This document shows, piece after piece, positions 1 to 64,000 of a DNA stretch of 64,000 bases. Origin of the DNA: Candidatus Latescibacterota bacterium (lineage in GTDB: Bacteria; Latescibacterota; UBA2968; UBA8231). How positions within the stretch are numbered: position 1 is the first letter of the stretch; every line of letters starts with the position of its first letter. A model generated the notes under the pieces. The model searched no databases, was not told where the DNA came from, and saw only the letters and a list, made by a program, of their open reading frames with translations. The position numbers were made by a program, and so were the translations under genes. The stretch is from contig OZ241867.1 of NCBI GenBank assembly GCA_965203175.1, forward strand, positions 3,360,001 through 3,424,000, in the 5' to 3' direction.

Positions 1-195
1 GGCCTGTCCCTGCAACAGGAGCGAGTCGCCGACTTCGTAGTAGCGCATATAGGTGGCTTGGTAGGCAAAGCCTTGGTCTTTGTCTTGGCCCTTGGCTTGG
101 GTCAGCAGGGAGCGGGCCTCTTGCAGTTGGGTATCGGACGCCTCGCTGACGTGCGGATAGGCGAGGGCAAGGCAGAGGATTAGCAGGCCGATCAT
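1..195 (-). CDS. 5' part of a secreted protein, probably LptD-like LPS assembly protein (runs off window start)
   Basis: Hand translation from ATG at 195 (ATGA overlap with rlmB stop): MIGLLILCLALAYPHVSEA...FAYQATYMRYYEVGDSLLLQGQA; signal peptide followed by an OstA-like segment. Confidence 0.5.
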   Translation of the reverse strand, partial: MIGLLILCLALAYPHVSEASDTQLQEARSLLTQAKGQDKDQGFAYQATYMRYYEVGDSLLLQGQA

Positions 196-935
196 GGCTG
201 GCGCTGGCGCAATACTTCGTACAGGGCAATGCCGGCGGCCACAGAGGCGTTGAGCGAGCCGATGGCCTCGCGCTGCATGGGGATGTGCAAGAGCGCGTCG
301 CAGCGCTTTTGCACCATGCGCCGCAGTCCCTTGCCCTCGCTGCCGATGACTAGGGCGCAGGGCTGGGCAAGGTCTGCGGTCGTCAAGGGCTGTTCGCCTT
401 GGGCGTCGAGTCCGGCGATGAAAAGTCCACAATTTGCGGCTTTTTGCAGGGCCTTTTGCAAGTTGTCAACTCGGCAGACGGGTAGGTGTTGGGCTGCACC
501 GGCGGCGGCCTTGAGCGCGGCTGGCGAGAGGCCGGCGGCAGACCGGGCGGGCACGACTACGCCTTGCGCACCGAGCGCGTGGGCGCTGCGGATGATGGCA
601 CCGAGGTTGTGAGGATCTTGCACCTGGTCGAGGAAGATGAGTAAGGCCGGGGCCGACAGATGGTCGAGTACGTGGTCGAAGTCCGCGTACGTTGCGGCGG
701 CTGCGTAGGCGACGACGCTTTGGTGGCGGGGGCCGGCGAGGCGGTCGAGCTGGGCCTTGTCGCGCAGGTCATAGGGGATGTGGGCCTGCCGCGCGCGGGT
801 GAAAATTTCGTCGATGACTGGGCCGTGCGCGCCTTTGGCGACGAGCAGGCGACGCAAAGGGCGCTCGGCGCGGAGGGCTTCGAGTACGGGGTGGCGGCCC
901 CAGATTAGATCGTCGGGTGTTTGTTTATCGGACAT
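192..935 (-). CDS. rlmB: 23S rRNA 2'-O-methyltransferase RlmB (SpoU/TrmH family)
   Basis: IWGRHPVLEAL N-terminus, LDQVQDPHNLGAIIRSA, IGSEGKG and SLNASVAAGIALYE SPOUT motifs. Confidence 0.93.
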   Translation of the reverse strand: MSDKQTPDDLIWGRHPVLEALRAERPLRRLLVAKGAHGPVIDEIFTRARQAHIPYDLRDKAQLDRLAGPRHQSVVAYAAAATYADFDHVLDHLSAPALLIFLDQVQDPHNLGAIIRSAHALGAQGVVVPARSAAGLSPAALKAAAGAAQHLPVCRVDNLQKALQKAANCGLFIAGLDAQGEQPLTTADLAQPCALVIGSEGKGLRRMVQKRCDALLHIPMQREAIGSLNASVAAGIALYEVLRQRQP

Positions 936-1079
936 GAATTAGCTGAGCTCGGCTCGTGCAGACGGCAGAGCAGGTCTATTAGGAAATTACTCAACGTAAA
1001 AATACTCGATGTGCAGGTTAGATGGTAGGGATGCTGGCAGCAGCGACTCGACGATGCACTCTGGCAGCGCGGAGAAAAT

Positions 1080-1129
1080 TGGACAAAACCTCACATTTTT
1101 AGCATACTATGTCCACTGATTGTGGACAT
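1080..1129 (+). promoter_or_regulatory. Putative sigma70 promoter and palindromic operator of the AbiE operon
   Basis: TGGACA(1080)-17 bp-CATACT(1103), followed directly by the inverted repeat ATGTCCAC-N5-GTGGACAT (1109-1129). Confidence 0.55.
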
Positions 1130-1153
1130 TGATGTATATTATTGCGGTACAAA

Positions 1154-1807
1154 ATGCTTGAAACGACCCCATTGCGGCAGCAGATCGCTCGAGATGTCTT
1201 CGATTACCAGCAGCTGGTCGCCTGTTTGTCCCAGTTTAGCAAGCCCCGCGACAAAATCCGCAGATTGTTAGCTAGTGGAGAAATCGTGCGCATTAGGAAG
1301 GGCTTGTACGCCTTTGGCGAGCCCCTCCGACGAGCCCCTATCAGCCGGGAACTGCTGGCCAATCTGATCTATGGGCCTTCCTACATAAGCCTAGACTACG
1401 CCCTGAGCTACCACGGGCTCATACCGGAACGCGTCGAGACCGTCACCTCGGTGACATTGGGGCGGTCGCGCACCTTCACTACGCCCTACGGAATGTTCTC
1501 CTACCGTCGCTTGAGTCAGAGCCGCTACGTCGTTGGGGGCCTTCTAGCAGAGCACGGCGATCTGTCCTTCCTGATCGCTTCCCCAGAAAAGGCACTGGTG
1601 GATAAAGTATGGGCCGACAAGCGCTTCGACGGGACTCGCTTGGCGACCTATGGTTCGTATTTGCTGGATGACCTGCGGCTGGATCCCGCCCGGTTGGCCG
1701 TCCTCGACCGCGATCGCCTCGATGCGATAGCGAGAGCCTACGATTCGCGGAAGCTCTATTGGCTCATGCGCTACCTACAGACGCTAAGGGAGCAGAGCCA
1801 TGCATGA
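1154..1807 (+). CDS. Type IV TA antitoxin, AbiEi-like
   Basis: IRKGLY winged helix, PSYISLDYALSYHGLIPERV and IASPEKALVD motifs; overlaps the downstream nucleotidyltransferase; ATG at 1154 (TTG at 1142 possible). Confidence 0.88.
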   Translation: MLETTPLRQQIARDVFDYQQLVACLSQFSKPRDKIRRLLASGEIVRIRKGLYAFGEPLRRAPISRELLANLIYGPSYISLDYALSYHGLIPERVETVTSVTLGRSRTFTTPYGMFSYRRLSQSRYVVGGLLAEHGDLSFLIASPEKALVDKVWADKRFDGTRLATYGSYLLDDLRLDPARLAVLDRDRLDAIARAYDSRKLYWLMRYLQTLREQSHA

Positions 1808-2666
1808 GGCCATTCGTCCCATGCTCGACCGATACGCACCTGAAACGCGCGACGATTACGTCAATGCGCTGCGGGAGATACTACAGGAACTGGCGTTGCT
1901 CGGCCTCTGGCGCAGCAAGTTTTTCGAGCATGCCGCCTTCTACGGAGGCACGGCCCTGCGCGTACTCTACGGCCTAGATCGCTATTCCGAGGACATTGAT
2001 TTCTCGTTGCTGGCACCCGACCCGGGATTTTCGCTTGGGCAATATGGCGAGTCCCTGTTGCGCGAGATCAGCAGTTTTGGCTTTAGCGTCGAGTTTGAGC
2101 ACAGAGAGCCGACCCGGCAGACGGCTATTGAGTCGGCCTTTCTCAAGGCCCATACGCTCAAACAGTTGCTCGTCATCGAAGCAGACGCCGAACGATTCCC
2201 CGGCTTGCATCTTGGGTCGGCTCTGCGGATCAAACTCGAAGTGGACACCGACCCACCCGGCGGCTTTGAGACTGAGAGCCGCTATTTGCTGCAACCTATT
2301 CCGTTTGCGGTGCGCGTTTATAGCCTGCCCGATCTGTTCGCTGGTAAGCTACACGCCATCCTGTGCCGGAGGTGGCAGACGCGCGTCAAGGGGCGAGACT
2401 GGTACGATCTAGTCTGGTACGCCGGCCGTCATCCACAGGTGCGTCTGAGCCATCTAGAGGAGCGCATGAGGCAATCGGGCGATTATCGGGACGAGATGCC
2501 TTTGACGCGAGGTCGCCTAATGGAACTCTTGCGCCAAGCGGTTGACCAACTCGATGTTGGGCGCGCCCAGGACGATGTGGTCCGGTTTGTGCGCGACCCG
2601 CGAACCATCGATGTTTGGTCGCGGGATTTCTTCCGCGAGGTCGTCCAACGCATCGAAATATGTTAG
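1800..2666 (+). CDS. Type IV TA toxin, AbiEii/AbiGii nucleotidyltransferase
   Basis: FYGGTALR...RYSEDIDF, KLHAIL and KGRDWYD motifs. Confidence 0.92.
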   Translation: MHEAIRPMLDRYAPETRDDYVNALREILQELALLGLWRSKFFEHAAFYGGTALRVLYGLDRYSEDIDFSLLAPDPGFSLGQYGESLLREISSFGFSVEFEHREPTRQTAIESAFLKAHTLKQLLVIEADAERFPGLHLGSALRIKLEVDTDPPGGFETESRYLLQPIPFAVRVYSLPDLFAGKLHAILCRRWQTRVKGRDWYDLVWYAGRHPQVRLSHLEERMRQSGDYRDEMPLTRGRLMELLRQAVDQLDVGRAQDDVVRFVRDPRTIDVWSRDFFREVVQRIEIC

Positions 2667-2726
2667 AAGCCGTCTGAACATTCTGAGAGTGGCCCTTGAG
2701 GGCAGACGATCCCCACTGGATGTCAC

Positions 2727-3863
2727 CTAAAGGCGCGGTGAAACCCGCTTGCGCGGGAATGACGGGTGTGTAATGTCAGAAGTCGCATCAGTCTCAACCG
2801 GCCCCCTCAATCCCTGCTCGACCTTATTGCGAGGCTGCTGAAGCAACTCTCCGGCCTTGCTTGGTGAAATGAGGCCTTCGGCCAGCGCCCAATAACAAAG
2901 CCGCTCAAACCGTCGCGGCACCTCGTGCTGTCCTTCTCCGCCGTTCTCCTCCAGCGGTTCTGGCTCGTTAGAGCGCCATCCACGCGCAAAGGTCTGGAAC
3001 GCATAGGCAAGCGTCGATTCATTGATTATGCCTACTTGTTTGAATCGCACGAGCAGCGTTGCCGCGCTAACCCGGTACATCCACTTGAGTTGGATCAGTT
3101 CTTGGTAGCCGATGGCCTTGCGGGCCTCTCCAATCTCTCTGACGAGATGATCTCGCGGAATGAGAAAAGCTCCCGCAAAGACATTAGATGCTTTTTCGTG
3201 GTCCACTGGAGAGTTTTGGTCGATTAGCCGGTGTGCCAGCTCGTGGACCAGCGTAAACCGCCGCCTTTCAAGCGTGGCTTTCCGGTTTACGACAATCACT
3301 GGGACTTTTTCTTTTTGATGTTGCCGGTGGACTAGGCAGGTTAAGCCCGACACGCGCTCCGGCAATTCGATCACCAAGACCTTGATTCCCCAGTCCTCAA
3401 GCAGGGCGGTCATGTTCGGGATGGGATCGATACCGAGTTGCCATTCTTTGCGCAGATCCTCGGCGACGCTCTCGCCCTCATTTTCTTGATGGAGGAAGCG
3501 ATTCCCGAATTGCGGCGCACGCCATACCCCGCTATCTAGACCCAGAATTTCCTCAATGGTCAGATAGCGTTGCAGACAGTCGATCACTTCAGCCGACACC
3601 CGCGCTCTTGCGCCGACCGATGTTCCGGAAAGCTTCCGAAATTCCACCGCCTCAAGCTCTTCGACCTCTTCGCTCAGCAGGTATTCAAGGGACACGCCGA
3701 GTGTCTTGGTTAGCCGAATTAGGACGTCGGAACCCGGCATCATCTCACCTCGCTCGTATTTCCCGAGGGCTTGGGCGGTGACGTGGCCGTCCAGTGCATC
3801 CGACAACCCGCGCAGCGAATAACCGGACTTTTTTCTGGCAAGTTTTAGGCGATCTCCAAACAT
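2727..3863 (-). CDS. XRE-family HTH fused to ImmA/IrrE Zn metallopeptidase
   Basis: MFGDRLKLARKKSGYSLRGL HTH; RRRFTLVHELAH (HExxH) and EKASNVFAGAFLIP; start taken at ATG 3863 (preceded by AGGAG). Confidence 0.9.
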   Translation of the reverse strand: MFGDRLKLARKKSGYSLRGLSDALDGHVTAQALGKYERGEMMPGSDVLIRLTKTLGVSLEYLLSEEVEELEAVEFRKLSGTSVGARARVSAEVIDCLQRYLTIEEILGLDSGVWRAPQFGNRFLHQENEGESVAEDLRKEWQLGIDPIPNMTALLEDWGIKVLVIELPERVSGLTCLVHRQHQKEKVPVIVVNRKATLERRRFTLVHELAHRLIDQNSPVDHEKASNVFAGAFLIPRDHLVREIGEARKAIGYQELIQLKWMYRVSAATLLVRFKQVGIINESTLAYAFQTFARGWRSNEPEPLEENGGEGQHEVPRRFERLCYWALAEGLISPSKAGELLQQPRNKVEQGLRGPVETDATSDITHPSFPRKRVSPRL

Positions 3864-3980
3864 GTGACTCCTAATTCTGAAGTTTACATTTTTAAAATAT
3901 ATACTATAAGTGTAAACATAATCAACCAAACATCGCAGGGATGGTTAGCAAAAGATATCTGATTAGGAGGTTACTGTAAG

Positions 3981-4160
3981 ATGGCGAAACGCAATCAGCA
4001 TGTCGTTCCGCACAATAGCGGATGGGCCATTCGAGGTGAGGTAATCAGTGCGTCAGTTCGCTCGGAGACAGGGCAGCGAATTGCTTGTCCACGGTAGGGA
4101 TGGACGCATTCGGGAACGCAACTCTTACGGCAACGACCCGTTCCCGCCTAGGGGCTGCTT
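3981..4160 (+). pseudogene. DUF2188-family protein, internally deleted/frameshifted
   Basis: RBS AGGAGG then MAKRNQHVVPHNSGWAIRGE; another frame continues ARRQGSELLVHGRDGRIRERNSYGNDPFPPRG, the typical DUF2188 C-terminus. Confidence 0.75.
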
Positions 4161-4171
4161 AGAGAAAAAAG

Positions 4172-5656
4172 TCATTCGCCTCCTCGGTTGTCGAGATCTT
4201 GCAACCTCTGCTCTATCGAGGCGACGAGGCTGGCATCGCCAGCCTTACGTGCCAAATCGCGCGCCTTCTTGAAATCCTGCCGCGCTTCGTCTATTAAATC
4301 CAACGCGGCCTTCGCAATGCCTCGATTGTTGTAGGTTTCAGCGTCGTTTGGTTTCAGGCGAACCGCCTCATCATAATCGGCAATTGCAGCTTCGTGGCGA
4401 CCCAGTTCGCTCTGTGCTCTGCCCCGGTTGAAATAGGCGTCGGCATAGTTCGATTGCCAGTGGATCGCTTGGTTATAGTCGGCGATGGCGTCCTCGTATC
4501 GCCCCAATTCGCCTTTCGCAATGCCTCGATTGTTGTAGGCTTCAGCGTAGTCCGGCTTCCGGTGAATCGCTTGGTTATAGTCGGCGATGGTGTCCTCGTA
4601 TCGCCCCAGTTTGATCTGCGCGTTGCCCCGGTTGAAATAGGCATTGACATGGTTCGATTGCCAGCGGATCGCTTGATTAAAATCGGCGATGGCGTCCTCG
4701 TATCGCCCTAATTCGCCCTTCGCAATGCCTCGATTGTTGTAGATTTCAGCGTCGTTTGGTTTCAGGCGAATCGCCTCATCATAATCAGCAATTGCAGCTT
4801 CGTGGCGATCCAGTTTGCGCTGTGCATTGCCCCGATTGAAATAGGCATTGACATGGTTCGATTGCCAGCGGATCGCTTGGTTATAGTCGGCGATGGCGTC
4901 CTCGTATCGCCCCAATTCGCCCTTCGCAACGCCTCGGTTATTGTAAGCTTTGGCATAATCCGGTCTCAGACGGATCGCTTGGTCGTATGCGGCAATCTTA
5001 TCTTCGGGCTTTTCCTGTGAAAGAAGATAACCGACGGAAAAGTGAGCTCTGGCGGCGAGTTCCCTATCGACTTCTTCAAAAGCATCGGCGATACCGTGCC
5101 ATATCTTAATGGCTTCTTCTCTCTTTCCCTGATCTTGGAGAAAAACCGCCTCAGCGATTGCCTTATCTGTCGAGGATGCTCGGGGATTTTCGCGGATATC
5201 TTCTACGACCTGCTTCGCTTTGGTCGGGTCATCGGCAGCAGTCTCAGCGTTCATGCCCTGTATAATCTCATCGGATTTATCGCGGTTCCTCTCAATCTCT
5301 TCAAGGTAGCGTTGAGCCTGAGTCTTGAACTCTTCAAATTTCTTGAAACCAAATACACTCGCGAGAAAGGCCGCAATAGGAATGGCAATACTGAAAAACG
5401 TAAGGACAATGGCGACGACAAAGAGCCATCGGTCAATATATGTTGCCCGGTCTTCTAAAAGCTTCTGCTGACGTTCGTTGAAGCGTCGCTCGAATTCGTT
5501 AAAGCGTCGCTGGATTTCGACCTCGACTGCGGCAGGTGTCGCCGGTTTGGCAGTTGGTTCGCTAGATGTGGACACGTCAGCGTCTGTCAATTGCTCATCG
5601 GGTGTCGGGTCAGCATCGCTGGTCGCAGCCTCATCTGCTGTCGGTGCGTTTTCCAT
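4172..5656 (-). CDS. Membrane-anchored tetratricopeptide repeat protein
   Basis: One TM helix (WLFVVAIVLTFFSIAIPIAAFL), coiled coil, then several 34-aa TPRs (AYNNRG..KGELGRYEDAIADYNQAI) with near-identical DNA repeats. Confidence 0.9.
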   Translation of the reverse strand: MENAPTADEAATSDADPTPDEQLTDADVSTSSEPTAKPATPAAVEVEIQRRFNEFERRFNERQQKLLEDRATYIDRWLFVVAIVLTFFSIAIPIAAFLASVFGFKKFEEFKTQAQRYLEEIERNRDKSDEIIQGMNAETAADDPTKAKQVVEDIRENPRASSTDKAIAEAVFLQDQGKREEAIKIWHGIADAFEEVDRELAARAHFSVGYLLSQEKPEDKIAAYDQAIRLRPDYAKAYNNRGVAKGELGRYEDAIADYNQAIRWQSNHVNAYFNRGNAQRKLDRHEAAIADYDEAIRLKPNDAEIYNNRGIAKGELGRYEDAIADFNQAIRWQSNHVNAYFNRGNAQIKLGRYEDTIADYNQAIHRKPDYAEAYNNRGIAKGELGRYEDAIADYNQAIHWQSNYADAYFNRGRAQSELGRHEAAIADYDEAVRLKPNDAETYNNRGIAKAALDLIDEARQDFKKARDLARKAGDASLVASIEQRLQDLDNRGGE

Positions 5657-6900
5657 GGCAGTCCCAACCCATAGAGCAAGAGCGTTGCCGGATACCGTTG
5701 CAACTCAGGCCAAAAATTTGAGCTGCCGCTCAATGGTGTCGAACCAAGACGTTCTAGCGCTCGTTGCCATACCGGATAGTGCTCTTCTTCTGCCCAATAG
5801 CCTCCGGTCATCGCCATCGCTAACAATATCGAACAGGCCGCCTCATATCCGCGCACACGCGCCGTCACCAACTCAGTGGTCGGATCTGGATCTCCGTTCG
5901 CGGAGAAAGCTTGGCCAGACGTCACCTCAACAACTTGCTCAACTGTGTTATTGATAAGGTCCGACAGTTGAATTCGATATCGAGGCTCGGGAATGTAGCG
6001 CTTCAAACTTGCTACGGCGGCTTCGGTCGAGAGAGGATGAGGTCTCGAAAACTCCTCAATGGATTCGACTTGTTGCTGGACCTCATGGAAAAATGTATCA
6101 GCGTTTTTGATGGAAATTACCTGAGCTCTACGATGGTCAATCAGTCTTTGTGCTTTGTCTTCCGGCTCGCCCCGCACTGCCCAGTATGTCGTGAACCGAC
6201 GCGATGGCGCACGGCACATCGCCTTGCGCAACGCACTATCCCACTCTGCTGACCAGCCACATACGATCAGGCCGAACTCATCGAAGATGCGATCTAAGAG
6301 TTGATCGAACGCGGGCGGATACTGATCGAGTTCAGCAGGGGCATTCCTAATGCGGGTATCGAGATAATCACCGTTTACCTTAAAGACACAGCATGGTGTG
6401 TGAATCAATGGGAGTGCGCCCTGAACCTGATCGGGGGAACTCAGAACCGTCGGTACAACTCCTGCCTCGGTGAGGGCGGTTTCCACGAGACGGTCAAAAT
6501 TCGTAGTGATGATGACTTTTATGAATCCTTGTGCAACTAGTTTTGCGATGGCGCGGTGTGCTGCCGTAGGCTGTTTCTCACCTTCCTCGCGCTCTTGGTC
6601 GTTCGGTTCAAAATACGCACGAAGTAACTGCTGTCGCTCGGCTTGCGTCTTGGCTAGTTCATTGAGAAAGTCAGAGTAAGACGCCTCCTTTTCGAATTTC
6701 TCCCGATACCAGTGTTCTATGTCGGAATCACTCGTCTCTCTGGGATGCTCTCCTAGCTTGCGAATCAGATCGAGCGTTATCTCCCAACCCGTGGGAATAT
6801 TCGCTGCCCGAGATACACCCGAACCGACAAGGACAGCGTAAACGCCAGGATTGGCCTGCATCGAAAATGCTAGCGAATGGATCGGGTCAATCATGGTCAT
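5587..6900 (-). CDS. SIR2-like (SIR2_2) domain protein, apparently C-terminally truncated
   Basis: VLVGSGVSRAANIPTGW, IITTNFD, LIVCGWSAEWD; the usual KxHGD reads KVNGD; last 70 bp overlap the TPR gene start. Confidence 0.8.
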   Translation of the reverse strand: MTMIDPIHSLAFSMQANPGVYAVLVGSGVSRAANIPTGWEITLDLIRKLGEHPRETSDSDIEHWYREKFEKEASYSDFLNELAKTQAERQQLLRAYFEPNDQEREEGEKQPTAAHRAIAKLVAQGFIKVIITTNFDRLVETALTEAGVVPTVLSSPDQVQGALPLIHTPCCVFKVNGDYLDTRIRNAPAELDQYPPAFDQLLDRIFDEFGLIVCGWSAEWDSALRKAMCRAPSRRFTTYWAVRGEPEDKAQRLIDHRRAQVISIKNADTFFHEVQQQVESIEEFSRPHPLSTEAAVASLKRYIPEPRYRIQLSDLINNTVEQVVEVTSGQAFSANGDPDPTTELVTARVRGYEAACSILLAMAMTGGYWAEEEHYPVWQRALERLGSTPLSGSSNFWPELQRYPATLLLYGLGLPWKTHRQQMRLRPAMLTRHPMSN

Positions 6901-6928
6901 ACGGATATTTCCGTGCCTCAAGCTGCAT
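6887..6928 (-). pseudogene. Stub of HEPN/DUF86 toxin gene
   Basis: ATG overlapping the MNT 3' end gives MQLEARKYPYDHD*, resembling DUF86 N-termini; sequence then switches to the SIR2 gene start. Confidence 0.55.
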
Positions 6929-7223
6929 AGAGCAACGTCTTAGTCTCGTCAATGCGTTGCCGGAAAAAGGGATTCTTGATGGCCGAATCGACGACGAGAT
7001 CTACCGGATGTCCAAAGAGCAACTCCAGAGCCTCCAGCAGCCCGAAGTAAGCGTCGGCGTATTCTCCCGAAGCCAGCGTTCGGAATTCAACCAAGAAATC
7101 CAAGTCGCTTTCGCCATGGTAGTTGCTGGTGGCAGCCGAGCCGAACAAGTCAAGCCGCAGAACGCGGTAACGGATGCAGAGTTGCTGTAACTCGCCGACC
7201 CGCTCCTCGACAATAGCTATCAT
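6918..7223 (-). CDS. Minimal nucleotidyltransferase (MNT antitoxin of HEPN/MNT TA)
   Basis: LFGSAAT...ESDLDFLVEF and VDLV motifs, 101 aa. Confidence 0.88.
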   Translation of the reverse strand: MIAIVEERVGELQQLCIRYRVLRLDLFGSAATSNYHGESDLDFLVEFRTLASGEYADAYFGLLEALELLFGHPVDLVVDSAIKNPFFRQRIDETKTLLYAA

Positions 7224-7247
7224 CGGATGCTCTCTGATTAAATGTGT

Positions 7248-7430
7248 TTACTCACCTTCTTGGCTGTCGAGTTTTCGCAACGCCTGCTCCGCCAAGGCGA
7301 CGAGTTTGTCATCGTTGGACTTGTGTGCCAAGTCGCGCGATTTCTCGAAATCCTGCCGAGCTTCATCTATTCGACCCAGTTTGTCCTTCGCGTTCCCCCG
7401 ATTGGAATAGACTCCGGCGTAGTCTAGTTT
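7248..7430 (-). pseudogene. 3' remnant of a TPR gene paralogous to 4172-5656
   Basis: Translates as DYAGVYSNRGNAKDKLGRIDEARQDFEKSRDLAHKSNDDKLVALAEQALRKLDSQEGE*, matching the C-terminus of 4172-5656. Confidence 0.75.
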
Positions 7431-7438
7431 TCATAGCG

Positions 7439-7699
7439 TCACTCCAGCGGGGCAATCCTGCCGGGCGGCTCTGAACGCTGCGCACGCATCCAAGCTGCCA
7501 TCAGTTCTTCTTGGTGAAGGGATGCCCATTCCACCACAAGACGGCGGGCACGGGCGGGAAGCTGTCCCTCCACCACGCTGATGCTGTTTATCTCTATGAC
7601 AGCTTCATGTTCACCGTACAGCGCGTGAAAATGGGGCGGATTGTGGTCGCGAAAGTTAATGCGAATGCTGATCCCATAAAATCTACAGAGTTCAGGCAT
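7439..7699 (-). CDS. DUF4160-family protein (putative TA component)
   Basis: MPELCRFYGISI...DHNPPHFHALYGE...VVEWASLHQEELMAAW...IAPLE. Confidence 0.9.
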   Translation of the reverse strand: MPELCRFYGISIRINFRDHNPPHFHALYGEHEAVIEINSISVVEGQLPARARRLVVEWASLHQEELMAAWMRAQRSEPPGRIAPLE

Positions 7700-7982
7700 C
7701 GCGGCTCTGGATTACCTGCTTCACGCCGGGCATTACTTCCTCAACAGATTTGCCCGTGAGTTCCATGTACAGCGCATCGGCGCAAAGCTCGAGGTCATCG
7801 TCCCAAGCTATGGCCCTGTGGGGAGTTATATGCACCTTCGCGAAATATCCCGGCTCGTCCCAAATTTTGAATACGCCCTTTCCGGCAAGGTGCGACAAGT
7901 CGATCTCACCGGCGACGCCATCTGCATATCGAAGCCAAATGCGGTAGCTAGTTCGTGGCTGAACTTCGGTCGGCTGAATCAT
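7692..7982 (-). CDS. DUF2442-family protein (putative TA component)
   Basis: YRIWLRYADGVAGEIDL...IAWDDDLELCADALY; RBS GAGGAGG before ATG 7982. Confidence 0.88.
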   Translation of the reverse strand: MIQPTEVQPRTSYRIWLRYADGVAGEIDLSHLAGKGVFKIWDEPGYFAKVHITPHRAIAWDDDLELCADALYMELTGKSVEEVMPGVKQVIQSRDA

Positions 7983-8005
7983 GGTGCTGCCTCCTCTATG
8001 ATTCA

Positions 8006-10627
8006 TTATTCCCCATTCTTAATTTTCTCTTTCCACTCATTCAGCTTGAGCAACGCCTGAAGCGGCGTAATCTGGCTGAGGTCCATGTCCCGCAACTCCG
8101 CCACCCACGGCGCGTCCGCAGGCGCGGGGAAGAGATTGAGTTGGGGTTGAGGGGCGGGTGGGGGCACATCCGGGCTATGGATGTCCTTGGTGTCGATCTG
8201 GTCCTTTTCGAGGCGGGCGAGGATTTCTTGGGCGCGTGCGACGACTTGGGCCGGCATCCCGGCCATCTGCGCGACGTTGATGCCGTAGCTTTGGTCGGCA
8301 GATCCCGGGGCTAGGCGGTGGAGGAACACCACGTGGTCACCTTCTTCGCGCACTTGGACGTTGAAGTTGACGACGCGCTCTAAGTGGCTTTCGAGTTCGG
8401 TCATCTCGTGGTAGTGCGTGGCAAACAGGGTGCGCGGGTGAACCTCGCTGTGCTGGTGCAAGTATTCGACAATAGCCCAGGCAATGCTCAGGCCGTCGAA
8501 GGTGCTCGTGCCGCGGCCGAGCTCGTCGATGAGGAGCAAGCTGCGGCTGGTGGCATTGTTGAGGATATTGGCCGCCTCGTGCATCTCCACCATGAAGGTG
8601 CTCTCGCCACCGGCGAGGTTGTCGGACGCGCCCACGCGGGTGAAGATGCGATCGACCACGCCGATGGTGGCTTGGCGCGCGGGGACGAAGCTGCCCATCT
8701 GCGCCATCAGCGCGATGAGACCCACTTGGCGGATGATGGTGCTCTTGCCAGCCATATTCGGGCCGGTGATGAGCATGATCTGCGCGCCGTTGGCGTCGAG
8801 GCGCACATCGTTGGGCACGAAGCTGCCCGTGCGGAGCTGGCGCTCGACGACTGGGTGGCGGCCGTCGCTGATTTTGATTAGTTGGCCGTCGTCAACTTGG
8901 GGCCGGGTGTAGGATTCGCTCTCGGCGACTTCGGCGAGGGAATACAGCACGTCGATGCGCGCGATGGCACGGGCGATCTGCTGGACTTGGGGCGTCCAGC
9001 GGGCGGCGCGGTCGCGCAGGGCCAAGAACAGCTCGTTCTCCAGCTCTTTGAGGCGATCCTCGGCCCCTAGGACCTTTTCCTCGTACTCCTTTAGCTCGGG
9101 CGTGATGAAGCGCTCTGCGTTGGCCAAGGTCTGTTTGCGATGGTACTCCTCGGGGGTTTTGTCGAGGTTGGCCTTGCTGATTTCGATGTAGTAGCCAAAG
9201 ACTTGGTTGTAGCCGATTTTGAGCGAGGCAATGCCAGTGCGCTCGCGCTCGGTAGCCTGCAAGCGGGCGATGTAGTCCTTGCCGCCGCGGGCGATCTGCC
9301 GCAACTGATCGACGTCTGGGTGATAGCCGTCGCGGATTAGGCCGCCGTCGGTCAGGGTCGCTGGAGGTGCGTCCACTAGTGCGCCGAGGGTTTCGGCGAC
9401 CAATTCGCTGACGTCGGGTAGCCCCTTGGAGCAAAGCTCTTGCAAGAGCTCGCTCTGCGCTGGGGATAGTGCGGTGCCAATGGCGGGCGCGAGGTCGAGC
9501 GAGCGGGCGAGGGCCACCATGTCGCGGGCGTTGGCCCGCAGGCAACAAATCCGCGCGATTAGCCGCTCTAGATCGCCGACCTGCTCTAGGCATTGGCCGA
9601 GGGTGCGGCGGAGCTCGCGCTGGTGTAGGAGTTCGTCAACGGCCTCTAAGCGGGCGCTGATTAAGGGTGGGGACTTGAGCGGCTGGGCCACCCATTGGCG
9701 CAACAGACGCGCGCCCATAGGGGTGCGGGTGCGGTCGAGGATTTCGAGTAAGGTGTTGGCGCGGCCCCCGTCTTGGCGATTGGCAAGGAGTTCTAGATTG
9801 CGCTGGGCCGTGGCGTCGATGAGAGCAAAGTGCTCGCGGTACTTGCGCTGGAGGCGGTTGATGTGCTCGACTGCACCGCGCTGGTTGTCGCGCAAATAGG
9901 CCACTGTCGCCCCACCGGCGCGGATGGCAGCTTCCATGTCGTCGCAGCCAAAGCCCTTCAGCGTCTGGACGCGGAGCTGGCTGGTGAGGGTTTCGTACGC
10001 GGTATCCGCGGCGAAGTGCCAGTCCGCGAGGCGGCTGAGCGCCACGTTTGGCAGGGCGTTTTGCAGGGTGGCGACCCACTGTTCGTCGGCCCCTTCGGCG
10101 ATGAGCAGCTCGGCCGGTCCCAAGCTCTCCAGTTCGTCGGCGAGATCGCTGGCGGGGATCTCGTCGAGCGAGAAGTCTCCGGTTGACAAATCGACGCTGG
10201 CGAGGCCGACGCGGCCGGCGTGCGCGCAGAGGCCGACGAGGAAGTTGTTGCGCTGTTGGTCGAGCATGGCGTCGGCGAGCGCGGTGCCCGGGGAGACGAC
10301 CTCGACTACGTCGCGCTTGACTACGCCCTTGGCCTTTTTGGGATCTTCGATCTGCTCGCAGATGGCGACCTTGCGCCCGAGCTGGATGAGTTTGGCCAGA
10401 TAGCCTTCCATGGCGTGGTGGGGCACGCCGGCGAGGGGTAGGTCGCCGGATTTGCCAGCGGGACGCGAGGTCAGGGTGAGACCCAGCAGGCGCGCGGCCT
10501 CTTTGGCGTCGTCGCAGAACATCTCGTAGAAGTCGCCCATGCGGAAGAAGAGAATCGCGTCGGGATGCTGACGCTTAAAGTGCATGTACTGCTCCATCGC
10601 CGGCGTGAGTTTGGTTCTCGATAGCAT
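8006..10627 (-). CDS. mutS: DNA mismatch repair protein MutS
   Basis: TPAMEQY, FFRMGDFYEMF, ITGPNMAGKST, ESTFMVEM, DELGRGTST, FATHYHE. Confidence 0.99.
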   Translation of the reverse strand: MLSRTKLTPAMEQYMHFKRQHPDAILFFRMGDFYEMFCDDAKEAARLLGLTLTSRPAGKSGDLPLAGVPHHAMEGYLAKLIQLGRKVAICEQIEDPKKAKGVVKRDVVEVVSPGTALADAMLDQQRNNFLVGLCAHAGRVGLASVDLSTGDFSLDEIPASDLADELESLGPAELLIAEGADEQWVATLQNALPNVALSRLADWHFAADTAYETLTSQLRVQTLKGFGCDDMEAAIRAGGATVAYLRDNQRGAVEHINRLQRKYREHFALIDATAQRNLELLANRQDGGRANTLLEILDRTRTPMGARLLRQWVAQPLKSPPLISARLEAVDELLHQRELRRTLGQCLEQVGDLERLIARICCLRANARDMVALARSLDLAPAIGTALSPAQSELLQELCSKGLPDVSELVAETLGALVDAPPATLTDGGLIRDGYHPDVDQLRQIARGGKDYIARLQATERERTGIASLKIGYNQVFGYYIEISKANLDKTPEEYHRKQTLANAERFITPELKEYEEKVLGAEDRLKELENELFLALRDRAARWTPQVQQIARAIARIDVLYSLAEVAESESYTRPQVDDGQLIKISDGRHPVVERQLRTGSFVPNDVRLDANGAQIMLITGPNMAGKSTIIRQVGLIALMAQMGSFVPARQATIGVVDRIFTRVGASDNLAGGESTFMVEMHEAANILNNATSRSLLLIDELGRGTSTFDGLSIAWAIVEYLHQHSEVHPRTLFATHYHEMTELESHLERVVNFNVQVREEGDHVVFLHRLAPGSADQSYGINVAQMAGMPAQVVARAQEILARLEKDQIDTKDIHSPDVPPPAPQPQLNLFPAPADAPWVAELRDMDLSQITPLQALLKLNEWKEKIKNGE

Positions 10628-10660
10628 GATTCGGGAGGGTTAGGGGGTTGGGTTGGCAGA

Positions 10661-10698
10661 AATAAAAACGCGGTGGAACGATTGTTCGTCCCACCGCG
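10661..10698 (-). terminator. Rho-independent terminator after rpsA
   Basis: Minus strand CGCGGTGGGACGA...TCGTTCCACCGCG followed by TTTTTATT. Confidence 0.75.
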
Positions 10699-10718
10699 CT
10701 TGGTTGTTGCTGCGGGGC

Positions 10719-12608
10719 TTACGACTTGTCTTGCTCAACGTCTTGCTCAACGTCTTGCTCAACGTCTTGCTCAACGTCTTGCTCAACGTCTTGCTCAACG
10801 TCTTGCTCGGCGTCGTGGACGTCTCCCCAGCTCTCCATCTCGTCGTCCTTGTCGGCAGTGTTCTCCTCGGCGGCGACCTCTTGGACGGGATGCTCGGCTA
10901 AGTAGGCTTCGTACTCGGCTTGATCCTTGTCCTTAAAGTACTCGCGCACGCTGAGAACGATCTTTTTCTGATTCTTATCGAATTCGATGACCTCCAGCGG
11001 AAGCTCATGCCCTTCGGCAAAGCTCTGGCGCGGAGTTTGCAACCCGTCGATAGCCAACTGCGACAGCGGCACGAACCCATCGACTTCGTCGACGAGCGAG
11101 ACGACGATGCCGCGCTCGAGGATCCGCGAGATCGTGCCTCGCACCTCGACGCCTACTGCGTACTGTTCGGCGAAGCGAGGCCAGGGGTTTTCAAAGGCAT
11201 CCTTGTGGCTGAGCGAGATGCGGCGGCGCTTGATGTCGATTTCGGAGACAACTACGGGGATTACGTCGCCCTTTTTGAACATTTCGCTGGCTTGGCGAAT
11301 GCGCTTAGTCCAAGACATATCCGAAATGTGCACTAGCCCGTCGATGTTGTCCTCGATCTCGATGAAGGCCCCAAAGTTAGTCAGGCTGCATACCGTGCCC
11401 TCGATCTTGGTGCCGGGGGGGTACTTGGCGTCGAGGGTATCCCACGGATCGTCCTCGGTTTGCTTCATGCCGAGCGAGATCTTCTGGTTCTCGCTGTCGA
11501 TCTTGAGCACCTTCACCTCGACGATGTCGCCGATGTCGACCAGCTTGGAAGGATGGCGCACGTGCTGGGTCCAGGACATCTCGGAGATGTGGACTAGGCC
11601 CTCGATGCCCTCTTCTAGCTCGACGAAGGCACCGTAGTCGGTGATGGAGACCACCTTGCCGCGAACTTGGCTCTCAATCGGGTACTTCTTCTCGATGTTT
11701 TCCCACGGATGAGCCGTTAGCTGCTTAAGCCCCAAGGAGATGCGCTCGCGCTTGCGATCGTAGCTAAGCACCTTGACCTTGATGCGGTCGCCAATGGAGA
11801 CCAACTCCGAAGGGTGGTTGACGCGTCCCCACGACATGTCGGTAATGTGGAGAAGGCCATCGACGCCGCCCAAGTCGATGAAGGCACCGAAGTCGGTGAT
11901 GTTCTTGACCACGCCCTCGCGGATTTGGCCTTCCTCCAACACCTTGACGATCTCCTCGCGCATCCGCGCCCGCTCTTCCTCTAGCACAGCGCGGCGCGAG
12001 ACGACGATGTTGCGCCGCGCCTTGTTGAGCTTGATGATTTTGAAGGGGAACTCGTGGCCGATGAACTGGTCGAAGTTCTTGACCTGGCGGATGTCGATCT
12101 GTGAGCCGGGCAGAAAGGCCTCGACGCCAAATAGATTGACGACGATGCCGCCCTTGATGCGGCGCATCAGCCGGCCCTCGACAGTGTTGCCGGTGTCGTG
12201 AGCATCCTTGATCAAATCCCAGACCCGCATGAAGTCGGCCTTCTGCTTGGAAAGCACGACTTGGCCCTCTTGATCTTCGACATTCTCCAAGAAGACCTCG
12301 ATTTCTTGGCCTTTTTCAATGGATTCTGGGTCGGAAAACTCCTTGATCGGCACCGCGCCTTCGGACTTGAAGCCGATATCGACCATTACTTCGCTGGGGC
12401 CGATGGAGACGACCATGCCCTTGACGATCTGGCCCTCTTTGATGCCAGAGATACTTTCCTCGTAGAGAGCCATCAGTTCGTCGAATTGGGCCTGATCGTA
12501 CTCGGGCTTTTCCAGCTCTTCGACGCTGACGTTGCCGTACACAGGAGCTTCTTGTTGCTCTTCTGTTGCTTCCTGCTGCTCTTCTGCTACTGTGGTTTCC
12601 TCAGTCAT
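10719..12608 (-). CDS. rpsA: 30S ribosomal protein S1
   Basis: Six S1 domains (VDIGFKSEG, FGAFIDLGGVDGLLHITDMSWGR etc.), downstream of cmk. Confidence 0.98.
   Translation of the reverse strand: MTEETTVAEEQQEATEEQQEAPVYGNVSVEELEKPEYDQAQFDELMALYEESISGIKEGQIVKGMVVSIGPSEVMVDIGFKSEGAVPIKEFSDPESIEKGQEIEVFLENVEDQEGQVVLSKQKADFMRVWDLIKDAHDTGNTVEGRLMRRIKGGIVVNLFGVEAFLPGSQIDIRQVKNFDQFIGHEFPFKIIKLNKARRNIVVSRRAVLEEERARMREEIVKVLEEGQIREGVVKNITDFGAFIDLGGVDGLLHITDMSWGRVNHPSELVSIGDRIKVKVLSYDRKRERISLGLKQLTAHPWENIEKKYPIESQVRGKVVSITDYGAFVELEEGIEGLVHISEMSWTQHVRHPSKLVDIGDIVEVKVLKIDSENQKISLGMKQTEDDPWDTLDAKYPPGTKIEGTVCSLTNFGAFIEIEDNIDGLVHISDMSWTKRIRQASEMFKKGDVIPVVVSEIDIKRRRISLSHKDAFENPWPRFAEQYAVGVEVRGTISRILERGIVVSLVDEVDGFVPLSQLAIDGLQTPRQSFAEGHELPLEVIEFDKNQKKIVLSVREYFKDKDQAEYEAYLAEHPVQEVAAEENTADKDDEMESWGDVHDAEQDVEQDVEQDVEQDVEQDVEQDVEQDKS
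10728..10808. repeat. 12-bp tandem repeat (GTCTTGCTCAAC x6.75) encoding (EQDV)n at the RpsA C-terminus
   Basis: Six perfect copies plus 9 bp, read directly. Confidence 0.97.
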
Positions 12609-12689
12609 GTTGCGCAGATCCTCAAAAAGGTTAAGACGAAGCGCGCACTTCGCCTGGTGTGATACCGGCGCGGCCTTTCCGCGCCAGCG

Positions 12690-13361
12690 CTAGGCACCGC
12701 GTTGGCGAGCCAATGCGACGACGCAATCTACTTGGTCTTCCAAAGTCATGTCCGTCGTATCGATTTCGACGATCTCGGCCGCAGCGCTCGTACCTCCGTA
12801 GTCGCGCTCGGCGTCTTCCCGATCCCGGGTTTGAATGTCAGACCGGACCTGTTCCAATGTGATGCATACTCCTTTGGCAGTCAATTCCCGATGCCGCCGA
12901 AGGGTGCGCTCATCGAGATTGGCCACTAGGGCGATTTTTAGCTCGGCGTCGGGGAAGACCACCGCAGCTATGTCGCGTCCTTCGGCGACTACGCCCCCCT
13001 CCCGGCCCAATCGCTGCTGCTGGGAGACTAAAGAGTGGCGCACCAAGGGTACATCTGCGTACGCACCCGCTCGGCGGGTGATGTCGGGCCGACGAATGGC
13101 TTCGCTAATGTCCTGTCCGTCGAGCAGGACACGCCCCCGGCCAGAATCCAAATCTATGGTCGAGGTCGCCAATAGGTCTTCCAGTGCGTCCTCGTCTTCA
13201 GGTTCCACCCCACGGCGGGTCGCCGCTAAGGCTACGGCTCGGTACATGGCTCCGGTGTCGAGGTGGCGATAGCCCAGCTGCTCGGCCACCCGCCGGGCCG
13301 TGGTCGTCTTGCCGGTGCCAATGGTGCCGTCGATGGCGATGACTAGCCCTTGCCGCTTCAC
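12690..13361 (-). CDS. cmk: Cytidylate kinase
   Basis: VIAIDG..GTGKTT, LDTGAMYRA, VAEGRDI..VVFPDAELKI; start is GTG 13361 (GTGA overlap with rluB stop), not 13538. Confidence 0.93.
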   Translation of the reverse strand: MKRQGLVIAIDGTIGTGKTTTARRVAEQLGYRHLDTGAMYRAVALAATRRGVEPEDEDALEDLLATSTIDLDSGRGRVLLDGQDISEAIRRPDITRRAGAYADVPLVRHSLVSQQQRLGREGGVVAEGRDIAAVVFPDAELKIALVANLDERTLRRHRELTAKGVCITLEQVRSDIQTRDREDAERDYGGTSAAAEIVEIDTTDMTLEDQVDCVVALARQRGA

Positions 13362-14107
13362 AAACCGACCTCGGTTTTGAGACGACGAACTTCCCCAGGG
13401 CTGAGGCGGCGGTGCTGGCCTGCGGCGAGCGGGCCGAGAGTCAGCCCGGCAAATTCGACCCGCGCCAGTTGCCGCACCGGATAGCCGACGGCGCGGAGCA
13501 TGCGGCGCACTTGGCGCTTGCGTCCCTCGTGAATGCAAAGGCTCAGCCGTGCCCGCTTATGCCAACCACTGCTCCAGCGCTCCTCGACTTGGACCTGAGC
13601 CGGTGCTGTAGGCCCGTCGCCGAGCGCGATGCCTTCGCGTAGCCGGTCGAGCTGGTCCTCGTGCGGGTCGCCGCTGACGACGGCCTCGTAGCGCTTGGTG
13701 ACGACAAAGCGCGGGTGCAGCAGCCGGTGGCCGAGGGCACCATCGTCAGTCAGCAGCAAAAGCCCGGTGGTGTCGAGGTCGAGACGGCCCACGGGCACGG
13801 TGCCTGGGTGGAGGTCGGGCAAGAGGTCAAAGACCGTGGGCCGGTCGCGTGGGTCGCTACGGGTGACTAGATATCCGGCCGGTTTGTGCAAAAGTACGTA
13901 TTCGTACTGGCCGGGCAAGGCGACGACTCGACCGCGGCACTCGACTCGGTCGGTACTCACTGCGACTACTCGGCCCGGCTCGGCGACGATCTCGCCGTTG
14001 ACGCACACGGCACCACTTTGTATCAGCGCATCGCTGTGGCGGCGCGAAGCCACACCGCAGCGAGCCAAGAAGCGATTGAGACGCATTTGCGGCTCAGGAG
14101 CGTTCAC
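13358..14107 (-). CDS. rluB: rRNA pseudouridine synthase (RluB/RsuA family)
   Basis: S4 domain RLNRFLARCGVASRR, VGRLDLDTTGLLLLT, EGRKRQVRRM; follows scpAB. Confidence 0.9.
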   Translation of the reverse strand: MNAPEPQMRLNRFLARCGVASRRHSDALIQSGAVCVNGEIVAEPGRVVAVSTDRVECRGRVVALPGQYEYVLLHKPAGYLVTRSDPRDRPTVFDLLPDLHPGTVPVGRLDLDTTGLLLLTDDGALGHRLLHPRFVVTKRYEAVVSGDPHEDQLDRLREGIALGDGPTAPAQVQVEERWSSGWHKRARLSLCIHEGRKRQVRRMLRAVGYPVRQLARVEFAGLTLGPLAAGQHRRLSPGEVRRLKTEVGL

Positions 14108-14750
14108 CTTCGCCCTCTTCCTCCGCCTGCTTTTGTAGCTCGTCTAGCTCGGAGGCGAGTTGGCGGGCTGCGGTCGGCGGCTGGCCTTCGGCGAGTAGCT
14201 CTTCTAATTCCTTGGGCTTGGGTAACTCGCCCAGTCCCCGCAGCCCAAAGTGGACCAAAAATTCTCGGGTCGTGCCAAAGAGCATGGGCTTGCCAATGCC
14301 ATCGGAGCGGCCAGCGAGACGGACCATGTTGAGTTCCATCAGCGTTTGCAACACACTGGCCGAGCTGACGCCGCGGATGTTGTCGATCTCAACGCGGGTG
14401 ACCGGCTGCTTGAAGGCGACGATGGCGAGGACTTCGAGACCCGCCGGCGAAAGGCGCACTTGGCGCGAGGTCTTGTGGTACTTGCGCAGCCAAGGGGCGG
14501 ATTCTTGGCGCGAGGCGAGTTGGTAGCCGCCGGCCAATTCGACGACTTCGATCCCGTGCCCGGCCGCTTCGTACTGGGCGTTGAGCGCGTCGATGGCCTC
14601 GCGGATATCGCGGCCGTTGTACCCGGCGAGCAGATCGACGAGGCGACCGGGGGTCACCGGCTCGGTTGCCGTCAGCAGGATGGCCTCAATGATCGCGCGA
14701 GCCTGCACAGGGTTGACATCGCGCGAGGCTGCTGTGGGTTCATGGCTCAC
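14094..14750 (-). CDS. scpB: SMC-Scp complex subunit ScpB
   Basis: IIEAILL, AGGYQL, LEVLAIVAFKQPVTRVEIDNIRGV, TTREFLVHFGL. Confidence 0.95.
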   Translation of the reverse strand: MSHEPTAASRDVNPVQARAIIEAILLTATEPVTPGRLVDLLAGYNGRDIREAIDALNAQYEAAGHGIEVVELAGGYQLASRQESAPWLRKYHKTSRQVRLSPAGLEVLAIVAFKQPVTRVEIDNIRGVSSASVLQTLMELNMVRLAGRSDGIGKPMLFGTTREFLVHFGLRGLGELPKPKELEELLAEGQPPTAARQLASELDELQKQAEEEGEGERS

Positions 14751-15549
14751 GGGTCTGAATAGTCCCCGCTGCGGTTGGTTGGAGTGGTGATTGTTCGATC
14801 CAGATCTCGTCGAAGGGACGCGCCTGCTGGACGCGGACGCGCTGCAACTTGAGTAGCTCTAGAACCCCGACAAAGGTGGCTATTAGGGTTTGGCGGTCGC
14901 GGCCTTGGAGCAGGTCCATGAAGCTAATGCGCGAACGGCGCTCGAGTACCGCCAACAGATGGTCGATGCGCTCGGCGACCGAGACTTCTTCTTCGGCTAT
15001 TTGGTGTACTAGGTTTTCGGGCACGGTGTCGAGCACGTGCTTGTACACGGCCAATAGGTCGAAGAGCGATACGGGCCGGAGTTGGGCCGACTCCTCAACG
15101 CTGTCATCAGGGCCTTGGCGGCGCAGGTACACGTCGCGCCGCTCGTCTTTGCGCACGCCTAGCCAGTCGGCGATGTCCTTAAACTGCTGGTACTCTAGGA
15201 GGCGACGGACCAACTCGGCCTTTGGATCTTCCTCGCCGTCGCCCTCGCCGTCGAGACCGAGTTCCTCGCGGGGCAACATCATCTGCGACTTGATTCGCAG
15301 CAGGGTGGCCGCCATGAGGATAAAATCGCTGGCCTGTTCGATGTCGAGTTGGTGGATGTGTTGCAAGAAACCTAGGTACTGAGTGGTGATGTGGGCTATG
15401 GGAATGTCGTAGATGTCCAGCTCGTCTTTGCGTATCAGATAGAGCAACAGGTCCATCGGACCTTCAAAAACGTCGAGCTTGACTTCGTAAAGAGTAGCTT
15501 CTTCTTGTTCGATCTCGTCGCGTTCCATGAGAGCGCCTGCCTCAGTCAA
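14740..15549 (-). CDS. scpA: Segregation and condensation protein ScpA
   Basis: FEGPMDLLLYLIRKDELDIYDIPI, MAATLLRIKSQMMLP; start may be ATG 15528. Confidence 0.95.
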   Translation of the reverse strand: MTEAGALMERDEIEQEEATLYEVKLDVFEGPMDLLLYLIRKDELDIYDIPIAHITTQYLGFLQHIHQLDIEQASDFILMAATLLRIKSQMMLPREELGLDGEGDGEEDPKAELVRRLLEYQQFKDIADWLGVRKDERRDVYLRRQGPDDSVEESAQLRPVSLFDLLAVYKHVLDTVPENLVHQIAEEEVSVAERIDHLLAVLERRSRISFMDLLQGRDRQTLIATFVGVLELLKLQRVRVQQARPFDEIWIEQSPLQPTAAGTIQTREP

Positions 15550-16111
15550 TAAAAAGATACGGTTTCCAGCGCTGATCGTCGATACCGACGAAGTTGCGGA
15601 TGAAGCTCACGTTGTTGGGGCGCTTGGGTTTGGTGCGCAGCACGAGGCCGACCTGCTCGGGCAGATGTTCGCCTTTCTTATTGTTGCACAGGGCGCAGGC
15701 GCAGACGAGATTTTCCCAAGTCCCTTGGCCTCCTTTGGTGCGCGGCACGATATGATCGACCGTCAGTTTGCCGTCTTTGCTACCGCAGTACTGGCACTGG
15801 TGCTTGTCGCGCTTGAGGATATTGCGCTTGGAAAGCACGACCCGCCGGCGCGGCGCGCGGATGTAGCGCTCGAGACGAACGACGCTGGGCACTGGATAGT
15901 CTCGGGAGACCGAATGGATCACCTCGTTCATCTTCTCGACGGCTTCGGCCTTGCCGCGCAAAATCAGCAGCAAAGCCCGGCGCACGCTGCATATGCTTAG
16001 CGGCTCGTAATTTTGGTTGAGGACGAGTACGGTTTTTTCCAGCAAGAGTCTATCCACGGTGTAGAACTGACTAAACTGACTAAATTTAAAGCTACTTTTG
16101 GCATGTTCCAA
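15542..16111 (-). CDS. HNH endonuclease (McrA-like, conserved housekeeping-associated type)
   Basis: VLVLNQNYEPL, RDKHQCQYCG, TVDHIVPR..GG..WENLVCACALCNNKKG; start may lie downstream of 16111. Confidence 0.9.
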   Translation of the reverse strand: MEHAKSSFKFSQFSQFYTVDRLLLEKTVLVLNQNYEPLSICSVRRALLLILRGKAEAVEKMNEVIHSVSRDYPVPSVVRLERYIRAPRRRVVLSKRNILKRDKHQCQYCGSKDGKLTVDHIVPRTKGGQGTWENLVCACALCNNKKGEHLPEQVGLVLRTKPKRPNNVSFIRNFVGIDDQRWKPYLFID

Positions 16112-16199
16112 CCCTTGGATTGGAGTTATTAAGCTTCACCCTCCTACGGCAATTTTGCATCTCTTATAAAAAGCGTCCTAACAATGAACAAGTGCAAGG

Positions 16200-16592
16200 T
16201 CAATGGTTGGCGAGCAGGTTGGCGTAGTCTTGGGCGCTGAGCAAGTACTCCAAGTCCGCAGAGTCGTCAATGCGGATCTTGAGCAGCCAACCGCCGCCAT
16301 AAGGATCTTCGTTGATCTGTTCGGCCCCTTCCGCGAGGTTGTCGTTGACTTCTAGAATCTCGCCGGAGACCGGGGCTATGAGGTCGGCAACGGTCTTAAC
16401 CGCTTCGAGCGTGCCAAAGGTTTCGCTCCTTGCGATATGCTCGCCCACTTCGGGCAACTCGGCAAATACTATGTCTCCCAATTCGGTTTGCGCGAAATCC
16501 GTAATGCCAATAGTGGCGATGTCGCCTTCTAGTAGAATCCATTCGTGGCTTTCCGAGTAGAGCAAGTGTTCGGGAATCTGGGTTTGGCTCAT
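16200..16592 (-). CDS. gcvH: Glycine cleavage system H protein
   Basis: YSESHEW, GITDFAQTELGDIVF, EAVKTVAD (lipoyl Lys), INEDPYGGGW. Confidence 0.96.
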   Translation of the reverse strand: MSQTQIPEHLLYSESHEWILLEGDIATIGITDFAQTELGDIVFAELPEVGEHIARSETFGTLEAVKTVADLIAPVSGEILEVNDNLAEGAEQINEDPYGGGWLLKIRIDDSADLEYLLSAQDYANLLANH

Positions 16593-16611
16593 AATCGCCT
16601 CTCGTATTTGC

Positions 16612-17958
16612 TTAAGACGACCGCTCCGCGTTGGCTACGTAGCCGGTGTCGAATTGCCCGGCGACAAAGTCGGGGTCGTTGAGTAGGGTTTGGTGAAAGG
16701 GCAGGGTAGTGGCCACGCCTTCTATGGTGCATTCGCCTAAGACTCGACGCATCCGCGCTATGGCACCTTGGCGGTTGGGACCGTAGACGATGATTTTGGC
16801 CAGTAGAGAGTCGTAGTAAGGAGGAATCTCGTAGCCTTGGTAGATGTGGCTGTCGATGCGGACGCCGGGTCCGCCCGGCAGGTGGAGGGCCTCGATGACG
16901 CCCGAAGAGGGAATGAAGTTGCGCGCGGGATCCTCGGCGTTGATCCGGCATTCAATGGCGTGCCCTGTGAGTAGGATGTCCGCTTGGCCAAAACGCAGGG
17001 ATTCGCCGGCTGCGATGCGGATCTGTTCCCCGACTAAGTCGATGTCGGTGACCATCTCGGTGACCGGGTGTTCGACCTGGATGCGGGTATTCATCTCCAT
17101 GAAATAGAAGTTGTGGTCTGAATCGACGAGGAACTCAATGGTACCCGCGCTGTAGTAGCCGACGGCTGCTGCTCCGGCGAGGGCGGACTCGCCGAGCCGC
17201 TGGCGCAAGTCGGCATCAACTACTGGCGAGGGGCTTTCTTCCAAGAGCTTCTGGTGCCGTCGCTGGATGGAGCATTCGCGCTCGCCGAGATGGACGAGGT
17301 GTCCGTGCTGGTCGCCGAGAACTTGGATTTCAATGTGGCGCGCCTCTTCGATGGAGCGCTCCATGTACACGGCGTCGCTGGTAAAGGCGGTGCGTGCTTC
17401 GCGCCGTGCCATCTGCCAGGCTTCCTCTAACTCATCCATGGCGTGGACGATCCGCATCCCGCGCCCGCCGCCGCCAGCGGAGGCTTTGAGACGCAGTGGG
17501 AAGCCGATCTTTTCCGCCCATTGACGGGCGTCTTCTAGCGACTGGAGCGCGCCCTCGCTGCCCGGCACGACGGGCACGCCGGCCTCCTGCATGGTGTGGC
17601 GGGCGACGGCCTTGTCGCCCATTTTGCGAATGGCCGCAGTCGGCGGGCCGATGAACTGGAGGCCGCAATCGGCGCAGATTTCGGAGAAATCGGCGTTTTC
17701 GGCCAAAGGGCCGTAGCCGGGGTGGATCGCGTCGGCGTTGGTCAGTTCGGCCGCGCTGATGATATTGACGATGTTGCGGTAGCTGTCCTTGCCAGCGGCT
17801 GGCCCGATGCAGACATCCTCGTCGGCGAAAGACACGTGGAGGGAGCGGGTGTCAGCTTGGGAGTGAACGGCCACCGTCGCGATGCCCATCTCTTGGCAGG
17901 CGCGGATGACGCGCAGCGCGATTTCGCCGCGGTCGGCGATGAGGATTTTCTCGAACAC
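16612..17958 (-). CDS. accC: Acetyl-CoA carboxylase biotin carboxylase
   Basis: [56 protein letters not shown]. Confidence 0.96.
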
Positions 17959-17964
17959 AGCCTC

Positions 17965-18420
17965 TTAGCTAGGGCGAATTTTGAACAGAGCTTGGTTGTA
18001 TTCTACAGGCTGGCCATCGCCGACGAGGATCTCAACTACTTCGCCTTGGACATCTGCCGGAATCTCGTTCATGATCTTCATGGCCTCGATGATGCAGACG
18101 GTCTGGCCGCTTTCAATGCGATCCCCCTCGCTCACAAAGGGATCGGCTTCGGGCGAGGCGGCCTGGTAAAACGTACCGACCATGGGCGAGAGCACCTCGT
18201 GCAGGCCGTCGTCGGTCTTCTCGGTGGGAGCTAGCTCGGTAGTGGGCGCAGTGGGCGCTGGCGCAATGGGCATGGGTGCAGCGGGTGCCACTGGGGAGGG
18301 CGCACGACTGCGGGTCAGGCGGATACGCGTGCCGTGCCAGAAGCTGTGTTGGACCTCTATTTCTTCTAGGTCGCTATCGCGAAAAAGCTCTAGCAGTTTG
18401 CGGAGCTTGCCTTCGTTCAC
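17965..18420 (-). CDS. accB: Biotin carboxyl carrier protein
   Basis: SPMVGTFY, IIEAMKIMNEI (biotinyl Lys), Ala/Pro linker. Confidence 0.96.
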   Translation of the reverse strand: MNEGKLRKLLELFRDSDLEEIEVQHSFWHGTRIRLTRSRAPSPVAPAAPMPIAPAPTAPTTELAPTEKTDDGLHEVLSPMVGTFYQAASPEADPFVSEGDRIESGQTVCIIEAMKIMNEIPADVQGEVVEILVGDGQPVEYNQALFKIRPS

Positions 18421-18438
18421 AGGAGATGTCGTCCTTTC

Positions 18439-18996
18439 TCAAGCGCGCTCTACGTATTCGCCAGTGCGGGTATCGACCTTGAGCCGGTCGCCCTTATTGA
18501 CAAAGAGCGGCACTTGCACCACGTAGCCGGTTTCTAAGGTTGCTGGCTTGACTGCGCCGGTGGCGGTGTCGCCCTTGACGCCCGGTTCAGTGTGGGTGAC
18601 GACAAGAGAGACAAAGTTGGGTAGTTCGACAGAGACGACCTCTTCTCTCGCTACGAGGAGGAAGGCGTTCTCACTTTCTTTGAGGAGGTTGCTGGTCGCG
18701 CCGACGACCTCTGCGGACACCGGGATCTGATCGTAGGTATCCAAGTCCATGAAGTAATATAGCCCTTGGTCGGCATACAGGTATTGCATCTGGCGCTTTT
18801 CGAGCCGGATTTGCTCGACCTTGTCGCCCGAGCGGAAGGTGCGGTCGAGCACGGCACCCGTTTTGGTGTTTTTGAGCTTGGTGCGCACGAAGGCGCTGCC
18901 CTTGCCCGGTTTGACGTGCTGAAACTCGACGATGGAGAAGATCTCGCCGTCGAGGGACATGGTAAAACCGTTTCTAAAATCCGTGGTGTCTGCCAT
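18439..18996 (-). CDS. efp: Elongation factor P
   Basis: HVKPGKGSAFVRTKLKN, PGVKGDTA, VDTRTGEYVER. Confidence 0.98.
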   Translation of the reverse strand: MADTTDFRNGFTMSLDGEIFSIVEFQHVKPGKGSAFVRTKLKNTKTGAVLDRTFRSGDKVEQIRLEKRQMQYLYADQGLYYFMDLDTYDQIPVSAEVVGATSNLLKESENAFLLVAREEVVSVELPNFVSLVVTHTEPGVKGDTATGAVKPATLETGYVVQVPLFVNKGDRLKVDTRTGEYVERA

Positions 18997-19006
18997 ATTG
19001 CTCCCG

Positions 19007-19849
19007 TTAGTTCGCGTTGCTGCTTTTCTCTAGCGAAGCCAGCTTACTGCGGATGATGGTGTTGGTCGGCTCCTGTTCGAGGAGCTCGCGATAGGTTTCG
19101 ATTGCCTTCTGGGTCAAGCCCTGAGTGGTGTAGATTTCGGCCAGCGTCATGGTGGCGATGCGCTTGCTTTTTGGTGCGCTCGGCTCGCTGTCGGCCGGCG
19201 TGAGTGGTTCTGCAGGTGCGGGTACCGGTTCGGGTTCGGGCCCTTTTTCTTCTTCGATCTCCTGCAAGAGGCGGAACAATTCGCTGTCATCGGTGTCGCC
19301 GTATAGAGCGTCGCGGTCTTCGTCTTCTGACGGCTGGGGCGGTGGTAGAGCTTGGGGCTGAACGACTTTGGCCTCTAGGGTCTGCGACGCTGCGCTGGCG
19401 ACAAGCTCTTCGGGTTCGGGTTCGGGTTCGGGCGTGGGCGCGGCTTGGTGAGTTTGGCCAGCGACGCGGTCGACCCGCTCTGCTAGGGAGGCGTCGAAAG
19501 GGTCGAGGTACGCGGCTTGGCGCAGGCTTTGCAAGACCAGTGACGTGACGCCGAGCTGCTCAAAGAGGTGGGCGAGGCGCTTGTACCCGCTGGGGTTTTC
19601 CGGGTCGAGCCGCAGGGCTTGCCCCATGGCCTCGCGCGCTTCTTCCAAGTCACCCCGTTTCTCATAGCACTTGCTGAGGACGATAAAGCCGGTAGCGTAG
19701 TCGGGAAAACTCGCACAGCCCTTTTGGCAAAGCTCGAGGGCGCGCTCGGTGCGCCCGCGCTTGAGATAGCGGTCAGCGAGGCGAGCGAAGTGCGGGGAAT
19801 CCGGATCGCGTCGGAATGCTTTTTCCAGTTTGGTTATGGAGTTGGCCAT
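19007..19849 (-). CDS. TPR-containing protein with acidic/Pro linker
   Basis: N-terminal TPRs (FARLADRY...), C-terminal TMTLAEIYTTQGL TPR. Confidence 0.8.
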   Translation of the reverse strand: MANSITKLEKAFRRDPDSPHFARLADRYLKRGRTERALELCQKGCASFPDYATGFIVLSKCYEKRGDLEEAREAMGQALRLDPENPSGYKRLAHLFEQLGVTSLVLQSLRQAAYLDPFDASLAERVDRVAGQTHQAAPTPEPEPEPEELVASAASQTLEAKVVQPQALPPPQPSEDEDRDALYGDTDDSELFRLLQEIEEEKGPEPEPVPAPAEPLTPADSEPSAPKSKRIATMTLAEIYTTQGLTQKAIETYRELLEQEPTNTIIRSKLASLEKSSNAN

Positions 19850-20003
19850 GGCGATAGGGATGGGAGGTGCTAAGGCGGCTGAAACGCGAGGCTATTTTAT
19901 GCTTTGAACTGCGAAATGTCAAGGATAGGGCAGGACGATGAGAAGGCGCGAATTGGCGGCCAAAGGGAGTGCGGAAACGGCGTCCGCAATCTCTCGGCAA
20001 AGA

Positions 20004-20044
20004 TGGTGCGCCCGCAGGGGCTTGAACCCTGGACCTGCTGATTA
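20004..20044 (-). other. att site: 41-bp 3' fragment of tRNA-Lys
   Basis: TGGTGCGCCCGCAGGGGCTTGAACCCTGGACCTGCTGATTA, 2 mismatches to 26235-26275; CCA end and T-arm only. Confidence 0.88.
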
Positions 20045-20208
20045 TACATCACATCGTCTGGGAGGGACGTTCCGATGCCGGCCGCAAGCTCAACTGCGGC
20101 ATGTAGTTCTATGCGTTGAAAACTGGCGCGGCGGCGTGGCGCAAGGCGATATTAATTAAGTGAGCCGGAGCGTTTGGCCGGGACTTTCCAATCGTCGGAA
20201 GGACGAAT

Positions 20209-23200
20209 ATGAGCGACATATCCTTTGAGCACGTGTTGAGCAGCCAATACACGGTTTTTGATGGGTTGGCCGGGATGCACGTGGAAGACATCTACCAAGA
20301 CCGCCAAGGCTTTCTCTGGATCGCCACGGCCGACGGCGGCGTCAGCCGGTTCGACAGCGCTCGGTTTGATACGTTTGGCCTCAAGGACGGTCTGCCCAAT
20401 CTGACAGTCATGGCCATTGCCGAGGACGCGGATGGGCGACTGTTGTTCGGCACGTTCGGCGGAGGACTTGCCGCGTACGACGGACGCGGTTTTCAGGTGT
20501 ACACTACTGAGCACGGCCTGCCTTCCAACGAGATTTTGGGTCTGCAAGCCCAACCCGATGGCTCGATTCTGGTGCTGACGGGCGCGGGTGTGGCTTGGTT
20601 TGTCGAGGGGCACTTTATAAAGTGCATAACCGAAGTTGGCGGCCAACCGTTGGAGTGGGTGTACGATATGGCCACTGACGCGGGAGGCACTACTTGGTTT
20701 GCGACGTGGGGAGGCGCCCTCAGTTTGGATGGACAGCACATGGGTATCGGCGACCGGGCGACCCAATGGCCTTGGAAGTTCGCCCAAGATCCCTCCGGGC
20801 ATCTGTGGATTAGTCTCCATTACACGGGTACCGAAGTCTTGATCGGCCGCTACGATCCACGGGACCAACATCTTGAGTTTATTAACGTGGGCAAGGGCGA
20901 TGAGGGGATGGTACAGCACGGGACGCGGCACGTGCGGGCTGACGAGAGGGGCTGGCTCTGGTTGACCCACCGAGGCGTGATGGTACACGACGGGCAGGAG
21001 TGGTATCCTTTTTCTGCTTCCTTGCCAGATATTGACTTTTCGGCTACGCGGCTGACATACGAGGACCGCGAGGGCAATATCTGGATCGGGCTTTGGGGCG
21101 GAGGGCTGATTTTTTGCGATCCAGCTAGTATCCGGCGCTACACGGAAGCCGACGGCCTACCGGACCGCGAGATTCGCCACTTAGGCGAAGACCATGAGGG
21201 TCGAATGTGGATTGGTACGATGGGGGGTATGGCCTGCATGGAAGAGGGGCAAATCTGCCCGGTCGAGACGGGGGAGATCGTCTCGGCGATAGTGGTGGAT
21301 GGCCAGGGGCAGGTCTGGAGTGGTGGGAGTGCGGGCAAGGTGTACAAGTGGGAAGGCCAAACGCCACAAGCGATCACAGTGGTCGCAGATCCCCATCCCG
21401 AAGAAATCGCTGGGCTATGTGAAGATGGGCAAGGGCGTATCTGGGTCGGCACGTCCGAGGGCCGCGTTGGCTGGATAGAGAAAAATCGCTTTATCCATCT
21501 TGATGAATGCAGCACCGCGCTGCAAGACCAAGGCGGGGTATTCTGGGTCGGAACGCTGCTGCGAGACCGAGACGGAGTATTGTGGCTCGGTTCAGTTGGA
21601 TTAGTACCAGCACTCTACTGTTACGAGGATGGGCACTTGCGTCCAGCGGATATGGCCGAAGCGGAGTCCATCTCTTACGTCAACGTCTTGTGGGAGCACC
21701 AAAACCTCCTGTGGGTGGGCACGGCCAAGGGGCTTTTCACCCTTGATCTTTCGTCGCGAGAGGTGCGCCGGTTTACCGCCGAGCAGTTTGGGTTGTCGGC
21801 CAATGGCATCTTGGCGCTGGCGGCCGATTCGCAGGGCAATATCTGGATGGGCACCAGTGGCGGCGGCGTCCTTCGCTACGACGGCGAGACCTTCCAGAGC
21901 ATTCGCTTGGGGCCATCTGCCCTCGAAAACATGGTCGAAGCCGTCCTGTGCGACCATCGCGGTCGGCTGTGGTTTGGCACGCGGGCGGGGCTGGTTGCCT
22001 ACCAGCCGGGACACACCCCGCCGCGCTTGGTCATCCGCGAGGTCATGGCCGGTACGCTCTTGACCGCGCCCGAAGCTGTATCCTGCCCAGAAAGCACCCC
22101 GGAAATCCGCATTCACTTTCAAGGCATCAGCTTCCGCACCGGTGCGGGACAGATGCGCTACAACCACCGGCTGTTAGGCCACGGTCCGGCGGAACAATGG
22201 AGTGCGTTTGCGGTCGCCGATGAGGTCGTGTATAGCGCCCTGCCGGTGGGCGAGTATTGCTTTGAGGTGCGGACGATGGACCGCGATGGTTTGCTGTCCG
22301 AGGTGACTAGCGTGGAGATTCAGATCCTCCCCGACGCCAAAACCGAACGCATCCACGCCCTTGAAAGCGTATTGCGAGCTACCGACCACGTCGTACATAG
22401 TCAGAGTTGGGCGATGCGCCAAGTGATGGAGCAGACCGTGCGGGTTGCTGAGACGGCAATGACCGTGCTGGTGTTAGGCGAGACTGGCACGGGCAAGGGC
22501 TTGCTCGCGCAGACCATCCACGAAACAAGCACTCGCCGCAAGCGGCCTTTTATTCGCGTCAATTGTGGGGCGCTGCCGGCCGGGTTGGTTGAAAGCGAGT
22601 TGTTTGGCCACGAGAAGGGGGCTTTTACCGGAGCCGCTAGCCGTCAGCTTGGGCGCTTTGAACTGGCCGATGGCGGCACCCTCTTTCTCGACGAAATCGG
22701 CGATTTGCCGTTGGAGTCTCAGCGGGTGCTGCTGCACATCTTAGAGGAGAATGCGCTGACCCGGGTTGGCGGCCAGCAGCCTGTGAGCGTGGATGTGCGG
22801 GTCATTGCGGCGACCAACCGCGACTTGCGGCAGGCCATCCAGGAAGGCACGTTCCGCGAAGACCTGTTCTACCGCTTGAGCGTCTTTACCTTAGAGCTTC
22901 CGCCGCTACGGCAGCGGCAAGAGGATATCCCGGCTTTGGCAGTGCATTTTGCAGAGCGGTATGCCCAGCACCTGCGGCGTCCAGTGCCGAGGATAGACGA
23001 CGGGGTGGTCGCGCACTTGCAGGGGTATGCTTGGCCGGGGAATGTGCGCGAGCTGGAGCATCTGATCCAACGTGCGGTCTTGCTGTGCAAGGACGGTGTC
23101 ATTCGGGTGGATGATTTGCCGTTCCTGACGGTTGGACAACGAGCCGGGGACACGGACGCAAGGAAGTCGTTTTCGCCGCTTGCCCAGCCCGCCGAAGGGG

Positions 23201-23364
23201 AGGAAGAAAAGCAACAACTCCTAGCAGCACTCCAAGCCGCCAACTGGATTATCTATGGCGATTGGGGGGCGGCCCGGCTGCTGGGCATGAACCCGGAACG
23301 GTTGCGCTCGCGGATGCGCAAGTACGGCCTGCGGAAACCGAAAAAGCCTGGCGCGGGGGCGTAG
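20209..23364 (+). CDS. Sigma54-dependent activator with N-terminal two-component-regulator beta-propeller and YYY domains
   Basis: Many EDxxGxLW(F/I)GT propeller blades, YYY-like domain (GISFR...YNHRL...LPVGEYCFEVR), AAA+ GETGTGKG, ESELFGHEKGAFTGA, LFLDEIGD, WPGNVREL, C-terminal Fis-type HTH. Confidence 0.93.
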   Translation: MSDISFEHVLSSQYTVFDGLAGMHVEDIYQDRQGFLWIATADGGVSRFDSARFDTFGLKDGLPNLTVMAIAEDADGRLLFGTFGGGLAAYDGRGFQVYTTEHGLPSNEILGLQAQPDGSILVLTGAGVAWFVEGHFIKCITEVGGQPLEWVYDMATDAGGTTWFATWGGALSLDGQHMGIGDRATQWPWKFAQDPSGHLWISLHYTGTEVLIGRYDPRDQHLEFINVGKGDEGMVQHGTRHVRADERGWLWLTHRGVMVHDGQEWYPFSASLPDIDFSATRLTYEDREGNIWIGLWGGGLIFCDPASIRRYTEADGLPDREIRHLGEDHEGRMWIGTMGGMACMEEGQICPVETGEIVSAIVVDGQGQVWSGGSAGKVYKWEGQTPQAITVVADPHPEEIAGLCEDGQGRIWVGTSEGRVGWIEKNRFIHLDECSTALQDQGGVFWVGTLLRDRDGVLWLGSVGLVPALYCYEDGHLRPADMAEAESISYVNVLWEHQNLLWVGTAKGLFTLDLSSREVRRFTAEQFGLSANGILALAADSQGNIWMGTSGGGVLRYDGETFQSIRLGPSALENMVEAVLCDHRGRLWFGTRAGLVAYQPGHTPPRLVIREVMAGTLLTAPEAVSCPESTPEIRIHFQGISFRTGAGQMRYNHRLLGHGPAEQWSAFAVADEVVYSALPVGEYCFEVRTMDRDGLLSEVTSVEIQILPDAKTERIHALESVLRATDHVVHSQSWAMRQVMEQTVRVAETAMTVLVLGETGTGKGLLAQTIHETSTRRKRPFIRVNCGALPAGLVESELFGHEKGAFTGAASRQLGRFELADGGTLFLDEIGDLPLESQRVLLHILEENALTRVGGQQPVSVDVRVIAATNRDLRQAIQEGTFREDLFYRLSVFTLELPPLRQRQEDIPALAVHFAERYAQHLRRPVPRIDDGVVAHLQGYAWPGNVRELEHLIQRAVLLCKDGVIRVDDLPFLTVGQRAGDTDARKSFSPLAQPAEGEEEKQQLLAALQAANWIIYGDWGAARLLGMNPERLRSRMRKYGLRKPKKPGAGA

Positions 23365-23469
23365 AGCGCATATCCGACCGAGATTGAGCGCGATTCTAAT
23401 TCAAAAACAAAATCAAATTTGTAAGGCTTACGGCTTCCTGTCGCCGGGGATACAGGCTGGCCTAGGTCT

Positions 23470-23525
23470 ATACGGAATCTCGTATAATTCATACGGAATC
23501 TCGTATAATTCATACGGAATCTCGT
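23470..23525. promoter_or_regulatory. Three phased 21-bp direct repeats with palindromic core (putative activator binding sites)
   Basis: ATACGGAATCTCGTATAATTC x2.7; core ATACG-N6-CGTAT; about 125-180 bp upstream of a sigma54 promoter. Confidence 0.75.
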
Positions 23526-23647
23526 GTATTACTTTGTGCCGATGGCGGAGTCAGGCATCATATAAAGCCCTGTCCCATTATTTAAGTGTCATGTTTTTCA
23601 ATCCTTTAGGGTGTCCTAAAGGATTTTTTTGTCGGTGGCCCAATCTT

Positions 23648-23662
23648 TGGCACAGAATGTGC
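23648..23662 (+). promoter_or_regulatory. Sigma54 (-24/-12) promoter
   Basis: TGGCACAGAATGTGC with GG-N10-GC spacing, 56 bp before ATG 23719. Confidence 0.75.
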
Positions 23663-23718
23663 GTATATCTTCGCAGCTACGCACCGCATGATCCTCCTCA
23701 AACCTTGGAGAAAATCTG

Positions 23719-25734
23719 ATGAACGTATATGTCGCAGCCATAGTGGCCTTGATCGTCCCCTTGAGCTTATGTCTAGCCCCAGCAAGCGCCCAAAGTCAGT
23801 CCCACGCCGTGATCATCACTGGCGAGGTCCACAACTCTCCGTCGCGGGAAATCGAGTTCCGCCACGAGCCGCTACTTGTTCCCGGGCCTTCCGAACACCA
23901 CATCGTCTTGGACGAGCAAAACCGCTTTGCACTTCTCTTGAATATTCCCAAAGGGATTTTTGTCACCGGGCATTACAAAGATGAGCACAGCATCCCTTTC
24001 TTTGTCGAACCCGGCGATAGCCTGCACGCGGTCGTAACCTTCGCCGAGGTGACGGAGGCCGACTCTGCGGCAGCGGTGGAATCCGATCATTCGCACAGTG
24101 CAGTTTCCTCTTACTCCCTGACTTTTAGCGGCCGGGGAGCGGAAAATAATCACTTCTTAGCCGAGTTCTGGCCTCAACATAGTGCCTTTGAACCAGACTA
24201 TGCGCTGGAGCCCGAGGAGTTTGCACGCCAAGTCAAACAGCGGCGTCAGGATGAATTTGCCTTGCTAGCCGAGGGACGCGAGGAATACGCACTTTCTCCG
24301 GGGTTCATCGACTGTATGACGGTCTTTTTCAACTACAAGTGGGCCGAGCAGATGACTGCCTATCCACTGCTTTCGTTTAGAAACGGCGTCCTAGGGCGCT
24401 CGGCCTCTGCCGACCCAGACAGAAGAAGAGCGGTTCCCCCGGACTACTACGACTCCCTACAAGAAATTCCCTTGATAGATGAGAAAGCTATCGGCGTGGG
24501 GGAATATCGCCGATTTCTGGTGAATACCCTAGCGTTGGAAGCGAAGTCGGATGGGCTATATAGACTTTCCGATAGCTACAAGCTGTCTGGGTTGGGTCTG
24601 TCGGAGTCCATCCGTACCCGACTCGACTCTATGTACGACGCGAACATAAATCCCAGATTATCGCAGATGATCGCTCTGTCGGGTTTGGGTCTGTCGGAGT
24701 CCGCCCAAGCCCAACTTGACTCCATGTACGAAGATCCCAAAAAGGCCAGCGCGTCCGAAAAGGCTGCTTGGTTGGGGTTGGAGTTATCACCCGCCGCCCT
24801 AGCTGAACTCGACGCTTATGAGGAGTATAGTATGTTGCTCGGTGATACCACGAAGACCGATACGACGGGCGGGATTTTGACCTTCCATATGCCCATGGCA
24901 AAAATCAACGAGTGGTTTACCTACTTACACAATCGCCCGCTATCGACAAAGGTTGACTTATCGAGTTTGGAGTTATCACCTGCAGCCCAAGCCCAACTCG
25001 ACTCCATGTACCAAAACCGCAAACCACTCAAGCTAGACTTAGCGGCCTTGGAATTATCGCCAGCCACCCAAGCCCAACTCGACTCCATCATTGCTGGACC
25101 GAGTTTTCCTATCTCCCCTGGGGCTGCAGAACGATATGACCTCGCCAAACAAAAACTGCAAGGGCAAGTACTCTACTGGTTTCTGGCCGGAGAGTTGAGG
25201 ATTGGAATTAAGTTTGGCCTTGAAGCCTATGTGGATGCTCGCTGGCAATCCTTTGAACAGAGCAATCCCTTCCCCGAATACACCGAGGCCCTCCAAGCGG
25301 AAATGAACAAGACCCTAGTCCTACAACCCGGGCAACCTGCTCCCGATTTCACTCTCCATGACCCCGACGGCCAACCCGTATCGCTGAGCCAATTCAAGGG
25401 CAAAGTGGTCTTGATGGATTTTTGGGCGAGTTGGTGCGGACCGTGCATCGGCGATTTGGAGATTCTCCGCAAGATCAAGGAACAAGTGGCCGATCAGCCG
25501 GTCGTCTTCCTCAACGTCTCATTGGACGCGAATGAAGGAGCTTGGAAGAGGGCTATTGCCAAACACCAGATCCAAGGCGTCCACGTGCGCTCGGACGGCC
25601 AAGTAACGCAAGCCTATAATGTGTTCGGCATCCCTCGGTATTATCTCGTGGATCCCCAAGGGCTGATTGTGGAGGATCGTTTGGGGGTATCGGACATTGA
25701 TGAGGTTGTGGCGAAAATCGAGAAAAGTCTGTGA
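23719..25734 (+). CDS. Exported TlpA/ResA-like redoxin with long repeat-containing N-terminal region
   Basis: Signal peptide; C-terminal PGQPAPDF...KGKVVLMDFWASWCGPC thioredoxin fold; internal LxLSxxAQAQLDSMY repeats. Confidence 0.88.
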   Translation: MNVYVAAIVALIVPLSLCLAPASAQSQSHAVIITGEVHNSPSREIEFRHEPLLVPGPSEHHIVLDEQNRFALLLNIPKGIFVTGHYKDEHSIPFFVEPGDSLHAVVTFAEVTEADSAAAVESDHSHSAVSSYSLTFSGRGAENNHFLAEFWPQHSAFEPDYALEPEEFARQVKQRRQDEFALLAEGREEYALSPGFIDCMTVFFNYKWAEQMTAYPLLSFRNGVLGRSASADPDRRRAVPPDYYDSLQEIPLIDEKAIGVGEYRRFLVNTLALEAKSDGLYRLSDSYKLSGLGLSESIRTRLDSMYDANINPRLSQMIALSGLGLSESAQAQLDSMYEDPKKASASEKAAWLGLELSPAALAELDAYEEYSMLLGDTTKTDTTGGILTFHMPMAKINEWFTYLHNRPLSTKVDLSSLELSPAAQAQLDSMYQNRKPLKLDLAALELSPATQAQLDSIIAGPSFPISPGAAERYDLAKQKLQGQVLYWFLAGELRIGIKFGLEAYVDARWQSFEQSNPFPEYTEALQAEMNKTLVLQPGQPAPDFTLHDPDGQPVSLSQFKGKVVLMDFWASWCGPCIGDLEILRKIKEQVADQPVVFLNVSLDANEGAWKRAIAKHQIQGVHVRSDGQVTQAYNVFGIPRYYLVDPQGLIVEDRLGVSDIDEVVAKIEKSL

Positions 25735-25770
25735 GGGAGACACCCGGCCCTAAGGTTAGTCTATATCAGC

Positions 25771-26064
25771 ATGGTGCGCATCAACACATTGAATCGCTGC
25801 GGCCGGACCTTAACCATCGAACTCATGGGATATATCAATAAGACGGAGTTCGACATCTTGTATGAGTGCCTACAATCGCATGTCGAGGAGGGGGTGACGG
25901 AGGTCTGCATCGTGGCCGACGAAGTGCGGAGCCTCAATCCATTGCTTGGACGAGACGCGACCCGTTTGGGACAACTGGTCCCAACGTTGCGCTTCCAGCA
26001 ACTGGCTCCTTCCATACAGAGCACGTTAAAAAGCTGGGGTTTGGAGACGTGGATAGATGATTGA
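25771..26064 (+). CDS. Small STAS-like protein
   Basis: 97 aa; TIELMGYIN...VCIVADEVRSL...IQSTLKSWGL fits the STAS pattern; followed directly by a terminator. Confidence 0.5.
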   Translation: MVRINTLNRCGRTLTIELMGYINKTEFDILYECLQSHVEEGVTEVCIVADEVRSLNPLLGRDATRLGQLVPTLRFQQLAPSIQSTLKSWGLETWIDD

Positions 26065-26102
26065 AAAACCCCCGTGCCGAGGATTTGGCACGGGGGTTTT
26101 TC
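26063..26102. terminator. Bidirectional rho-independent terminator
   Basis: GAAAAACCCCCGTGCC-N8-GGCACGGGGGTTTTTC perfect 16-bp inverted repeat. Confidence 0.88.
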
Positions 26103-26234
26103 GGTTCTCTCAGGTTTCAAAGAGGCTCACGACCGAATAGCGACAACGACTTGAACCGTGTTGGCTGGTGAGATAGTGGTGACACAGCCTTTTCGCCGCT
26201 ATCACATGTTTTTCATAACCTCTTGTTTTTTTAT

Positions 26235-26297
26235 TGGTGCGCCCGCAGGGGCTCGAACCCTGGACCCGCTGATTAAGAGTCAGCTACTCTGCCAATT
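26235..26297 (-). other. att site: 63-bp 3' fragment of tRNA-Lys(CTT), 5' end missing
   Basis: Minus strand AATTGGCAGAGTAGCTGACTCTTAATCAGCGGGTCCAGGGTTCGAGCCCCTGCGGGCGCACCA; the 5' acceptor strand GCGCCCG is absent; next to an integrase. Confidence 0.88.
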
Positions 26298-26533
26298 TTC
26301 CCGCCTTAATCATCTTTAATCCAATTTAGTAAATCCTTTAAAAATTAGGAATTTACAGTTTCATAATTTTAATTTGCGTTAATTGGATTTATGCCATATT
26401 TTGTCTTTTGGGGAACAAATTGGTAACAAAAAAATTATGATTCCTCTCTTTAAACACCGCCAAAAAATCAAAATTTGGTAATAAAAACAGGCCGAAAAAA
26501 TACCTTCATACACCCTTCAAGAAAGGACTTACC

Positions 26534-27697
26534 ATGCTTACGGAACGCATCGTGCGAGACGCGAAACCAGACGGCCAAAAGGTGCGGATTTTGTGGGATA
26601 GCCAAGTCAAGGGGCTTGGCCTCAGAGTCAGCACGGCGGGCACCAAGGCGTATGTCTTGAGCTATAGAATCAACGGGCGCAAACGCATAGCGACCCTTGC
26701 CCGCGCTTCGGAAATCAGCCTGAAGCGAGTACGCGAACTGGCAGGGGATCAACTGGTACGTATTCGGATGGGGGAGCTTGACCCGCTGGCCAATCGGCAA
26801 GAGGCCCAACAAGCTCCAACAGTGGCCGATGGACTGCGCCGGTTCTTCGACGAGTTTGTCCCGGCACGTATAGAAATGGGCCGCTTGAGTCCGCGCACTG
26901 TGACGGACTACCGCAAGCAGGCGCGGAGGTATATTGAGTCGTTGGGCAAACTCAAAATTGGCGAGGTTACAAGGGATCACGTAGAGCGGATGGTTGCCCC
27001 CCTGCCCAAGGTACAACGCAATCGGACGCTGGCGTTTTGCTCACGGCTTTTTAACCAGTTCGAGCGTTGGGACTTGCGACCACAGTATTCCAATCCTTGC
27101 CGTGGCATTGAGCGGACAAGAGAGACGCCCCGCGACCGGGTACTGTCGCCGTCCGAACTGGCCGCACTCGCCAAGGCGCTGAACCAGCACGAAGAACAAT
27201 ACCCCGCGTCTGTGGCAGCGATCCGAGTGGCGGCACTGACCGGGCTGCGGATCGGGGAGGTTTTGGGCATCCAATGGAACCACATCGACTTTGAGACGGG
27301 GCGGCTGACACTGCCGGAGACGAAGACCGGGCGGCGGGGCCATGACCTTCCAGCGCCAGCACTCGCGCTTCTTGCCGAGCTTCCCCGGTTTAGTACATGG
27401 GTGTTCACTACAACGGGAACGGCACCAACCACCTATCGCACGGTGCGGACCCACTTTGCCAAGATCGCCGCTGCTGCTGGTATAGAGGAAGTGAGACTGC
27501 ATGACCTGCGGCGCACAGTGATGACACGGGCGGCCGCCTCGGGTGTTAGCACGCATGTCCTGCGCGACTTGCTCGGACACGAGACAACGGAGATGGCCGA
27601 CCGCTATATCCGTGCTGTTGGCGACCCGGTCCGCGCCGCCCGCGAGCAGGTCGGAGCCGAGATGGCCGCCCTGATGTGGAGCAGCGAGGACGGCTAG
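26534..27697 (+). CDS. Tyrosine recombinase/integrase with arm-binding N-terminal domain (P4-like)
   Basis: LWDSQVKGLGLRVS.AGTKAYV N-terminus; TGLRIGE, TKTG, LHDLRRT, LLGH, RY catalytic residues; adjacent to a tRNA att site. Confidence 0.95.
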   Translation: MLTERIVRDAKPDGQKVRILWDSQVKGLGLRVSTAGTKAYVLSYRINGRKRIATLARASEISLKRVRELAGDQLVRIRMGELDPLANRQEAQQAPTVADGLRRFFDEFVPARIEMGRLSPRTVTDYRKQARRYIESLGKLKIGEVTRDHVERMVAPLPKVQRNRTLAFCSRLFNQFERWDLRPQYSNPCRGIERTRETPRDRVLSPSELAALAKALNQHEEQYPASVAAIRVAALTGLRIGEVLGIQWNHIDFETGRLTLPETKTGRRGHDLPAPALALLAELPRFSTWVFTTTGTAPTTYRTVRTHFAKIAAAAGIEEVRLHDLRRTVMTRAAASGVSTHVLRDLLGHETTEMADRYIRAVGDPVRAAREQVGAEMAALMWSSEDG

Positions 27698-28053
27698 GTT
27701 GTGTCGATAGGGTGTCGTCTTGGTTGATCCTGGAGGCTATGCCCCCTTCAAGCGGGGCGAAAAGTGTCTGTTGACCAAAAAATCTGCGGCTTGACTTTCA
27801 AACTAGCCCACTTCCCGAAAAACCTTTGTGGGCTAGTTTATTGCAGGACAAGAAGTTGGCACAGTTTTTGCCAAGGGGAACTTTACATATTGACATTTTT
27901 GGGGCGAAATCGGGAAAGTGATAATTATTCGTTTTGAAATGGAACTTGACTGAGTTTTTTTCTTTGCTTTGTGGGCTAGTGTTTTCAAATATCGTTGTGG
28001 TTCTTTAGAAATAGTCTCATAAAATCCCCTTTTTTTAATCCTTGGTTCTCTAA

Positions 28054-28983
28054 GAAGCCGTCTGAAAACCCTTGCTGTGGTCTGAATTTGAAACGGCGTA
28101 CTCATCGGGCCATATTCAGGTTTCACGACAAAATCTGAATAGAAAGGCTCTTATGATGAGTACGCCGCGAATGCAATATGCTACCGATGTAACCGATGCG
28201 CAATGGCAGCGGATCGAACCGTTACTGCCGGCTCCGAGGTGGTGGCCGAACGGTCCGGGTCGGCCCCCGCGGGATCGCCGCCAGATGGTCAATGGCCTTT
28301 TGTATTTGACCAAGACGGGGTGTCCTTGGGCGTTGTTGCCTATTTGTTTTGGGCCGTGGAAAACCGTGTATGATTACTTTCGTCGCTGGACGCTCCAAGG
28401 GGTCTGGCCGCAGGTGTTGGATCAACTCAGCCAACGGGAACGTCGCCGACAAGGCCGGGTATCCACGCCGTCGGCAGGCTGTATCGACAGTCAGACAATT
28501 AAGACGGCAACCCAAGGTAAAACAACCGGATATGACGCCGGCAAAAAGATTCAAGGACGCAAGCGGCATCTGTTGGTTGACACCTCGGGCTTGCTTAGAC
28601 AGGTGGTGGTTACCGCCGCCGATGTCGACGACCGCGACGGCCTAAAGCAGGTGTTGACCCGCTATAGTACCCCCGACGTACCCCGCTTGCGCAAACTGTG
28701 GGTCGATGGGGGCTACCAAGGTGAGGCGATCCGAACGTGGGTAGCCGACATAAAAAAGACGCACAAGATTGACTTGGAAGTCGTCGCCAAACAAGGCGGT
28801 GGATTTACCGTACTCAAACGGCGTTGGGTCGTTGAGCGTACGTTTGCGTGGTTGATGAATTTTCGTCGTCATGCGAGAGATTATGAGGTGTTGACCTGCC
28901 ATAGTGAGGCCTTGATTCAGATTGCCATGATCCACTTGATACTCAAACGGATCAAGTGAAAAATATAGTTTTCAGACGGCTTC
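28054..28983 (+). mobile_element. IS5-family (IS1031-like) insertion sequence
   Basis: Perfect 16-bp terminal IRs GAAGCCGTCTGAAAAC / GTTTTCAGACGGCTTC, flanked by TAA and TTA; single transposase ORF. Confidence 0.93.
28153..28959 (+). CDS. IS5-family DDE transposase
   Basis: TDAQWQRIEPLLP, TGCPWALLP, IDSQTIK, GYDAGKKIQGRKRHLLVD, WVDGGY, RWVVERTFAW. Confidence 0.95.
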   Translation: MMSTPRMQYATDVTDAQWQRIEPLLPAPRWWPNGPGRPPRDRRQMVNGLLYLTKTGCPWALLPICFGPWKTVYDYFRRWTLQGVWPQVLDQLSQRERRRQGRVSTPSAGCIDSQTIKTATQGKTTGYDAGKKIQGRKRHLLVDTSGLLRQVVVTAADVDDRDGLKQVLTRYSTPDVPRLRKLWVDGGYQGEAIRTWVADIKKTHKIDLEVVAKQGGGFTVLKRRWVVERTFAWLMNFRRHARDYEVLTCHSEALIQIAMIHLILKRIK

Positions 28984-29049
28984 TTAGAGGAAGGGCAGCG
29001 GGTAGAAGTAGAAGACACGGCAATTTACCCCTAGAAAGGATGTTGACTG

Positions 29050-29292
29050 ATGCCTTCCGTATCTAATATAGTTCCGCCGATCCGTCCCGGCCAGTACACA
29101 CCGCTTTCCTCTGACCGCTTTACCCCCGCTGATCCAGACGCTTTCACGCCTACACCCGAGGGTAGTTTCCGGCCGATTCAGGGAGAGTTGGAGCCTGTGC
29201 CCGAGGGGAGCTTTAAGAAGATTGAGGGCGGATTTACGCCGCTGGAGGAGATACCGTTAGAGCAGCGTTACTTGAGAGTTTGGGAGGGATAG
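29050..29292 (+). CDS. Small hypothetical protein with 7-8 aa periodic motif
   Basis: RBS GAAAGGA; repeated xPxxxxF units. Confidence 0.55.
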   Translation: MPSVSNIVPPIRPGQYTPLSSDRFTPADPDAFTPTPEGSFRPIQGELEPVPEGSFKKIEGGFTPLEEIPLEQRYLRVWEG

Positions 29293-29305
29293 AACAGCTT
29301 TAATT

Positions 29306-29497
29306 CTAAGGTCCTTGAGCCTGAATCCTGTCAGCGATAGCCCTTAAATCTCTTGCTGCACTACTATGTGAATTAAATCGCTGAAAAAATTGTTTTCTGT
29401 CTTTTGTTTGCCATAAAACAAGAATGTTTTTTTCCGACCTTTTTACTCCAACAAATTTAATCTCATTTTCTCTAAGGACTTGATTGGTCGAGGCCAT
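29306..29497 (-). CDS. Small hypothetical protein (63 aa)
   Basis: RBS GAAAGGA before ATG 29497; MASTNQVLRENEIKFVG... Confidence 0.5.
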   Translation of the reverse strand: MASTNQVLRENEIKFVGVKRSEKNILVLWQTKDRKQFFQRFNSHSSAARDLRAIADRIQAQGP

Positions 29498-29927
29498 AGT
29501 ATAATCCTTTCTGTCTTCTGGACGATTCCAGGTAGGTCCGGGCCGATGGATAAATTTTCTCGGCGGGGGAAAGGCCCTGCTCGAACTGATGAGCGAGGGC
29601 CTTTCCTTTTTCGCGTTGCTACGCTTTCCATTGAGAGAACGATAACAGACCCCATTCGAGTCGTCAAGTTCTAAAAAAATAGCGATCTCCCGCATCTTCG
29701 TAGGAGGTCGCTTTTTTATTTTTGGCGCTGGTCCTGTATATTTGGACCGATCTTTTTTTTAAGCCCAACAAAAAACCGAGGTTCCTGTTAGCAGGCAGAA
29801 ACCTCGGATTAACCAAAAGGACACTTCTCTATGTCTGAGATAAATATAGAGGGACTTGCCCTTTTCAGCAATCTGCTTCTTTCCCTCAAAAAGCCGCAGT
29901 ATCATCACTAGCGAAAGGACGAAGACC

Positions 29928-30596
29928 ATGTTGCGAATACTACTTGTAGGAACCTTGCTAGCCACGCCTTTGTCGGCCGATGATTTGGTTGGGGGGTGGA
30001 GTGTTTGGGACTCTGACGCAGGAGATGTTATTCTTGATCTGTACGACGACAGGACGTTCTATCTGGCTATATATCCATCGGAGTCGTTTTCTGAGGTTAT
30101 TGTCGATAACGTCCTCCGATTTTTTGTTCCCTATACTTTGGCCGAGCTAACTGACAGCGGAATGCGAGAGACGGTTGTACAGTATATAGAGATGAATGGC
30201 ACGTATTCCGGGGTAGGCGATACGTTGCAACTTCATCATCCAGAGGGAGCTATACACAACATCGACGGGCATGAGTTCAATACTTGGGAACTTGTGACCT
30301 TCTTGGCCTCTTCTATATTGGCAGGGGCGGATCTAGAGTTGAGCGATGGATATAAAGAGCATTTGATATTCCTCGCAGATGCCTATATGGTCGAAGTGAT
30401 GTTAGACGAAGCCTTGCTTACAACGAAGCTAGGATATGATCTAAGCGAAGGTGATTTGACCTCGCTGACACTGTACGGCCTAATGGGTAAAGAAGAGACG
30501 ACTTTGGATTGGCGAGGAACGCTGATAGAACGAACGGCGACGGGAGTGGAGGGAGCTACATGGGGTGAGATAAAATCGTCGTTGCCTTTCCGATAA
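29928..30596 (+). CDS. Secreted protein with C-terminal TWGxIK motif
   Basis: RBS GAAAGGA, signal peptide MLRILLVGTLLATPLSA; ends TATGVEGATWGEIKSSLPFR. Confidence 0.75.
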   Translation: MLRILLVGTLLATPLSADDLVGGWSVWDSDAGDVILDLYDDRTFYLAIYPSESFSEVIVDNVLRFFVPYTLAELTDSGMRETVVQYIEMNGTYSGVGDTLQLHHPEGAIHNIDGHEFNTWELVTFLASSILAGADLELSDGYKEHLIFLADAYMVEVMLDEALLTTKLGYDLSEGDLTSLTLYGLMGKEETTLDWRGTLIERTATGVEGATWGEIKSSLPFR

Positions 30597-30606
30597 ACGA
30601 AGAAGT

Positions 30607-30640
30607 GGCCTCCTGCGAAGATGCAGGAGGCCGCTTTTTT
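30607..30640 (+). terminator. Rho-independent terminator
   Basis: GGCCTCCTGC-N6-GCAGGAGGCC followed by GCTTTTTT. Confidence 0.8.
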
Positions 30641-30666
30641 CTGCTCAAGTAAAAATCAAGTTCTTT

Positions 30667-31518
30667 TCAGAAGTCGTAAATGACGATTAGAACGTTGTGT
30701 TCGTAAACGACTTCTTCTACTCTGCCGTCGATCACGAAAAGAGTCACGAGCCATTCGCCGCTTTTGGTAGGTGAACCGGAATATGCCGGCCTGTTTGTCT
30801 GGAAAATTGTATCGTAATGCCAAGTGAAGTAAATTTCATCGGGGAGCGCGGTGTGTTCGTAGGAGGACCAGGGGAGCAGTTCAGGGGGGACGAAGGGGAG
30901 ATAGGTAAAGCTCTCGCCGATTCGGTTGCGAAAAGTTTCTATTTCTGGCTCTTCCTCTGGCGTCTCGTCCGGTTCTTCTTCCTCTGGCGTCTCGTCCGGT
31001 TCTTCTTCTGGTGGCGCTGCGGGAAAGGTGCCTTGGTAGACGGCCGAGGGAAACCCGTAGAGCGTTCGCTTGCCGCGCGACGTGCGGAACGGATAAGCTA
31101 CAAGCCCTAAGCTGTAAGCGGGTTCCGCTTGGTATCCTTCAAGTTCTCCGAGGCCAGCATTGTCAGGGTCAACCCATCGTTGAAGGCGAGTAGCTGGAAA
31201 TTTCTGCGGGACCCGGAGCCAACCGGAGGCCGTAGGATCGGCGGCGACCCATACGGTGTCGGATTCGATTAGAGCGATTCCGGCCGTGTCTGTGGCCGTA
31301 CATGCGCTGATAGCCTCACAACCCCCATGTGCTAGGTCATGGCCCCAACGGTCGCAGTAGGCCCGCCAGAAGGCTTGATCTCGACAATAGAGGGAGTCCG
31401 GGCCAACGGGGACTTCTCCAACTGTAATTTTTCCGCTGCTCAAAGGAGCTAGCGTCTTCGAGTCATCTATCCCGCAGGCAGACAACATCAAGCTCAAAAG
31501 AAAAAGCAGTTGTTGCAT
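30667..31518 (-). CDS. Hypothetical lipoprotein with acidic EEEPDETP linker repeat
   Basis: Lipobox LSAC; 27-bp duplication at 30950-31003; RBS AGGAAGG. Confidence 0.75.
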   Translation of the reverse strand: MQQLLFLLSLMLSACGIDDSKTLAPLSSGKITVGEVPVGPDSLYCRDQAFWRAYCDRWGHDLAHGGCEAISACTATDTAGIALIESDTVWVAADPTASGWLRVPQKFPATRLQRWVDPDNAGLGELEGYQAEPAYSLGLVAYPFRTSRGKRTLYGFPSAVYQGTFPAAPPEEEPDETPEEEEPDETPEEEPEIETFRNRIGESFTYLPFVPPELLPWSSYEHTALPDEIYFTWHYDTIFQTNRPAYSGSPTKSGEWLVTLFVIDGRVEEVVYEHNVLIVIYDF

Positions 31519-31676
31519 AATTTTCCTTCCTAGTGTGGTGGAGACGCCGGCATTTTTGCCGGATTTTTCCAGGATAGTGCCGACGACTCGAATAGGCAGG
31601 GCATCGCATGGCTTGTACCCCTTCCTACCTTGCGCTGAGCCGCCGACACGTTAAAAGCGTTGTTTCGATAGGGTGT

Positions 31677-31886
31677 TTACTGGTGGGCTTCTTCGATCTC
31701 GTTTAGGAGGTCGGTGGTGGCCCTGGTGAGCATCTTTAGGAGAGTCTTTTCGTCTTGGCAGGAGAGTGTGATTCCTTCGCGGATCGGCGTTTTCCCGTCC
31801 TCTTCGATGCAGCCTTGAATCTCAATCTCTTTCGGGCTTTTTAGGACGAGGGCATCTAGGGTGAATCTCTGCGTTGAATTACTCAT
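31677..31886 (-). CDS. Small hypothetical protein coupled to IS1-like transposase 3' end
   Basis: ATG 31886 overlaps the transposase end; MSNSTQRFTLDALVLK... Confidence 0.5.
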   Translation of the reverse strand: MSNSTQRFTLDALVLKSPKEIEIQGCIEEDGKTPIREGITLSCQDEKTLLKMLTRATTDLLNEIEEAHQ

Positions 31887-32420
31887 CAGTCTTTTTTTTA
31901 CCCGTTTTGTATTTCTTCGGCCGTTTGGGTTTCGGCCAGGCTTCATCCACCATGTCAAGGAGCCAGTCTAGGTCGTAGAGCTTGTCGGTGACGCCTGCGG
32001 CCATCGCTGGTGTGATCCTCAACGAAGAGTGAATCCGAATGAAATTGTAGTGCAGGAAGTGGAGAGCGACCGCGAGCGCGTGGTTCTCCATCTTCTTTGA
32101 AAAGGCGTTCGTCTTCCGGGTGTAGCGGCGCGAGGACATCCGCAAGGTGTAATTCTGCCGCTCGATCAGCGTGGTTGAGACGTGCTTTGTATTCGGGTTT
32201 CCCGAGATGATTTCCTTGGAAATCTCGACCTTCATTTTTCGTTGGGAAAAGACCTTGTGGAGGACGCCGTAGTCCACGTCATCGCCGAAGACCTCGGCGA
32301 TGGCCTCTAGGTAGGCTGCGTATCCGTCCGTGCTCAACTGGACACGGTTGGACAACCGGCTTTCTAGGTCTTCTAGAAATTCGACGGCCGTTTCGACCGA
32401 GCGGTCCCCGATTCTCCATC
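31879..32420 (-). pseudogene. IS1-family-like DDE transposase, 5'-truncated
   Basis: WRIGDRS...QLSTDG...YLEAI, STTLIERQNYTLRM..RRYTRKTNAFSKK, HYNFIRIH...TPAMAAGVTD; N-terminal part absent. Confidence 0.82.
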
Positions 32421-32589
32421 TAAAGAATCCGATGAGCTTTGGAAAAAAATAATAAAAAGAGCCGAAGGGAAATGCGAGTATTGCAAGAAAAACTTATTTA
32501 ATTCGGCGGAAAATTATCTCTTGGCCCAATGGGATGCTATAATTCCCGAGTCTCTTGGAGGAATGCATGATTATGAAAACAGTGCTCTT
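32419..32589 (+). pseudogene. HNH endonuclease fragment paralogous to 61300-61704
   Basis: KRAEGKCEYCKKNLFNSAENYLLAQWDAIIPESLGGMHDYENSAL, cut by a MITE. Confidence 0.65.
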
Positions 32590-32590
32590 A

Positions 32591-32713
32591 GAGCCTATAC
32601 GAAAATTGCTTTCCTGTTGATAAGAAGGCCTTGGCAACCTACGCTCTCCTCACCTATTGACCCTCAACCAAGTCCGAATTGTCGAACGGTTGAGATAATT
32701 TTCGTATAGGCTC
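32591..32713. mobile_element. 123-bp MITE with IS5-type ends
   Basis: Perfect 17-bp IR GAGCCTATACGAAAATT / AATTTTCGTATAGGCTC, flanked by TTA and TAA. Confidence 0.8.
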
Positions 32714-32758
32714 TAAGTCCCGATGGACTCTTCCAGGCAAGAGACAACGATTTTGAGG

Positions 32759-32788
32759 AAGCCCTGATACTCATCAGTATCAGGGCTT
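32759..32788. terminator. Hairpin, probable terminator of the HNH gene
   Basis: AAGCCCTGATACT-N4-AGTATCAGGGCTT. Confidence 0.6.
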
Positions 32789-32810
32789 ATGTCTACACTT
32801 TCTCTAAATT

Positions 32811-33974
32811 TCAAACTCCACGATTGGAACATAAATGCTCAATGAAGGGCTCAAGTCTCTCTATGAGCAAACGAACAATATTCTCTCTATGTTCGTCCGA
32901 AATCCTTTCCCCTGGCTGAGCACCACAGTTGGCGAAGGCATATTTCAAGGCATCAGCACTAGCATTAGAAATTGCGTTTCTCACCGACTTTTCCATATAG
33001 AATTCCAACAGATCGCCAATCGCGGACTCAAATTTTTCCAAGTCCAAATTCTTGTATGAGTAGGTCGCAACAATCTCTTCTGGAGTAAGAGCTAGGTTAA
33101 CCTTGATGTCCAATTCATTTCCGCTAATGGGATCGATAGCATAACACCGAGAAAAACTCTCACCGTCGTAGTTGCTCGACAAGCACAGCACAATTCGCTG
33201 GAAGCCAAAGTATTCCACGTATCCCAGAACTTGGCGAGATTCAGGATCGCCTCGCACGAAAACACAATGAAAAAATACCCTCTTAGGACGATTTAGAACG
33301 AGATCCGTAGCATTATAGTATCCAAAACATGGTTCACCATTGGCTAACAAATAGTCATGCGCGTGTTCGCAATCGATGAGATGGAGCCCTATATCCGAGG
33401 TAAGTGCGAGACATGACTTAACAATTGAGCGACCGGCTATCTCTCCTCCGAAAGTAAGTGGTATAGATAGTGGATCTTCGAGATATTCCCTTCGTGGGGC
33501 TGCCTTCTCTAACACTTGGTCTATATCGAGATTTGGATATTTCCTAACCAAACCCGGCAGCATCTTTTTCAACTCTTTTATGGATGAGGTGCGAATTTTT
33601 ACTTCTGTTTGATCGCCCAAGGCTCGCTCGGTGAAGACTGTTTCGCGCATGTTCATTCGTCCATCCGCGTGGATAAGAATTTTATCGCCCCCCACGGTTT
33701 CAACCAGAACAGGCTGATTCTCACCCCGCTGACGCCGAATATTCAGCAACGTGCAGAGGGGCTTCAGTTGCGTAACGAGTTCATGGTCCCATTCTGCACC
33801 GGTTGTACTGTTACAATCTTTGCAGATAAAATTGTACACGGTTTTCTTCCCGCCTATCGCGTTCGGAATGACGTGTTCTTTACTGCCGTTCTTATTACGG
33901 ATCGGTGTATTGCAGAGAGCACAGCACTTCTCTTGATCGATTTTCTCAGTTATGTCAGTAACTTGCGTAGACAC
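32811..33974 (-). CDS. Stand-alone HNH endonuclease with large C-terminal region (candidate defence)
   Basis: CALC...SKEHVIPNAIGG...ICKDCNS; lower GC; start GTG 33974 with RBS AAGGAG. Confidence 0.82.
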   Translation of the reverse strand: MSTQVTDITEKIDQEKCCALCNTPIRNKNGSKEHVIPNAIGGKKTVYNFICKDCNSTTGAEWDHELVTQLKPLCTLLNIRRQRGENQPVLVETVGGDKILIHADGRMNMRETVFTERALGDQTEVKIRTSSIKELKKMLPGLVRKYPNLDIDQVLEKAAPRREYLEDPLSIPLTFGGEIAGRSIVKSCLALTSDIGLHLIDCEHAHDYLLANGEPCFGYYNATDLVLNRPKRVFFHCVFVRGDPESRQVLGYVEYFGFQRIVLCLSSNYDGESFSRCYAIDPISGNELDIKVNLALTPEEIVATYSYKNLDLEKFESAIGDLLEFYMEKSVRNAISNASADALKYAFANCGAQPGERISDEHRENIVRLLIERLEPFIEHLCSNRGV

Positions 33975-34764
33975 AGTTGTCTCCTTACTAATCTTGCCAT
34001 TGGTCTCAAGGGCTAGTGAGCAGTCCTCGCTCGTCGATGGAAACATATAAAGAGGGCCTTGGGGGGGATTTTTGTCAAGGTACTGAGCCCGTTCAAGGAT
34101 TAGGCCAGATCCCCCGCGGTACTTGGCCCGTTTCCCGTCCTTGGTTGCCGATCCGTGTCGCCCCGTGCAGAGATGGGCCAGAAAATCGTCCGCTTTTGAC
34201 TTGAATGGTGCCCAGTTGCCCGCTCACCTTCTCCGGCCGACAATCCGGGAAGATCGACGAGGCCCGCACCGGCCACCGCGCTCGAGATCAAGCGTCCTCA
34301 GCCGCATGGCCCTGCAGGTGCATACGACCGCGACCAGAGTATTGCCGCTCAGACCGCTTAACTTGCCGAAGATCCGCCGCGGTGGGATGTGCTATGGTGT
34401 GGGGGCGTTCCGATTGAGTTGAGCCAGAGCACCGAGAAGAGCTGGCCGCTGCAGTGGCGCGCTCGACGCCTCGTAAGCAGATCCACACAAAGGCCGCTGA
34501 AATGCCTGAAACACAAACTAAATGGCCGGAGACCCCAAAAAGCCGCTCTGCACGTCAAATCAGTATACAAAATCGTCAGTTGATGCTGATTGGACGAATT
34601 CCGCGAAGGCCGGCCGGAGCAGCCCCGCTTGGTCGGTCGCACGCACGTGAGAATTCGCCCTGTCTTGGCGAAAAGCACCCATACTCGCGCATAACTTATT
34701 GTATTGCAACACCTTAAACGGCGCACGCGGTCGAGAACTACCCCCTCGTTGACCCACACCGAAA

Positions 34765-34951
34765 CCCCGCTACATCAGATCACTAGCCAAAATCATCAGC
34801 TCACCTGATGACCTGAAGATGCAGGCCTAGCCCACGTCCCCCATTATACGCCGTCCACAATCGACCGGAGCGCGGCGCTAACTGCAAACCTGCCCACACG
34901 TCCGCTCTTGCCTCTCGACCCTTGCCCCGCGTGGACAGCTTCAACCCGCCG
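34765..34951. repeat. Diverged ~185-bp non-coding direct repeat, copy 1 (copy 2 at 45868-46052)
   Basis: Shared blocks CCCCGCTACATCAG, CCTGA(T/C)GACCTGAAG, TACGCCGTCCA, GCGGCGCTAACTGC, TTGCCCCGC, GTGGACA in the same order. Confidence 0.8.
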
Positions 34952-34961
34952 CGGCCTAGCG

Positions 34962-35135
34962 ATGAACACGTCCGATCCGGTTGAGGAGTTGCTAGCAAAG
35001 GCCGACGCGCTGCGCACCGAGGCGGCCCGCTTGTTCCGGCTGGGCAGTATCGGCGCTGGACGCCGGTTGATTGCCGAGGCCGAAGGGTACGAGATCCGCG
35101 CGCACCGGCTGGAGAGCGAGCGAGAGTATACTTGA
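34962..35135 (+). CDS. Small helical hypothetical protein
   Basis: MNTSDPVEELLAKADALRTEAARLF...; weak support. Confidence 0.4.
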   Translation: MNTSDPVEELLAKADALRTEAARLFRLGSIGAGRRLIAEAEGYEIRAHRLESEREYT

Positions 35136-35394
35136 ATTCGGAGAGACGGACCCGACGCCAGGCCGGAAATCGTGCGCGATCCGGTGCGGTTGCAGCCGCG
35201 CTGTACCCGATGGCGACCGCATCAGCGGTATCAAGGATTGTCGGATTTGCTGCGGCGGGCACCGGCGCACACCAAAGCGCAAGGCGACCCGCCTGCGGCG
35301 AGGGTGAAGGCCCACTATTGACCTACCTTGTAGGTCGGAGGGTAGAGGCGAAAATCTCGGTAGTGGTTCAGTTTGAAAAATCAGGTGTATAACT

Positions 35395-35949
35395 CTAACG
35401 GATCATCGGTCCGCCGGTTATAACTGGATCCTTTATCGACGACTGGATTTGGTTGAAAATCTGTGAGAGAACAGTGCTTTCTAGTACCCCCAAGGAAACG
35501 CAAGGTGCTGTAAATTCTACACCGGTCACCCAATTTTTTCTTTTTTCCCAAAAATGTGAATTAACAATAAGCTCTGGGTTCTGGCCCGTAGTTTTAAGGT
35601 ACAAATTAAATCTAAGGGAACGTCCCTTTGGAAAAGAAGACCAATTGGGTCGTCCACAATCAGCGAGATCTTCGGCTTCAAACATCGAAAAGTGAATCCA
35701 ATCTGATACGATTATGCCGGATTCTTTTTCCAGGGTAGTGATGGTCCAATTGTTTTCCGCAAATAAATTTATGATGCTGCTCCATACAACAGCAGGATCC
35801 GTATCGGCGAAAACTTGACTCTTTCTAATCGACTGATGAGAAGGCGGAACAGCGACACAGCCGACGAAAAAGATAAAAATTATACTGATTTTACTGGTCA
35901 AAATCAGTGAATTCTTTCTCTTCGTCAGGTATTCCAGTATTGAGGACAT
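35395..35949 (-). CDS. Putative lipoprotein (BamC-like helix-grip)
   Basis: Hydrophobic stretch ending FVGC; VWSSIINLF...LEKESGIIVSDW; starts 2 bp after the LRR gene stop. Confidence 0.65.
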   Translation of the reverse strand: MSSILEYLTKRKNSLILTSKISIIFIFFVGCVAVPPSHQSIRKSQVFADTDPAVVWSSIINLFAENNWTITTLEKESGIIVSDWIHFSMFEAEDLADCGRPNWSSFPKGRSLRFNLYLKTTGQNPELIVNSHFWEKRKNWVTGVEFTAPCVSLGVLESTVLSQIFNQIQSSIKDPVITGGPMIR

Positions 35950-35951
35950 TT

Positions 35952-38900
35952 TTAGCCTCCGACTCCGAGTGAGTTGTTCGATCCTACCTGTTCTGGAATC
36001 GAGTCGATACCACAATAGGGATAGCCTTGGAAATATCGCCAACCCGTATCATGTATTAGCAGCGATTTCAGTTTCTGAGACACACAACCGTGAAATGAAT
36101 TGTCTCGCACGGCGAAGATTTTAAGAGAGGAGCCAATCAACTGGTTAGGGAATGGTCCACTAAGCTGATTGAGATTGATGCGAACCTCGATTAAGCGATC
36201 CATACCAGACCAAGATGAAGGCACCGATCCTGTGAGTTGATTCCGATGAAGAAGCAATTTCTCCAAAACAGACAGCTCTCCCCACTCAGCGGGTAGCTCT
36301 CCCACAAGACGACATCCCTCCAGATTCAACTCTTGCAGTTTTGCAAGTTGTCCCCATTCAGGTGGCAAGGAAGCATCCAACGGATTATACGACAGGTCCA
36401 AAGTCGTCAAATTGGGAAGCTGTCCAAGCTCTGGTGGCAGAGGTCCCGTCAAGATATTATCCCGAAGGACTAGCCTCTCAAGAGATTTCAGTTGTCCTAA
36501 TTCCGGTGGAATAGCCCCGGACACCTCTGTGTTGACCAAGTAGAACGTTTGGAGGTTAGAAAGTTGTCCCAACTCGGGCGGAATCGCTCCCGAAAGAAAA
36601 AGATTGCCTTCAAGGTTCAAGTATTTGAGAGAGTCTATCTGCCCCAACTCGGGAGGAATGGCTCCTTCGAGTTGATTGTACCCCAACTCCAATACCTCCA
36701 GCTTAGACATTTGTCCCAACTCGGGCGGGATCGCTCCAGAGAGAAGGCCTTTTTCGCTGAACTCTGAAGGCGATCCTCCAAGCCTGAGAATCTTCAAGTT
36801 CTTGAGATCGGCAATCTCTTTGGGGATAGATCCGGAGAATTGATTGTGACCAAGCCCCAACTCCTCAAGCGAGTCGAGTTGTCCGATCTCAGGCGGAATT
36901 TCTCCATCAAAAAGATGTCCATACAAAGAGAGAATTCTCAGACGTTTCAATCCTGCTATTGTCGGTGGAAGGGGACCGGATAAGCCGTCAGTGACCGAGC
37001 CACCCCTACCACAATGGAATTCCTCAAGCTGAGAAAGATTTCCAATCTCAGGGGGTAACTGGCCAGAGAAAGCACTGCCTTCCAGGTTGAGATATATCAA
37101 GGAAGCAAGTTGTCCGATCTCAGGTGGTATGGGGCCAGTCAACTTGTTCCCATTTAAGATGAGCGTTTCCAGGTGGACTAACTGGCCTAATTCGGCAGGA
37201 AATGGGCCAGTCAAGCGATTATTTGAAAGGTCCAATTCTTCTAAATAGGTCAATTTTCCCAGAACGGCTGGCAGCACATGACCTTCCAGATCTCGCCGTT
37301 CGTCGGGCTGTTTCAATGAGATGACGCGGCCTTCGGCGTTGGTTTTGACCCCCTGCCATTTGGCTAGCGATCCCTCTGAATTCCAGTGACGCCACACGGT
37401 GCTATTATCAGGAGACCCCATAGCTTCGTAGAACTCAATCAGCGCAGCCCTATCAGAGGCAACCGATGAGATAGAGCCGGTCAACGGATTTTCTGTGAGG
37501 TTGAGCGTTTTCAGGTTGGTCAGTTGGTCTAATTCGGGTGGAATAGAGCCAGTCAATTGGTTGTTGGATAGATCCAGCGTTTCGAGGTTGGTCAGTTGTC
37601 CCAAGGTCGCCGGGATCGATCCGTCCAATTGGTTATTGGACAGGTCCAATGTTTTCAAGTTGGTCAGTTGGTCTAATTCGGGTGGAATAGAGCCAGTCAA
37701 TCGGTTATCGGATAGGTCTAGCGTTTCGAGGTTAGTCAGTTGTCCCAAGGTCGCCGGTATTGGACCGGTCAACCAGTTATCGGACAGTATGAGTGTTTCA
37801 AGGTTCGCTAATTGTCCCAAGGTGGCCGGTATCGGCCCCTCTAACCAGTTCAGTTTAGTACCATAAGAGACATCGTAGTACGTTCTAGCTATGTCGTTAC
37901 CGAGGTTGAGCATTTTCAGGTTGGTCAGTTGGCCCAATTCAGGCGGCAGCGAACCCCTTAAACCGAGACTATTGAGGATGAGTTCTTCCAGATAAGTTAG
38001 CTGGCCCAATTCAGGCACCAATTCTGTTTCACTGAAGCGTGATTGCTGATAGTTCTGACCACTCAAAGTGGAAATATGTACATATATGGAACGGTCCCAG
38101 CCGGCCTTGGACGGAGAAATCCTCAGTGAAATGACGCGGCCGTCGGAATTGGTTTGGACGTATACCCACTCGTCTAAAGGGGCCTCGCTTTTCCAGTTGC
38201 CCTCGCTTAAAAGACCACGCGGATTATTTCGGTTTGTTCTCGTCGCGTCGTAGAATGCCTCTAGTGCCGCCTTATCGGAGGCGGCGGATCCCTCTGGAGC
38301 GGGAGGCAAGGATGCGGGAGGCACCGGCTCGCCGATGCCCAATGGGTTGGTCCCATCTTGTTCGGCCGTCAAGAAACCGCCCAACAGAGCGAGATCCGTC
38401 CAGTCTATTTGTCCGTCAGCGTTGACGTCTCCTAGCTGTATGTTGCCACCCGGAGGGACCGTGCCATTCAACAGGTAAGCGAAAAGAACAAGCGCATCGT
38501 CCCCATCGACGGTTTGGTCTCCATCCACATCGCCTAAGAGAGGGGACGCCCCGTTTTCTACGAGCTTGCCCGCAGGATGTGACCGGGGAACCTCATCAAC
38601 GGTTTGGCCTTGATCCGCATCGCCGCTCTCTGCGAGTTTGTCCACAGGATATGCCGGGACCTCATTGATAGTTATGACCTTCCCTGTAAAGACAAACGCC
38701 GTGTCCACATAGGTTGCCATATAAGGCCCGGAAACGCCCAACCAATAGCTCGGCCGTTGAGGAACAGAGACCTCGAAGTTACCTTGGTTATCCACGGGCG
38801 CACGAGCCAGTACCACCAGACGCTCCGCGTCTATGATAACTACCTCGGCCTTCGACATTGAAGATCCCTCAACCGTCATAATTTGGCCTCGTTGGGCCTG

Positions 38901-39200
38901 TTCTGGGCCAGACGGATAGAGGGGATTGGCGGACTGGTTTTCAGGCCGACGGTCGTCGTCGCCACAAGCTACCATCGACAAGGTGAACGTCAGAACCAAC
39001 AGGCTACGTATGGTACATTTTCCCGGTTTAGTCTCTTTGCGCCATAGGCAGCAGGAGAACACGCGGGCTTTCCTTCTTCCTACCTTCCCATCACACCATA
39101 CCCGTTTTGAAAAGCTAAAAGACTCCGAGACAATAGGCGTCTTGGGGACGCATGACAGGACGAAGAGCAGAAATTCTACGAGGGCGGCGAGGCGAGACAT
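35952..39200 (-). CDS. Eukaryote-like leucine-rich repeat lipoprotein with dockerin-like domain
   Basis: Many 24-aa plant-type LRRs (LxxLdLSxNxLtGxIPxeLgqL), two LRR-NT caps (SDxAALxxFY), GDVDGD/GDVNAD dockerin-like pair; start uncertain. Confidence 0.88.
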   Translation of the reverse strand: MSRLAALVEFLLFVLSCVPKTPIVSESFSFSKRVWCDGKVGRRKARVFSCCLWRKETKPGKCTIRSLLVLTFTLSMVACGDDDRRPENQSANPLYPSGPEQAQRGQIMTVEGSSMSKAEVVIIDAERLVVLARAPVDNQGNFEVSVPQRPSYWLGVSGPYMATYVDTAFVFTGKVITINEVPAYPVDKLAESGDADQGQTVDEVPRSHPAGKLVENGASPLLGDVDGDQTVDGDDALVLFAYLLNGTVPPGGNIQLGDVNADGQIDWTDLALLGGFLTAEQDGTNPLGIGEPVPPASLPPAPEGSAASDKAALEAFYDATRTNRNNPRGLLSEGNWKSEAPLDEWVYVQTNSDGRVISLRISPSKAGWDRSIYVHISTLSGQNYQQSRFSETELVPELGQLTYLEELILNSLGLRGSLPPELGQLTNLKMLNLGNDIARTYYDVSYGTKLNWLEGPIPATLGQLANLETLILSDNWLTGPIPATLGQLTNLETLDLSDNRLTGSIPPELDQLTNLKTLDLSNNQLDGSIPATLGQLTNLETLDLSNNQLTGSIPPELDQLTNLKTLNLTENPLTGSISSVASDRAALIEFYEAMGSPDNSTVWRHWNSEGSLAKWQGVKTNAEGRVISLKQPDERRDLEGHVLPAVLGKLTYLEELDLSNNRLTGPFPAELGQLVHLETLILNGNKLTGPIPPEIGQLASLIYLNLEGSAFSGQLPPEIGNLSQLEEFHCGRGGSVTDGLSGPLPPTIAGLKRLRILSLYGHLFDGEIPPEIGQLDSLEELGLGHNQFSGSIPKEIADLKNLKILRLGGSPSEFSEKGLLSGAIPPELGQMSKLEVLELGYNQLEGAIPPELGQIDSLKYLNLEGNLFLSGAIPPELGQLSNLQTFYLVNTEVSGAIPPELGQLKSLERLVLRDNILTGPLPPELGQLPNLTTLDLSYNPLDASLPPEWGQLAKLQELNLEGCRLVGELPAEWGELSVLEKLLLHRNQLTGSVPSSWSGMDRLIEVRINLNQLSGPFPNQLIGSSLKIFAVRDNSFHGCVSQKLKSLLIHDTGWRYFQGYPYCGIDSIPEQVGSNNSLGVGG

Positions 39201-39252
39201 GACGCATCTCCTTGAACGGGAGGAACAGGAGGCCCCCGAAGGGGCCGGGCCA

Positions 39253-39387
39253 GTTCACATTCCCGCAGAGATGCAGAAAGGTTCTACCTATTCGCCAAGG
39301 CGGAAGGGAGCTACCCTTCGCCGGGTCATGGCTGTTGTATTCAGCAGAGGACCCGACTAAGCACGGGTTCTCCACGAGAATGTGAAC
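39253..39387 (-). ncRNA. Candidate structured RNA (135 nt), unknown class
   Basis: 5' GTTCACATTCTCGTGGAGA pairs with 3' TCTCTGCGGGAATGTGAAC (19 bp including G-U); internal hairpins; starts 7 nt after a consensus -10. Confidence 0.62.
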
Positions 39388-39393
39388 GCCTCC

Positions 39394-39422
39394 ATTGTAC
39401 TACGGCTGGACGCGCCGGTCAA
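39394..39422 (-). promoter_or_regulatory. Sigma70 promoter
   Basis: TTGACC-17 bp-TACAAT on the minus strand. Confidence 0.75.
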
Positions 39423-39715
39423 GCAAAGCGCAAAATCCTCTTGATGACTTCATTATTTTTTGATATATATAAGTTCATGGCTTCGCTATTCGTATAGAAA
39501 CACCCCCCAAGCGAAACTTACCCCAGACACATAATCGCGGCCGCGTATAAGATGCTGGTTGACTCTGACCAGTTCTGTGTGGCGTACCATGACTAGCACG
39601 TGACGGGATTGGGCCGTTCTGCTTATGCCAAAATGGTCAACCAAACCTCGGACGCTCCCGACGGAGCAGGCATCGTGTGGACATGGACGGCCATAGTCAA
39701 CGGAGGTGAAGCCGT

Positions 39716-39931
39716 ATGCACCGATTTGATCCTGATCGCTATTATCGAACGAACGACCCCGAGCTCGCCGTGATTGCCACGCGTGGTACGCTGAGTCAAT
39801 GGCGCCATCGCGGCGAAGGGCCGCCGTATATCCGCTTCGGAAATCGCGTACTCTACGAGGGCCGTGCGTTGAACGAATGGCTTGATGCACACATAGTTCA
39901 TCCTACCAATCCCCGAGTAAGGATGGATTGA
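39716..39931 (+). CDS. Excisionase/AlpA-like HTH DNA-binding protein
   Basis: RBS GGAGGTG; TLSQWRHRGEGPPYIRFGNRVLYEGRALNEWL. Confidence 0.85.
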   Translation: MHRFDPDRYYRTNDPELAVIATRGTLSQWRHRGEGPPYIRFGNRVLYEGRALNEWLDAHIVHPTNPRVRMD

Positions 39932-39935
39932 CCCC

Positions 39936-41102
39936 ATGCTCGCCAAACCGACCTTTTCCGATTGGGAGGCCGTCGCCGACCATTGGAAACTGCGGCGAGT
40001 AGGCCGCGAGCTTTCCGGCCCTTGCCCCTTGTGCGGAGGCCGCGACCGTTTCCACGTCCGCGAGGAAAGCGCCGGCGCGGTCGTAGGTTGCCGCGGCTGT
40101 ATCGACGGCCAACCGCAAGGCCGTGCCCGCTTTGGCGAGCTGATGCACTTGGTGTTTGGCGACCGCTTTTTGCCGAAATCACCAAAATCGCGTCAGAGGC
40201 TCCAAAACGGCCCTGTAAGCCACCCAAGGGAACACACCAGCGAACCAGCTCGCGCAGTCGAGCAGACCAAAAGCCAACGCCGCGCCGCCGAATTTGGCCG
40301 CCGCTTGTGGAGCGAAGCTGAGCGGATCCCCACACCCTCGAGCACTGGCCCGTCCGACACGTCACCGCCGAGGTTATGGTTTGCAGCTCGTAGCTTGCTG
40401 CACCCTTGGCAGACCCCACCGCCAGCGATCCGCTACCATGCGAGCAAGCAATTGATTGTCACTGGACTGTGGTCCCTCGACGCGGTCCGCACCGCTTGGC
40501 CCGGGCTACCTACCGATCCGCCGCCGGCCGTCCACTGTATAGCGATCGATGAGGAGGGCCAGAAGCGATACCCGCCGCGCAGGACGGATGAAAGGGGTCA
40601 CCGGCACGACAAGCGCACCTATGGCCAGATTACCTACACCGGCGCAGTCTTGGCGCTGGGCGACCCCGAAGCCGTGGCCGATCCCGTTCACATCTGCGAA
40701 GGCGTAGCCGACGCCCTAGCCATCTATTCGCGCAGGCCCGGACTTGTGCTAGCTAGCATCACGACTGTTACGGCCGTAATCAAGCGCCCCGGAGTGTTGC
40801 GACGCATCTACGATAGTCGCCGCGCCTATATCTGGTCGGACATCGACGCCAACCGGCAAGGCCAAGACGCCGGTGCACAACTAGCCGAGGCCCTGAAAGC
40901 GGCAGGCATCACTACCGCGACCGCGACAGGCGACGAAGGCCAAGACCCCGCCCAATGGAGCGCTGAGCTAGGTTGGCCCGTACTAGCTCCCGATCAATTC
41001 GCAGAAATCGCCGGCAAGTCCCTTGACGACGGACAACCGCTTGCCGAGGCCGATCGGATAGCTATTCATACCCTAACAACAGCGCAAGGAAACCAACATT
41101 GA
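39936..41102 (+). CDS. DNA primase (Zn-binding domain plus TOPRIM)
   Basis: GPCPLCGGRDRF...GCRGC zinc finger; ICEGVADALAI and WSDID TOPRIM motifs. Confidence 0.82.
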   Translation: MLAKPTFSDWEAVADHWKLRRVGRELSGPCPLCGGRDRFHVREESAGAVVGCRGCIDGQPQGRARFGELMHLVFGDRFLPKSPKSRQRLQNGPVSHPREHTSEPARAVEQTKSQRRAAEFGRRLWSEAERIPTPSSTGPSDTSPPRLWFAARSLLHPWQTPPPAIRYHASKQLIVTGLWSLDAVRTAWPGLPTDPPPAVHCIAIDEEGQKRYPPRRTDERGHRHDKRTYGQITYTGAVLALGDPEAVADPVHICEGVADALAIYSRRPGLVLASITTVTAVIKRPGVLRRIYDSRRAYIWSDIDANRQGQDAGAQLAEALKAAGITTATATGDEGQDPAQWSAELGWPVLAPDQFAEIAGKSLDDGQPLAEADRIAIHTLTTAQGNQH

Positions 41103-42256
41103 CCCATTACAACCCCCCAACCTCGGCCCACGAAGTCAAAGGCGACCCTCAAGCGCCGCTGCCGCTTGAAGTGATCCAGCAACAGGCCCTCGAAGCCCTC
41201 GACCGAGGCGACTACGAGGCGCTGGCCGAAGTGCTGACTAGCGCCCGTATCCGTTGCGAAGATGAGGCTGACACCCGACCTAGCTGCGAGGCCGTCCGCG
41301 CCGCCTTCGAGCAAGTGGACGGCGATAGCTTGCCCCAAGCCATCGCGAAGGCCGAAACCTTGATCCAGTGGGAACGGCGACCAAAAGCCCGCGCCGCGCA
41401 TAAAATCAACGATCCCCAACCCGCGCCCTTGCTAAAAGCGGCAGGACAAGACGGCCCGCTCTTGACTGCCGGCATGGTGGCGACCCTATCCGGCGCAGGT
41501 GGCACGGGCAAAAGCAAGTTAGCGCTACAAATCGCCTTACAGTTCGCCGAGGCCAACGAGTATGGCCTGACCCCCGACAAACTATGGGAGGCCGCTGCTG
41601 GTTCGGTCCTTGTTTGCACCTACGAAGATGCGGCCGGAATGACCGCCGATTATTTACGCCAGCAGGCCAAGTGCTTGAATTGCCCCGGAGGAGTAGCACA
41701 TGTCAAGGTCCTCGACTTGGCAGGGTATCCGCTTTTCGGTCCTGGCGAAGCGCAAAGCTATAACACCCGCCCATCTCGATTGTTCGGTTTCCACGTGCTA
41801 GCCGACGCCGCCGAGAAAATCGGCCCGCGCCTTATCGTGATCGACCCGGCGCTTTTCGCATATGTTGGCGAGGCCAACGCCACCTCGCCCGTCCGCGAGT
41901 TTGTCGCAGCGCTGGCCCAGCTAGCTAGCCAGCACAACGCCGCCGTGCTATTGGTTGCCCATTCGACTAAGGGCGCTCGCTTAAGCAACAGCAACAGCAA
42001 GCCCGATCTATTCGACGCCGGACAAATGAGTGGATCCGCCGGATGGCACGACGCGGCCCGTGCTTGCCTTGTGCTGACCCGCGAGACAGACGACCCGACC
42101 CGCTGGACGCTAGCCGTTGCAAAAGCCAACTACGGCCCGTCTTTCATAAAGACCTTGCTCAAGTACGAACACCCCGTTTTTCGTGCTGCTGATAGCCCCG
42201 CTTGGAAGGACAAAGACGGCCAACCCACTACCCAAGAAGACAACCCTTATGCCTAA
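41099..42256 (+). CDS. RepA-type (AAA_25) helicase
   Basis: LSGAGGTGKS, YED, LIVIDP, LLVAHSTKG, MSGSAGWHDAAR, KANYGP. Confidence 0.85.
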   Translation: MTHYNPPTSAHEVKGDPQAPLPLEVIQQQALEALDRGDYEALAEVLTSARIRCEDEADTRPSCEAVRAAFEQVDGDSLPQAIAKAETLIQWERRPKARAAHKINDPQPAPLLKAAGQDGPLLTAGMVATLSGAGGTGKSKLALQIALQFAEANEYGLTPDKLWEAAAGSVLVCTYEDAAGMTADYLRQQAKCLNCPGGVAHVKVLDLAGYPLFGPGEAQSYNTRPSRLFGFHVLADAAEKIGPRLIVIDPALFAYVGEANATSPVREFVAALAQLASQHNAAVLLVAHSTKGARLSNSNSKPDLFDAGQMSGSAGWHDAARACLVLTRETDDPTRWTLAVAKANYGPSFIKTLLKYEHPVFRAADSPAWKDKDGQPTTQEDNPYA

Positions 42257-43769
42257 GACGCCGACCCTATCGACGGCGACCACGACCGCCGAAATCCTAG
42301 AGGCAACAGCCCGTTTCTGTTGGTATGAATCCTATAACAACAGCGAGGATTGCCCCACCCAACAGATCCCCACCGAAACCGACCTATACCAAGAACCAAC
42401 CCTTTGGGATCTCGACCGACCCCCTTGGCCCATGGCCCGAGGCTATCCACTTCGGGGCGATCTGCTCAACGAGGTGCGTTCACGGCTGACCCAGTTGACC
42501 AAGTGGATAGCCCCGCATATTAAAGGCGGTATATGGGACGTGTACGCCACTGACTTTAACAGCGGGTGTTTGGAGTTCACGTACCGCCACGCTCCAGACC
42601 GCCCTCCGTTTTTGGGCTGCGAGATTGAAGATATACAGATTGCCTTTCGCAAAGCAGCTCAAGACGGCGACCCGCCCAAGCACCCGATCGTCCTAATGGT
42701 CGAGGCGTGGCAACAAAGGCCCCGGTCGGTAGAAACCGACCGCAAGCAGCACGGTATCCTTCCCCTTGTGTTGAAGGCGACACAACTACACCCACAAGAC
42801 GCAACCGAAAGCGACAACCGCAACGGGCAACTCCCCTTTGTTTCGACCCCTAACCCTTTGGGAAAGTATCACAGCCAACAAGCGGAGCTACCCTTTTTAG
42901 AAACACCCAAGCCCGGCAAGTTTATCCCCGCCCTACCCGTGCAGCGTTATGACCTGGCAGGTGGGCCGACACGTACCAAAGGTCCCGGAGCGCCCTACGC
43001 ACAGCGCCTTTTCTTTGAGGCGCTTATGTCCGTTCCACGTCAAGACCGGATAGCGCACATGTCCAGCAAAGTTACCCTTACACTGCGCGATTTAGTGGCT
43101 TGGATATGGCCCAAGGGCTGGGAGCGTAAACGCAACTTGCCCGCGCTGGCTCGGGCGCTCGAAGATTTAAACAAGATGGTGATAAGATGGGAGCGCCGCG
43201 ATTGGATTCTTGTTGTCTGCCGCTCCTTTCCAACATGGGAAACTAAGCTAGAAGACTTGATATGCTTGGAAGTTTTCAACTTACCCGGCAGCGACCAAGG
43301 CCCCTTGATTAACCGCTTCTGGTCCCGGCACTGGGGGTTGGTATGTTTCACAGCCTACCGATCTTACTTACGGCTGGCCTACATTTGGGACGATGTGAAA
43401 GCCAAGCGCGGAGGCCGTCGCGTCTTTGCAACCCGCCCGAAGGTACTACGAGACGAACAGGACCGGCTTGTGAACGCCAAAGGCGAGCTTATCCTTAAAG
43501 GCGGCCAGCCTGTCAAAGATTGGAGCCACCCGCAAGCGATCCAAACCGGCAAGCTTGAGCGCAATCCAGCAGCCGACCACGTGCCCGAGCTTGGCCCCGA
43601 CGATCTGGCCGAGCTCGGATTCAACGACGACCCTAACTTGACCCGGCAGCAGATAGCCGACCGCGCCCGCAAAACTCGTGTTGCTTTGCGGAAAATGGAG
43701 GCCGCCGGCGCGGTTGTATTGGAAACAGACCAATACGGCGGAGTAAGGGTTCTAGAACCGGCAGGGTAA
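42249..43769 (+). CDS. Hypothetical protein, probable replication initiator
   Basis: ATG 42249 overlaps the helicase end; winged-helix-like segment (TLRDLVAWIWP...LARALEDL); iterons lie just downstream. Confidence 0.55.
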   Translation: MPKTPTLSTATTTAEILEATARFCWYESYNNSEDCPTQQIPTETDLYQEPTLWDLDRPPWPMARGYPLRGDLLNEVRSRLTQLTKWIAPHIKGGIWDVYATDFNSGCLEFTYRHAPDRPPFLGCEIEDIQIAFRKAAQDGDPPKHPIVLMVEAWQQRPRSVETDRKQHGILPLVLKATQLHPQDATESDNRNGQLPFVSTPNPLGKYHSQQAELPFLETPKPGKFIPALPVQRYDLAGGPTRTKGPGAPYAQRLFFEALMSVPRQDRIAHMSSKVTLTLRDLVAWIWPKGWERKRNLPALARALEDLNKMVIRWERRDWILVVCRSFPTWETKLEDLICLEVFNLPGSDQGPLINRFWSRHWGLVCFTAYRSYLRLAYIWDDVKAKRGGRRVFATRPKVLRDEQDRLVNAKGELILKGGQPVKDWSHPQAIQTGKLERNPAADHVPELGPDDLAELGFNDDPNLTRQQIADRARKTRVALRKMEAAGAVVLETDQYGGVRVLEPAG

Positions 43770-43788
43770 AGGCCGAAGCCTGTGCACG

Positions 43789-43880
43789 TGGCCTATTAAC
43801 GAATTAACTGGCAAAACACGCTAATAGGCCATATGGAACACGCTAATAGGCCATATGGAACACGCTAATAGGCCATATGA
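43789..43880. repeat. Iterons: three 22-bp direct repeats plus an inverted partial copy (putative origin)
   Basis: AACACGCTAATAGGCCATATGG x3 at 43815-43880; inverted TGGCCTATTAACG at 43789-43801. Confidence 0.85.
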
Positions 43881-44101
43881 AGGCCGAAATTAAAGAGAGA
43901 AACCGCCATCGCAACAGAGACAACAGGTACACAGGTTGTTGTTGTCCCAGCGGCAGACCGATCGCTGGGGCGACCGACTGCCGCTAGAAAAAAATCGACC
44001 GCGCCACGGTGGGGCGCATCGGCCCGCCGTCCCTAGAAAAGAAAAACGCAGTTAGTGCCCGCCTCGACTCCCGCGCGGTCGGGTATCTTTGGAGGTGAGT
44101 T

Positions 44102-44692
44102 ATGAACAAGGCTGAAGAGACAATTCGGACCGCGTATCAGGAAAAAATCGACGCGGTTATCGACTATTGGGACAGCCAAGAGTACGACCCTTGTAACACT
44201 CAAAAGAAATGGCGAGCCGTCCGCATTCTACAAGACGAAATGGCCGAAGCGCTCAAAGACCTAGCGCAAAATCTCGGGCAGCCATCGCGAGTACTAAAAA
44301 CGTTTGACGATGCCCGCGAGCGGCTGTTGGAGATGGCGGTCGAGGCCCGCAACGCCGGCGATTTCAAGACCGAGCAAAGATGTCTGGTGGAATATCTGCG
44401 CTCAGATCGTCGGCCAGCGACGGCCGCCAACTCGGAGCAAGGTGCCGTCTATCAGACCCTTGTACTCAACTACATCAACAACGCGGCAGATAGCGATGGC
44501 CGGCTGCCGCTTTGGGAAGAGGTCGAGGCCGCTATCACGGCGGTTTTACCCCACGCGAAAAAACGAGAAAAAAAACAGCTCTTGGCCGCGCTGGGCTTTG
44601 GTCTGGCCCGCGATTGGTCGAATGGTTCCGCTGGCGCACTGCGTTTGACTCCCCTCGCAGCCCAAGACGGCGCAGGAAACGAGGTCGAGTAA
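44102..44692 (+). CDS. Hypothetical protein
   Basis: RBS GGAGGTG, 196 aa helical ORF. Confidence 0.7.
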   Translation: MNKAEETIRTAYQEKIDAVIDYWDSQEYDPCNTQKKWRAVRILQDEMAEALKDLAQNLGQPSRVLKTFDDARERLLEMAVEARNAGDFKTEQRCLVEYLRSDRRPATAANSEQGAVYQTLVLNYINNAADSDGRLPLWEEVEAAITAVLPHAKKREKKQLLAALGFGLARDWSNGSAGALRLTPLAAQDGAGNEVE

Positions 44693-45867
44693 TGGCACTC
44701 CCTAGCTCGTGGTGGTGATAGATCTACAAGTCCCAGCCGCCCACAGACGAGCACACACACTTTTTTGCACGTCAACACACGCACCAGAGCGAACCCTTGC
44801 CCCCGGACCTTGGGACAGCGCCAAACCCCGGAATACGCTCTATAGTGGCGGTCAGTGCGCGCCGCGCCACGGCAGCGCACGCCAAGACCGCCGCGCACAC
44901 GGGATTTTCAGCCCTCGCTGGCGTAGGAAGCACCCCCGCCGCGTTTGTAGTATACGGGGCGAAGGATAGGACAGAATTTCACTGAGCGGCCCCCGCGCCC
45001 CATTCTACACCGTCCATTGCCTATCTGCGTTGGCCGCACAAGGCCAGCGGCGAAAGGAACGAGCGCTGCCGTTTTGACTTCGCTCGCTCGCCTTGCGCTC
45101 TGAGACTTGGTGCGCATCGGTGTCCGCTTCTCGGCCAGAGCCAGAACAATCTCGGCAAACTGCGCCGAGAACGTTCTGGCTCAGCTACCCGGAATCGCGC
45201 GAGGTCAAGTATATCGCCTTGACCACTGATCGAGGTTGACCACCGACCGACGTATTGATTGAGCTATGAGGCCCGCGCATAATGGACGAGTTGAACGGCG
45301 ATCTATTTAGGCCACAGTGAAAGGCAAGTTGGGAAGCGCTAAAATAGAAACGCCGGCCGCTATGTGGACACTTCACGACCGGCACTCCACCTTGCGAATA
45401 TCAAGAGAGCGACCCTTGACGGCCACGAAGGTATCGCCGCAACGCCCAGGTCAAGACGCCCACCCCGTATACAACCTTGTGTTATATAATAGGGCGGAAG
45501 GTAGGGCAATTTTCCACCGCACAGGCCCCTCGCTCCCTCATTTCAGCAGCGATCGACGATCAAAAAGGGGCACGATTGCGGATTTGGGCGGATCTCCCCA
45601 CACGTACGCGCATCACGCGCGCGATAGCGATAGATGGTAAGGAGTGCACCCCCTCGTCTTTTCTGGCCCGCTTTGTTTGCCCTGGCCTAGTGCCAGAGCA
45701 GCCCACCCCGCCCCCCATCGCCATTATAACCGCCCTCGACCATCACCGCCGCCAGAGCGCCCCAAACGCCGTCTAAGTGTTTCGCCGGCCTCTTGCTTGG
45801 ACATGGGAAAGGCCGAGCTTGTAGCACCTGGACGGGAAAGCAGCAGCCGTGCAGAAGAACCGACACA

Positions 45868-46052
45868 CCCCGCTACATCAGGCTAGTACCCAAAATTTCA
45901 GGCCAGCCTGACGACCTGAAGGCCGCAGGCCCAACCCTGGCCCCTTTCTACGCCGTCCATTACCGACCGAGGAGCGGCGCTAACTGCGAAAGTTGTCCAC
46001 ATCATCACGCCCGCCCTGTTGCCCCGCAGGTGTGGACAATTTCAACGCGCCG
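45868..46052. repeat. Diverged ~185-bp non-coding direct repeat, copy 2
   Basis: See 34765-34951; contains the inverted pair TTGTCCACA / TGTGGACAA. Confidence 0.8.
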
Positions 46053-47009
46053 TGCGCATCAAGCTGCGCGCTTGCCAGCCAGCCCACTAAGCCCAAAAGA
46101 CGACTTGGCGTTCTGGCTGAATGACATGGAGTTCACGCATATCGCGCACCGCAACGCCGACACCGGATTGACGAGGCGTATACCCTACGAGGACGTTTCA
46201 CAAGTGACAACGACCTATTCGGTTCCGAAGATCAGACGAGCGATTGAGACTCAGTTCGTTGCATTGTTGGCGTGGTTGATGCAATAGCGAAAGAGACCGC
46301 CCCAGTACTCCAGATAGTAGCGGATATATGGAGTGATTTGGAAAAGGCAAGCACTTTCTTGCAAGGGGCGATTGCAAGGGGTCGATGGGGCACGGTTGGA
46401 GGGGTCGGCAGTCTCCTCGGCGCGGCTAGCGCGGGCGCAACCTCGGCTAGCTAGCTTGCCGATTGGGGCGACCTGCGGCGCGGATCGGGACGGATCAGGC
46501 GCAACGGGGGACGTTCCATGCCCCGTTAAGCCGTCTCAGCCGCACGAATGGGCCTCGGCCTCGGGGTCGGATAGGATGCAAGCGGCCTAGGGCACGTTCA
46601 GTGAGGGAAACGGGGGCGAATCGGGCACACTGGGGAGAATTCGGGACGATGTGGGCGGTGGTGGTGGGATAGGGCGGAGCGTGGGACGGACGGCGAGCGG
46701 GTTGGGTCGATGGGGTTGTATGGTCGGCGCGGCCCAGCGCGGGGATGGCCTCGGCGCACGGCGGGCGGTGGGGTAGAGGGTGAATTCGCGCACGGCACGG
46801 CCAGCGGACGCGGTGGTAGGGATGGGGCGGAGCGTGGGCAGGCAATCGCAAGGGGGCATATCCCAATCGGCCCCCCCGAACCCGATTTTTGCTGATTTGT
46901 GTCTGTGTGGGAGACGCGCGCCTCAGCCGCAAGATTCTAAAAAATTATTACGAAGAAGTCAGGGTAGCCGTCCCAACTTGGGACAAAGGGCTATAGCTGC
47001 ACAACCGAA

Positions 47010-47354
47010 TTACAACTCAGTGAGTGCCGCAAGTAACTCGTCTATTCTCGTCTGTGCAGCATCAATTTTTTCCTTTGCGGCCTCACGCTCGCTCGGACCC
47101 TCCTTCTTTCCCTTCAGTAATCCCTCAAGTTCATGCACAATATCTTTCTTCTCATGTACTACTGTTGCTGGGATGAGCTTGTCTAGCTCGACGAGCTTTT
47201 GCAAGCAGGTATCTATTTGTTGATCTGAGTTGATCTTCTCCTCGGCGGCGCGCAGTTCATCCTCTCCCTCCATTTTATCTTTGAGTGCCGCCTGAAGCTC
47301 ATTTGCGATTGCACTTCTTTTGGCATCTTTCGCTGATTCTGATGGTGTTTCCAT
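47010..47354 (-). CDS. Small coiled-coil protein
   Basis: RBS CAGGAG; charged heptad-rich 114 aa; 59 bp downstream of the kinase. Confidence 0.7.
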   Translation of the reverse strand: METPSESAKDAKRSAIANELQAALKDKMEGEDELRAAEEKINSDQQIDTCLQKLVELDKLIPATVVHEKKDIVHELEGLLKGKKEGPSEREAAKEKIDAAQTRIDELLAALTEL

Positions 47355-47413
47355 CGACTCATCTCCTGTGATTAAGAGTGTTATCAGGGCCGATCCGCTG
47401 TCGCCGCATCTTC

Positions 47414-48604
47414 TCAATTCTCCTCCCAAGCCAGGGGATTAGATCCACTTTTACAGAAGAAGAACTGGACGTGCCCACAGTAGCCACAGGTGAATATCTT
47501 GAAGGCATTACCTCCTGCTGGATTCAACCCAAAATCATTTCTAGTGTCCATAATATCCTTGTCCACAGATAGTTTATACTCTCCGAAACCACAGACCCGG
47601 CACGGGCGGACAATATTTTCTCCCACTGGATCTGCGCCAAGTCTTAGGGCACGAAGAAGATCGTGAATCTTCACACCTAGCGAACTCGCGTCCCGAAGAC
47701 AGTCCTTTTCGTCTTCAACAATGCACTTATCAAGCAAGCCATTAAGAAATACCATTTCGGGTCTATTGGGAAACATTCGCTCAAGATTGAACTCATTTCG
47801 GCGGTGATACCAAAGGGGAAGAATCGGTTTGCTCGATACCATTGACCAGATGGTCTTACCCAACGAAAAGACATCGAAACTGGGCTTTATCTTTTCTATT
47901 CGCCTACCTGTAGCCCATTGTGGCATCCAGTCGCGACTGCCTACGTTTTCCACTGTGTCGCTCAGCCTCGTGTGATCTCCATCTGTGAAGTGCACGAGGC
48001 CAAAGTCGCCAAGTACTAGTTGTTCACTCTCATCTACAAAAATGTTCTCTGGCTTGATGTCGCGATGGACGAGCCCCTCTCCGTGCAAGGCGGCAACCCC
48101 ATCAACGATTGGCCGAATTGCAGTTAGGGTACGTTCTACTTGACCAGTAAACCAGCCGGATCTGTCTTTCAGGGTTCCATTCGTATAGTATTTTGAGACG
48201 AACCACTTCTCATCAAGGTTATAGTCCTCAATCTTCAGGAGATTCGGGTGGTCAGCTTGCTTCATAGCCTCCAGTTCGCGTTTTAGCCGTTCCTCTGCAT
48301 CCTCGAAATTTCGGGCTTCATTCGGCGAGTGAAGAATTTTGAGTGCGCCGTGGTTCATAGGATTGTCATCACGTACAATTCCGATAATGCCTTTTCGTAT
48401 CTCCTTCTCTGTATCTGGAGTTACCTCTATACGGGTACTGGACTTCAGAGCGTCGCGGATTGCACTAACGATACCAACCACGTTCACCACGTTGTTCGGC
48501 AAGTTCAAGGGGGGCTGCGTACTCTTGTCCAAGACGCGGAAAACCTCACCTTGCCCTCCTTTGCCAATGCTTTCAATCTTTTCCCAACGATTTAAGTACT
48601 GCAT
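47414..48604 (-). CDS. Ser/Thr protein kinase with C-terminal Zn ribbon
   Basis: IGKGGQGEVF, ALK, HRDIKPENI, DFG; CRVCG...CGYCG; RBS GGAGGTG; no TM segment. Confidence 0.9.
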   Translation of the reverse strand: MQYLNRWEKIESIGKGGQGEVFRVLDKSTQPPLNLPNNVVNVVGIVSAIRDALKSSTRIEVTPDTEKEIRKGIIGIVRDDNPMNHGALKILHSPNEARNFEDAEERLKRELEAMKQADHPNLLKIEDYNLDEKWFVSKYYTNGTLKDRSGWFTGQVERTLTAIRPIVDGVAALHGEGLVHRDIKPENIFVDESEQLVLGDFGLVHFTDGDHTRLSDTVENVGSRDWMPQWATGRRIEKIKPSFDVFSLGKTIWSMVSSKPILPLWYHRRNEFNLERMFPNRPEMVFLNGLLDKCIVEDEKDCLRDASSLGVKIHDLLRALRLGADPVGENIVRPCRVCGFGEYKLSVDKDIMDTRNDFGLNPAGGNAFKIFTCGYCGHVQFFFCKSGSNPLAWEEN

Positions 48605-48968
48605 TTTCGCACCTCCAATCCTCAGTTATGGACGCACCAACACAAATCCGACTCCTACGCTAATTTAGGGTAGTGGGTTACTTTGCCTTTCAGCAGCCGC
48701 GATCGCGGCGACCAGCAGCCAGCAGCCGGCGAGAAGGAACAGGGAACAAACTTACCTTGAAAACGACTCGAACCTCGTGTTTACGACTGCTGAGATGATT
48801 TCAGGGCGGCGTTGCGTTCGCCCTCCAGTAGCCCCCCAATATGGGCCACGCGCTCGTCGAACTCGGACAGGCGATTGGTTACGCCGTCTATCTTCTCCGT
48901 AAGCCGCTTTTCAACACCCGAGATGTCGCAGGGTTACTAACGATAAAAGACGGTAGCGCTAGTACGAT

Positions 48969-49052
48969 TTGGCCTGTTTTGGGCAGAGACCGGCGCGACC
49001 GTTGCCGATTTTCGGCCATTTTGGAGCCACGAAAAGGGCTGATTTAGGCCAA
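48969..49052. repeat. Structured ~84-bp dispersed repeat, copy 1 (copy 2 at 53300-53382)
   Basis: Both start TTGGCCT and end AGGCCAA and share CCGGCGCG.CCGTTG..ATTTTCGGC.ATTTTGGAGC..CGAAAA.GGC. Confidence 0.7.
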
Positions 49053-49125
49053 GTCAGCCGATCCCGTCCTAAGCTACAACGGGCCTACGCGACCAGAGGC
49101 CAGCAACCGTCGAGAAGGCTCATTA

Positions 49126-49270
49126 GAAGCCTTTTTAAAACTAGGGTTTCGGTCTCTCATGCGGCTCAAAGCGTCTGATACCGGGGGCATCTAGCCCTAT
49201 GAAAAACGTTTGACGCCAAGGTACTTTATCCCCCTACAAAGCGGCCCGATGGGGGTTTTAAAAACGCTTC
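49126..49270. mobile_element. 145-bp MITE with IS5-type ends and TTA target duplication
   Basis: IR GAAGCCTTTTTAAAAC / GTTTTAAAAACGCTTC (1 mismatch); TTA on both sides. Confidence 0.82.
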
Positions 49271-49313
49271 TTATGAGATAAGACCGTTCCTCATATAAGA
49301 AAACCGTCGTTCG

Positions 49314-49811
49314 TCATGACATCTTGTTCAACAGAAGAGCCGGTTGTCGCGTCGGTACTTCTTCCTCCGGCGGGATCTGACCGGCGAGTTTCGTAATGGG
49401 GCCGCGGGACATGCAGCATAGCCCGAGCAACGCCACTTCGACCTCAAACAAAACACCGTATTTCTGAATCTTCATAGCGATCCCACCTTGCGCTTGGGGC
49501 CTATGCCCCGGCGTATATCCGTAGGAATGGTGGACAAGCCAACGGCTCCATGCGCCGCCGAAAGAGTACCGAGATGCAACGCCACCGACGAAAGAGGATG
49601 GGTCCCAGTCCCAGTCCCAACGCACACGGATTTCATCTTCCCATCCTTCAAGAAGGATGCTCAGCTTATCTACTTTCCCAGGCCGGAATACCCGAGCAAA
49701 CTTCGCCAATCCACCGATCAGGTCGTCTTGAACGCTGATTTCGGTTCTCGGCTCTGTGGCCAGTTCCCCATTGGATTCGATCCATCGTTTCTCTAGGTGA
49801 GGGTTGCTCAT
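49314..49811 (-). CDS. Hypothetical protein
   Basis: RBS GGGGGAG before ATG; no recognisable domain. Confidence 0.5.
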   Translation of the reverse strand: MSNPHLEKRWIESNGELATEPRTEISVQDDLIGGLAKFARVFRPGKVDKLSILLEGWEDEIRVRWDWDWDPSSFVGGVASRYSFGGAWSRWLVHHSYGYTPGHRPQAQGGIAMKIQKYGVLFEVEVALLGLCCMSRGPITKLAGQIPPEEEVPTRQPALLLNKMS

Positions 49812-49951
49812 TTAGTATCTCCCCCTTACAGGTTAGGTGCTGGGATAATTCCAAATAAAACATCCTCTTGGCACGGCGATTACCAAGGGGGCCTTTAGTC
49901 TTGGTCAAGACAACATCTACATCTATTTTGATAGTTATGTTGCCTCGTCGA

Positions 49952-50178
49952 TTATCCGGGTAGCTTGCTGATGATGCTGAACAGCAGGCTGCCCAAGGCG
50001 ATTAGGCTGGTTATCTGAATACCGACCAACCAACGAAATTGACTGTCCATGCGACTACGTAGCTCGGAAACGGCGCGTTCAATGGCGTCCAGCCGATGGG
50101 TCAGTTGCTCGGCGATGCCTTCCAGCGTCCAATGCGGCGGTCATGGGCTTGGGCTTGCGACAGGGGTTGCTCGGTCAC
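49952..50178 (-). pseudogene. Small coiled-coil plus C-terminal TM protein (DUF1640/XhlA-like), frameshifted
   Basis: VTEQPLSQAQAHDRRIG / frameshift / LEGIAEQLTHRLDAIERAVSELRSRMDSQFRWLVGIQITSLIALGSLLF. Confidence 0.55.
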
Positions 50179-50260
50179 GGCGTCGTTCCTATGTGGGTTA
50201 GTGGGTCATTCTGAATAAGAACAATAAATTAGTATTGGCACAGGTTTTGCCGAGGAGGCT

Positions 50261-51868
50261 TTAGAGTGCGTTAGAAAGCGGTCCGACCCGTTGTTTGAGG
50301 CTCTGGGCCAACTTATTGTCATCCCGAATTCGGGAGACTAACATTCGCTGGTATATCTTTTTACTTTCGAGTTTGAGTGCTTTAACAATAGCCTCAAAAG
50401 CACGGCTCTCGCGAAGTGGATAACGAGCAACAAGATCGTCCAGTCTTTTCTCATTTACTAGTTTATTGAAGCGGTCCAACTCCTTTTGATAGGGAATATC
50501 GACAGATATGTCGAACTTTGATTTGGCTTCAATACATTTCCAGTCCGGGATTTTTTGTACTATCGAATCACGTACTCGACGTTCGCACCGCCGCGCCGCC
50601 ATCCTTTCGGCCATATCGCCCTTATTCAGGGCTTCAAGTGCTTTCTGATTCGCCAATTTGATCATGTCGTCTGCCTTGCTCCTCAAGGCCTTTTCTTGCC
50701 ATCGAGCAACAGCGGCAATGGAGTCGGAGCAGTAGTAGAGAGATTCGACCGAGCACATGTCCAAGGCAAATACCCAACCTTCGACAAGTCGCTTGACGTC
50801 CTCTTCCTCTAAGCTATCCCGGTCAATTAGCCCAAACGCCTCGACGCGATGGAACTGTTGAGATTCTCGCAGACCTCTCACCGCTTTCTGGACATCACTG
50901 CAACCTCCCTTCGACACTACTGAGATATCCGGAAATAGAACGCTGTAAAGCGGTAAATCCAAACTGTTGGAGTCGCCTTCAACAAAGAGAATTCTTTTCC
51001 GGGAACCTAAGATTGACCGTTTAAGACCTTCTGGTAAAGAAGAGTTCGGTTCAAGGAGTTCGACATCCCAAGCTGTAGCCTTATCATCTTCCCATTTGCA
51101 TGATCGAACCATTAGGACGCGTGCTTCTGGATCAGCGACTGGCAGTGCTACCTCATGCGTCGAGACGACAAATGTGCAATCCGTGCGTTTCTCGAACAGC
51201 GCCGACAGAAGTGGCTCGATGATGGACCGATGGAGATGCCGTTCCGGCTCGTCAATCAGTAACACGGTACCTGGCTCAACAGTTAAAACGGCGGCTGCAA
51301 GGATTGCGGCGTTTCGCTCCCCATCGGACATCTGAGCGATACTGAAAGGCGCACTGCCGTCTCGATGGTGCGCTAGTATTTCTTCGTCCTTGTAGTTTTC
51401 CAGCGTAACTGCCAGTGTCCCGATTCTGAGAAGTTCGTTGAGTTGAGCAAACGGAGATCGCGATTCGGCAGAAGTTTTTTCTGCTTCTCCCGTATTGCCA
51501 CTATCGACATGATGAGTGATGCTGCGAGCACGAGCATTCTCCTTGGCAACCAAATCAAAAAGTATCGCCGATTGTTTCTGTTGTGCGTAATCATCTCGCC
51601 AACGAGCTTGATCCTGCCTTTCGATATTCGTGTTTTCCCCATCAAACTGTTTGCGACTCAGCGGAGTGAGATCAAGGTTCCCAGACTGGAACCATGTCTG
51701 TCGATGCGCCGAAATACGCCTGACTTTCTCGTCTTGATTCGATGAAACAAGGTGCTGGATCAACGCTGATTTTCCAGAGCCATTGGCACCAACGATGAAA
51801 AGCCGATTATTGTTTTCGAGAGACACTTGTAGAGATTGACCTGAAATTTGAGGAATCGTCCAATTCAT
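50261..51868 (-). CDS. ABC-type ATPase fused to TOPRIM (DUF4435-like) domain; OLD/PARIS-like defence protein
   Basis: GANGSGKS, MSDGER, LLIDEPE, STH; then LFVEGDSNSLD, KGGC, GLIDRD. Confidence 0.82.
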   Translation of the reverse strand: MNWTIPQISGQSLQVSLENNNRLFIVGANGSGKSALIQHLVSSNQDEKVRRISAHRQTWFQSGNLDLTPLSRKQFDGENTNIERQDQARWRDDYAQQKQSAILFDLVAKENARARSITHHVDSGNTGEAEKTSAESRSPFAQLNELLRIGTLAVTLENYKDEEILAHHRDGSAPFSIAQMSDGERNAAILAAAVLTVEPGTVLLIDEPERHLHRSIIEPLLSALFEKRTDCTFVVSTHEVALPVADPEARVLMVRSCKWEDDKATAWDVELLEPNSSLPEGLKRSILGSRKRILFVEGDSNSLDLPLYSVLFPDISVVSKGGCSDVQKAVRGLRESQQFHRVEAFGLIDRDSLEEEDVKRLVEGWVFALDMCSVESLYYCSDSIAAVARWQEKALRSKADDMIKLANQKALEALNKGDMAERMAARRCERRVRDSIVQKIPDWKCIEAKSKFDISVDIPYQKELDRFNKLVNEKRLDDLVARYPLRESRAFEAIVKALKLESKKIYQRMLVSRIRDDNKLAQSLKQRVGPLSNAL

Positions 51869-52311
51869 CTGATTTTATCCTCAGAAGCCCTCTGAAAATT
51901 CCGATTTCCATACTTACCTTGAAAATCCGCGTTTTGTGATATTGCGTAATCGCTAAGATTCAGAGTATGGTACCGCTGACGATTAGACGGCAGTCTCGCG
52001 GCGAAGGTACTCAAGCTCGCAGTTGCAATGGGGGTACTGCGCGGGTATATTGGGAAAAATTTGGCCATTGAAAGCCCTATCCTTTCTGTGGTCGATGCCC
52101 GTCGCGTTCGCTCAAACGCGAGTGGGACTGTTGATGCCCCGGCTAAAGCCTTCTAGCTGGGGCGTCTTGCTGCTTATCTTCAAAATAGAGACCGAGTTAG
52201 ACCAGGTCAACGAGCCTTGAGGGGTGATTATGCAGGCGCTCTCCGACCTGTCTAGCCTGACGTGGCTGCCGTTGGGATACTCCCGATAAGTCCGTTGATC
52301 GCTAGTACGAT

Positions 52312-53280
52312 CTAGGGCAAGAAGCGGTTGGTGAAGACCGCGGTGGCGGCCACCACACTCTCTTTGATCAGGCCAGCGGCCACCATTTGTTCCAATAGCT
52401 CCTGCCAGCGCTGCAAGGTCATGCTGCCGAGGCCGTTTTGTTGGGCGACCGGATCGAGAACCATGTCCATGGATTCGGCGGCTCCATAGGCGAGAATGTC
52501 CATGCCCATCTCGGGGTTGAGGCTGTTGATATGGCGGTTGGTCGCCTCTGGTTCGGCGAGGTATTTCTCCCAGCCTTTGACGCTGGCGCGGACTACGGCA
52601 CCGACGAGTTCAGGTTCGGCGGCGATGCGCTCTTCGGTGGTGATGAGCACGCTGGCGTAGGGGTTGAAGCCGGTGTTGGCTACGAGCAGGGCCTTGGGAT
52701 CGCCGCCTTTGGTCTTGGCGACGAACGGTTCGCTGAAGACGTAGCCCTGCTGGGCGAAATTCTCGTCCACGAGGAATTGGGCCACATTGCCGGGATAGGG
52801 GACTATTGTGACGCCTTCAAATGGGTACTTCCAGCGCAGATAGTGAGAGAAGGCCGGGCGTTGCGACAGGGCCAAGGTGATGTTTTTGATTTGCGAAATA
52901 GAGTCGATGCCGGCGCTCTCGTGGACCATAATGCAGCGCGGGTTGATCTGATAGGATGCCATGACCGCGATGATGGGGATTTGTTGGGCGCGCGCGTAGA
53001 GGATGTCGTCGGCATTTGTTATGCCAAAGGCTACCGCGCCGGTGGCCACGCGCTGGACGACCGGCGCATCCGGGCCACCGCCGAGGATTTCGACCTCAAC
53101 CCCGTTTTCCTCGTAGTAGCCGTGGACTACGGCCGCGTACAAGCCGCCGTGTTCGGCTTCTGGGAACCAGTTGAGCGCGAGTTGGACCTTGGGCAGGGCG
53201 TCGGCTGTGGGCGCTTCTTTTTCAGCGGCGCAGGCGACGAGCGCGAGGAAGGCCGCCAAGAGCGAGTATTTGAATATCAT
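52312..53280 (-). CDS. NMT1/THI5-like ABC substrate-binding lipoprotein
   Basis: Lipobox LVAC; LNWFPEAEHGGLYAA...GYY; GYVFSEPF. Confidence 0.88.
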   Translation of the reverse strand: MIFKYSLLAAFLALVACAAEKEAPTADALPKVQLALNWFPEAEHGGLYAAVVHGYYEENGVEVEILGGGPDAPVVQRVATGAVAFGITNADDILYARAQQIPIIAVMASYQINPRCIMVHESAGIDSISQIKNITLALSQRPAFSHYLRWKYPFEGVTIVPYPGNVAQFLVDENFAQQGYVFSEPFVAKTKGGDPKALLVANTGFNPYASVLITTEERIAAEPELVGAVVRASVKGWEKYLAEPEATNRHINSLNPEMGMDILAYGAAESMDMVLDPVAQQNGLGSMTLQRWQELLEQMVAAGLIKESVVAATAVFTNRFLP

Positions 53281-53299
53281 GGGAATTCTCCTAGTAGTA

Positions 53300-53382
53300 T
53301 TGGCCTATCTGGGACATCGCCCGGCGCGGCCGTTGGAATTTTCGGCTATTTTGGAGCTGCGAAAATGGCCGGTTTAGGCCAA
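53300..53382. repeat. Structured ~83-bp dispersed repeat, copy 2
   Basis: TTGGCCTA...TAGGCCAA terminal IR; internal GGCTATTTT/AAAATGGCC stem. Confidence 0.7.
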
Positions 53383-53738
53383 CTCCCCCGGCGCGTAAAA
53401 CCCTGTTCTCGGGATTCGTCCCAAACTCACGCCATCCCTCTAGCGGGTTCATCCGTCGCCGGCCGATAAGAGCTCTTTTACCGAGATCGGTTGCGGTTTT
53501 GTCCCTTTCACTTTATAGAAGAGCACCTCGCTAATCCGGTAGTCAAATGAAATGGGACTTATTTAAGGGCTTCTGCTTTTGAAAAAGCTGGCGGAGTTCA
53601 GATTTTGACAACTCAATAGGCTCATTATTGTCGAGGGCATTCAATAGATCGCTTAGATACATTTAAGACCCCTTTTATATCCGAGGCGAAATTTCAAACT
53701 GATACACTACTGGTTATCCCAGCTTGCACTGGACGAAG

Positions 53739-54671
53739 CTAGTGGCCAAAGTTGAAGACAAAGTCAATGTAGGGAATCCCTGGAAACACTATATCCACGG
53801 AGGGTATCGCGATCATGCCCACATCCGCGCTCATGCGTAAGCCCAAAAAGCGGATTCCATATATAATCCAGGGCTCGTCGTACGCATTGGGAAAAAGCCA
53901 ACTCTCCGCGACAACGGCCATTCGTCGCGTCCACCTTCTTTTCATGCCCAATGTGAGCGCGGGTTTATTCTCTATTTCGCCATCCACAAACCCCCAGCCC
54001 AAACCCGCTGTGAGGCCCTCGGGACCGCCGAAAGTTCCTACTCCATATAGAATGCCCGCCGAGAAACTATCATCACCGTCAGGCACCCGCATGATGAGCG
54101 CTCCCAAGGCCAGATCCAACGACTCTTGGTTCAGCAGACCCACTTTGGGCGTAATGTAGAAGGGGAGGTCTTTGAAGGGGACAGGGAGCGTGAGGCCACC
54201 CGCTCCAATAGTAAATTCGTCCGTGACTCCGTAGGCGATCATGCTGAAGAGCAGGTAGCGGTTGGAATAGTAGCCCTGCCCGCGTTCCAGCATTTGGGCC
54301 GTTGTGCTTAGAAGAAGCCGCGTGGTGTTCAGATCGGGATACCAGTGTTCGCCGTCCCGCATAGAGGACGCTGGGATTCGCCTGATTTTCTTTATGGCCC
54401 GGATGCGAATTTCCGTCTTGCCGAAGTTGGTCTCAACGTAGATGACAGAGACGCCAATGGAGACAATGCGACCAATGACCATTCCCCCATCTTTGGTTTC
54501 GATCACTTGCATATAGCCAGACTCGGGGATTTTCAGGCCGTCTATCATTCCCTCTTGGGCTTCGATTGTTGCTGGTAAGATAGTGATCGAGCAAAGCAAT
54601 AGAGCTCGAATGACGAATTTATTAGCGCAAGACGCCACCAGCAGCGCGGTGGCAAGGACGGCCATAGACAT
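53739..54671 (-). CDS. Putative outer-membrane protein
   Basis: Signal-like N-terminus, amphipathic beta-strand C-terminal half ending YIDFVFNFGH; RBS GAAAGGGA before 54671. Confidence 0.65.
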   Translation of the reverse strand: MSMAVLATALLVASCANKFVIRALLLCSITILPATIEAQEGMIDGLKIPESGYMQVIETKDGGMVIGRIVSIGVSVIYVETNFGKTEIRIRAIKKIRRIPASSMRDGEHWYPDLNTTRLLLSTTAQMLERGQGYYSNRYLLFSMIAYGVTDEFTIGAGGLTLPVPFKDLPFYITPKVGLLNQESLDLALGALIMRVPDGDDSFSAGILYGVGTFGGPEGLTAGLGWGFVDGEIENKPALTLGMKRRWTRRMAVVAESWLFPNAYDEPWIIYGIRFLGLRMSADVGMIAIPSVDIVFPGIPYIDFVFNFGH

Positions 54672-54802
54672 GTTATCCCTTTCTCTTAGTTGTCGGGCGC
54701 GATCTCCGCGAGGGTGGTTGTGGGCTACTATGCACCTTTCAGCCCTTCCCGCTCCCAAGACTGACCAACATATAGCTTTGGGTAGTGGGCTAGTTTGAAA
54801 TC

Positions 54803-55831
54803 TTACAGCCCAGCGAGCACCTTGTCGGCGGTGCCATCGGCCACCCAGCTTTTCCATTCATCGGAGTTGTGCAGCCACCAAGCGGCGACATCGCGGTACG
54901 CGTCGCCGGTCTCGTCCAAGCGGAAGAGCAAAGCGTTGATCGAGTCGTCAGAAAGCGTCCACTTCTCTAAAAACGCAACGGCCTCGGGCGCGGTTTCGCG
55001 CAGTTCGGAGCGCACGGCGATAACCGGCTGCCGGTCGGGGTACGCGCACGCCTGCATTACGTCTTGCGCTTCGTCCTGTGCAGCAAGGTGCTCCCAGCAT
55101 TCATCGGAATAGTCGGGCTCTTTCAGCCGCAAGAAGCCGCCATATTGATCGTTTAGTTTCGTCGGAACCACCTCGGGACCCCACTGGTAGAAGAGGATGT
55201 GCTCGCGCTTGTCAAAAGCATCCAGAATTTCCGCGTTCAGCTCTGCGAAAGAGCTTGGGGTAATGAGTTTGATGACCTCTTGCAGGCCGTAGCCGTACAC
55301 CTGCTTCTCGTTGATTGCCTCGCATTCCCAGCCGGAGATGCACGTTAATAGCCCGGCTTTCCCGTCGCTATCGGGGCGGACGAAAAGGCTCCAGTACTCC
55401 TCCAGCTTGAGGTCTTCAACCGAGCGTAGGCCGGGGTTGGCGTCCGCCGTATACTGCGGAATGAGGAACGCGCTTTCCCAGGACGGGCTTGCTAGGCTGT
55501 TGCCAAGCTGCACAATCGTCCCCGCCGCTATAGCCTCATGCCAAATGGCCAGCACGCTCGGCAGCCAAAACTCCATCGTCACATTCGTCTCGCCGGCGAT
55601 CAGCGCCTCCATGAGCGGGACCGTCGCGCCGGGGACGGACTCGGTTTCATAGCCGTATCCCCTCTCCAGAATCGTGCGGGCCACCGCGTTTTGCAGCAGG
55701 GCCGAGCTCCAATTCACGTCAGAGAAAATCAGTTTTGTCTGATGCGGGGTCGCCGTCGGGACCTTCTCGCCGTCTCCACATGCGGCGAGCGCCAGCACGA
55801 CGATCACCCCTGCCAACATCCTCCGTTTCAT
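54803..55831 (-). CDS. Glycine betaine/proline ABC substrate-binding lipoprotein (ProX/OpuAC-like)
   Basis: Lipobox LAAC; NWSSA, MEFWLP, CISGWEC, FYQWGP. Confidence 0.88.
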   Translation of the reverse strand: MKRRMLAGVIVVLALAACGDGEKVPTATPHQTKLIFSDVNWSSALLQNAVARTILERGYGYETESVPGATVPLMEALIAGETNVTMEFWLPSVLAIWHEAIAAGTIVQLGNSLASPSWESAFLIPQYTADANPGLRSVEDLKLEEYWSLFVRPDSDGKAGLLTCISGWECEAINEKQVYGYGLQEVIKLITPSSFAELNAEILDAFDKREHILFYQWGPEVVPTKLNDQYGGFLRLKEPDYSDECWEHLAAQDEAQDVMQACAYPDRQPVIAVRSELRETAPEAVAFLEKWTLSDDSINALLFRLDETGDAYRDVAAWWLHNSDEWKSWVADGTADKVLAGL

Positions 55832-56010
55832 GCAAACCTCCTCATAGGGTTATGCCGGCGGTCGCGCTGGTCGCCACCAGCCCCTCTGTTAAAGTGGCGA
55901 CCGCTGACCGGCTTGGCCCTGTGAGGTTCCGGCCAACGGTCGCCTTGAGCCCGTAGCCGACGACAGCAAGGCGTCGGGTCTTGAGGCTACGGCCACTCGT
56001 TTCCGCGCGT

Positions 56011-56556
56011 CTAAAAGCGACTTTTGAGCTGTCCCCAGGACTGGCCTGCAACCGCCGTAGAAGCGGTTCCCGGATAAAAGCCAGAGCCCAAGACGAAATC
56101 TTGGCCGAGAGCGGAGTAGGGGATGGCGTAGCCCACTTTAGGCGAGCCGGTTTCTTCGTCTCCTTCTACCAGTGGATCGGGCCAAAGATACTCGACGTAG
56201 CCGCCTCCCTCAGCCGCCACGGCGATGAGCTCTTGGACAATTTTGACTCCGTTGGCGTCTTCGAGGTCAATCAAGTTTTGGCCCTCTAGGTCTGGATTAT
56301 CTCCGTGGAGTACAAAGATACCAGTAGTAGAAAAAACAAAGAGGTAGATGGACCCCTGTTTCCAAGGTCCTTCGGTTCTGAATTCCTGCAAGACAGCTAG
56401 GTACTCGGCAAGGCTCGTAGCCTTATCTGCGTGCGCCTTCGCCGCGAGTACAAAGGCTTTCAGGGTTTCTCGGTCCACGACCTCGCTGGCCGTTACCTCC
56501 GCGTCTTGGGCGATAGCCGGATGCACGGCGGGCAAGAGGCCAGTCAGTGCCAGCAT
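56011..56556 (-). CDS. Secreted single Cache-domain protein with C-terminal SWGxLK motif
   Basis: YLFVF...HG..PDLEGQNLIDLEDANGVKIVQELI...GGGYVEYLWPDP...KVGY...GSGFY; ends STAVAGQSWGQLKSRF; start may be CTG 56580 after AAGGAG. Confidence 0.82.
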   Translation of the reverse strand: MLALTGLLPAVHPAIAQDAEVTASEVVDRETLKAFVLAAKAHADKATSLAEYLAVLQEFRTEGPWKQGSIYLFVFSTTGIFVLHGDNPDLEGQNLIDLEDANGVKIVQELIAVAAEGGGYVEYLWPDPLVEGDEETGSPKVGYAIPYSALGQDFVLGSGFYPGTASTAVAGQSWGQLKSRF

Positions 56557-56718
56557 GAGTACTGCTTTTAGACGTTTCAGGATGATCTCCTTTGATAGAG
56601 CTCCCCGCTCGGGGAATGGTTAGCCATCGCCTCTCGGTGCCCTATACACCGAGAGGCTTTTTGCTGGACTATCCAGCACCTATAACGTAAAAAAACGGGA
56701 ACCGCCAAGGACGGCTGC

Positions 56719-57327
56719 TTAGAACAGCCCGTTCAGCGCCAGCCTAATGCTTTTGACTTGCTCGTCCTCGACGTGCTGAAGTGAAAAGTTGGTGTTTACA
56801 AGCACCCGTGTTCCGTTCAGCAGGGGAAGGCCGTAGCCTCCTCCTATTAAGAATCCCGCTCCCCAATCGCTTGTGTCTTCTACCTGAGATTGAGGTATGC
56901 CGACGCCTAGCGTGTAGCTGGCTCTGGCAAGCCCTATGTCCGTCCGCACAAAGGGGCCTTGCCCTATTTCGTGGGTCAAAAAGTGCATGGCGCTCAAGGC
57001 GTAGAGATAGGTGTGGATGTCTATTTCAACGTCCAGTACATCGTCTGTGGCCTCGTATTTATCGACGTTGGCGCTTACGGCGGCGCCAAGGAGCGTTTTG
57101 CTACCCCAAGGCCGGTAGAAACCCAGTTCTAAGGCCAAGGGCAGATGCGACAGGTCAATGTCTGGCGAGTCGTTGAGCTCGTCGATGACAGTCTGCGTCT
57201 CGTCTGGGTATGTGTTGTTCGCGTAACCAGCCCCCAGATAGACGTACCAGCTCTCCAGGTCGCTGTCATCGGCAGCGGCAGGGTTGAAGAGGGCAAGCAT
57301 GGCAACGAGCGTAAATAGTAGCAGCAT
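56719..57327 (-). CDS. Small outer-membrane beta-barrel protein
   Basis: Signal peptide, alternating beta strands, terminal Phe. Confidence 0.75.
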   Translation of the reverse strand: MLLLFTLVAMLALFNPAAADDSDLESWYVYLGAGYANNTYPDETQTVIDELNDSPDIDLSHLPLALELGFYRPWGSKTLLGAAVSANVDKYEATDDVLDVEIDIHTYLYALSAMHFLTHEIGQGPFVRTDIGLARASYTLGVGIPQSQVEDTSDWGAGFLIGGGYGLPLLNGTRVLVNTNFSLQHVEDEQVKSIRLALNGLF

Positions 57328-57360
57328 GGCGCGCTCCTTCTTGGTTAGTTAAACGGACAA

Positions 57361-57585
57361 CTACTTACTCGCCTCGATGATGAGGTAGATATACAAGGAC
57401 ACCACCAGCGCACCCAGCGCGATAGTGCCGCCCACCAGCAGATGACGCTTTCTGAGTCCATGATGCCTCCTTTCCTCCAAGTGGCGGCGACCCCTGCGGT
57501 GGGCCGCCGCCGGAACCGCGCCTACCTCCCCCCAGAGATGTGCGCGGCTGAATGGACGGGCTGAAGGGTGGGTTAGGGTCTCCAT
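57361..57585 (-). CDS. Small protein/fragment with C-terminal TM helix
   Basis: LLVGGTIALGALVVSLYIYLII; overlaps the upstream gene end. Confidence 0.4.
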   Translation of the reverse strand: METLTHPSARPFSRAHLWGEVGAVPAAAHRRGRRHLEERRHHGLRKRHLLVGGTIALGALVVSLYIYLIIEASK

Positions 57586-58574
57586 TGCTCGGCACGCTCA
57601 AGAAAAACCGCTGGATGGGCGCGCCACTCTTGATAGCCAATGCGCCGGTTGTCGGTCAGATAGTTGATCTTCTCATCCAGGCAGGCCGCCAGATCGGTGT
57701 CGTCGGTGCCCAGCGCGAATCCGCCTAGCTCGGCGGCCTCGTCGAGGGCTGTGACCACAAACGTGCCCTCGGAAGCGTAACCGGCCTCGCGGTTGCCGAT
57801 TTCGCCGCGGGCGATGGCGTCGATCTGGCCGCTTTGGAGGGCTTCTAACAGTTCCGCCTCGCCGGTTTCTTCTCCCAGATAGATCACGTGCGGCATGTGC
57901 GCTTCGGGCGGTATGAGTCGCTGCCGGCCGACAAGGTTGGCCGATGGGCCAGCGGCGGTGATGGTGTAGGAGGCCGTGCCATCGGCTACCAGCTCGCCTT
58001 CTGGCGTCTGGATGCGCGTGAAAGCGGCGAGGATGCCTCGGGCATCGACTAAGCCGGTCCGCTCCAACAGGCGGAACTCGCCGGTGGTGCCGCCCAGCAC
58101 CCCCACCCGCGCTTGGCTGGTCAGGTCGCTATACTGGGCAAAACGCTCGGCGTCGGTGGCTCGCACGAGTAGGGATTGGCGAAAGGCGATGTGGCCGGAC
58201 GTAAAGGTTACCGCTGGGTCGCCGACGGCATTGCGGGTCCGGGCGTCAAGGATAGTAATGCCGCCGCCGACCAGGTCATACTCCGGCCCGGCCGCTCGGA
58301 GCCATATATCAGACCACTCGGCAATACCTTGGCGCGCGAAGGACAGGCCCGCGCCGTTCATGGCCGCCAGGGCGGTCAACAAATCCGCTTCATACCCGAG
58401 ATGTTCGTCGAATCCGGCGGTGCCAGGGTCGTCGGCGCTGTAGCTGACCGGCGCGAAAAAGGCATAGAACCCAACTTGTAGCACCTGCCCGTCGCCGCAA
58501 GCGGCCCCCGGAGCGTCCCCGGGCGACGAGCAGGCCACCGCGAAGAGTGCCAAGGATGTGAGGAATATACGCAT
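57573..58574 (-). CDS. Amino-acid-type ABC substrate-binding lipoprotein
   Basis: MRIFLTSLALFAVAC lipobox; VGFYAFFAPVSY, GYEADLL, GGITILDAR, ALQSGQIDAI. Confidence 0.85.
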   Translation of the reverse strand: MRIFLTSLALFAVACSSPGDAPGAACGDGQVLQVGFYAFFAPVSYSADDPGTAGFDEHLGYEADLLTALAAMNGAGLSFARQGIAEWSDIWLRAAGPEYDLVGGGITILDARTRNAVGDPAVTFTSGHIAFRQSLLVRATDAERFAQYSDLTSQARVGVLGGTTGEFRLLERTGLVDARGILAAFTRIQTPEGELVADGTASYTITAAGPSANLVGRQRLIPPEAHMPHVIYLGEETGEAELLEALQSGQIDAIARGEIGNREAGYASEGTFVVTALDEAAELGGFALGTDDTDLAACLDEKINYLTDNRRIGYQEWRAHPAVFLERAEQWRP

Positions 58575-58674
58575 CTGAAGCCCTTTTTTAGTTAGACTAT
58601 TCTCCGATACAGCCTCGGCCACATCGCCTTTCGCCAATGCAACCGGCATCCCCTTGCGCCGTCAGCCCGTCCAA

Positions 58675-58878
58675 TCAGACCGCCTCGGCGGCGGCTTTAG
58701 CTTCCTCGATAGACTCCAGCTCATCGCCTTGGGTGATTTCAATGCCGTCTTTCCAGACGGAAAACCAGTAGGTCAACGGCTCGTGGCCATTGTTGCCAGC
58801 AATCAGGGTCTTGCCATCTTCTTTGTGCCAGTACCAGCGCTGCACCTGGGCTGAGTAATTCCATTGGGTCTCAGTCAT
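58675..58878 (-). CDS. Small phage-like hypothetical protein
   Basis: Trp-rich 67 aa ending ESIEEAKAAAE; coupled to the upstream peptide. Confidence 0.6.
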   Translation of the reverse strand: MTETQWNYSAQVQRWYWHKEDGKTLIAGNNGHEPLTYWFSVWKDGIEITQGDELESIEEAKAAAEAV

Positions 58879-58945
58879 CGCGACACACCGCCTTGAGCAG
58901 CTTGAGTAGTCCCCATGCTAGGACGATCCAGATAAAACGGAACAT
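58871..58945 (-). CDS. 24-aa hydrophobic peptide
   Basis: RBS AGGAGG; MFRFIWIVLAWGLLKLLKAVCRDD. Confidence 0.55.
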   Translation of the reverse strand: MFRFIWIVLAWGLLKLLKAVCRDD

Positions 58946-59043
58946 GGCCTCCTGCTTGATTTAGGTGAGCGGGCGACCCAAGGTAGGTTTAAGGTCGCCC
59001 GCCCGGGCTGCAGGTGTGGGGGTGGTAGCGCGCCCCTTGCAGC

Positions 59044-59145
59044 CTATTCAGCGACCCAGCGCGCCAGCCGGACCAAGACGTAAAAGAAGAGGTAGTAGAG
59101 CACAAAGAAGAGCACGTAGTGCTTGAAAAAGTCCCCCCACTTCAC
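59044..59145 (-). CDS. 33-aa hydrophobic peptide
   Basis: GTG start; KWGDFFKHYVLFFVLYYLFFYVLVRLARWVAE. Confidence 0.5.
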   Translation of the reverse strand: MKWGDFFKHYVLFFVLYYLFFYVLVRLARWVAE

Positions 59146-59317
59146 GCCCTTTTCCGATAGGTCTTGGGCCTGTTGGCTTGTTCAGAGCAAGCCATAGCGC
59201 AAAATAATGCGCCTGTAAAAAGCAACAGAAGGGGTTTCATCATCTGCCTTGCTCCTTTATTTAGTAGCAGCATGGCGCACTCCTTCTTGGTTAGTTAAAA
59301 AGACACTACTGCCGGTT

Positions 59318-59803
59318 TCAATTGCTACTCAACAGGAGGCCCGCTATAAGAGTGGGGTGCGCTATCACCAACAGTACCATGGTCAACCCGATTCCAAAAC
59401 GGTGATGGCCAAACAACTCGAAGCGTTGAAACCAACGAGACGGTCGTGTATCGTCTGCGCCTCGCCAAAAGTGGGATAGATCCGCCAAGACTAAGGCGAG
59501 AAGACAAAAGGCAGCCAGCAGTATGAATATTAGGTGAACGGAACTGAGAAAGGAAAATAGCTGAGCTAAGCTGATCGACGAGTCTGGGGCTGTGAACGCT
59601 GTGCTAGACTCGGTCAGGAGTCCTATCAGAAACGGATTAGCATACTGCCCCAAGGAATACAGATAGAAGAAGATTACAAGCCAAAATGGGCTGCAAATTC
59701 CATTTGATCGTCGAAGAGTCTGAGCGATCACTGTCAAAGCGACTAGAAAAGTAATTTGCAGGGCCATAGCGATAATCCACAACGATAGGGTGATATTCTC
59801 CAT
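59318..59803 (-). CDS. Integral membrane protein (about 4 TM)
   Basis: RBS AGGAG; four hydrophobic segments. Confidence 0.7.
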   Translation of the reverse strand: MENITLSLWIIAMALQITFLVALTVIAQTLRRSNGICSPFWLVIFFYLYSLGQYANPFLIGLLTESSTAFTAPDSSISLAQLFSFLSSVHLIFILLAAFCLLALVLADLSHFWRGADDTRPSRWFQRFELFGHHRFGIGLTMVLLVIAHPTLIAGLLLSSN

Positions 59804-59880
59804 CTTGGTATCTCCTATTGGCTATAGCTGGTTTCCAAACTCCCATAGGGATTCGGGTTGAATTTTTGAGCGGCCGCGGG

Positions 59881-60042
59881 CTATTTTTCGACCATCGAAA
59901 GGAGTATATCCAATGAGTACTTGGACAGGTACCGAATCCAAGCGAGGGCGGTGCAGATCACGCCAATGAACACCGAGCAGCCGACGATTAGGTAGAGCCG
60001 CGATTTCTTCTTCTTCCCCTTTATCCGTTTCTGGCGCATCAT
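59881..60042 (-). CDS. Small basic single-TM protein
   Basis: MMRQKRIKGKKKKSRLYLIVGCSVFIGVICTALAWIRY...; an upstream in-frame ATG (60063) is followed by a TAG. Confidence 0.45.
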   Translation of the reverse strand: MMRQKRIKGKKKKSRLYLIVGCSVFIGVICTALAWIRYLSKYSLDILLSMVEK

Positions 60043-60238
60043 CTCAAACTACTTATCGAACATCCATCTCCGATCTAGTTAAAGCGGCGGCTCCCGCGTG
60101 GGGTGCCAGGAGCCGCCGCGAAGCACTCCTTCATGGTTTCCCTGCGACCGTATCGTAGTTGGGCGAGCGGCCTACCAAAGCCCAAAGGGCCGCTCGCCCA
60201 GGCCGCAGGCGGTGGGATGCTAGCGCGCCTACCTGCGG

Positions 60239-60499
60239 TCATTGCCGTCTCTGGTTTTTATCCACCCTTGCGCGAGACGGCAATTTCAGTGGCGACGGCC
60301 CTGCGACTCTGGAAAAGGGCCGTCGCCCGTCCGCAGGGTTTCCCCACGACGCCCTCCCATCGTTAGGGTCCTGCGGATTTTGTCGAAGGATGCTTTGAAA
60401 AAACGCCCGGATCTGCCGCTTCAGACGCTGGCGCTGTTGCCGCTTTTCATACTCTTGGCGCACACGCCGTGCGACGCTGACGTAATCAAAATCAGTCAT
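60239..60499 (-). CDS. Small basic hypothetical protein
   Basis: RBS GGAGG; overlaps the upstream gene end. Confidence 0.5.
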   Translation of the reverse strand: MTDFDYVSVARRVRQEYEKRQQRQRLKRQIRAFFQSILRQNPQDPNDGRASWGNPADGRRPFSRVAGPSPLKLPSRARVDKNQRRQ

Positions 60500-60881
60500 T
60501 CGGACCTCCCGGTCGTGTAGGGGGCTTGCCCTCCATTTTCTCTAGTATCTCCAGTATCTTGCGCTGGCCGGTCAGCATCTTGTCGAAGCGGCCTTCGAGG
60601 CCGTCCTGCTTGGACTCGATGCGTGTCAGCCGGTTGCCATGGTCCTCCTCGATGTGATCCAGCTTGCTCTTTATCCTGGCAAAGAAGCCGCTTTGCTGCT
60701 CCAGCCTGTCCTCTATTAATCCCATCCGACTGTCCAGGCCGTCCATCTTCGCGTCCATTTCTCGCTGCACCTGCTCGATGTGGCCGAGGCGCTGGTGGAT
60801 CTCGTTGATAGGCCGCTCGATGCGCGTTTGGATCATCTGGCGCATCTCAGCCTTGAAGGCGTCAAACTGCTGTTGGTTCAT
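60492..60881 (-). CDS. Coiled-coil protein
   Basis: ATG 60881 in ATGA overlap with the immunity gene; heptads MDGLDSRMGLIEDRLE. Confidence 0.7.
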   Translation of the reverse strand: MNQQQFDAFKAEMRQMIQTRIERPINEIHQRLGHIEQVQREMDAKMDGLDSRMGLIEDRLEQQSGFFARIKSKLDHIEEDHGNRLTRIESKQDGLEGRFDKMLTGQRKILEILEKMEGKPPTRPGGPND

Positions 60882-61069
60882 CTTCTTTCTCCCTGCTCGA
60901 TGTTTGAAAGCGCCCAGGCCAGTGAGAGAATCCATCCCAATACCGTCCATCCTAGCAAAAGGTTGATGATGAAGATGGGAGCACCGTTGGGATGGTTTCG
61001 ATTGTAGGCGATGACCGTTGGCAAAAGGTAGAGGGCCAAACCAAGCAAGATCGGTATTATCCCTTCCAC
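60878..61069 (-). CDS. Superinfection immunity protein (T4 Imm-like)
   Basis: LYLLPTVIAYNRNHPN...IFIINLLLGWTVLGWILSLAWAL family signature. Confidence 0.88.
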   Translation of the reverse strand: MEGIIPILLGLALYLLPTVIAYNRNHPNGAPIFIINLLLGWTVLGWILSLAWALSNIEQGERR

Positions 61070-61168
61070 GTCTTGTACTTCTAAGGCCGGTTCGGCTTGG
61101 GGTAGGCTGCATCAACCATATCCAGAAACCAGTCCAGATCGTGCAGGGTGTCGGTTACGCCCGCGGCC
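61070..61168 (-). pseudogene. 3' remnant of IS1-like transposase
   Basis: AAGVTDTLHDLDWFLDMVDAAYPKPNRP*KYKT, close to the C-terminus of 31879-32420. Confidence 0.75.
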
Positions 61169-61299
61169 CTCGTCGGTTCTGGTAGACATCTTCCACCTGC
61201 ATCCCGGCTAGCCCGTCAGAAACAGCGTACCGGTGTCCCAGGATAGCCCTCAAGGATTTTATGCCTGGGATCTCCGCAGATTCACGTCCATCATTCATT

Positions 61300-61704
61300 T
61301 CAGTTCTGCTCTGATTCTTCCCATCCCACTATTTCTCGACACCTTGAAAGACAGCGAACCCAACTGGATCGTTTTTTTTCAACATTCTCCCTAACGGCTA
61401 ATATCAGTTCCTCTCTGCTGGCATCTTCTCCTGCTACATACGCTGGATTCCAATGCCCTTTAAACCGCACCTTACATGCTCGGCAGCTAAGGGCCACATT
61501 CTCAAGCGTGTGATCGCCGCCAGCCGATTCAGGAACGATATGGTCGAGTTGCCATGACAGGTAATTATCGACCGAAGCCAACATATCTTTATCGCAATAC
61601 TCGCATTTATATCCGGCTCTCTCACCCGCTTCGGCGGTCCATACGCCTGCTAGTCCTTCGCCTTGCGAATCTTTCTGATGGCGTATCCTATCAAGACACC
61701 TCAA
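61300..61704 (-). CDS. HNH endonuclease
   Basis: KCEYCD...QLDHIVPESAGG.HTLENVALSCRAC; N-terminus uncertain. Confidence 0.75.
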   Translation of the reverse strand: MRCLDRIRHQKDSQGEGLAGVWTAEAGERAGYKCEYCDKDMLASVDNYLSWQLDHIVPESAGGDHTLENVALSCRACKVRFKGHWNPAYVAGEDASREELILAVRENVEKKRSSWVRCLSRCREIVGWEESEQN

Positions 61705-62118
61705 TTCAGCCGTTTCTTGATCGTAGCCGCGTCCTTCTGAAGGATTTTTGGGTGCTCAGGCATGTGGTTTCCCCGTCACCCGATGGGTCGATGATGCACC
61801 TTGCTCCCGGCACTTCGTACCAACTCTGCGTCTCCTCTTTAGCTCCTCATAATTTTTGGTTTTCATTGACACTTTACCTCTTTGGTCACTCAGGGATGTA
61901 ATTCCCCATAAAATCCCATAATCTTCCAAAGCTAAGGCTTATGTATAATTTTCAGGTAATTTGCCAGCCTGTTTCTGTAATTTTATTATAATTTTTTGCC
62001 TAAAATGGTATGATTGGCCCCGTCAGGGCCTACCTCGCCTTGAATCCCGTTGCATCATTAGGCGACGCCCGACGAGCCTACAATCACGGGTATCCCGCAT
62101 CCTGATGGAGGTGATCCG

Positions 62119-64000
62119 TTGAAAAACACCGACGAACGTGACCAACAGATAGAGGCACTGCGCAACCGCCTCTCCAGACTGAGCGAGGCCAGCCTCCGCA
62201 TCAACGAGAGCCTCGACTTCGACACGGTATTGCAGGAGATTTTGGATAGTGCCCGATCGCTGACCGACGCTCGGTACGGCGTGATCGTTACCCTGGATGA
62301 TAAAGGGCAGGTGGAGGACTTTCTGGCCTCCGGCCTGACGGACGAGGAGACCCAACAGGTATTGGCGATGCCCGAGGGGCTGAAGATCTTCGAATACCTA
62401 ACCACCATTCCAGGACCGCTGAGAGGCCCGGACTTTGTCAGCTACATTAGATCGCAGGATCTGCCCGAGTTCCGTCTACCCACTCAGACAAGCGCCTACT
62501 TGGGGGTTCCGATTCGCCACCGGGGCGAGAATGTGGGCAACATTTACCTCGCCAAGAGCGAACCGGGACAGGAGTTCACTCGCGAAGACGAGGAGACCTT
62601 GGTCATGTTCGCGTCGCAGGCGGCGCTGGTCATCGCCAACGCCCGCAAGTACCGCGACGAGCAGCGGGCCCGAGCCGACCTGGAAACGCTGATCAACACC
62701 TCGCCGGTGGGCGTGGTGGTCTTCGACGCCCGAACCGGCGTGTTGGTGTCCATCAACCGGGAGGCCAGAAGGATTATGGGGGGCCTACAGACGCCGGGAT
62801 GCCCCGTGGAGCAAGTCCTCGACGTGCTCACTGTCCGGCGTGCGGATGGGCGCGAGATTTCTCTGGCCGAGTTCCCCCTTGCGCAGGCGTTGAGTACCGG
62901 CGAGACCGTCCGCGCCGAGGAGATCGTCCTCCAGAGCCCCGACGGCCGGTCGGTGACCACGTTGGTAAACGCCACACCCATCCGTTCGGAGGACGGCGAG
63001 GTGGAGTCGGTCGTGGTCACGCTACAGGACATGACACCGCTGGAGGAGTTGGAGCGGTTGCGGGCTGAGCTCCTGGGTACGGTGAGCCACGAATTGCGCG
63101 TTCCGCTGACCTCCATTAGAGGCTCCGCAACAACCCTGCTGAACCCCTCCTCCGACTTGGACCCCGCCGAACTGCGCCAGTTTTACCAGATTATCGCCGA
63201 TCAGGCCGACCACATGGGCGAGCTGATTGGTGACCTGCTGGACGTAGCACGCATCGAGACGGGCACGCTGCCGGTGAGTCCTGAACCCGTGGAGATCGCC
63301 CGCTTGGTGGACCGGGCCAGGAACACCTTCCTAAGCGGCGGCGGCAGGAACCCCCTCGACTTCGACCTCGCGCTGGATCTGCCCCCGGTCATGGCAGACC
63401 GACCGCGCATCGTCCAGGTCCTGTCCAACCTCTTGTCCAACGCGGCAAGGCACTCGCGGGAGTCGTCGGTCATCCGGGTGACCGCGGTGCGGGAAGATTT
63501 CCACGTGGCGGTCACCGTCGCCGACGAGGGCACCGGGATCTCCGCCGAGCGGTTGCCGCACCTGTTCAGGAAATTTTCCCGGATCCACCGCGAGGCCGGG
63601 GAACGCGAAATCAGCGGTTCGGGTCTGGGCCTTGCCATCTGTAAGGGGATCGTAGAGACGCACGGGGGCCGCATCTGGGCGGAGAGCGACGGGCTGGGCC
63701 AAGGCGCGCGGTTTACCTTCACCATACCGGCAGTCGAAGAGGCCGGGAGCCGAGCAACAACCCCGTCCCCTCGGCGTACCACCCACTCGCGGCAGGAGAC
63801 GAGCGAGGAGGTCCGCATTTTGGTGGTGGACGACGATCCGCAAGCACTGCGGTACATCCGGGACGCACTCTCGGAGGCGGGCTTCACGCCGATAGTGACC
63901 GCTGACCCCAAAGAGGCACTCCTCCTCATGGAGGAGCAAAAGCCTCACTTGGTCTTGCTCGACCTGGTGCTGCCCGACGCCGACGGCATTGACCTGATGA
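62119..64000 (+). CDS. Hybrid sensor histidine kinase (GAF-PAS-HisKA-HATPase-REC), runs off window end
   Basis: RBS GGAGGTG, TTG start; hand translation shows GAF (INESLDFDTVLQ), PAS, VSHELRVPLTSI, VLSNLLSNA, GSGLGLAI and ILVVDDD; missing from the ORF track because it is open-ended. Confidence 0.9.
   Translation, partial: MKNTDERDQQIEALRNRLSRLSEASLRINESLDFDTVLQEILDSARSLTDARYGVIVTLDDKGQVEDFLASGLTDEETQQVLAMPEGLKIFEYLTTIPGPLRGPDFVSYIRSQDLPEFRLPTQTSAYLGVPIRHRGENVGNIYLAKSEPGQEFTREDEETLVMFASQAALVIANARKYRDEQRARADLETLINTSPVGVVVFDARTGVLVSINREARRIMGGLQTPGCPVEQVLDVLTVRRADGREISLAEFPLAQALSTGETVRAEEIVLQSPDGRSVTTLVNATPIRSEDGEVESVVVTLQDMTPLEELERLRAELLGTVSHELRVPLTSIRGSATTLLNPSSDLDPAELRQFYQIIADQADHMGELIGDLLDVARIETGTLPVSPEPVEIARLVDRARNTFLSGGGRNPLDFDLALDLPPVMADRPRIVQVLSNLLSNAARHSRESSVIRVTAVREDFHVAVTVADEGTGISAERLPHLFRKFSRIHREAGEREISGSGLGLAICKGIVETHGGRIWAESDGLGQGARFTFTIPAVEEAGSRATTPSPRRTTHSRQETSEEVRILVVDDDPQALRYIRDALSEAGFTPIVTADPKEALLLMEEQKPHLVLLDLVLPDADGIDLM

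Follow-up and report, generated by a model that had tools for sequence, protein, structure and literature searches.

A sigma-54 activator with an apparently cytoplasmic double-propeller sensor, carried with its predicted enhancer, promoter and cargo genes in a cassette at tRNA-Lys

How could a sensor fold known only from the cell exterior work in what appears to be a cytoplasmic, membrane-free coupling to an AAA+ motor? The question is raised by a protein encoded in 64,000 nt of DNA from a Candidatus Latescibacterota bacterium (contig OZ241867.1; this whole stretch is the window, and positions are counted from its first letter unless given as genome positions). The original prediction was a self-contained one-component circuit that is moved as a unit and induces an exported thiol-disulfide protein. 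Based on the analysis reported here, we suggest that the activator likely binds three palindromes of its own and likely turns on a TlpA-like and a STAS-like gene upon binding of a cytoplasmic ligand by its double propeller, the whole forming a cassette at tRNA-Lys without an integrase. We assign a probability of about 0.68 to this reading. The locus comprises the following features:

20004..20044, no strand: left att copy, the displaced 3' end of tRNA-Lys(CTT), terminating in a CTGATTA core
20045..20052, no strand: first letters of the insert, likely an attP arm; the left junction of paralogue cassette C has the same letters
20052..20121, plus strand: remnant, 3' end of a T9SS-sorting-domain/FlgD-Ig gene (79-81% identity over 70 nt)
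20209..23364, plus strand: predicted soluble sigma-54 enhancer-binding protein, 1051 aa
23470..23527, no strand: predicted enhancer (UAS), three TACG-N6-CGT(A/G) palindromes with a 21-nt period
23570..23632, plus strand: AT-rich tract and 11-bp hairpin (23600-23625), then a T run
23648..23662, plus strand: sigma-54 -24/-12 promoter box, TGGCAC-N7-GC (GG-N10-GC)
23719..25734, plus strand: exported TlpA-like redoxin with a signal-peptide-like N-terminus and a C-terminal thioredoxin fold with WCGPC
25771..26064, plus strand: STAS-fold protein, 97 aa (AlphaFold pLDDT 92.6)
26065..26234, no strand: GC-rich two-way hairpin (26065-26100), directly 3' of the STAS-like ORF, and a 170-nt arm
26235..26295, no strand: right att copy, ~60 nt of tRNA-Lys, the 5' part of the tRNA having been displaced by a later 54-kb island
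26534..27697, plus strand: tyrosine integrase, belonging to the adjacent 54-kb island and not to the cassette

The activator consists of propellers (residues 1-600), a Y_Y_Y domain (~605-707), a linker helix (710-724), an AAA+ domain (728-975) and an HTH (998-1039) with the recognition helix ERLRSRM, which is Ser-type (Ser at residue 1034). This chain, as originally proposed, is borne out by Pfam (Reg_prop, E 3e-45; Sigma54_activat, PF00158, E 1e-69; AAA lid; HTH_8, E 6e-4; and Y_Y_Y, E 9e-4, under its curated cut-off), by bEBP motifs that are all intact (Walker A/B, GAFTGA, sensor I/II, arginine fingers; 757, 804, 825, 867, 882, 943) and by an AlphaFold model (pLDDT 90.5) that is all-beta to residue 707, followed by the short helix and the AAA+ domain, the latter with an rmsd of 1.4-1.7 A to FlrC, NtrC1 and FleQ. 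Pfam gave no histidine kinase, receiver or AraC output in the protein (Response_reg had no match at E<=0.01), and the model leaves no room for a receiver domain. Nor is there room for a longer N-terminus because an in-frame TGA lies 48 nt 5' of the ORF start. Among 34 close genes, dN/dS is 0.05-0.46 per 30-codon window and 0.59 in the partial last window; the sensor part, at 0.19-0.21, is under purifying selection, and its most variable stretches are 121-270 and 331-480. Positive selection on the sensor loops was rejected, as all full windows are at or below 0.46. On its sequence, the protein is a soluble one-component sigma-54 activator with a predicted enhancer and promoter of its own directly 3'. 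The genome encodes rpoN, outside the cassette, and three HU/IHF genes; a sigma-70 promoter for the activator gene was not found.

The claim that a signal peptide and a hydrophobic helix before the AAA+ domain are both missing was confirmed by hydropathy with positive controls and by the model. The best 19-residue Kyte-Doolittle mean (1.48) lies within a propeller blade, the linker is a short polar helix with a mean of 0.41 (pLDDT 54-59, in a model of the monomer only), and the first 45 residues score 1.05, compared with 2.88 for the redoxin N-terminus as control. The same test has power because it detected a signal peptide plus TM helix in 36 of 120 distant relatives; among the 120, 61 combine neither feature with an AAA+ domain, and 16 combine both with one. 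By every sequence sign, the sensor is cytoplasmic and coupled to the AAA+ domain without a membrane. Its sequence matches Bacteroides sensors with E values from 2e-47 to 3e-24, and its model aligns with BT4663 and BT3049 over 666-672 residues (Z 32 and 31; 666 residues for BT4663) and with the Bacteroides hybrid two-component structures as a set at Z 29.5-32.2 over 643-672 residues. BT4663 is described as dimeric, with disaccharides binding on the propellers and a scissor movement as the signal (PMC5121618, PMC8534201).

Directly behind the activator gene, 21-nt repeats begin at 23470, 23491 and 23512, each palindromic (ACG-N6-CGT) and centred 171, 150 and 129 nt before the promoter GG. As had been read from the letters, phased repeats are thus followed by a -24/-12 promoter. 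The palindrome positions are conserved across paralogues, while the flank covaries with an HTH residue; genome-wide, 16 phased palindrome pairs occur where 0.52 are expected, all within 8 modules, each of which has a -24/-12 box 147-173 nt further on. A UAS at least 100 bp upstream and a gene adjoining its promoter are usual for one-component EBPs (PMC4641369). The hairpin at 23600-23625 is the best terminator-like match and likely the terminator of the activator transcript; the AT-rich region with it is possibly also a site for a DNA-bending protein. Its 46 distinct copies have a loop of 4-6 nt, 9 two-sided changes, 10 G-U pairs and 7 mismatches; the last two counts do not tell whether it acts as an RNA hairpin or as a DNA dyad, and part of the stem was fixed by the search pattern. 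In paralogues, the promoter box is kept 44-47 nt past the hairpin core. Neither this conserved second hairpin nor the palindromic symmetry of the repeats had been noticed in the original reading, and the position of the intact tRNA beyond the window was likewise new to it. RNA runs gave a share of 0.05 in two, and the matching contigs, mostly <95% alike, do not allow strand, start or level to be read.

In all 63 callable loci out of 92, the enhancer flank agrees with the identity (Ser or Tyr) of a single HTH residue: Ser goes with CGTA and Tyr with other flanks in 23 and 25 of 68 regulators and in 7 and 8 of a further 24, with no discordant case in either set. A tree of flanking DNA contains only 5 independent Ser/Tyr switches, all concordant (p 0.0625), and the HTH codon and the enhancer can travel as one block because they are 100-350 nt apart. 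A motif-free flank caller was noisy, calling 45 of 66 and 10 of 24 loci with 0 discordant among the calls; for distant P[SP]STL helices, it returned 5 CC, 0 TA/TG and 12 uncalled flanks. The family has two enhancer types and, since paralogues share them, cross-activation is likely.

The genome holds 11 activator paralogues. The module follows 9 of 9 close paralogues, and three further full copies are orphans (best E 1.3 in the reversed-genome control); one paralogue is broken, decayed modules and fragments also occur, and paralogue H has a module with no downstream same-strand ORF called. A query spanning the sensor-to-AAA junction matched in 92 of 132 genomes, with up to 11-13 matches per genome, a count that can include other propeller fusions. 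A search of the ESM Atlas with the homologue P0031 returned a cluster of its own kind (70 members) and nothing further, and we found no description of a soluble propeller-Y_Y_Y sigma-54 activator family in the literature.

The ~6-kb cassette is a true insertion at tRNA-Lys and has moved as a unit, in line with the original prediction. The site is empty in 11 of 19 congeners, and an intact tRNA-Lys lies in 11 congeners exactly at the left att position. The 41-nt direct repeats at 20004 and 26235 are copies of the tRNA-Lys(CTT) 3' end; the left copy shares 95% of its letters with both 26235-26275 and the intact tRNA (genome 3440686-3440761), which lies beyond the window behind the further 54-kb insert, and ARAGORN found no tRNA within the 64-kb window. 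The congener G010 has the same cassette beside an intact tRNA that occupies the right att position, and a sister cassette at a secondary site, empty in 4 congeners, has the same junction letters. A 14-mer across the left junction has two genome copies (the cassette and 2247493) and none in 30 congeners. The gene remnant resembles genome 3333748-3333818, which falls within a TIGR04183 match, and 3335637-3335706. The 170-nt arm recurs adjacent to the tRNA-side end of inserts, is 86% identical to the arm adjoining the intact tRNA-Lys and has partial copies by tRNA-Thr and tRNA-Arg; it is missing from empty-site alleles and present in other inserts at the tRNA-Lys site. Between the att copies, the ORF list and Pfam gave three genes only and no integrase. 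The adjacent tyrosine integrase was rejected as a general mobiliser because a search of 30 congeners, the cassette-bearing G010 among them, gave no match at E<=1e-40. No excised-circle joint was seen among the 15 listed of 80 matches (fragmented contigs).

Turning to the cargo, the TlpA-like protein resembles TlpA/ResA in its exported thioredoxin fold with CxxC; it differs in a 530-aa region with internal repeats between the N-terminus and this fold, for which there is no Pfam match, and in scores under the curated ResA and TlpA cut-offs (74.7 of 170 and 54.3 of 230 bits). It has many paralogues in the genome. The STAS-like protein matched RsbV in the fold search alone (Foldseek, TM 0.81, E 2e-6), sequence searches giving nothing significant. 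RsbV/SpoIIAA proteins have a D-S-S/T-G phospho-acceptor motif; the STAS-like protein shares their fold but, in an alignment compared by eye with this motif, appears to have Pro in place of the phospho-acceptor Ser, and there is no partner kinase gene in the cassette. The STAS-like gene sits within cargo arrays, with other genes beside it.

Across 47 loci, the first downstream ORF is TlpA-like in 4 (6 counting two ORF miscalls) and has a hydrophobic N-terminus in 38, several with T9SS-type tails; the genome encodes a SprA homologue. The cargo of the family consists of exported proteins of the propeller, FG-GAP, redoxin and peptidase types, together with small secreted Cys-rich proteins that have a pilin-like leader (4/47) and A24 peptidase-like genes (5/47); in 4/47 loci, the promoter precedes another activator gene. 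Activators that are 85-90% identical head TolB-like or FG-GAP genes. Judged from these loci, the cassette is one copy of a large family of probably interchangeable units whose downstream genes vary and mostly encode a predicted exported protein. The original proposal, that the activator is dedicated to an exported thiol-disulfide protein, is not supported by these loci, nor are the TlpA and STAS genes conserved downstream. The redoxin gene, the STAS-like gene and the GC-rich hairpin are all present between two att sites. Similarly, the circuit is self-contained in having its own enhancer and promoter, but not in other respects: it lacks an integrase, RpoN is encoded elsewhere and a downstream module is missing from 15 of 68 paralogues.

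We propose the following model. The propeller/Y_Y_Y part would dimerise like BT4663 and would hold the AAA+ domains off via helix 710-724, which would occupy the place of the TM helix of relatives. Ligand binding between the propellers would move the ends of the Y_Y_Y domains and free the AAA+ domains. As the palindromes are spaced by two helical turns, the three HTH dimers bound to them may place one hexamer on one face of the DNA, from where it could loop over ~130-170 bp to the sigma-54 holoenzyme, while the hairpin likely ends the activator transcript just before the promoter. As to the ligand, we guess at two chances in five for an imported oligosaccharide or sugar acid and at some three in ten each for a peptide or protein and for anything else; the sugar guess is weakened by the absence, in the types scanned, of carbohydrate-active enzymes from the cargo. 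Among cassettes, the sensor, the HTH-plus-enhancer pair and the cargo, mostly an exported surface protein, would recombine. More tentatively, and with more doubt than belief, we consider that these units make up a mobile mix-and-match kit, in which integrase-less cassettes move by site-specific recombination, the sensor, the DNA address (Ser/Tyr HTH matched to enhancer) and the exported cargo are independently swappable, and some cassettes drive the next activator in cascades that remodel the cell surface on intracellular signals.

Alternatively, the activator could be controlled by a protein or peptide, the propellers binding no small molecule but docking a partner, for instance the STAS-like protein, a cargo precursor that failed to be exported properly or a Cys-rich peptide taken up again, a logic as in PspF/PspA or NifA/NifL. 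Propellers commonly bind peptides, the STAS-fold protein is predicted to be cytoplasmic and co-transcribed, and the Cys-rich secreted proteins, the A24 peptidase-like genes and the promoters that drive another activator are consistent with such control. However, the STAS-like protein cannot be the general partner of the family because its gene is in 19 of 121 genomes, almost all of one genus, compared with the 92 of 132 reached by the junction query, and the same sensor type, then facing the periplasm, is also used by TM kinases and phosphatases. We consider control by a partner rather unlikely. A circuit in which the activator responds to thiol or redox stress by inducing the exported thiol-disulfide protein would explain why the WCGPC TlpA-like gene stands directly behind the promoter in the cassette and in G010, why paralogue G heads several redoxin-containing genes and why C303, C404 and C626 are nearly invariant in 113 close relatives; against this, a TlpA-like gene comes first in only 4-6 of the 47 loci, the activators of 85-90% identity head TolB-like or FG-GAP genes, and a wide alignment leaves only C786, in the AAA+ domain, nearly invariant. 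It appears quite improbable.

We attach still less weight to an inducible defence or stress cassette, with a sensor for some molecule that arises from phage or damage and with tRNA-Lys as a defence hotspot: other inserts at the site, in congeners G001, G002 and G013, have large helicase/methylase-like ORFs that by eye resemble defence genes, but the cargo types point elsewhere and the majority of paralogues are in arrays that are not near tRNAs. The many copies, the broken paralogue and the decayed modules and fragments could also be those of selfish cassettes or drifting duplicates, in which the propellers are a scaffold and output is set by activator level; purifying selection on a sensor with localised variable loops, and retention of the whole architecture across many clusters at 30-55% identity, make this hardly credible. 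We favor the model with a ligand-controlled activator.

The sigma-54 logic itself is textbook. If the model is correct, the propeller/Y_Y_Y scissor mechanism becomes testable in a fully soluble protein. The activator family is widespread in a class of uncultured bacteria and appears to control their exported proteins; its ligands would tell what these bacteria respond to. The match between HTH residue and enhancer flank makes a precise prediction, i.e. that a Ser-to-Tyr swap flips site preference, and possibly offers orthogonal sigma-54 parts. Should the mix-and-match kit be real, it would provide sigma-54 activators with a natural code in which the enhancer can be read from the HTH.

One-component bEBPs of the DmpR/XylR, NorR, FhlA and NifA type share with this protein a GAFTGA AAA+ domain with all motifs, an HTH at the C-terminus, a UAS of tandem palindromes that precedes a -24/-12 box by >100 bp and a gene beside the target promoter. 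However, the input here is a 700-residue double propeller plus Y_Y_Y instead of a GAF, PAS, V4R or receiver domain, the protein scores under each of the NCBIfam equivalog cut-offs listed, the enhancer lies behind the 3' end of the activator gene itself, and there are up to 11-13 matches per genome with two enhancer types. tRNA-targeted genomic islets without their own integrase are a known class, and the duplicated tRNA 3' end, the empty site and the tandem inserts at one tRNA are as in these; the difference is that the cassette holds a complete regulator-enhancer-promoter-cargo unit. The Bacteroides hybrid two-component systems (BT4663, 4A2L/4A2M; BT3049, 3V9F; BT4673, 3OTT/3VA6) have the same two seven-bladed propellers and Y_Y_Y domain, whereas the activator lacks a signal peptide and TM helix as well as kinase, receiver and AraC domains, its predicted output is sigma-54 remodelling, and its neighbours are exported propeller/redoxin genes and not polysaccharide utilisation loci. 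Membrane-anchored propeller-Y_Y_Y-TM-AAA+ activators (16 clusters, e.g. P0182 and P0210), on which we found no paper, join the same two end modules in one chain; they have retained the signal peptide and the TM helix along with a long coiled coil, and most of them group on a branch of their own in the sensor tree.

The analysis establishes the anatomy, conservation and insertion of the cassette: its propeller-sensor activator is real, well conserved and carried on a mobile cassette, and the cassette is not a redoxin-specific system. The source genome is closed (6.58 Mb; the window is its positions 3360001-3424000), and where relatives are named, most are Latescibacterota MAGs and some carry a Gemmatimonadota label. 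The features referred to are:

Window 20209-23364, + strand: activator ORF, 1051 aa
Window 35952-39200: LRR-dockerin protein in the adjoining 54-kb island
Window 39936-42256: Toprim + AAA_25 pair in the same island
L005:13109-13381, L018:9480-9755, L020:9499-9777 and L049:9733-10011 (fetched loci): small Cys-rich ORFs
~9550-12730 in L005 and L013: activator-to-activator arrangement (truncated in L019)

By Pfam, the activator comprises Reg_prop repeats, Y_Y_Y (weak), Sigma54_activat, the AAA lid and HTH_8 (weak), with all catalytic motifs of the AAA+ domain intact. In the AlphaFold model (mean pLDDT 90.5; input alignment of 85 sequences), residues up to 707 are all-beta and are followed by a helix at 710-724 (pLDDT 54-59), the AAA+ domain and an HTH with three helices. 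On superposition of the model, 666 residues within 8-709 align with the sensor of BT4663 (Z 32.2, rmsd 6.5 Å), and 728-975 with FlrC, NtrC1 and FleQ at 1.4-1.7 Å.

The original prediction that the activator lacks a signal peptide and a membrane helix stands, and by every available sequence-based test the protein is predicted to be soluble. Its hydropathy maximum (1.48, 19-residue window) lies within a blade, and the linker and N-terminus reach 0.41 and 1.05, respectively, versus 2.88 for the redoxin N-terminus; two of 120 close relatives are flagged (1.62-1.64). In a survey of distant relatives (best 150 representatives at 50% clustering, 120 readable at the Y_Y_Y end), 61 have neither signal peptide nor membrane helix and a GAFTGA-type AAA+ domain, 15 have neither and another or imperfect output, 36 have both (16 of these with AAA+), and eight are mixed. 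Because both elements are detected in these 36, the test is able to see membrane helices where present. Signal peptide and membrane helix go missing jointly among these representatives, and the same sensor is also found on kinases and SpoIIE phosphatases, some of them soluble. Names were obtained for four of ten distant clusters (Latescibacterota, Gemmatimonadota, Poribacteria and, for the fourth, a generic label). The soluble activators P0125, P0133-P0136, P0148 and P0150 share an N-terminal domain without a name (~100 aa) with P0180, P0208 and P0252, membrane-helix kinases bearing a signal peptide, hinting that soluble forms may derive from loss of both elements.

Behind the activator gene lie three 21-nt repeats, each an ACG-N6-CGT palindrome. 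A module profile built on the downstream regions of nine close paralogues matched, in the source genome, the paralogue modules, three full orphan copies, one copy without the -24/-12 box and partial copies, while the reversed genome gave no credible match (best E 1.3). In a count made independently of this profile, the 1069 ACG-N6-CGT sites of the genome form 16 pairs at 20-22 nt spacing (0.52 expected), all inside eight modules with the -24/-12 box 147-173 nt downstream. Across loci, palindrome centres lie ~131, 152 and 172 nt upstream of the promoter GG. The genome encodes sigma-54 (rpoN) and three HU/IHF genes. Between palindromes and promoter sits a hairpin of 11 bp followed by a T run; its 46 distinct copies have loops of 4-6 nt, nine two-sided changes, ten G-U pairs and seven mismatches, counts limited by a search pattern that itself fixed part of the stem. 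We read this element as a terminator that would insulate the promoter; it could instead be a protein-binding dyad. The copy without the -24/-12 box (G000:C1:1363135-1363345) retains an enhancer remnant and the hairpin directly upstream of paralogue E, and similar joints occur in the RNA runs X2 and X3. Orphan modules, which have no adjoining activator and are of CACG type throughout, head arrays at G000:C1:2453768-2464956 (-) and 1373002-1381572 (+) containing FG-GAP/T9SS-tail or TolB-like genes.

The enhancer flank matches one residue of the HTH, a residue that in alignment falls on the exposed side of the recognition helix of Fis. De-duplication left 68 regulators, drawn from the source genome and 60 fetched loci, of which 48 were callable: 23 pair an LR(S)R helix with TACG-N6-CGTA, 25 pair LR(Y)R with another flank, chiefly CACG-N6-CGTG, and none is discordant (uncalled: three ties, two with too few sites, 15 without module). 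A further 24 regulators, with the same helix type and caller, gave seven Ser/CGTA, eight Tyr/other and no discordant pairs (two ties, seven without module). Four EK-LRSR hybrid helices pair with CGTA, which singles out the Ser/Tyr position. The loci are kin and partly orthologous; the residue changes state 9-10 times on the AAA+ tree and five times on a flanking-DNA tree computed without the HTH codon and enhancer, and the 4-5 independent pairs on supported branches are each concordant (p 0.06-0.125). Because the codon adjoins the enhancer, block transfer of both can account for the match even if the residue does not touch the flank. Among distant members, P[SP]STL helices tend to go with GCG-N6-CGC sites, most being left uncalled by the script.

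The 41-nt repeats flanking the cassette are copies of the tRNA-Lys(CTT) 3' end, and the intact gene lies 54 kb past the right copy. The left flank is present in 19 congeners; in 11 of them it is joined directly to the intact tRNA, and eight carry inserts. One, G010, has the same cassette adjoining the intact tRNA, the left att copy being absent. These att repeats, empty sites and shared cassette bear out the proposal that the cassette moved as a unit, and it was inserted as such. Other inserts hold another paralogue, its module and a pair of T9SS-tail genes (G012), a distant paralogue with secreted proteins (G003), three large defence-like regions, a 2-kb segment and one running into a contig break. 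The large inserts (L091, L092 and L093 of G001, G002 and G013; 14-15 kb) contain ORFs of 1175, 1110 and 983 aa resembling a putative helicase/ATPase/methylase defence set. Paralogue cassette C (G000:C1:2247493-2251975; L185, L187; 4.5 kb) comprises an activator, module and TolB-like gene, inserted precisely at a 5-letter core where an unrelated gene has its stop codon; 14 letters of its left junction are identical to the tRNA-Lys cassette start, and its right end has 12 letters of the tRNA-Lys att. Its flanks are directly joined in four of 24 relatives' loci (G010, G011, G013 and G127), and its activator is present at none of the 24. Given the shared junction letters and empty sites, the two cassettes look to have been delivered by one site-specific system; their cargo and enhancer types are unlike. 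The tRNA-Lys cassette contains no integrase, and that of the neighbouring island was not found in 30 congeners. This 54-kb island (window 26300-64000) has a tyrosine integrase, an IS5-type transposase, HNH, a Ser/Thr kinase, AAA_21+DUF4435, solute-binding proteins and a stand-alone Cache protein. On the other side, window 1800-6921 encodes an AbiEii nucleotidyltransferase, an HTH-IrrE-like protein and SIR2-like and TPR ORFs; the latter two (4172-6921) are adjacent and overlap in different frames, possibly one split gene.

The source genome has eight intact close paralogues including the cassette's activator, the other seven at 61-88% identity, plus one broken and two distant paralogues. Over 47 loci, the ORF that comes first behind the promoter on the same strand is TolB-like (11), FG-GAP/FlgD-tail (6), A24 peptidase-like (5), TlpA-like (4, excluding two more hidden by ORF miscalls), small Cys-rich (4), another activator (4) or other (13); six further loci had no call. 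With TlpA-like first ORFs in just 4-6 of 47 loci and varying cargo, the suggestion of a redoxin-specific circuit is not supported. A hydrophobic N-terminus is present on 38 of the 47, and T9SS type A tails on several; because the genome has 103 such tail matches and an SprA homologue, the modules account for no more than part of the exported proteins. The STAS-like protein, with a modelled RsbV-like fold, has its gene in 19 of 121 genomes, within cargo arrays and frequently behind a DUF4159 or FlgD-tail gene; the cassette order activator-TlpA-STAS is that of arrays such as L002, L006 and paralogue B minus intervening genes. The TlpA-like protein has at least four degenerate internal repeats of ~20-30 residues (window 24580-25090), varying in number among paralogues. 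The small Cys-rich proteins (91-93 aa, four loci) have a pilin-like leader and hydrophobic stretch, and neither of the two scanned matched Pfam or NCBIfam. Other cassettes in the family are led by A24 peptidase-like genes (e.g. L030:9517-10659), and a processed peptide or pilin system is possible. In L005, L013, L054 and L019, a second activator gene lies directly behind the module of a Ser-type activator, a possible cascade or amplifier. Many exported cargo proteins (e.g. G000:C1:1366649-1375281) terminate in a conserved S-W-G-x-I-K tail, also present at window 29856-30596, a possible unrecognised sorting signal.

We suggest a model in which the dimeric sensor would keep the AAA+ domain off via the linker helix, and binding of a ligand, itself a guess, would release it. 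Three dimers would then bind the three phased sites, assembling a hexamer that would open the sigma-54 promoter, while the hairpin would hold basal read-through down. The cassette activator, being Ser-type, would use the same sites as paralogues E, F and H, and Tyr-type paralogues may serve the CACG-type orphan modules in trans.

Database names for the activator family are generic throughout, and a full-text search covering few subscription journals listed no paper on a propeller/Y_Y_Y sigma-54 activator. In an account of D. vulgaris EBPs, GAF and PAS are common inputs of one-component members, 10 of 13 adjoin sigma-54 promoters, and "propeller" has no match (PMC4641369). Accounts of BT4663 describe its architecture, a dimer that binds disaccharides (PMC5121618), and its signalling via a scissor movement (PMC8534201). 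The activator is a textbook sigma-54 switch with a new input type, the propeller/Y_Y_Y sensor.

What the first reader, a model, noticed from the sequence alone, without database searches (positions are those of the whole stretch)
27796..54800. Island divided by at least six IS1-like terminal sequences lying just 3' of cargo genes
Seen: a GGTAGTGNNTCAGTTTGAA-like motif at 35359-35378, 48669-48685, 50196-50215 and 54781-54800 (+) and at 27796-27815 and 53692-53710 (-). Several sit directly after the last gene of a block: 16 bp from the lipoprotein stop at 35395, 45 bp from the AAA-TOPRIM stop, 2 bp from the ProX stop, about 100 bp after the integrase. Two IS1-like transposase remnants (31879, 61070) head minus-strand gene strings. 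Inference: the motif is the right end of a cargo-carrying IS1-like family, and the island grew by serial delivery of cassettes, an integron-like outcome produced by a DDE transposase.
Basis: partly seen in the sequence, partly recalled or inferred. Interest (0 to 1): 0.7.

Follow-up and report, generated by a model that had tools for sequence, protein, structure and literature searches.

The report
Transposon ends that stack gene cassettes
The six repeated motifs are leftover ends of an IS1-like jumping gene that carries cargo genes; here they lie unpaired inside a tRNA-inserted island, but in many other bacteria this family sits end-to-end in arrays separated by one repeated 8-base target, so it likely inserts right beside its own ends and can stack gene cassettes somewhat as integrons do.

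Summary
All six motifs are real (20-34 bits on an independent profile; none reach 18 in the reversed genome). They are terminal inverted repeats of a cargo-carrying IS1-like element. In relatives the motif forms BOTH ends of 1.5-5.8 kb elements with an 8-bp target duplication (12 of 13 pairs), and of transposase-less units up to 17 kb.

In this window none has a duplication-matched partner. They lie in a 54-kb tyrosine-integrase island at tRNA-Lys that a relative lacks entirely. The cargo swaps I could map fall 50-60 bp inside an end, not at it. Serial delivery is therefore not shown here; only 27815 keeps a decayed tandem junction.

Family-wide the idea holds better. In a GTDB scan 81 of 121 back-to-back junctions have exactly 8 bp between ends, and that 8-mer recurs at the far ends (29 of 53; control 4 of 1060). 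This gives arrays of unrelated, mostly transposase-less cassettes. It points to insertion directed by a resident end, akin to IS30 IR-targeting, and affects about 3% of ends. This scan noted similar end pile-ups on other DNA. New variant of a known kind.

The parts
26235..26295 (-). 3' piece of tRNA-Lys(CTT): left att site of the island, inside a 230-bp direct repeat 26063-26295. The intact tRNA lies at window-equivalent 80686-80761, beyond the window
   Evidence: G010 joins 26295 straight to the 80514+ side
26534..27697 (+). Tyrosine integrase with arm-binding domain; likely the enzyme that inserted the island
   Evidence: Pfam PF00589 7.5e-25, PF13356
27796..27815 (-). IS1-like terminal IR, unpaired; inner 12 bp match the transposase-stop region of an intact element (L035)
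   Evidence: 25.3 bits; side-by-side
27816..27823 (.). 8-bp spacer between two back-to-back ends; likely a re-used target duplication
   Evidence: matches the family's 8-bp junction rule
27824..27843 (+). Decayed IR: profile score -8.4, but 12 bases identical in register to the 27815 end; likely the terminal end of an L029-type element
   Evidence: sigma54-like motif at the same offset (33) as in L029, and the first cargo ORF is homologous
27857..27871 (+). Inward sigma54-type -24/-12 motif (consensus recalled)
   Evidence: 5 of 38 verified ends carry one, background 0.4%
28053..28987 (+). Unrelated IS5-family element inserted into the arm
29050..29292 (+). Terminal cargo ORF, homolog of the terminal cargo of intact element L029
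   Evidence: 41% identity over 58 aa, E 3e-14
31879..32421 (-). 3' half of an IS1-like DDE transposase; keeps the second D and the E, lacks the HTH and first D
32737..32825 (.). Decayed copy of an 89-bp miniature with these ends; overlaps the HNH gene stop; edges approximate
   Evidence: blastn to G000 5324046-5324110; ends of that miniature
35359..35378 (+). IS1-like terminal IR, unpaired, 16 bp from the lipoprotein stop
   Evidence: 33.6 bits
48669..48688 (+). IS1-like terminal IR, unpaired; its first 50-85 bp recur in other genus genomes with homology starting at or within 4 bp of IR base 1
   Evidence: 21.0 bits
50197..50216 (+). IS1-like terminal IR, unpaired, 44 bp from the stop of the AAA-TOPRIM (PARIS AriAB-like) gene; inward sigma54-like motif at 50236
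   Evidence: 20.0 bits
53692..53711 (-). IS1-like terminal IR, unpaired; sits where G025 has an older decayed end of opposite direction, so it likely inserted into that end
   Evidence: 27.0 bits
54781..54800 (+). IS1-like terminal IR, unpaired, 2 bp from the ProX stop; the junction shares 7 bases with the longer ProX 3' end of G025
   Evidence: 33.5 bits
61063..61179 (-). Tail remnant (about 39 codons, one stop) of the same transposase, heading the minus-strand string that ends at 54781

Best explanation
The six motifs are terminal inverted repeats of a cargo-carrying IS1-like transposon family, left unpaired inside a 54-kb tRNA-Lys integrase island, likely after insertion followed by deletion and recombination; the family likely inserts exactly beside a resident end and re-uses its 8-bp target, which builds cassette arrays elsewhere and likely left one decayed junction here.

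Shown: intact elements are IR - cargo - single-ORF DDE transposase - cargo - IR with an 8-bp duplication. Transposase-less derivatives range from 27 bp to 17 kb. Arrays X-E1-X-E2-X of unrelated units exist in many phyla.

Inferred steps: (1) An incoming element, or a transposase-less cassette moved in trans, is positioned by transposase bound to a resident end, so the staggered cut falls on the 8 bases beside it. (2) The new end-to-end junction and adjacent deletions then remove partner ends and duplications. Deletions that spare the upstream gene persist, leaving 'gene - solo end' units. (3) A solo end can be re-recruited as a boundary: L205 moved using a different outer end. (4) In this island most cargo turnover happened by recombination in short shared segments just inside the ends. 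No cognate transposase remains in the genome.
For: IR and duplication: 13 of 20 loci show a pair around the transposase; 11 have 8/8, 1 has 7/8, 1 has none. Six more bounded units, 5 with 8/8 and 1 with 7/8, among 20 loci. A 17.2-kb unit with 8/8 and no tblastn hit. Empty site and att. No partner for any of the six ends. Arrays: spacer 8 in 81 of 121 junctions, and 38 of 52 when both ends must fit fully. The spacer recurs at a far end in 29 of 53, control 4 of 1060. 24 of 40 closed units lack transposase; 7 of 8 testable neighbouring units share no blastn similarity. All 80 spacers differ and carry about 1.2 bits, like 20 single targets at about 1.3. In a sample not chosen for junctions, 3 of 88 ends have an opposite end at spacer 8 and none at the 30 other spacings. 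The two large end clusters examined in relatives (G001, G010) each hold an 8-bp junction. Polarity: gene converging on the inner side in 16 of 22 unpaired ends vs 0.42 (p 0.003) and 8 of 11 vs 0.43. Precedent: IS30 IR-targeting and deletions starting at a junction edge (PMC9333248, passages).
Against: No reaction was tested, and positioning by a resident end is inferred from spacing alone. 24 of 53 junctions show no matching far end within the 4-kb flank. The window junction's second end scores -8.4 bits, and its spacer recurs at no other end. A cruder gene caller found no 3' enrichment (9 of 32 vs 0.30). Both callers are home-made, and one search set aside 10 of 32 sites (members of pairs or tRNA-linked variants); with all 32 the count is 21 of 32 (p 0.005). 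Genes on the outer side do not preferentially point away (10 of 22 vs 0.56), so the 'deletion up to the next RBS' step has only anecdotal support. No orthologous flank was found for 27815, 35359 or 50197.
Confidence: 0.7

Rival explanations
1. One reading: this island grew mainly by serial delivery of 'cargo + right end' cassettes by the DDE transposase, each end marking a delivery.
For: 4 of 6 ends sit 2-98 bp after a stop. G025 shows three decayed same-direction ends between consecutive genes. Runs of same-direction ends occur in G001 and G010. A solo end was recruited in L205.
Against: No duplications in the window. The island came as one integrase block. Joined forms skip 48720/48729-52238/52242, inside the end. 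The 53718-60685 string is collinear in G025 over two short contigs. The motif marks both ends of intact elements.
Confidence: 0.15
2. Arrays come from target-sequence hotspots, as for P-element dimers, plus tolerance of insertions in dispensable DNA, with no targeting by ends.
For: Duplication-separated dimers driven by site preference are described, including bacterial cases cited there (10.1101/158386, passages). Targets have a mild S-R-R..Y-Y-S bias. Islands tolerate insertions.
Against: All 80 junction spacers differ and are no more informative than single targets (about 1.2 vs 1.3 bits). Tolerance alone would not peak at exactly 8 bp. A structural or protein-bound hotspot outside the 8-mer is not excluded.
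Confidence: 0.08
3. Arrays are tandem dimers of one element (circle re-insertion or unequal crossing at the duplication) whose interiors were later replaced or deleted.
For: IS30 forms and dissolves dimers. End subtypes match at 4-6 of 6 positions across 8 of 11 junctions. L125 units share 72-102 bp, and three second units are 27-30 bp palindromes.
Against: 7 of 8 testable neighbours share no sequence beyond the IR. In L144 the subtype differs across junctions (1-2 of 6) but matches within units. Left and right ends take part about equally (15 L, 16 R), and one R-R junction was seen.
Confidence: 0.07

Closest known systems
IS1 family; single-ORF, passenger-carrying members (ISMhu11 group / transporter IS; group features recalled, tIS definition read in PMC9330008)
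   Same: GGnnnTG ends, 8-bp duplication, DDE transposase with Pfam PF03400 above cut-off, passenger genes inside the IRs
   Different: NCBIfam NF033558 scores 51-72, below its cut-off of 100. Single ORF without the insA/insB split. 1.5-5.8 kb, with transposase-less units up to 17 kb. Arrays that share one duplication.
IS30 IR-targeting (PMC9333248, passages); IS911 targeted insertion (title in a reference list only)
   Same: Insertion next to a resident end creates an IR-IR junction; junction-edge deletions follow
   Different: IS30 junctions are exclusively IRL-IRR, 2-bp spaced and unstable. Here the spacer is 8 bp, is repeated at the far ends, involves either end, and joins unrelated cargo units that persist in genomes.
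TSD-separated tandem dimers of P element and hobo, and bacterial dimers cited there (10.1101/158386, passages)
   Same: X-E-X-E-X geometry from double insertion
   Different: There the cause is a preferred target motif and both copies are one element. Here the spacers have no shared motif and the units differ.
Mobile insertion cassettes (MIC231 type; recalled, lead from e1-9769428)
   Same: IR-bounded cargo genes without transposase, moved in trans
   Different: MIC231 is IS4/IS231-derived. Stacking of such units was not found in my searches.
Integrons
   Same: Outcome: tandem, mostly single-gene units with defence, toxin-antitoxin and unknown genes
   Different: No IntI/attI/attC. Each unit has two IRs and a duplication. 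Growth is not tied to a promoter-proximal site. The window's integrase is an arm-type tRNA integrase (integron model TIGR02249 25 bits, cut-off 265).

Membership tests
IS1 family | Ends GGnnnTG as terminal inverted repeats | tested here: met
   definition in PMC10425158 Table 8
IS1 family | 8-9 bp target duplication | tested here: met
   12 of 13 pairs in relatives; absent at the six window ends
IS1 family | DDE transposase matching IS1 models | tested here: inconclusive
   PF03400 26-39 bits above GA 24.1 in 6 of 6. NF033558 is the best hit but 51-72 bits, below 100, in 6 of 6 full proteins; no hit for the remnant. Conserved D66, D138, E191.
IS1 family (classical IS1) | 740-1180 bp, two ORFs | tested here: not met
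   1.5-5.8 kb, one ORF of about 260-295 aa
ISMhu11 group / tIS | Single ORF with N-terminal HTH, no zinc finger, passenger genes (recalled) | tested here: inconclusive
   Fits, but no reference member or paper was available (0 papers)
IS1 family | Copy-paste / cointegrate chemistry | not testable with these tools
   needs an assay
Integron | IntI integrase | tested here: not met
   TIGR02249 25 bits vs cut-off 265; arm-binding domain present
Integron | attC sites between cassettes | tested here: not met
   The delimiters are transposon IRs with duplications; no dedicated attC model was run
tRNA-targeting genomic island | Integrase beside a duplicated tRNA 3' end, and an empty site in a relative | tested here: met

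The most novel reading that the evidence does not exclude
A widespread IS1-like lineage uses its own ends as a programmable landing site. Each new element or transposase-less cassette inserts on the 8-bp duplication beside a resident end, so any single insertion can grow into an integron-like array of defence and accessory genes built by a DDE transposase. Junction-driven deletion then trims such arrays into 'gene + solo end' strings like those in this island.
Probability: 0.4. Interest if true: 0.75.

Novelty: new variant of a known kind. Interest (0 to 1): 0.5.

Why it matters
Solo IS1-like ends behind orphan genes are common in uncultured bacteria and are missed by annotation. If end-directed insertion is real, it gives a second route, besides integrons, to ordered gene arrays. 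It would explain why such ends cluster, and it supplies a simple assay: one end on a target plasmid. It could also serve as a site-directed, stackable insertion tool needing only a 20-bp end. For this window alone the result is modest: relic ends in an ordinary tRNA island that carries defence genes.

Tried and rejected
Pairing the six ends by duplication, within 60 kb and by a search for each 8-mer across the island: none. I considered 35359+ with 53711- as one 18.4-kb unit, like the 17.2-kb unit of G001 that shares four short segments in partly the same order; the flanks do not match, so this is left open.

An intact cognate transposase in the genome: none. Four copies of a different 1230-bp IS1-like element with other ends exist.

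Orthologous flanks for 27815, 35359 and 50197: not found in the 30 genus and 60 family genomes searched. These searches score only 4-9 candidates per genome.

Rfam: no match in the window. A loose 7+7 junction pattern in 168 phylum genomes was at control level, with only 2 hits of 8 bp, so junctions are rare in this lineage. Viral contigs gave 4 junction matches, none a clear array. No RNA holder was listed. Contigs of other runs showed no joint at an IR edge, apart from one depth-2 record at 35380. The partner-offset column was miscomputed and is not used; one search repeats it correctly.

Literature searches listed no paper describing duplication-sharing arrays of IS1-like cassettes. The library lacks most subscription papers and ISfinder/TnPedia, and two wanted papers were not held, so novelty is provisional. 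No supplements were read.
Full report
Observation. The six motifs are at the stated places. A first profile from 12 genome hits gave 28 sites above 18 bits against 0 in the reversed genome. To avoid circularity I retrained on 24 ends from relatives that have a verified target duplication. All six window sites then score 20.0-33.6 bits, and 32 genome sites exceed 18 bits against 0 in the control. Six of the 28 strongest lie in 27 kb, which 0 of 20000 random placements reproduced. An exact pattern occurs in 25 of 31 genus genomes, with no hit for the reversed control.

What the motif is. The remnant at 31879-32421 finds relatives in 16 of 61 genomes, counting this one. In 20-kb loci, 13 of 20 show two motifs facing each other around the transposase, 1.5-5.8 kb apart. 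Eleven have a perfect 8-bp duplication, one 7/8, one none. So the motif is the terminal IR of both ends, not only the right end. The elements carry 1-8 passenger ORFs on either side of a single ORF of about 260-295 aa. That ORF has an N-terminal HTH-like region and conserved D66, D138 and E191; the window remnant keeps only the last two. Pfam PF03400 passes its cut-off in 6 of 6 full proteins. NCBIfam IS1 is the best model but stays below its cut-off. Ends GGnnnTG and an 8-9 bp repeat are the IS1 definition as tabulated in PMC10425158 (Table 8 passage), but size and ORF number do not fit classical IS1. I therefore say IS1-like transporter element (tIS as defined in PMC9330008, passages). Units without a working transposase also move. 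Six more bounded units of 1.0-2.2 kb were seen among 20 loci. A 3.7-kb unit sits at a site that is empty in this genome, and a 17.2-kb unit has a perfect duplication. In L205 the duplication is shared by an inner element's right end and a different outer end, so a solo end was recruited as a boundary.

The island. G010 runs from window 26295 straight into the sequence that lies at 80514 and beyond in this genome. The repeat contains the 3' part of tRNA-Lys(CTT), whose intact copy is at 80686-80761. An arm-type tyrosine integrase follows the att site. The finding thus covers the left half of a 54-kb integrase island. That island also holds a primase-helicase-Rep module, PARIS AriAB and SspABCD-FGH. 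No intact cognate transposase is left in the genome; its only two remnants are both in this island.

The six ends. None has a duplication-matched partner. TSD loss by adjacent deletion or recombination is common (PMC11708052, passages).
27815 is followed after exactly 8 bp by a decayed end in register (12 identical bases). Behind it lie a sigma54-like motif at the same offset as in intact element L029, and an ORF 41% identical to L029's terminal cargo. So 27824 to 32421 is likely the arm of an L029-type element standing back to back with another end.
48669 is a true mobile end: homology to other genomes starts at or within 4 bp of its first base. But the cargo between it and 52243 is absent in G010 and in contigs of other runs, with joints 50-60 bp inside the end.
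53711 sits where G025 has an older decayed end of the opposite direction.
54781 joins ProX at 7 bases shared with the longer ProX tail of G025, which suggests a microhomology deletion. The string from 53718 to 60685 is collinear in G025 over two short contigs.
For 27815, 35359 and 50197 no orthologous flank was found.
Polarity: a crude gene caller showed no enrichment of stops inside ends (9 of 32 vs 0.30). A codon-scored caller gave a converging gene for 16 of 22 unpaired ends vs 0.42, and a stop within 100 bp for 10 of 22 vs 0.23; 10 sites were set aside (p 0.003 and 0.018). In metagenomes, 11 of 27 ends with at least 3 kb of inner sequence are solo. Eight of those 11 face a gene end, five at 19-22 bp. 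Intact elements do the same at 17 of 26 ends, so the polarity is a family trait and does not prove delivery.

The family-level result. A back-to-back pair 8 bp apart in G001 prompted a GTDB scan for two ends facing outward with 0-30 bp between them. The spacer is 8 bp in 81 of 121 junctions and 9 bp in 8; it is 8 bp in 38 of 52 when both ends must fit in full. Record titles of 8-bp cases include Acidobacteriota, Alpha-, Beta- and Gammaproteobacteria, Chloroflexota, Actinomycetota, Verrucomicrobiia, Binatia and Kryptoniota; titles were shown for 80 of the 121. Of 53 such junctions with flanks (two duplicates dropped), the same 8-mer abuts a far end on both sides in 10, on one side in 19 and on neither in 24. 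Foreign 8-mers do so in 4 of 1060 trials. Of 40 closed units, 13 have a full transposase, 3 a piece and 24 none. Of 11 neighbouring pairs, 3 have a 27-30 bp palindrome as one unit, and 7 of the other 8 share no sequence. L144 holds three complete transposase-less cassettes and a fourth end, all separated by one 8-mer. Cargo seen in arrays includes a HigB/HTH pair, a dCTP deaminase-like gene, NYN, a STAND-like ATPase and an acetyltransferase. All 80 spacers differ and hold about 1.2 bits, as do 20 single targets. That argues against the hotspot cause shown for P-element dimers (10.1101/158386, passages). In a sample picked only by one end sequence, 3 of 88 ends have a partner at spacer 8 and none at other spacings: the event is real but uncommon. 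In this phylum only two exact cases were seen in 168 genomes, each in a large cluster of solo ends.

Mechanism. Shown: the geometry. Inferred: transposase bound at a resident end positions the staggered cut on the adjoining 8 bases. IS30 inserts next to its own IRs, and its junctions start deletions at their edge (PMC9333248, passages). Such deletions would turn arrays into 'gene + solo end' strings. This last step has only anecdotal support, and outer genes show no orientation bias. Differences from IS30: an 8-bp spacer repeated three times, either end involved (15 left, 16 right), and unrelated persistent units.

Verdict. This island is an integrase island with relic ends and one decayed junction, but the family does produce integron-like arrays. 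Ten searches listed no description of such arrays; the library is incomplete. Earlier scan notes report pile-ups and fossil right ends of IS1-like elements on other DNA; they are unchecked and are not counted as support. New variant of a known kind, interest 0.5.

Noticed in passing
G000 C1 3424867-3440179 (L345; beyond the window, same island): Complete SspABCD plus SspFGH phosphorothioation defence cluster (PADLOC).
   Followed up: partly
window 50261-51868 and 47414-48604: Fused PARIS AriAB-like gene (5e-62) and a Ser/Thr kinase resembling mad6 / PD-T4-6. Both occur singly in other contexts in relatives.
   Followed up: partly
window 52312-53303: The NMT1/THI5-like gene is a 94% copy of a gene at G000 5486565, from its 5' UTR to its stop, placed between segments that resemble contiguous DNA in G025. 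This precise single-gene copy is unexplained.
   Followed up: partly
window 39936-43769: Primase (Zn-ribbon + Toprim), AAA_25 helicase and a Rep-like ORF found in only 2 of 30 genus genomes. Its remnant lies inside the 17.2-kb IR-bounded unit of G001.
   Followed up: partly
window 20004-20044: A second tRNA-Lys 3' piece, so another island (20045-26062) lies in tandem. At window 19956, G012 has an IR exactly at the synteny break.
   Followed up: partly
window 26063-26234; G000 3440255-3440746, 3649327: An end-like variant (starts GGTCGTG) fused to a strong hairpin downstream of the tRNA, repeated at both att sites.
   Followed up: no
window 49125-49275 and 32586-32672: Two multi-copy miniatures; the first has ends like the IS5 at 28053.
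   Followed up: partly
window 39185-39437: Multi-copy segment; in G023 an IR is inserted exactly at its 3' edge and it travels inside L205. Earlier notes call it a candidate RNA.
   Followed up: no
window 57316-57365 and 59262-59310; 34764-34951 and 45867-46052: Direct repeats (50 bp, 92%; about 190 bp, 72%) flanking cargo blocks; contigs of other runs show a joint 59304 to 57360.
   Followed up: no
L064 8457, L069, L080: Ends whose outer flank is the reverse complement of another end's target 8-mer, a sign of end-mediated inversion.
   Followed up: no
L082, L110, L126: 27-30 bp palindromes made of two IR tips, flanked by the same duplication; possibly scars of near-precise excision.
   Followed up: no
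genus genomes G003, G010, G025, G028; G000 2939921-2939999: A 79-bp miniature with these ends recurs across the genus (81-93 bp forms in G014, G021, G029).
   Followed up: no

Follow-up and report, generated by a model that had tools for sequence, protein, structure and literature searches.

Upstream of a gene for a leucine-rich repeat (LRR) lipoprotein, on the minus strand of a 64-kb stretch of DNA (the window), lies a sequence that an earlier note had read as a promoter-defined structured RNA of no named class. The locus raises three questions: whether such an RNA exists, whether it belongs to a known family, and what it does for the gene behind it.

A promoter, a predicted transcript start and a stable fold

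Reading the minus strand confirmed the promoter that had been claimed. TTGACC (39422–39417) and TACAAT (39399–39394) are separated by a 17-nt spacer, and the predicted +1, G39387, lies 7 nt past the −10 hexamer and is the first base of a helix referred to here as P1. RNA position n at this locus corresponds to window position 39388 − n. P1 itself is as the earlier note described it, a 19-bp helix of 39387–39369 with 39271–39253 that contains 16 Watson-Crick and three wobble pairs (U11-G125, U14-G122 and G15-U121). The GGCCCC-TTCG-GGGGCC hairpin, the ribosome-binding site and the ATG are also present (Table 1). The 166-nt stretch folds at −83.1 kcal/mol, compared with a shuffle mean of −57.6 kcal/mol (sd 4.1; z = −6.23), and none of 200 dinucleotide shuffles was equally stable.

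The promoter arrangement is shared by related loci. Counted from P1 base 1, a TTG starts at −36 to −34 and TANNNT lies at −12, and the distance from promoter to P1 is fixed in a Latescibacterota set and in a multi-phylum set alike. For three paralogues in this genome, the match begins exactly at the predicted +1. The flagged sequence was thus confirmed as a real folded RNA at the predicted start of the message of a surface-protein gene.

We compared the locus to known RNAs and to the literature. No Rfam family matched at its gathering score in the 64-kb window, and at E ≤ 10 the only matches around the site were sR4 and PhotoRC-I, both short and irrelevant. The Infernal search against Rfam, which had been proposed as a check, therefore gave no confident hit at the site, in agreement with a structured RNA of no named class. 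A tRNA and tmRNA scan found none within the window. Literature searches that combined Latescibacter with riboswitch or RNA motifs returned no description of such an RNA, and those on sponge symbionts with RNA motifs returned no match. The main text of Weinberg 2017 uses none of the words secreted, lipoprotein, signal peptide, sponge or Poribacteria, and a 2026 bioRxiv language-model survey has no mention of sponge, lipoprotein or Latescibacter.

Table 1 Features of the minus-strand locus, in the order of transcription
Feature	Window position	RNA position	Strand	Description
Sigma-70-type promoter	39394..39422		−	−35 TTGACC, −10 TACAAT
P1 5′ arm	39369..39387	1–19	−	First base is the predicted transcript start
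J1 linker	39358..39368	20–30	−	Conserved CCCG; may pair locally with a CGGG in the segment that follows
Pseudoknot 5′ strand	39349..39357	31–39	−	GUCGGGUCC
Core hairpin	39283..39348	40–105	−	P3, internal loop, bulge, P5, P4, H2
P3		40–44 with 101–105	−	98.1% and 97.8% paired, covarying
Core internal loop and bulge	in 39283..39348		−	UGAAUA / GAAUAG, bulge CAACA; loops nearly invariant
P5		56–58 with 92–94	−	99.5% paired (measured in alignment A6 only)
P4		66–68 with 87–89	−	90% and 88% paired
H2	in 39283..39348		−	Tip GGG-UAGCU-CCC; 81% and 84% paired
J3′ linker	39272..39282	106–116	−	Segment lengths constrained family-wide
P1 3′ arm	39253..39271	117–135	−	19 consecutive pairs with the 5′ arm
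Pseudoknot 3′ strand	39244..39252	136–144	−	UGGCCCGGC; directly abuts P1
GC hairpin	39231..39246		−	GGCCCC-UUCG-GGGGCC; overlaps the pseudoknot 3′ strand by 3 nt; helix covaries
5′-arm copy	39213..39217		−	GUUCA; repeats the first P1 5′ arm bases and complements the end of the P1 3′ arm
Shine-Dalgarno and start codon	39198..39213		−	AAGGAG 39213–39208, ATG 39200–39198, before the LRR lipoprotein gene
Downstream gene	35952..39200		−	1082-aa lipoprotein; dockerin domain, numerous leucine-rich repeats; N-terminus MSRLAALVEFLLFVLSC

Covariation strongly supports a predicted pseudoknotted fold

We assessed the structure in two alignments. A5 contains 92 Latescibacterota sequences, and A6, whose members were collected by another route, is a multi-phylum alignment of 73 rows, of which 72 are loci and one is a second, partial match. 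Fitting to the model biases the alignments A4 to A6 towards its structure, and the member sequences within each are mutually related; with this qualification, 92.0% of the cells in A5 were paired versus 70.9% in shuffles and 38–46% in slid controls, and 94.2% versus 73.5% in A6. The covariation score was 0.557 in A5 versus 0.191 for shuffles (0 of 500 shuffles as high) and 0.548 versus 0.187 in A6. Covariation, as judged from these sequences, strongly supports three elements of the predicted fold: P1, an extended irregular hairpin and a pseudoknot of 9 bp. The search for covariation among homologues that the earlier note had suggested was thus passed strongly.

All 18 modelled pairs of P1 covary, with 91–97% of cells paired. 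When P1 is read on the sense strand of the gene, G-U pairs outnumber A-C mismatches by 148 to 15 and by 114 to 26 in the two sets. Such an excess points to selection acting on an RNA of the gene’s own strand. The length of the 5′ segment (P1 plus linker) is also constrained, at 27 ± 2.7 nt in both sets.

The pseudoknot pairs GUCGGGUNN, inside P1, with NNNCCCGGC, just 3′ of P1, and joins P1 and the core hairpin at one junction. It was found by an unguided mutual-information scan, in which the last two columns of the 5′ strand and the columns after P1 were among the top pairs. Pairing in this helix reaches 97.1% (A5) and 96.1% (A6), with compensatory changes, and CCCGG in its 3′ strand is ≥ 97% conserved. 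Eight of the nine pairs form in the window copy. Inner helices initially suggested by RNAalifold (31–38 with 61–68, and GCUG/CAGC) were only 49–86% paired and were replaced after the scan.

The inner hairpins of the earlier note fared unequally. GGCG-AAGGG/CCCTT-CCGCC stands, as P4 plus H2, with covariation. GCTG/CAGC does not, and the bases of its GCTG 5′ side pair instead with GUAGA (39287–39283) to form P3. ACCCG/CGGGT is at most an alternative, possible only in place of the long-range pairing of 39357–39349 with 39252–39244. The CC of J1 is conserved in the consensus of both A5 and A6; local CCCG/CGGG pairing is one that we only infer, because these bases are invariant and cannot covary.

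A large leader family in many phyla

This genome encodes three strong copies, two of them at other, unrelated loci. They are 79–85% identical over the part that aligns, and their arms differ with compensatory changes. We detected ~190 loci in 61 out of 151 Latescibacterota genomes, with a maximum of 14 per genome. A pattern search gave at least 120 matches in genomes labelled as 12 phyla (Latescibacterota and 11 further phyla). All of the 72 non-Latescibacterota loci tested matched the model at full length. Occurrence is patchy within phyla, and the copies of one genome have diverged from each other and lie dispersed, not in arrays. The window RNA is a member of a large, undescribed leader family that precedes secreted-protein genes in uncultured bacteria of many phyla.

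This distribution bears on the suggestion that the RNA controls replication or immunity of an integrative element. The comparison had been to P4 CI RNA, a phage immunity RNA, and the likeness is one of position: a small structured RNA has genes of an integrative element as its neighbours, in the window those for an excisionase-like HTH_17 protein, a primase and AAA_25. The suggestion is not supported by the numbers of loci, genomes and further phyla given above. The family lies overwhelmingly outside such elements, with almost every copy directly before a different, unrelated gene, and no Rfam phage immunity RNA matched.

Some copies do travel on mobile DNA. In two genomes (G072 and G168), the RNA and a small exported-protein gene are carried as a passenger inside elements of the IS1 family (four copies of 2768 bp) and the IS1595 family (33-bp inverted ends), with identical RNA copies riding inside. 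A function for the IS elements themselves was rejected, since the RNA is separate from the element ends, except that the promoter adjoins one inverted end. A phage or plasmid origin was also rejected: there were no pattern matches in viral contigs, and BLASTN searches with three different members gave no plasmid match.

The RNA mostly precedes genes for exported proteins

The protein encoded downstream in the window has the Pfam domains LRR_4, LRR_8 and Dockerin_1. Only 31 nt separate the GC hairpin from its start codon, which upholds the proposal that the RNA is a leader of the LRR gene. Across the family, the start codon follows the end of P1 at a median of 56 nt (interquartile range 49–67), so there is no room for a second promoter.

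Most downstream genes encode signal-peptide or lipoprotein N-termini. Hydrophobic N-termini were found for 55/84 and 40/58 of the first downstream ORFs; the same crude criterion picks out 30% of genome ORFs. The Pfam domains encoded downstream include LRR, WD40, dockerin, S8, M8/M12, CsgG-like, FN3 and NHL.

Resemblance to sRNA-Xcc1 and to riboswitches

The only Rfam family that repeatedly aligned to relatives of the window RNA is sRNA-Xcc1 (RF02221), and it did so across its whole 87-position model. According to the available text of its description, sRNA-Xcc1 is an 88-nt sRNA of Xanthomonas campestris, seen as a ~100-nt band with mapped ends (PMC2996969). Later work, as far as its available text goes, places it in integron cassettes and reports multiple copies, an own promoter and a position upstream of a same-direction gene in mobile DNA (bioRxiv 10.1101/2025.06.18.660453, PMC12189769). 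RF02221 scored 23.8–33.7 bits in 7 of 32 relatives (3 of 12 and 4 of 20), and a short variant in genome G098 was also matched. The gathering score of 53 bits was reached by no relative tested, none of the 151 genomes of the phylum exceeded the cut-off, and the window copy had no match to RF02221 either locally at E ≤ 10 or genome-wide at E ≤ 1.

The family thus appears, on these alignments, to be distantly resembling sRNA-Xcc1. In the cmscan alignments, the 9-bp GC closing stem of sRNA-Xcc1 (G-C-GG...CC-G-C) aligns with the pseudoknot of the window family, its inner helix corresponds to P3, and its AAUACAA and GAAUA strands correspond to the conserved internal loop. The closing-stem, inner-helix and unpaired-strand elements had been derived independently from covariation in the window family. 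Both families are also multi-copy, have their own promoter, lie upstream of a same-direction gene and have at least some copies on mobile DNA. Neither this weak kinship nor the pseudoknot had been noticed in the earlier note.

The two RNAs differ in several respects. Whereas sRNA-Xcc1 has a second local hairpin, the window RNA uses the corresponding strand (39271–39253) in P1, paired with 39387–39369; because the 5′ extension pairs with the second-hairpin strand, the closing stem becomes a pseudoknot in the window family. The window family has an extra P4/H2 branch at the tip, and its 3′ GC hairpin lacks the U tail in which sRNA-Xcc1 ends. The window RNA is predicted to be ~157 nt long, compared with 88 nt, and is followed by an exported-protein gene, whereas symE follows sRNA-Xcc1. 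The hosts are uncultured bacteria of other phyla.

In the ZTP, fluoride, SAM-II and c-di-GMP-II riboswitches, a pseudoknot with the 3′ tail is shared with the expression platform. Like them, the window family is a conserved domain of 5′ leaders, with several copies per genome before different genes, and the 3′ strand of its covarying pseudoknot may enter a downstream hairpin instead. Unlike them, it has a length-constrained 19-bp outer helix that starts at the first transcribed base, and its putative regulon consists of exported proteins, not of a metabolic pathway. There was also no sequence or model match to these classes, and neither a terminator nor masking of the ribosome site was detectable.

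A candidate conformational switch

We favour, with moderate confidence, the explanation that the RNA is a cis-acting, promoter-proximal 5′ leader of the LRR lipoprotein mRNA that switches conformation on a trigger. A conserved, covarying domain in a 5′ leader, one generic mark of a riboswitch, is present. The RNA would toggle between a compact state, with P1 and the pseudoknot, and an open state, in which the pseudoknot strands would lie in local hairpins (CCCG-CGGG upstream and the GC hairpin downstream) and the 3′ arm of P1 would, in many copies, lose its outer part to a repeat of the 5′ arm that lies downstream. The trigger would be universal, either a small molecule or a conserved cellular factor, and by favouring one state it would set the expression of the downstream gene.

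Both rearrangements have a correlate in the sequences. Local folds place the 3′ strand of the pseudoknot in a competing local hairpin in 79/92 and 59/71 sequences. The longest perfect complement between the end of the 3′ arm and the downstream sequence has a mean of 5.85 nt within a locus versus 4.69 nt with the arms of other loci. Complementary runs of at least 7 nt occur in 25/92 Latescibacterota sequences versus 5.5% of cross-locus comparisons, and in 10/72 multi-phylum sequences versus 2.6%. The 5′-arm copy is common in the Latescibacterota and weak in other phyla.

We considered several outputs for such a switch. Intrinsic termination at the GC hairpin was rejected, as the U run is missing in nearly all copies: five or more U in the 8 nt after the hairpin were found in only 1/92 and 2/71 sequences, and the window copy continues after the hairpin with UCCUGUUCC, without a U tract. 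Masking of the ribosome site was rejected as a general mechanism. Among 81 leaders, the mean modelled unpaired probability of the Shine-Dalgarno sequence was 0.46 in the open state versus 0.45 in the compact state, with 15 leaders shifting one way and 21 the other. Given no terminator and no consistent change at the Shine-Dalgarno sequence, mRNA stability, or another step that does not involve masking, is the most likely output. One possibility is that the 5′ end would be buried in P1 in the compact state and exposed in the open state.

Some observations count against the favoured explanation. At 19 bp, P1 is longer than is usual for a helix gated by a ligand. The nearest known relative, sRNA-Xcc1, is reported in the available text as a discrete 88-nt sRNA (PMC2996969). 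Some copies lie before genes of cytoplasmic or mobile type, namely those for Mrr, HNH, MunI, dynamin-like and BtrH-like proteins.

Alternative explanations

The RNA might instead be a stand-alone, trans-acting sRNA of ~157 nt that ends at the GC hairpin, with the gene behind it reached by incidental read-through or unrelated. The repeated sub-threshold RF02221 matches cover the core of the RNA, the available description of sRNA-Xcc1 gives a ~100-nt band with mapped ends (PMC2996969), and no conserved ORF directly follows the RNA in the L002-type copy of this genome or in the orthologues of that copy. We nevertheless consider this unlikely: nearly all copies are without the U tract, whereas a canonical U-tailed terminator is present nearby in this same genome; the spacing from the RNA to a Shine-Dalgarno sequence and start codon is nearly constant; no space is left for a separate promoter of the gene behind; and an sRNA acting in trans, unlinked to that gene, would not readily account for the strong bias towards exported proteins. 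A constitutive, portable expression module would require no sensing. Its helix would protect the mRNA end, its domain would insulate the translation signals, and mobile cargo would be expressed in many hosts. This would fit a predicted transcript start that falls exactly on a base-paired end, a distribution that is patchy within phyla yet extends to 12 labelled phyla, the identical copies carried as passengers of IS1- and IS1595-family elements, and the lack of an evident terminator or Shine-Dalgarno switch. However, end protection needs no near-invariant loops, covarying pseudoknot, competing hairpins or 5′-arm copy, and we regard the module as quite improbable.

The leader could also be cut, as a self-processing ribozyme or as the substrate of a universal RNase, and the cut would set the 5′ end of the mRNA. 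The multiple copies in varied gene contexts are compatible with cleavage, as are the compact pseudoknotted core, the invariant unpaired bases and the 5′ end at a helical junction, and the ~19-bp helix is close to the size of RNase III substrates. Yet no Rfam ribozyme matched, permissive thresholds included, and the fixed promoter already defines a 5′ end; cleavage is accordingly a very remote prospect in our judgement. Hardly credible, finally, is an element acting as DNA, be it an attC site, a miniature inverted-repeat transposon (MITE) or an invertible promoter segment between the arms. The arms do form a 19-bp inverted repeat, and many start with ..CAAC and end with GTTG.., which recalls attC core sites. 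The cargo resembles the content of integron cassettes, in which the available text of the preprint cited above also places sRNA-Xcc1 (bioRxiv 10.1101/2025.06.18.660453). Against a DNA element, G-U is favoured ~4- to 10-fold over A-C, a strand-specific signature of RNA; arm sequence changes freely, each arm compensating the other, and thus retains no recognition site; and the inner helices and the pseudoknot covary too. The AAC/GTT triplet is itself variable (pair 6-220 is AU in 59 sequences, UA in 13, CG in 10 and GU in 5), the copies in a genome are diverged and scattered, and the promoter lies outside the repeat. All three forms were rejected on the strand asymmetry and the free variation of the arms. 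For a MITE, near-identical copies with kept repeats are expected, whereas the copies here share the 79–85% identity noted above and their arm sequence is not conserved.

Returning to the switching leader, we also considered a wider and more speculative version, which we think rather doubtful. The family would form a new sensor class that unrelated uncultured bacteria living in one habitat exchange by horizontal transfer, and it would bind a universal signal, for instance a second messenger such as c-di-GMP or a compound from the host. Expression of a set of secreted and surface proteins would be switched on, including proteases and many proteins with repeats of a eukaryote-like kind (LRR, WD40, NHL and FN3), and the output, an unusual one, would be the burial or exposure of the mRNA’s own 5′ end. 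The sRNA-Xcc1 of plant pathogens would then represent this sensor in a shortened and re-wired form.

Implications

Orphan structured RNAs so widespread and so well backed by covariation are now rare finds. A model of this family could annotate hundreds of loci that Rfam leaves blank. The comparison to sRNA-Xcc1 would offer a natural case of re-wiring in RNA architecture, in which a local hairpin gives way to a helix with a 5′ extension and a closing stem becomes a pseudoknot, and sRNA-Xcc1, so far treated as trans-acting and linked to virulence, gains a structural and cis-regulatory reading. In uncultured bacteria of at least 12 labelled phyla, the family would mark a common point of control over surface and exported proteins, and this exported-protein regulon may bear on the bacteria’s dealings with their surroundings or host.

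A structured RNA, probably a leader, upstream of an LRR lipoprotein gene

The earlier note had placed a promoter-defined RNA on the minus strand, with the predicted transcription start on the first base of a 19-bp helix and with a GC hairpin, a ribosome-binding site and a start codon following. Re-reading the strand bore out all of these elements, as well as the statement that the only three non-Watson-Crick pairs of the outer helix (P1) are G-U pairs on this strand. The 166-nt stretch folds at -83.1 kcal/mol compared with -57.6 ± 4.1 kcal/mol for dinucleotide shuffles (z = -6.23), and 0 of 200 shuffles were as stable. The downstream gene product, 1082 aa long, starts with a lipoprotein-type N-terminus and contains, besides a dockerin domain, numerous leucine-rich repeats. 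The divergence from an excisionase-primase operon also holds: HTH_17, primase and AAA_25 genes form an integrative-element-type operon on the opposite strand. An endonuclease-domain gene and a kinase gene flank the region.

Features of the RNA locus and its surroundings (window positions)
Feature	Detail	Position	Strand	Basis
-35 hexamer	TTGACC	39422-39417	minus	sequence
-10 hexamer	TACAAT, after 17-nt spacer	39399-39394	minus	sequence
Predicted +1	G, 7 nt past -10 hexamer	39387	minus	sequence
Outer helix P1	19 consecutive bp	39387-39369 with 39271-39253	minus	sequence
GC hairpin	GGCCCC-UUCG-GGGGCC	39246-39231	minus	sequence
Shine-Dalgarno site	AAGGAG	39213-39208	minus	sequence
Start of downstream gene	ATG	39200	minus	sequence
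Excisionase-like protein	71 aa, HTH_17	within 39716-43769	plus	
Primase	388 aa, zinc-ribbon/Toprim	within 39716-43769	plus	
ATPase	385 aa, AAA_25	within 39716-43769	plus	
Protein without assigned family	528 aa	within 39716-43769	plus	
Endonuclease-domain protein	411 aa, HNH_5	32811-34046	minus	
Ser/Thr protein kinase	396 aa	47414-48604	minus	

Homologs in the genome and the phylum

BLASTN of the same 6.58-Mb genome retrieved two further copies of the RNA, one 85% identical with a match that starts exactly at the predicted +1 and the other 79% identical. At all three copies, -35/-10-like hexamers put the start at the first base of the outer helix, and the outer helices differ in sequence with their pairing kept. 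The second copy is followed by a short ORF and then a 329-aa BtrH-like protein, and the third by a 210-aa lipoprotein. At the third copy (locus L003, 1633-1720, plus strand), the lipoprotein start is preceded by two occurrences of CCGUCCAAGG(G/A)G about 50 nt apart; this segment includes a copy of the P1 5' arm and the Shine-Dalgarno site.

BLASTN over 168 Latescibacterota genomes gave matches in 63. A covariance model of 32 sequences detected the RNA in 61 of 151 Latescibacterota genomes, with approximately 190 loci and up to 14 per genome, and all 150 matches listed cover the full model length. The distribution is patchy (10 of 46 genera). The genome of the window has three strong copies and one weak copy outside the window (G000:C1:2383195-2383327, plus strand, 28.5 bits, E = 0.004). 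The family is wider than these counts because the model missed a short-apex variant in genome G098 (L263 1501-1640, minus strand; G098:C4:1291553-1291649), which has P1, the pseudoknot and the core helix P3 without the P4/H2 branch and lies ahead of a signal-peptide ORF.

Covariation and revised structure

We aligned 92 Latescibacterota loci to the model. The first consensus had 84.8% of cells paired versus 67.9% in column shuffles, and pairing in its inner helices was weak (49-86%). When all column pairs were scanned for mutual information without guidance, P1 was recovered and two pairings absent from the initial model emerged: RNA positions 31-39 (GUCGGGUNN) with 136-144 (NNNCCCGGC), 9 nt abutting the end of P1, and positions 40-44 with 101-105 (P3). 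The first of these crosses P1 and is therefore a pseudoknot. The revised structure consists of P1, the 9-bp long-range helix, P3, a symmetric-looking internal loop (UGAAUA opposite GAAUAG), a bulge (CAACA), P5, P4 and a terminal hairpin (GGG-UAGCU-CCC).

With this structure, 92.0% of cells are paired in the Latescibacterota alignment (70.9% shuffled; slid controls 38-46%) and 94.2% in a 73-row alignment from other phyla (73.5% shuffled). The covariation among homologs that the earlier note had proposed as a check is present: the scores are 0.557 versus 0.191 shuffled in the first set, a value reached by 0 of 500 shuffles, and 0.548 versus 0.187 in the second. These values come from alignments that are fitted to the model and contain mutually related sequences, and the multi-phylum set was gathered by a pattern fixing part of the core, but not P1 or the 3' strands of the pseudoknot and P3. 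The long-range helix is paired in 97.1% and 96.1% of cells, with compensatory changes at its variable end.

Within P1, the two sets contain 148 and 114 G-U pairs against 15 and 26 A-C mismatches, respectively. What is under selection is therefore RNA with the sense of the gene and not a DNA repeat. Together, the 5' arm and its linker span 27 ± 2.7 nt in both sets; a P1 length so tightly kept fits a compact fold with the two 11-nt linkers folded back alongside P1.

Position relative to exported-protein genes

Counted from the first base of P1, TTG begins at positions -36 to -34 in both sets, and TANNNT at -12. Among 81 leaders with an exported-protein ORF found, the start codon follows the end of P1 by a median of 56 nt (interquartile range 49-67), so there is no room for another promoter. 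This fixed geometry favors the leader alternative that the earlier note had raised, and the RNA is most likely a leader acting in cis. By a crude hydrophobicity measure, the first ORF has a signal-peptide-like N-terminus at 55 of 84 Latescibacterota loci and 40 of 58 multi-phylum loci, against 30% of the ORFs in the window's genome; 24 and 20 of these, respectively, carry a lipobox-like motif. Pfam domains behind the RNA include LRR, WD40, dockerin, subtilase, M8/M12-type peptidase, CsgG-like, FN3, NHL and Ig, and many of the downstream proteins have no Pfam family. Exceptions to the exported-protein rule are Mrr, HNH, MunI and dynamin-like genes and the BtrH-like gene. In several Alphaproteobacteria-labelled loci (L161, L170, L172, L177, L179, L198 and others), the lipobox cysteine of the downstream lipoprotein is followed by 5-8 glycines; these lipoproteins may form a single family that travelled with the leader.

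Spread across phyla and mobile elements

A degenerate pattern of 23 core bases, for which we estimate about 0.2 chance matches, matched at least 120 stretches in a one-genome-per-species collection. The 80 records listed, 35 of them titled 'chromosome', are labelled as Alphaproteobacteria (28), Gammaproteobacteria (13), Gemmatimonadota (10), Acidobacteriota (8), Latescibacterota (8), Binatota (3), Nitrospirota (2), Chloroflexota (2) and one each of Entotheonella, Rhodothermales, Spirochaetia, Opitutia, Syntrophobacterales and an unnamed bacterium. On short contigs the taxon label may be mistaken: near-copies of Latescibacterota loci are present on one 2.3-kb scaffold labelled Opitutia and on two contigs labelled Gemmatimonadetes. 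The model aligns over its full length with all 72 loci from outside Latescibacterota (44-171 bits). We found no match in viral contigs or plasmids. On one Alphaproteobacteria-labelled contig (L148), the P1 3' arm, pseudoknot 3' strand and hairpin are repeated in tandem right after the first set, and a sub-threshold SAM_alpha riboswitch match (30.7 bits; cut-off 36) lies about 120 nt beyond.

One alphaproteobacterial carrier (G168), in whose order the RNA is patchy (5 of 63 genomes), has 16 copies. Three identical ones lie within a 2258-bp IS1595-family element with 33-bp perfect inverted ends (L257 3945-6202, G168:C1, at least three copies), which encodes a KilA-N protein besides the transposase and has the RNA ahead of a 49-aa exported protein that ends in GGYHCH. 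A second IS1595-family element of about 2100 bp in this genome has another copy. The Latescibacterota genome G072 has four 100% identical copies in a 2768-bp repeat (L067 3534-6301, G072:C1) comprising a 71-aa basic ORF, a terminator, the promoter and RNA, a 210-aa exported protein and an IS1-family transposase. The RNA-plus-gene unit is thus a passenger in both IS1- and IS1595-family elements, which provides a route for horizontal spread.

The neighboring operon had suggested a replication or immunity control RNA of the element. This is not supported, because the same RNA is present at two further, unrelated loci of the genome, at ~190 loci of the phylum and in other phyla, nearly always ahead of a different gene and outside such elements.

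Relationship to sRNA-Xcc1

The RNA had been called of unknown class, and indeed no Rfam family reaches threshold; relatives scanned at permissive settings repeatedly gave sub-threshold matches to sRNA-Xcc1 (RF02221, gathering score 53). These were found in 3 of 12 loci from other phyla (25.5-29.6 bits), in 4 of 20 further loci (23.8-32.6 bits) and in the short-apex variant of G098 (33.7 bits, E = 0.0004 in 501 nt). Every match spans the complete 87-position model and lies on the RNA's core: the closing stem of sRNA-Xcc1 aligns with the pseudoknot, its inner helix with P3, and its AAUACAA and GAAUA strands with the internal loop. Since weak RF02221 matches also arise by chance in GC-rich control genomes, we consider the kinship probable, not proven. 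Compared with sRNA-Xcc1, the leader RNA has a helix with a 5' extension in place of the local second hairpin, so that the closing stem becomes a pseudoknot; it has also gained an apical branch, lost the U tail and become fused to exported-protein genes.

sRNA-Xcc1 was reportedly named in 2011 as an integron-encoded, trans-acting RNA. The literature describes a Northern band of ~100 nt with ends mapped to 88 nt in X. campestris 8004 (PMC2996969); a location ahead of symE, in opposite orientation to the integron promoter, within the most widespread Xanthomonas integron cassette (bioRxiv 10.1101/2025.06.18.660453); and seven homologues in Xylella fastidiosa, five in tandem in a genomic island (PMC12189769).

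Possible mechanism and significance

As modelled, the layout of the leader is that of a two-state RNA. A conserved CCCG sits 4-9 nt upstream of CGGG, a local rival for the pseudoknot 5' strand, and the GC hairpin competes for the 3' strand, incorporating some or all of it in the local folds of 79 of 92 and 59 of 71 sequences. In many leaders, the first bases of the P1 5' arm also recur as a 5-10 nt copy located between the GC hairpin and the Shine-Dalgarno site; this copy complements the 3'-arm end and varies in step with it across loci. The longest complement averages 5.85 nt within the same locus versus 4.69 nt with the arms of other loci, and runs of at least 7 nt occur in 25 of 92 Latescibacterota sequences (5.5% in the control) and 10 of 72 from other phyla (2.6%). 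The compact state would contain P1 and the pseudoknot; the open state would form two local hairpins, with the 3'-arm end captured by the downstream copy. By analogy, the nesting of the same three helices around one junction in sRNA-Xcc1 argues that P1, the pseudoknot and P3 can coexist.

A U tract (at least 5 U in 8 nt) follows the GC hairpin in just 1 of 92 and 2 of 71 sequences, and modelled Shine-Dalgarno exposure is unchanged between states (0.46 versus 0.45, n = 81). The first base of the transcript would be paired, and it is the 5' arm that the downstream copy would drive out of P1. We therefore favor, by inference, control that exposes the 5' end of the mRNA or acts at some other step after initiation.

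The finding is real and larger than the earlier note had supposed. On the present comparisons, the leader RNA is probably a new relative, with a more elaborate structure, of an RNA family about which little is understood.
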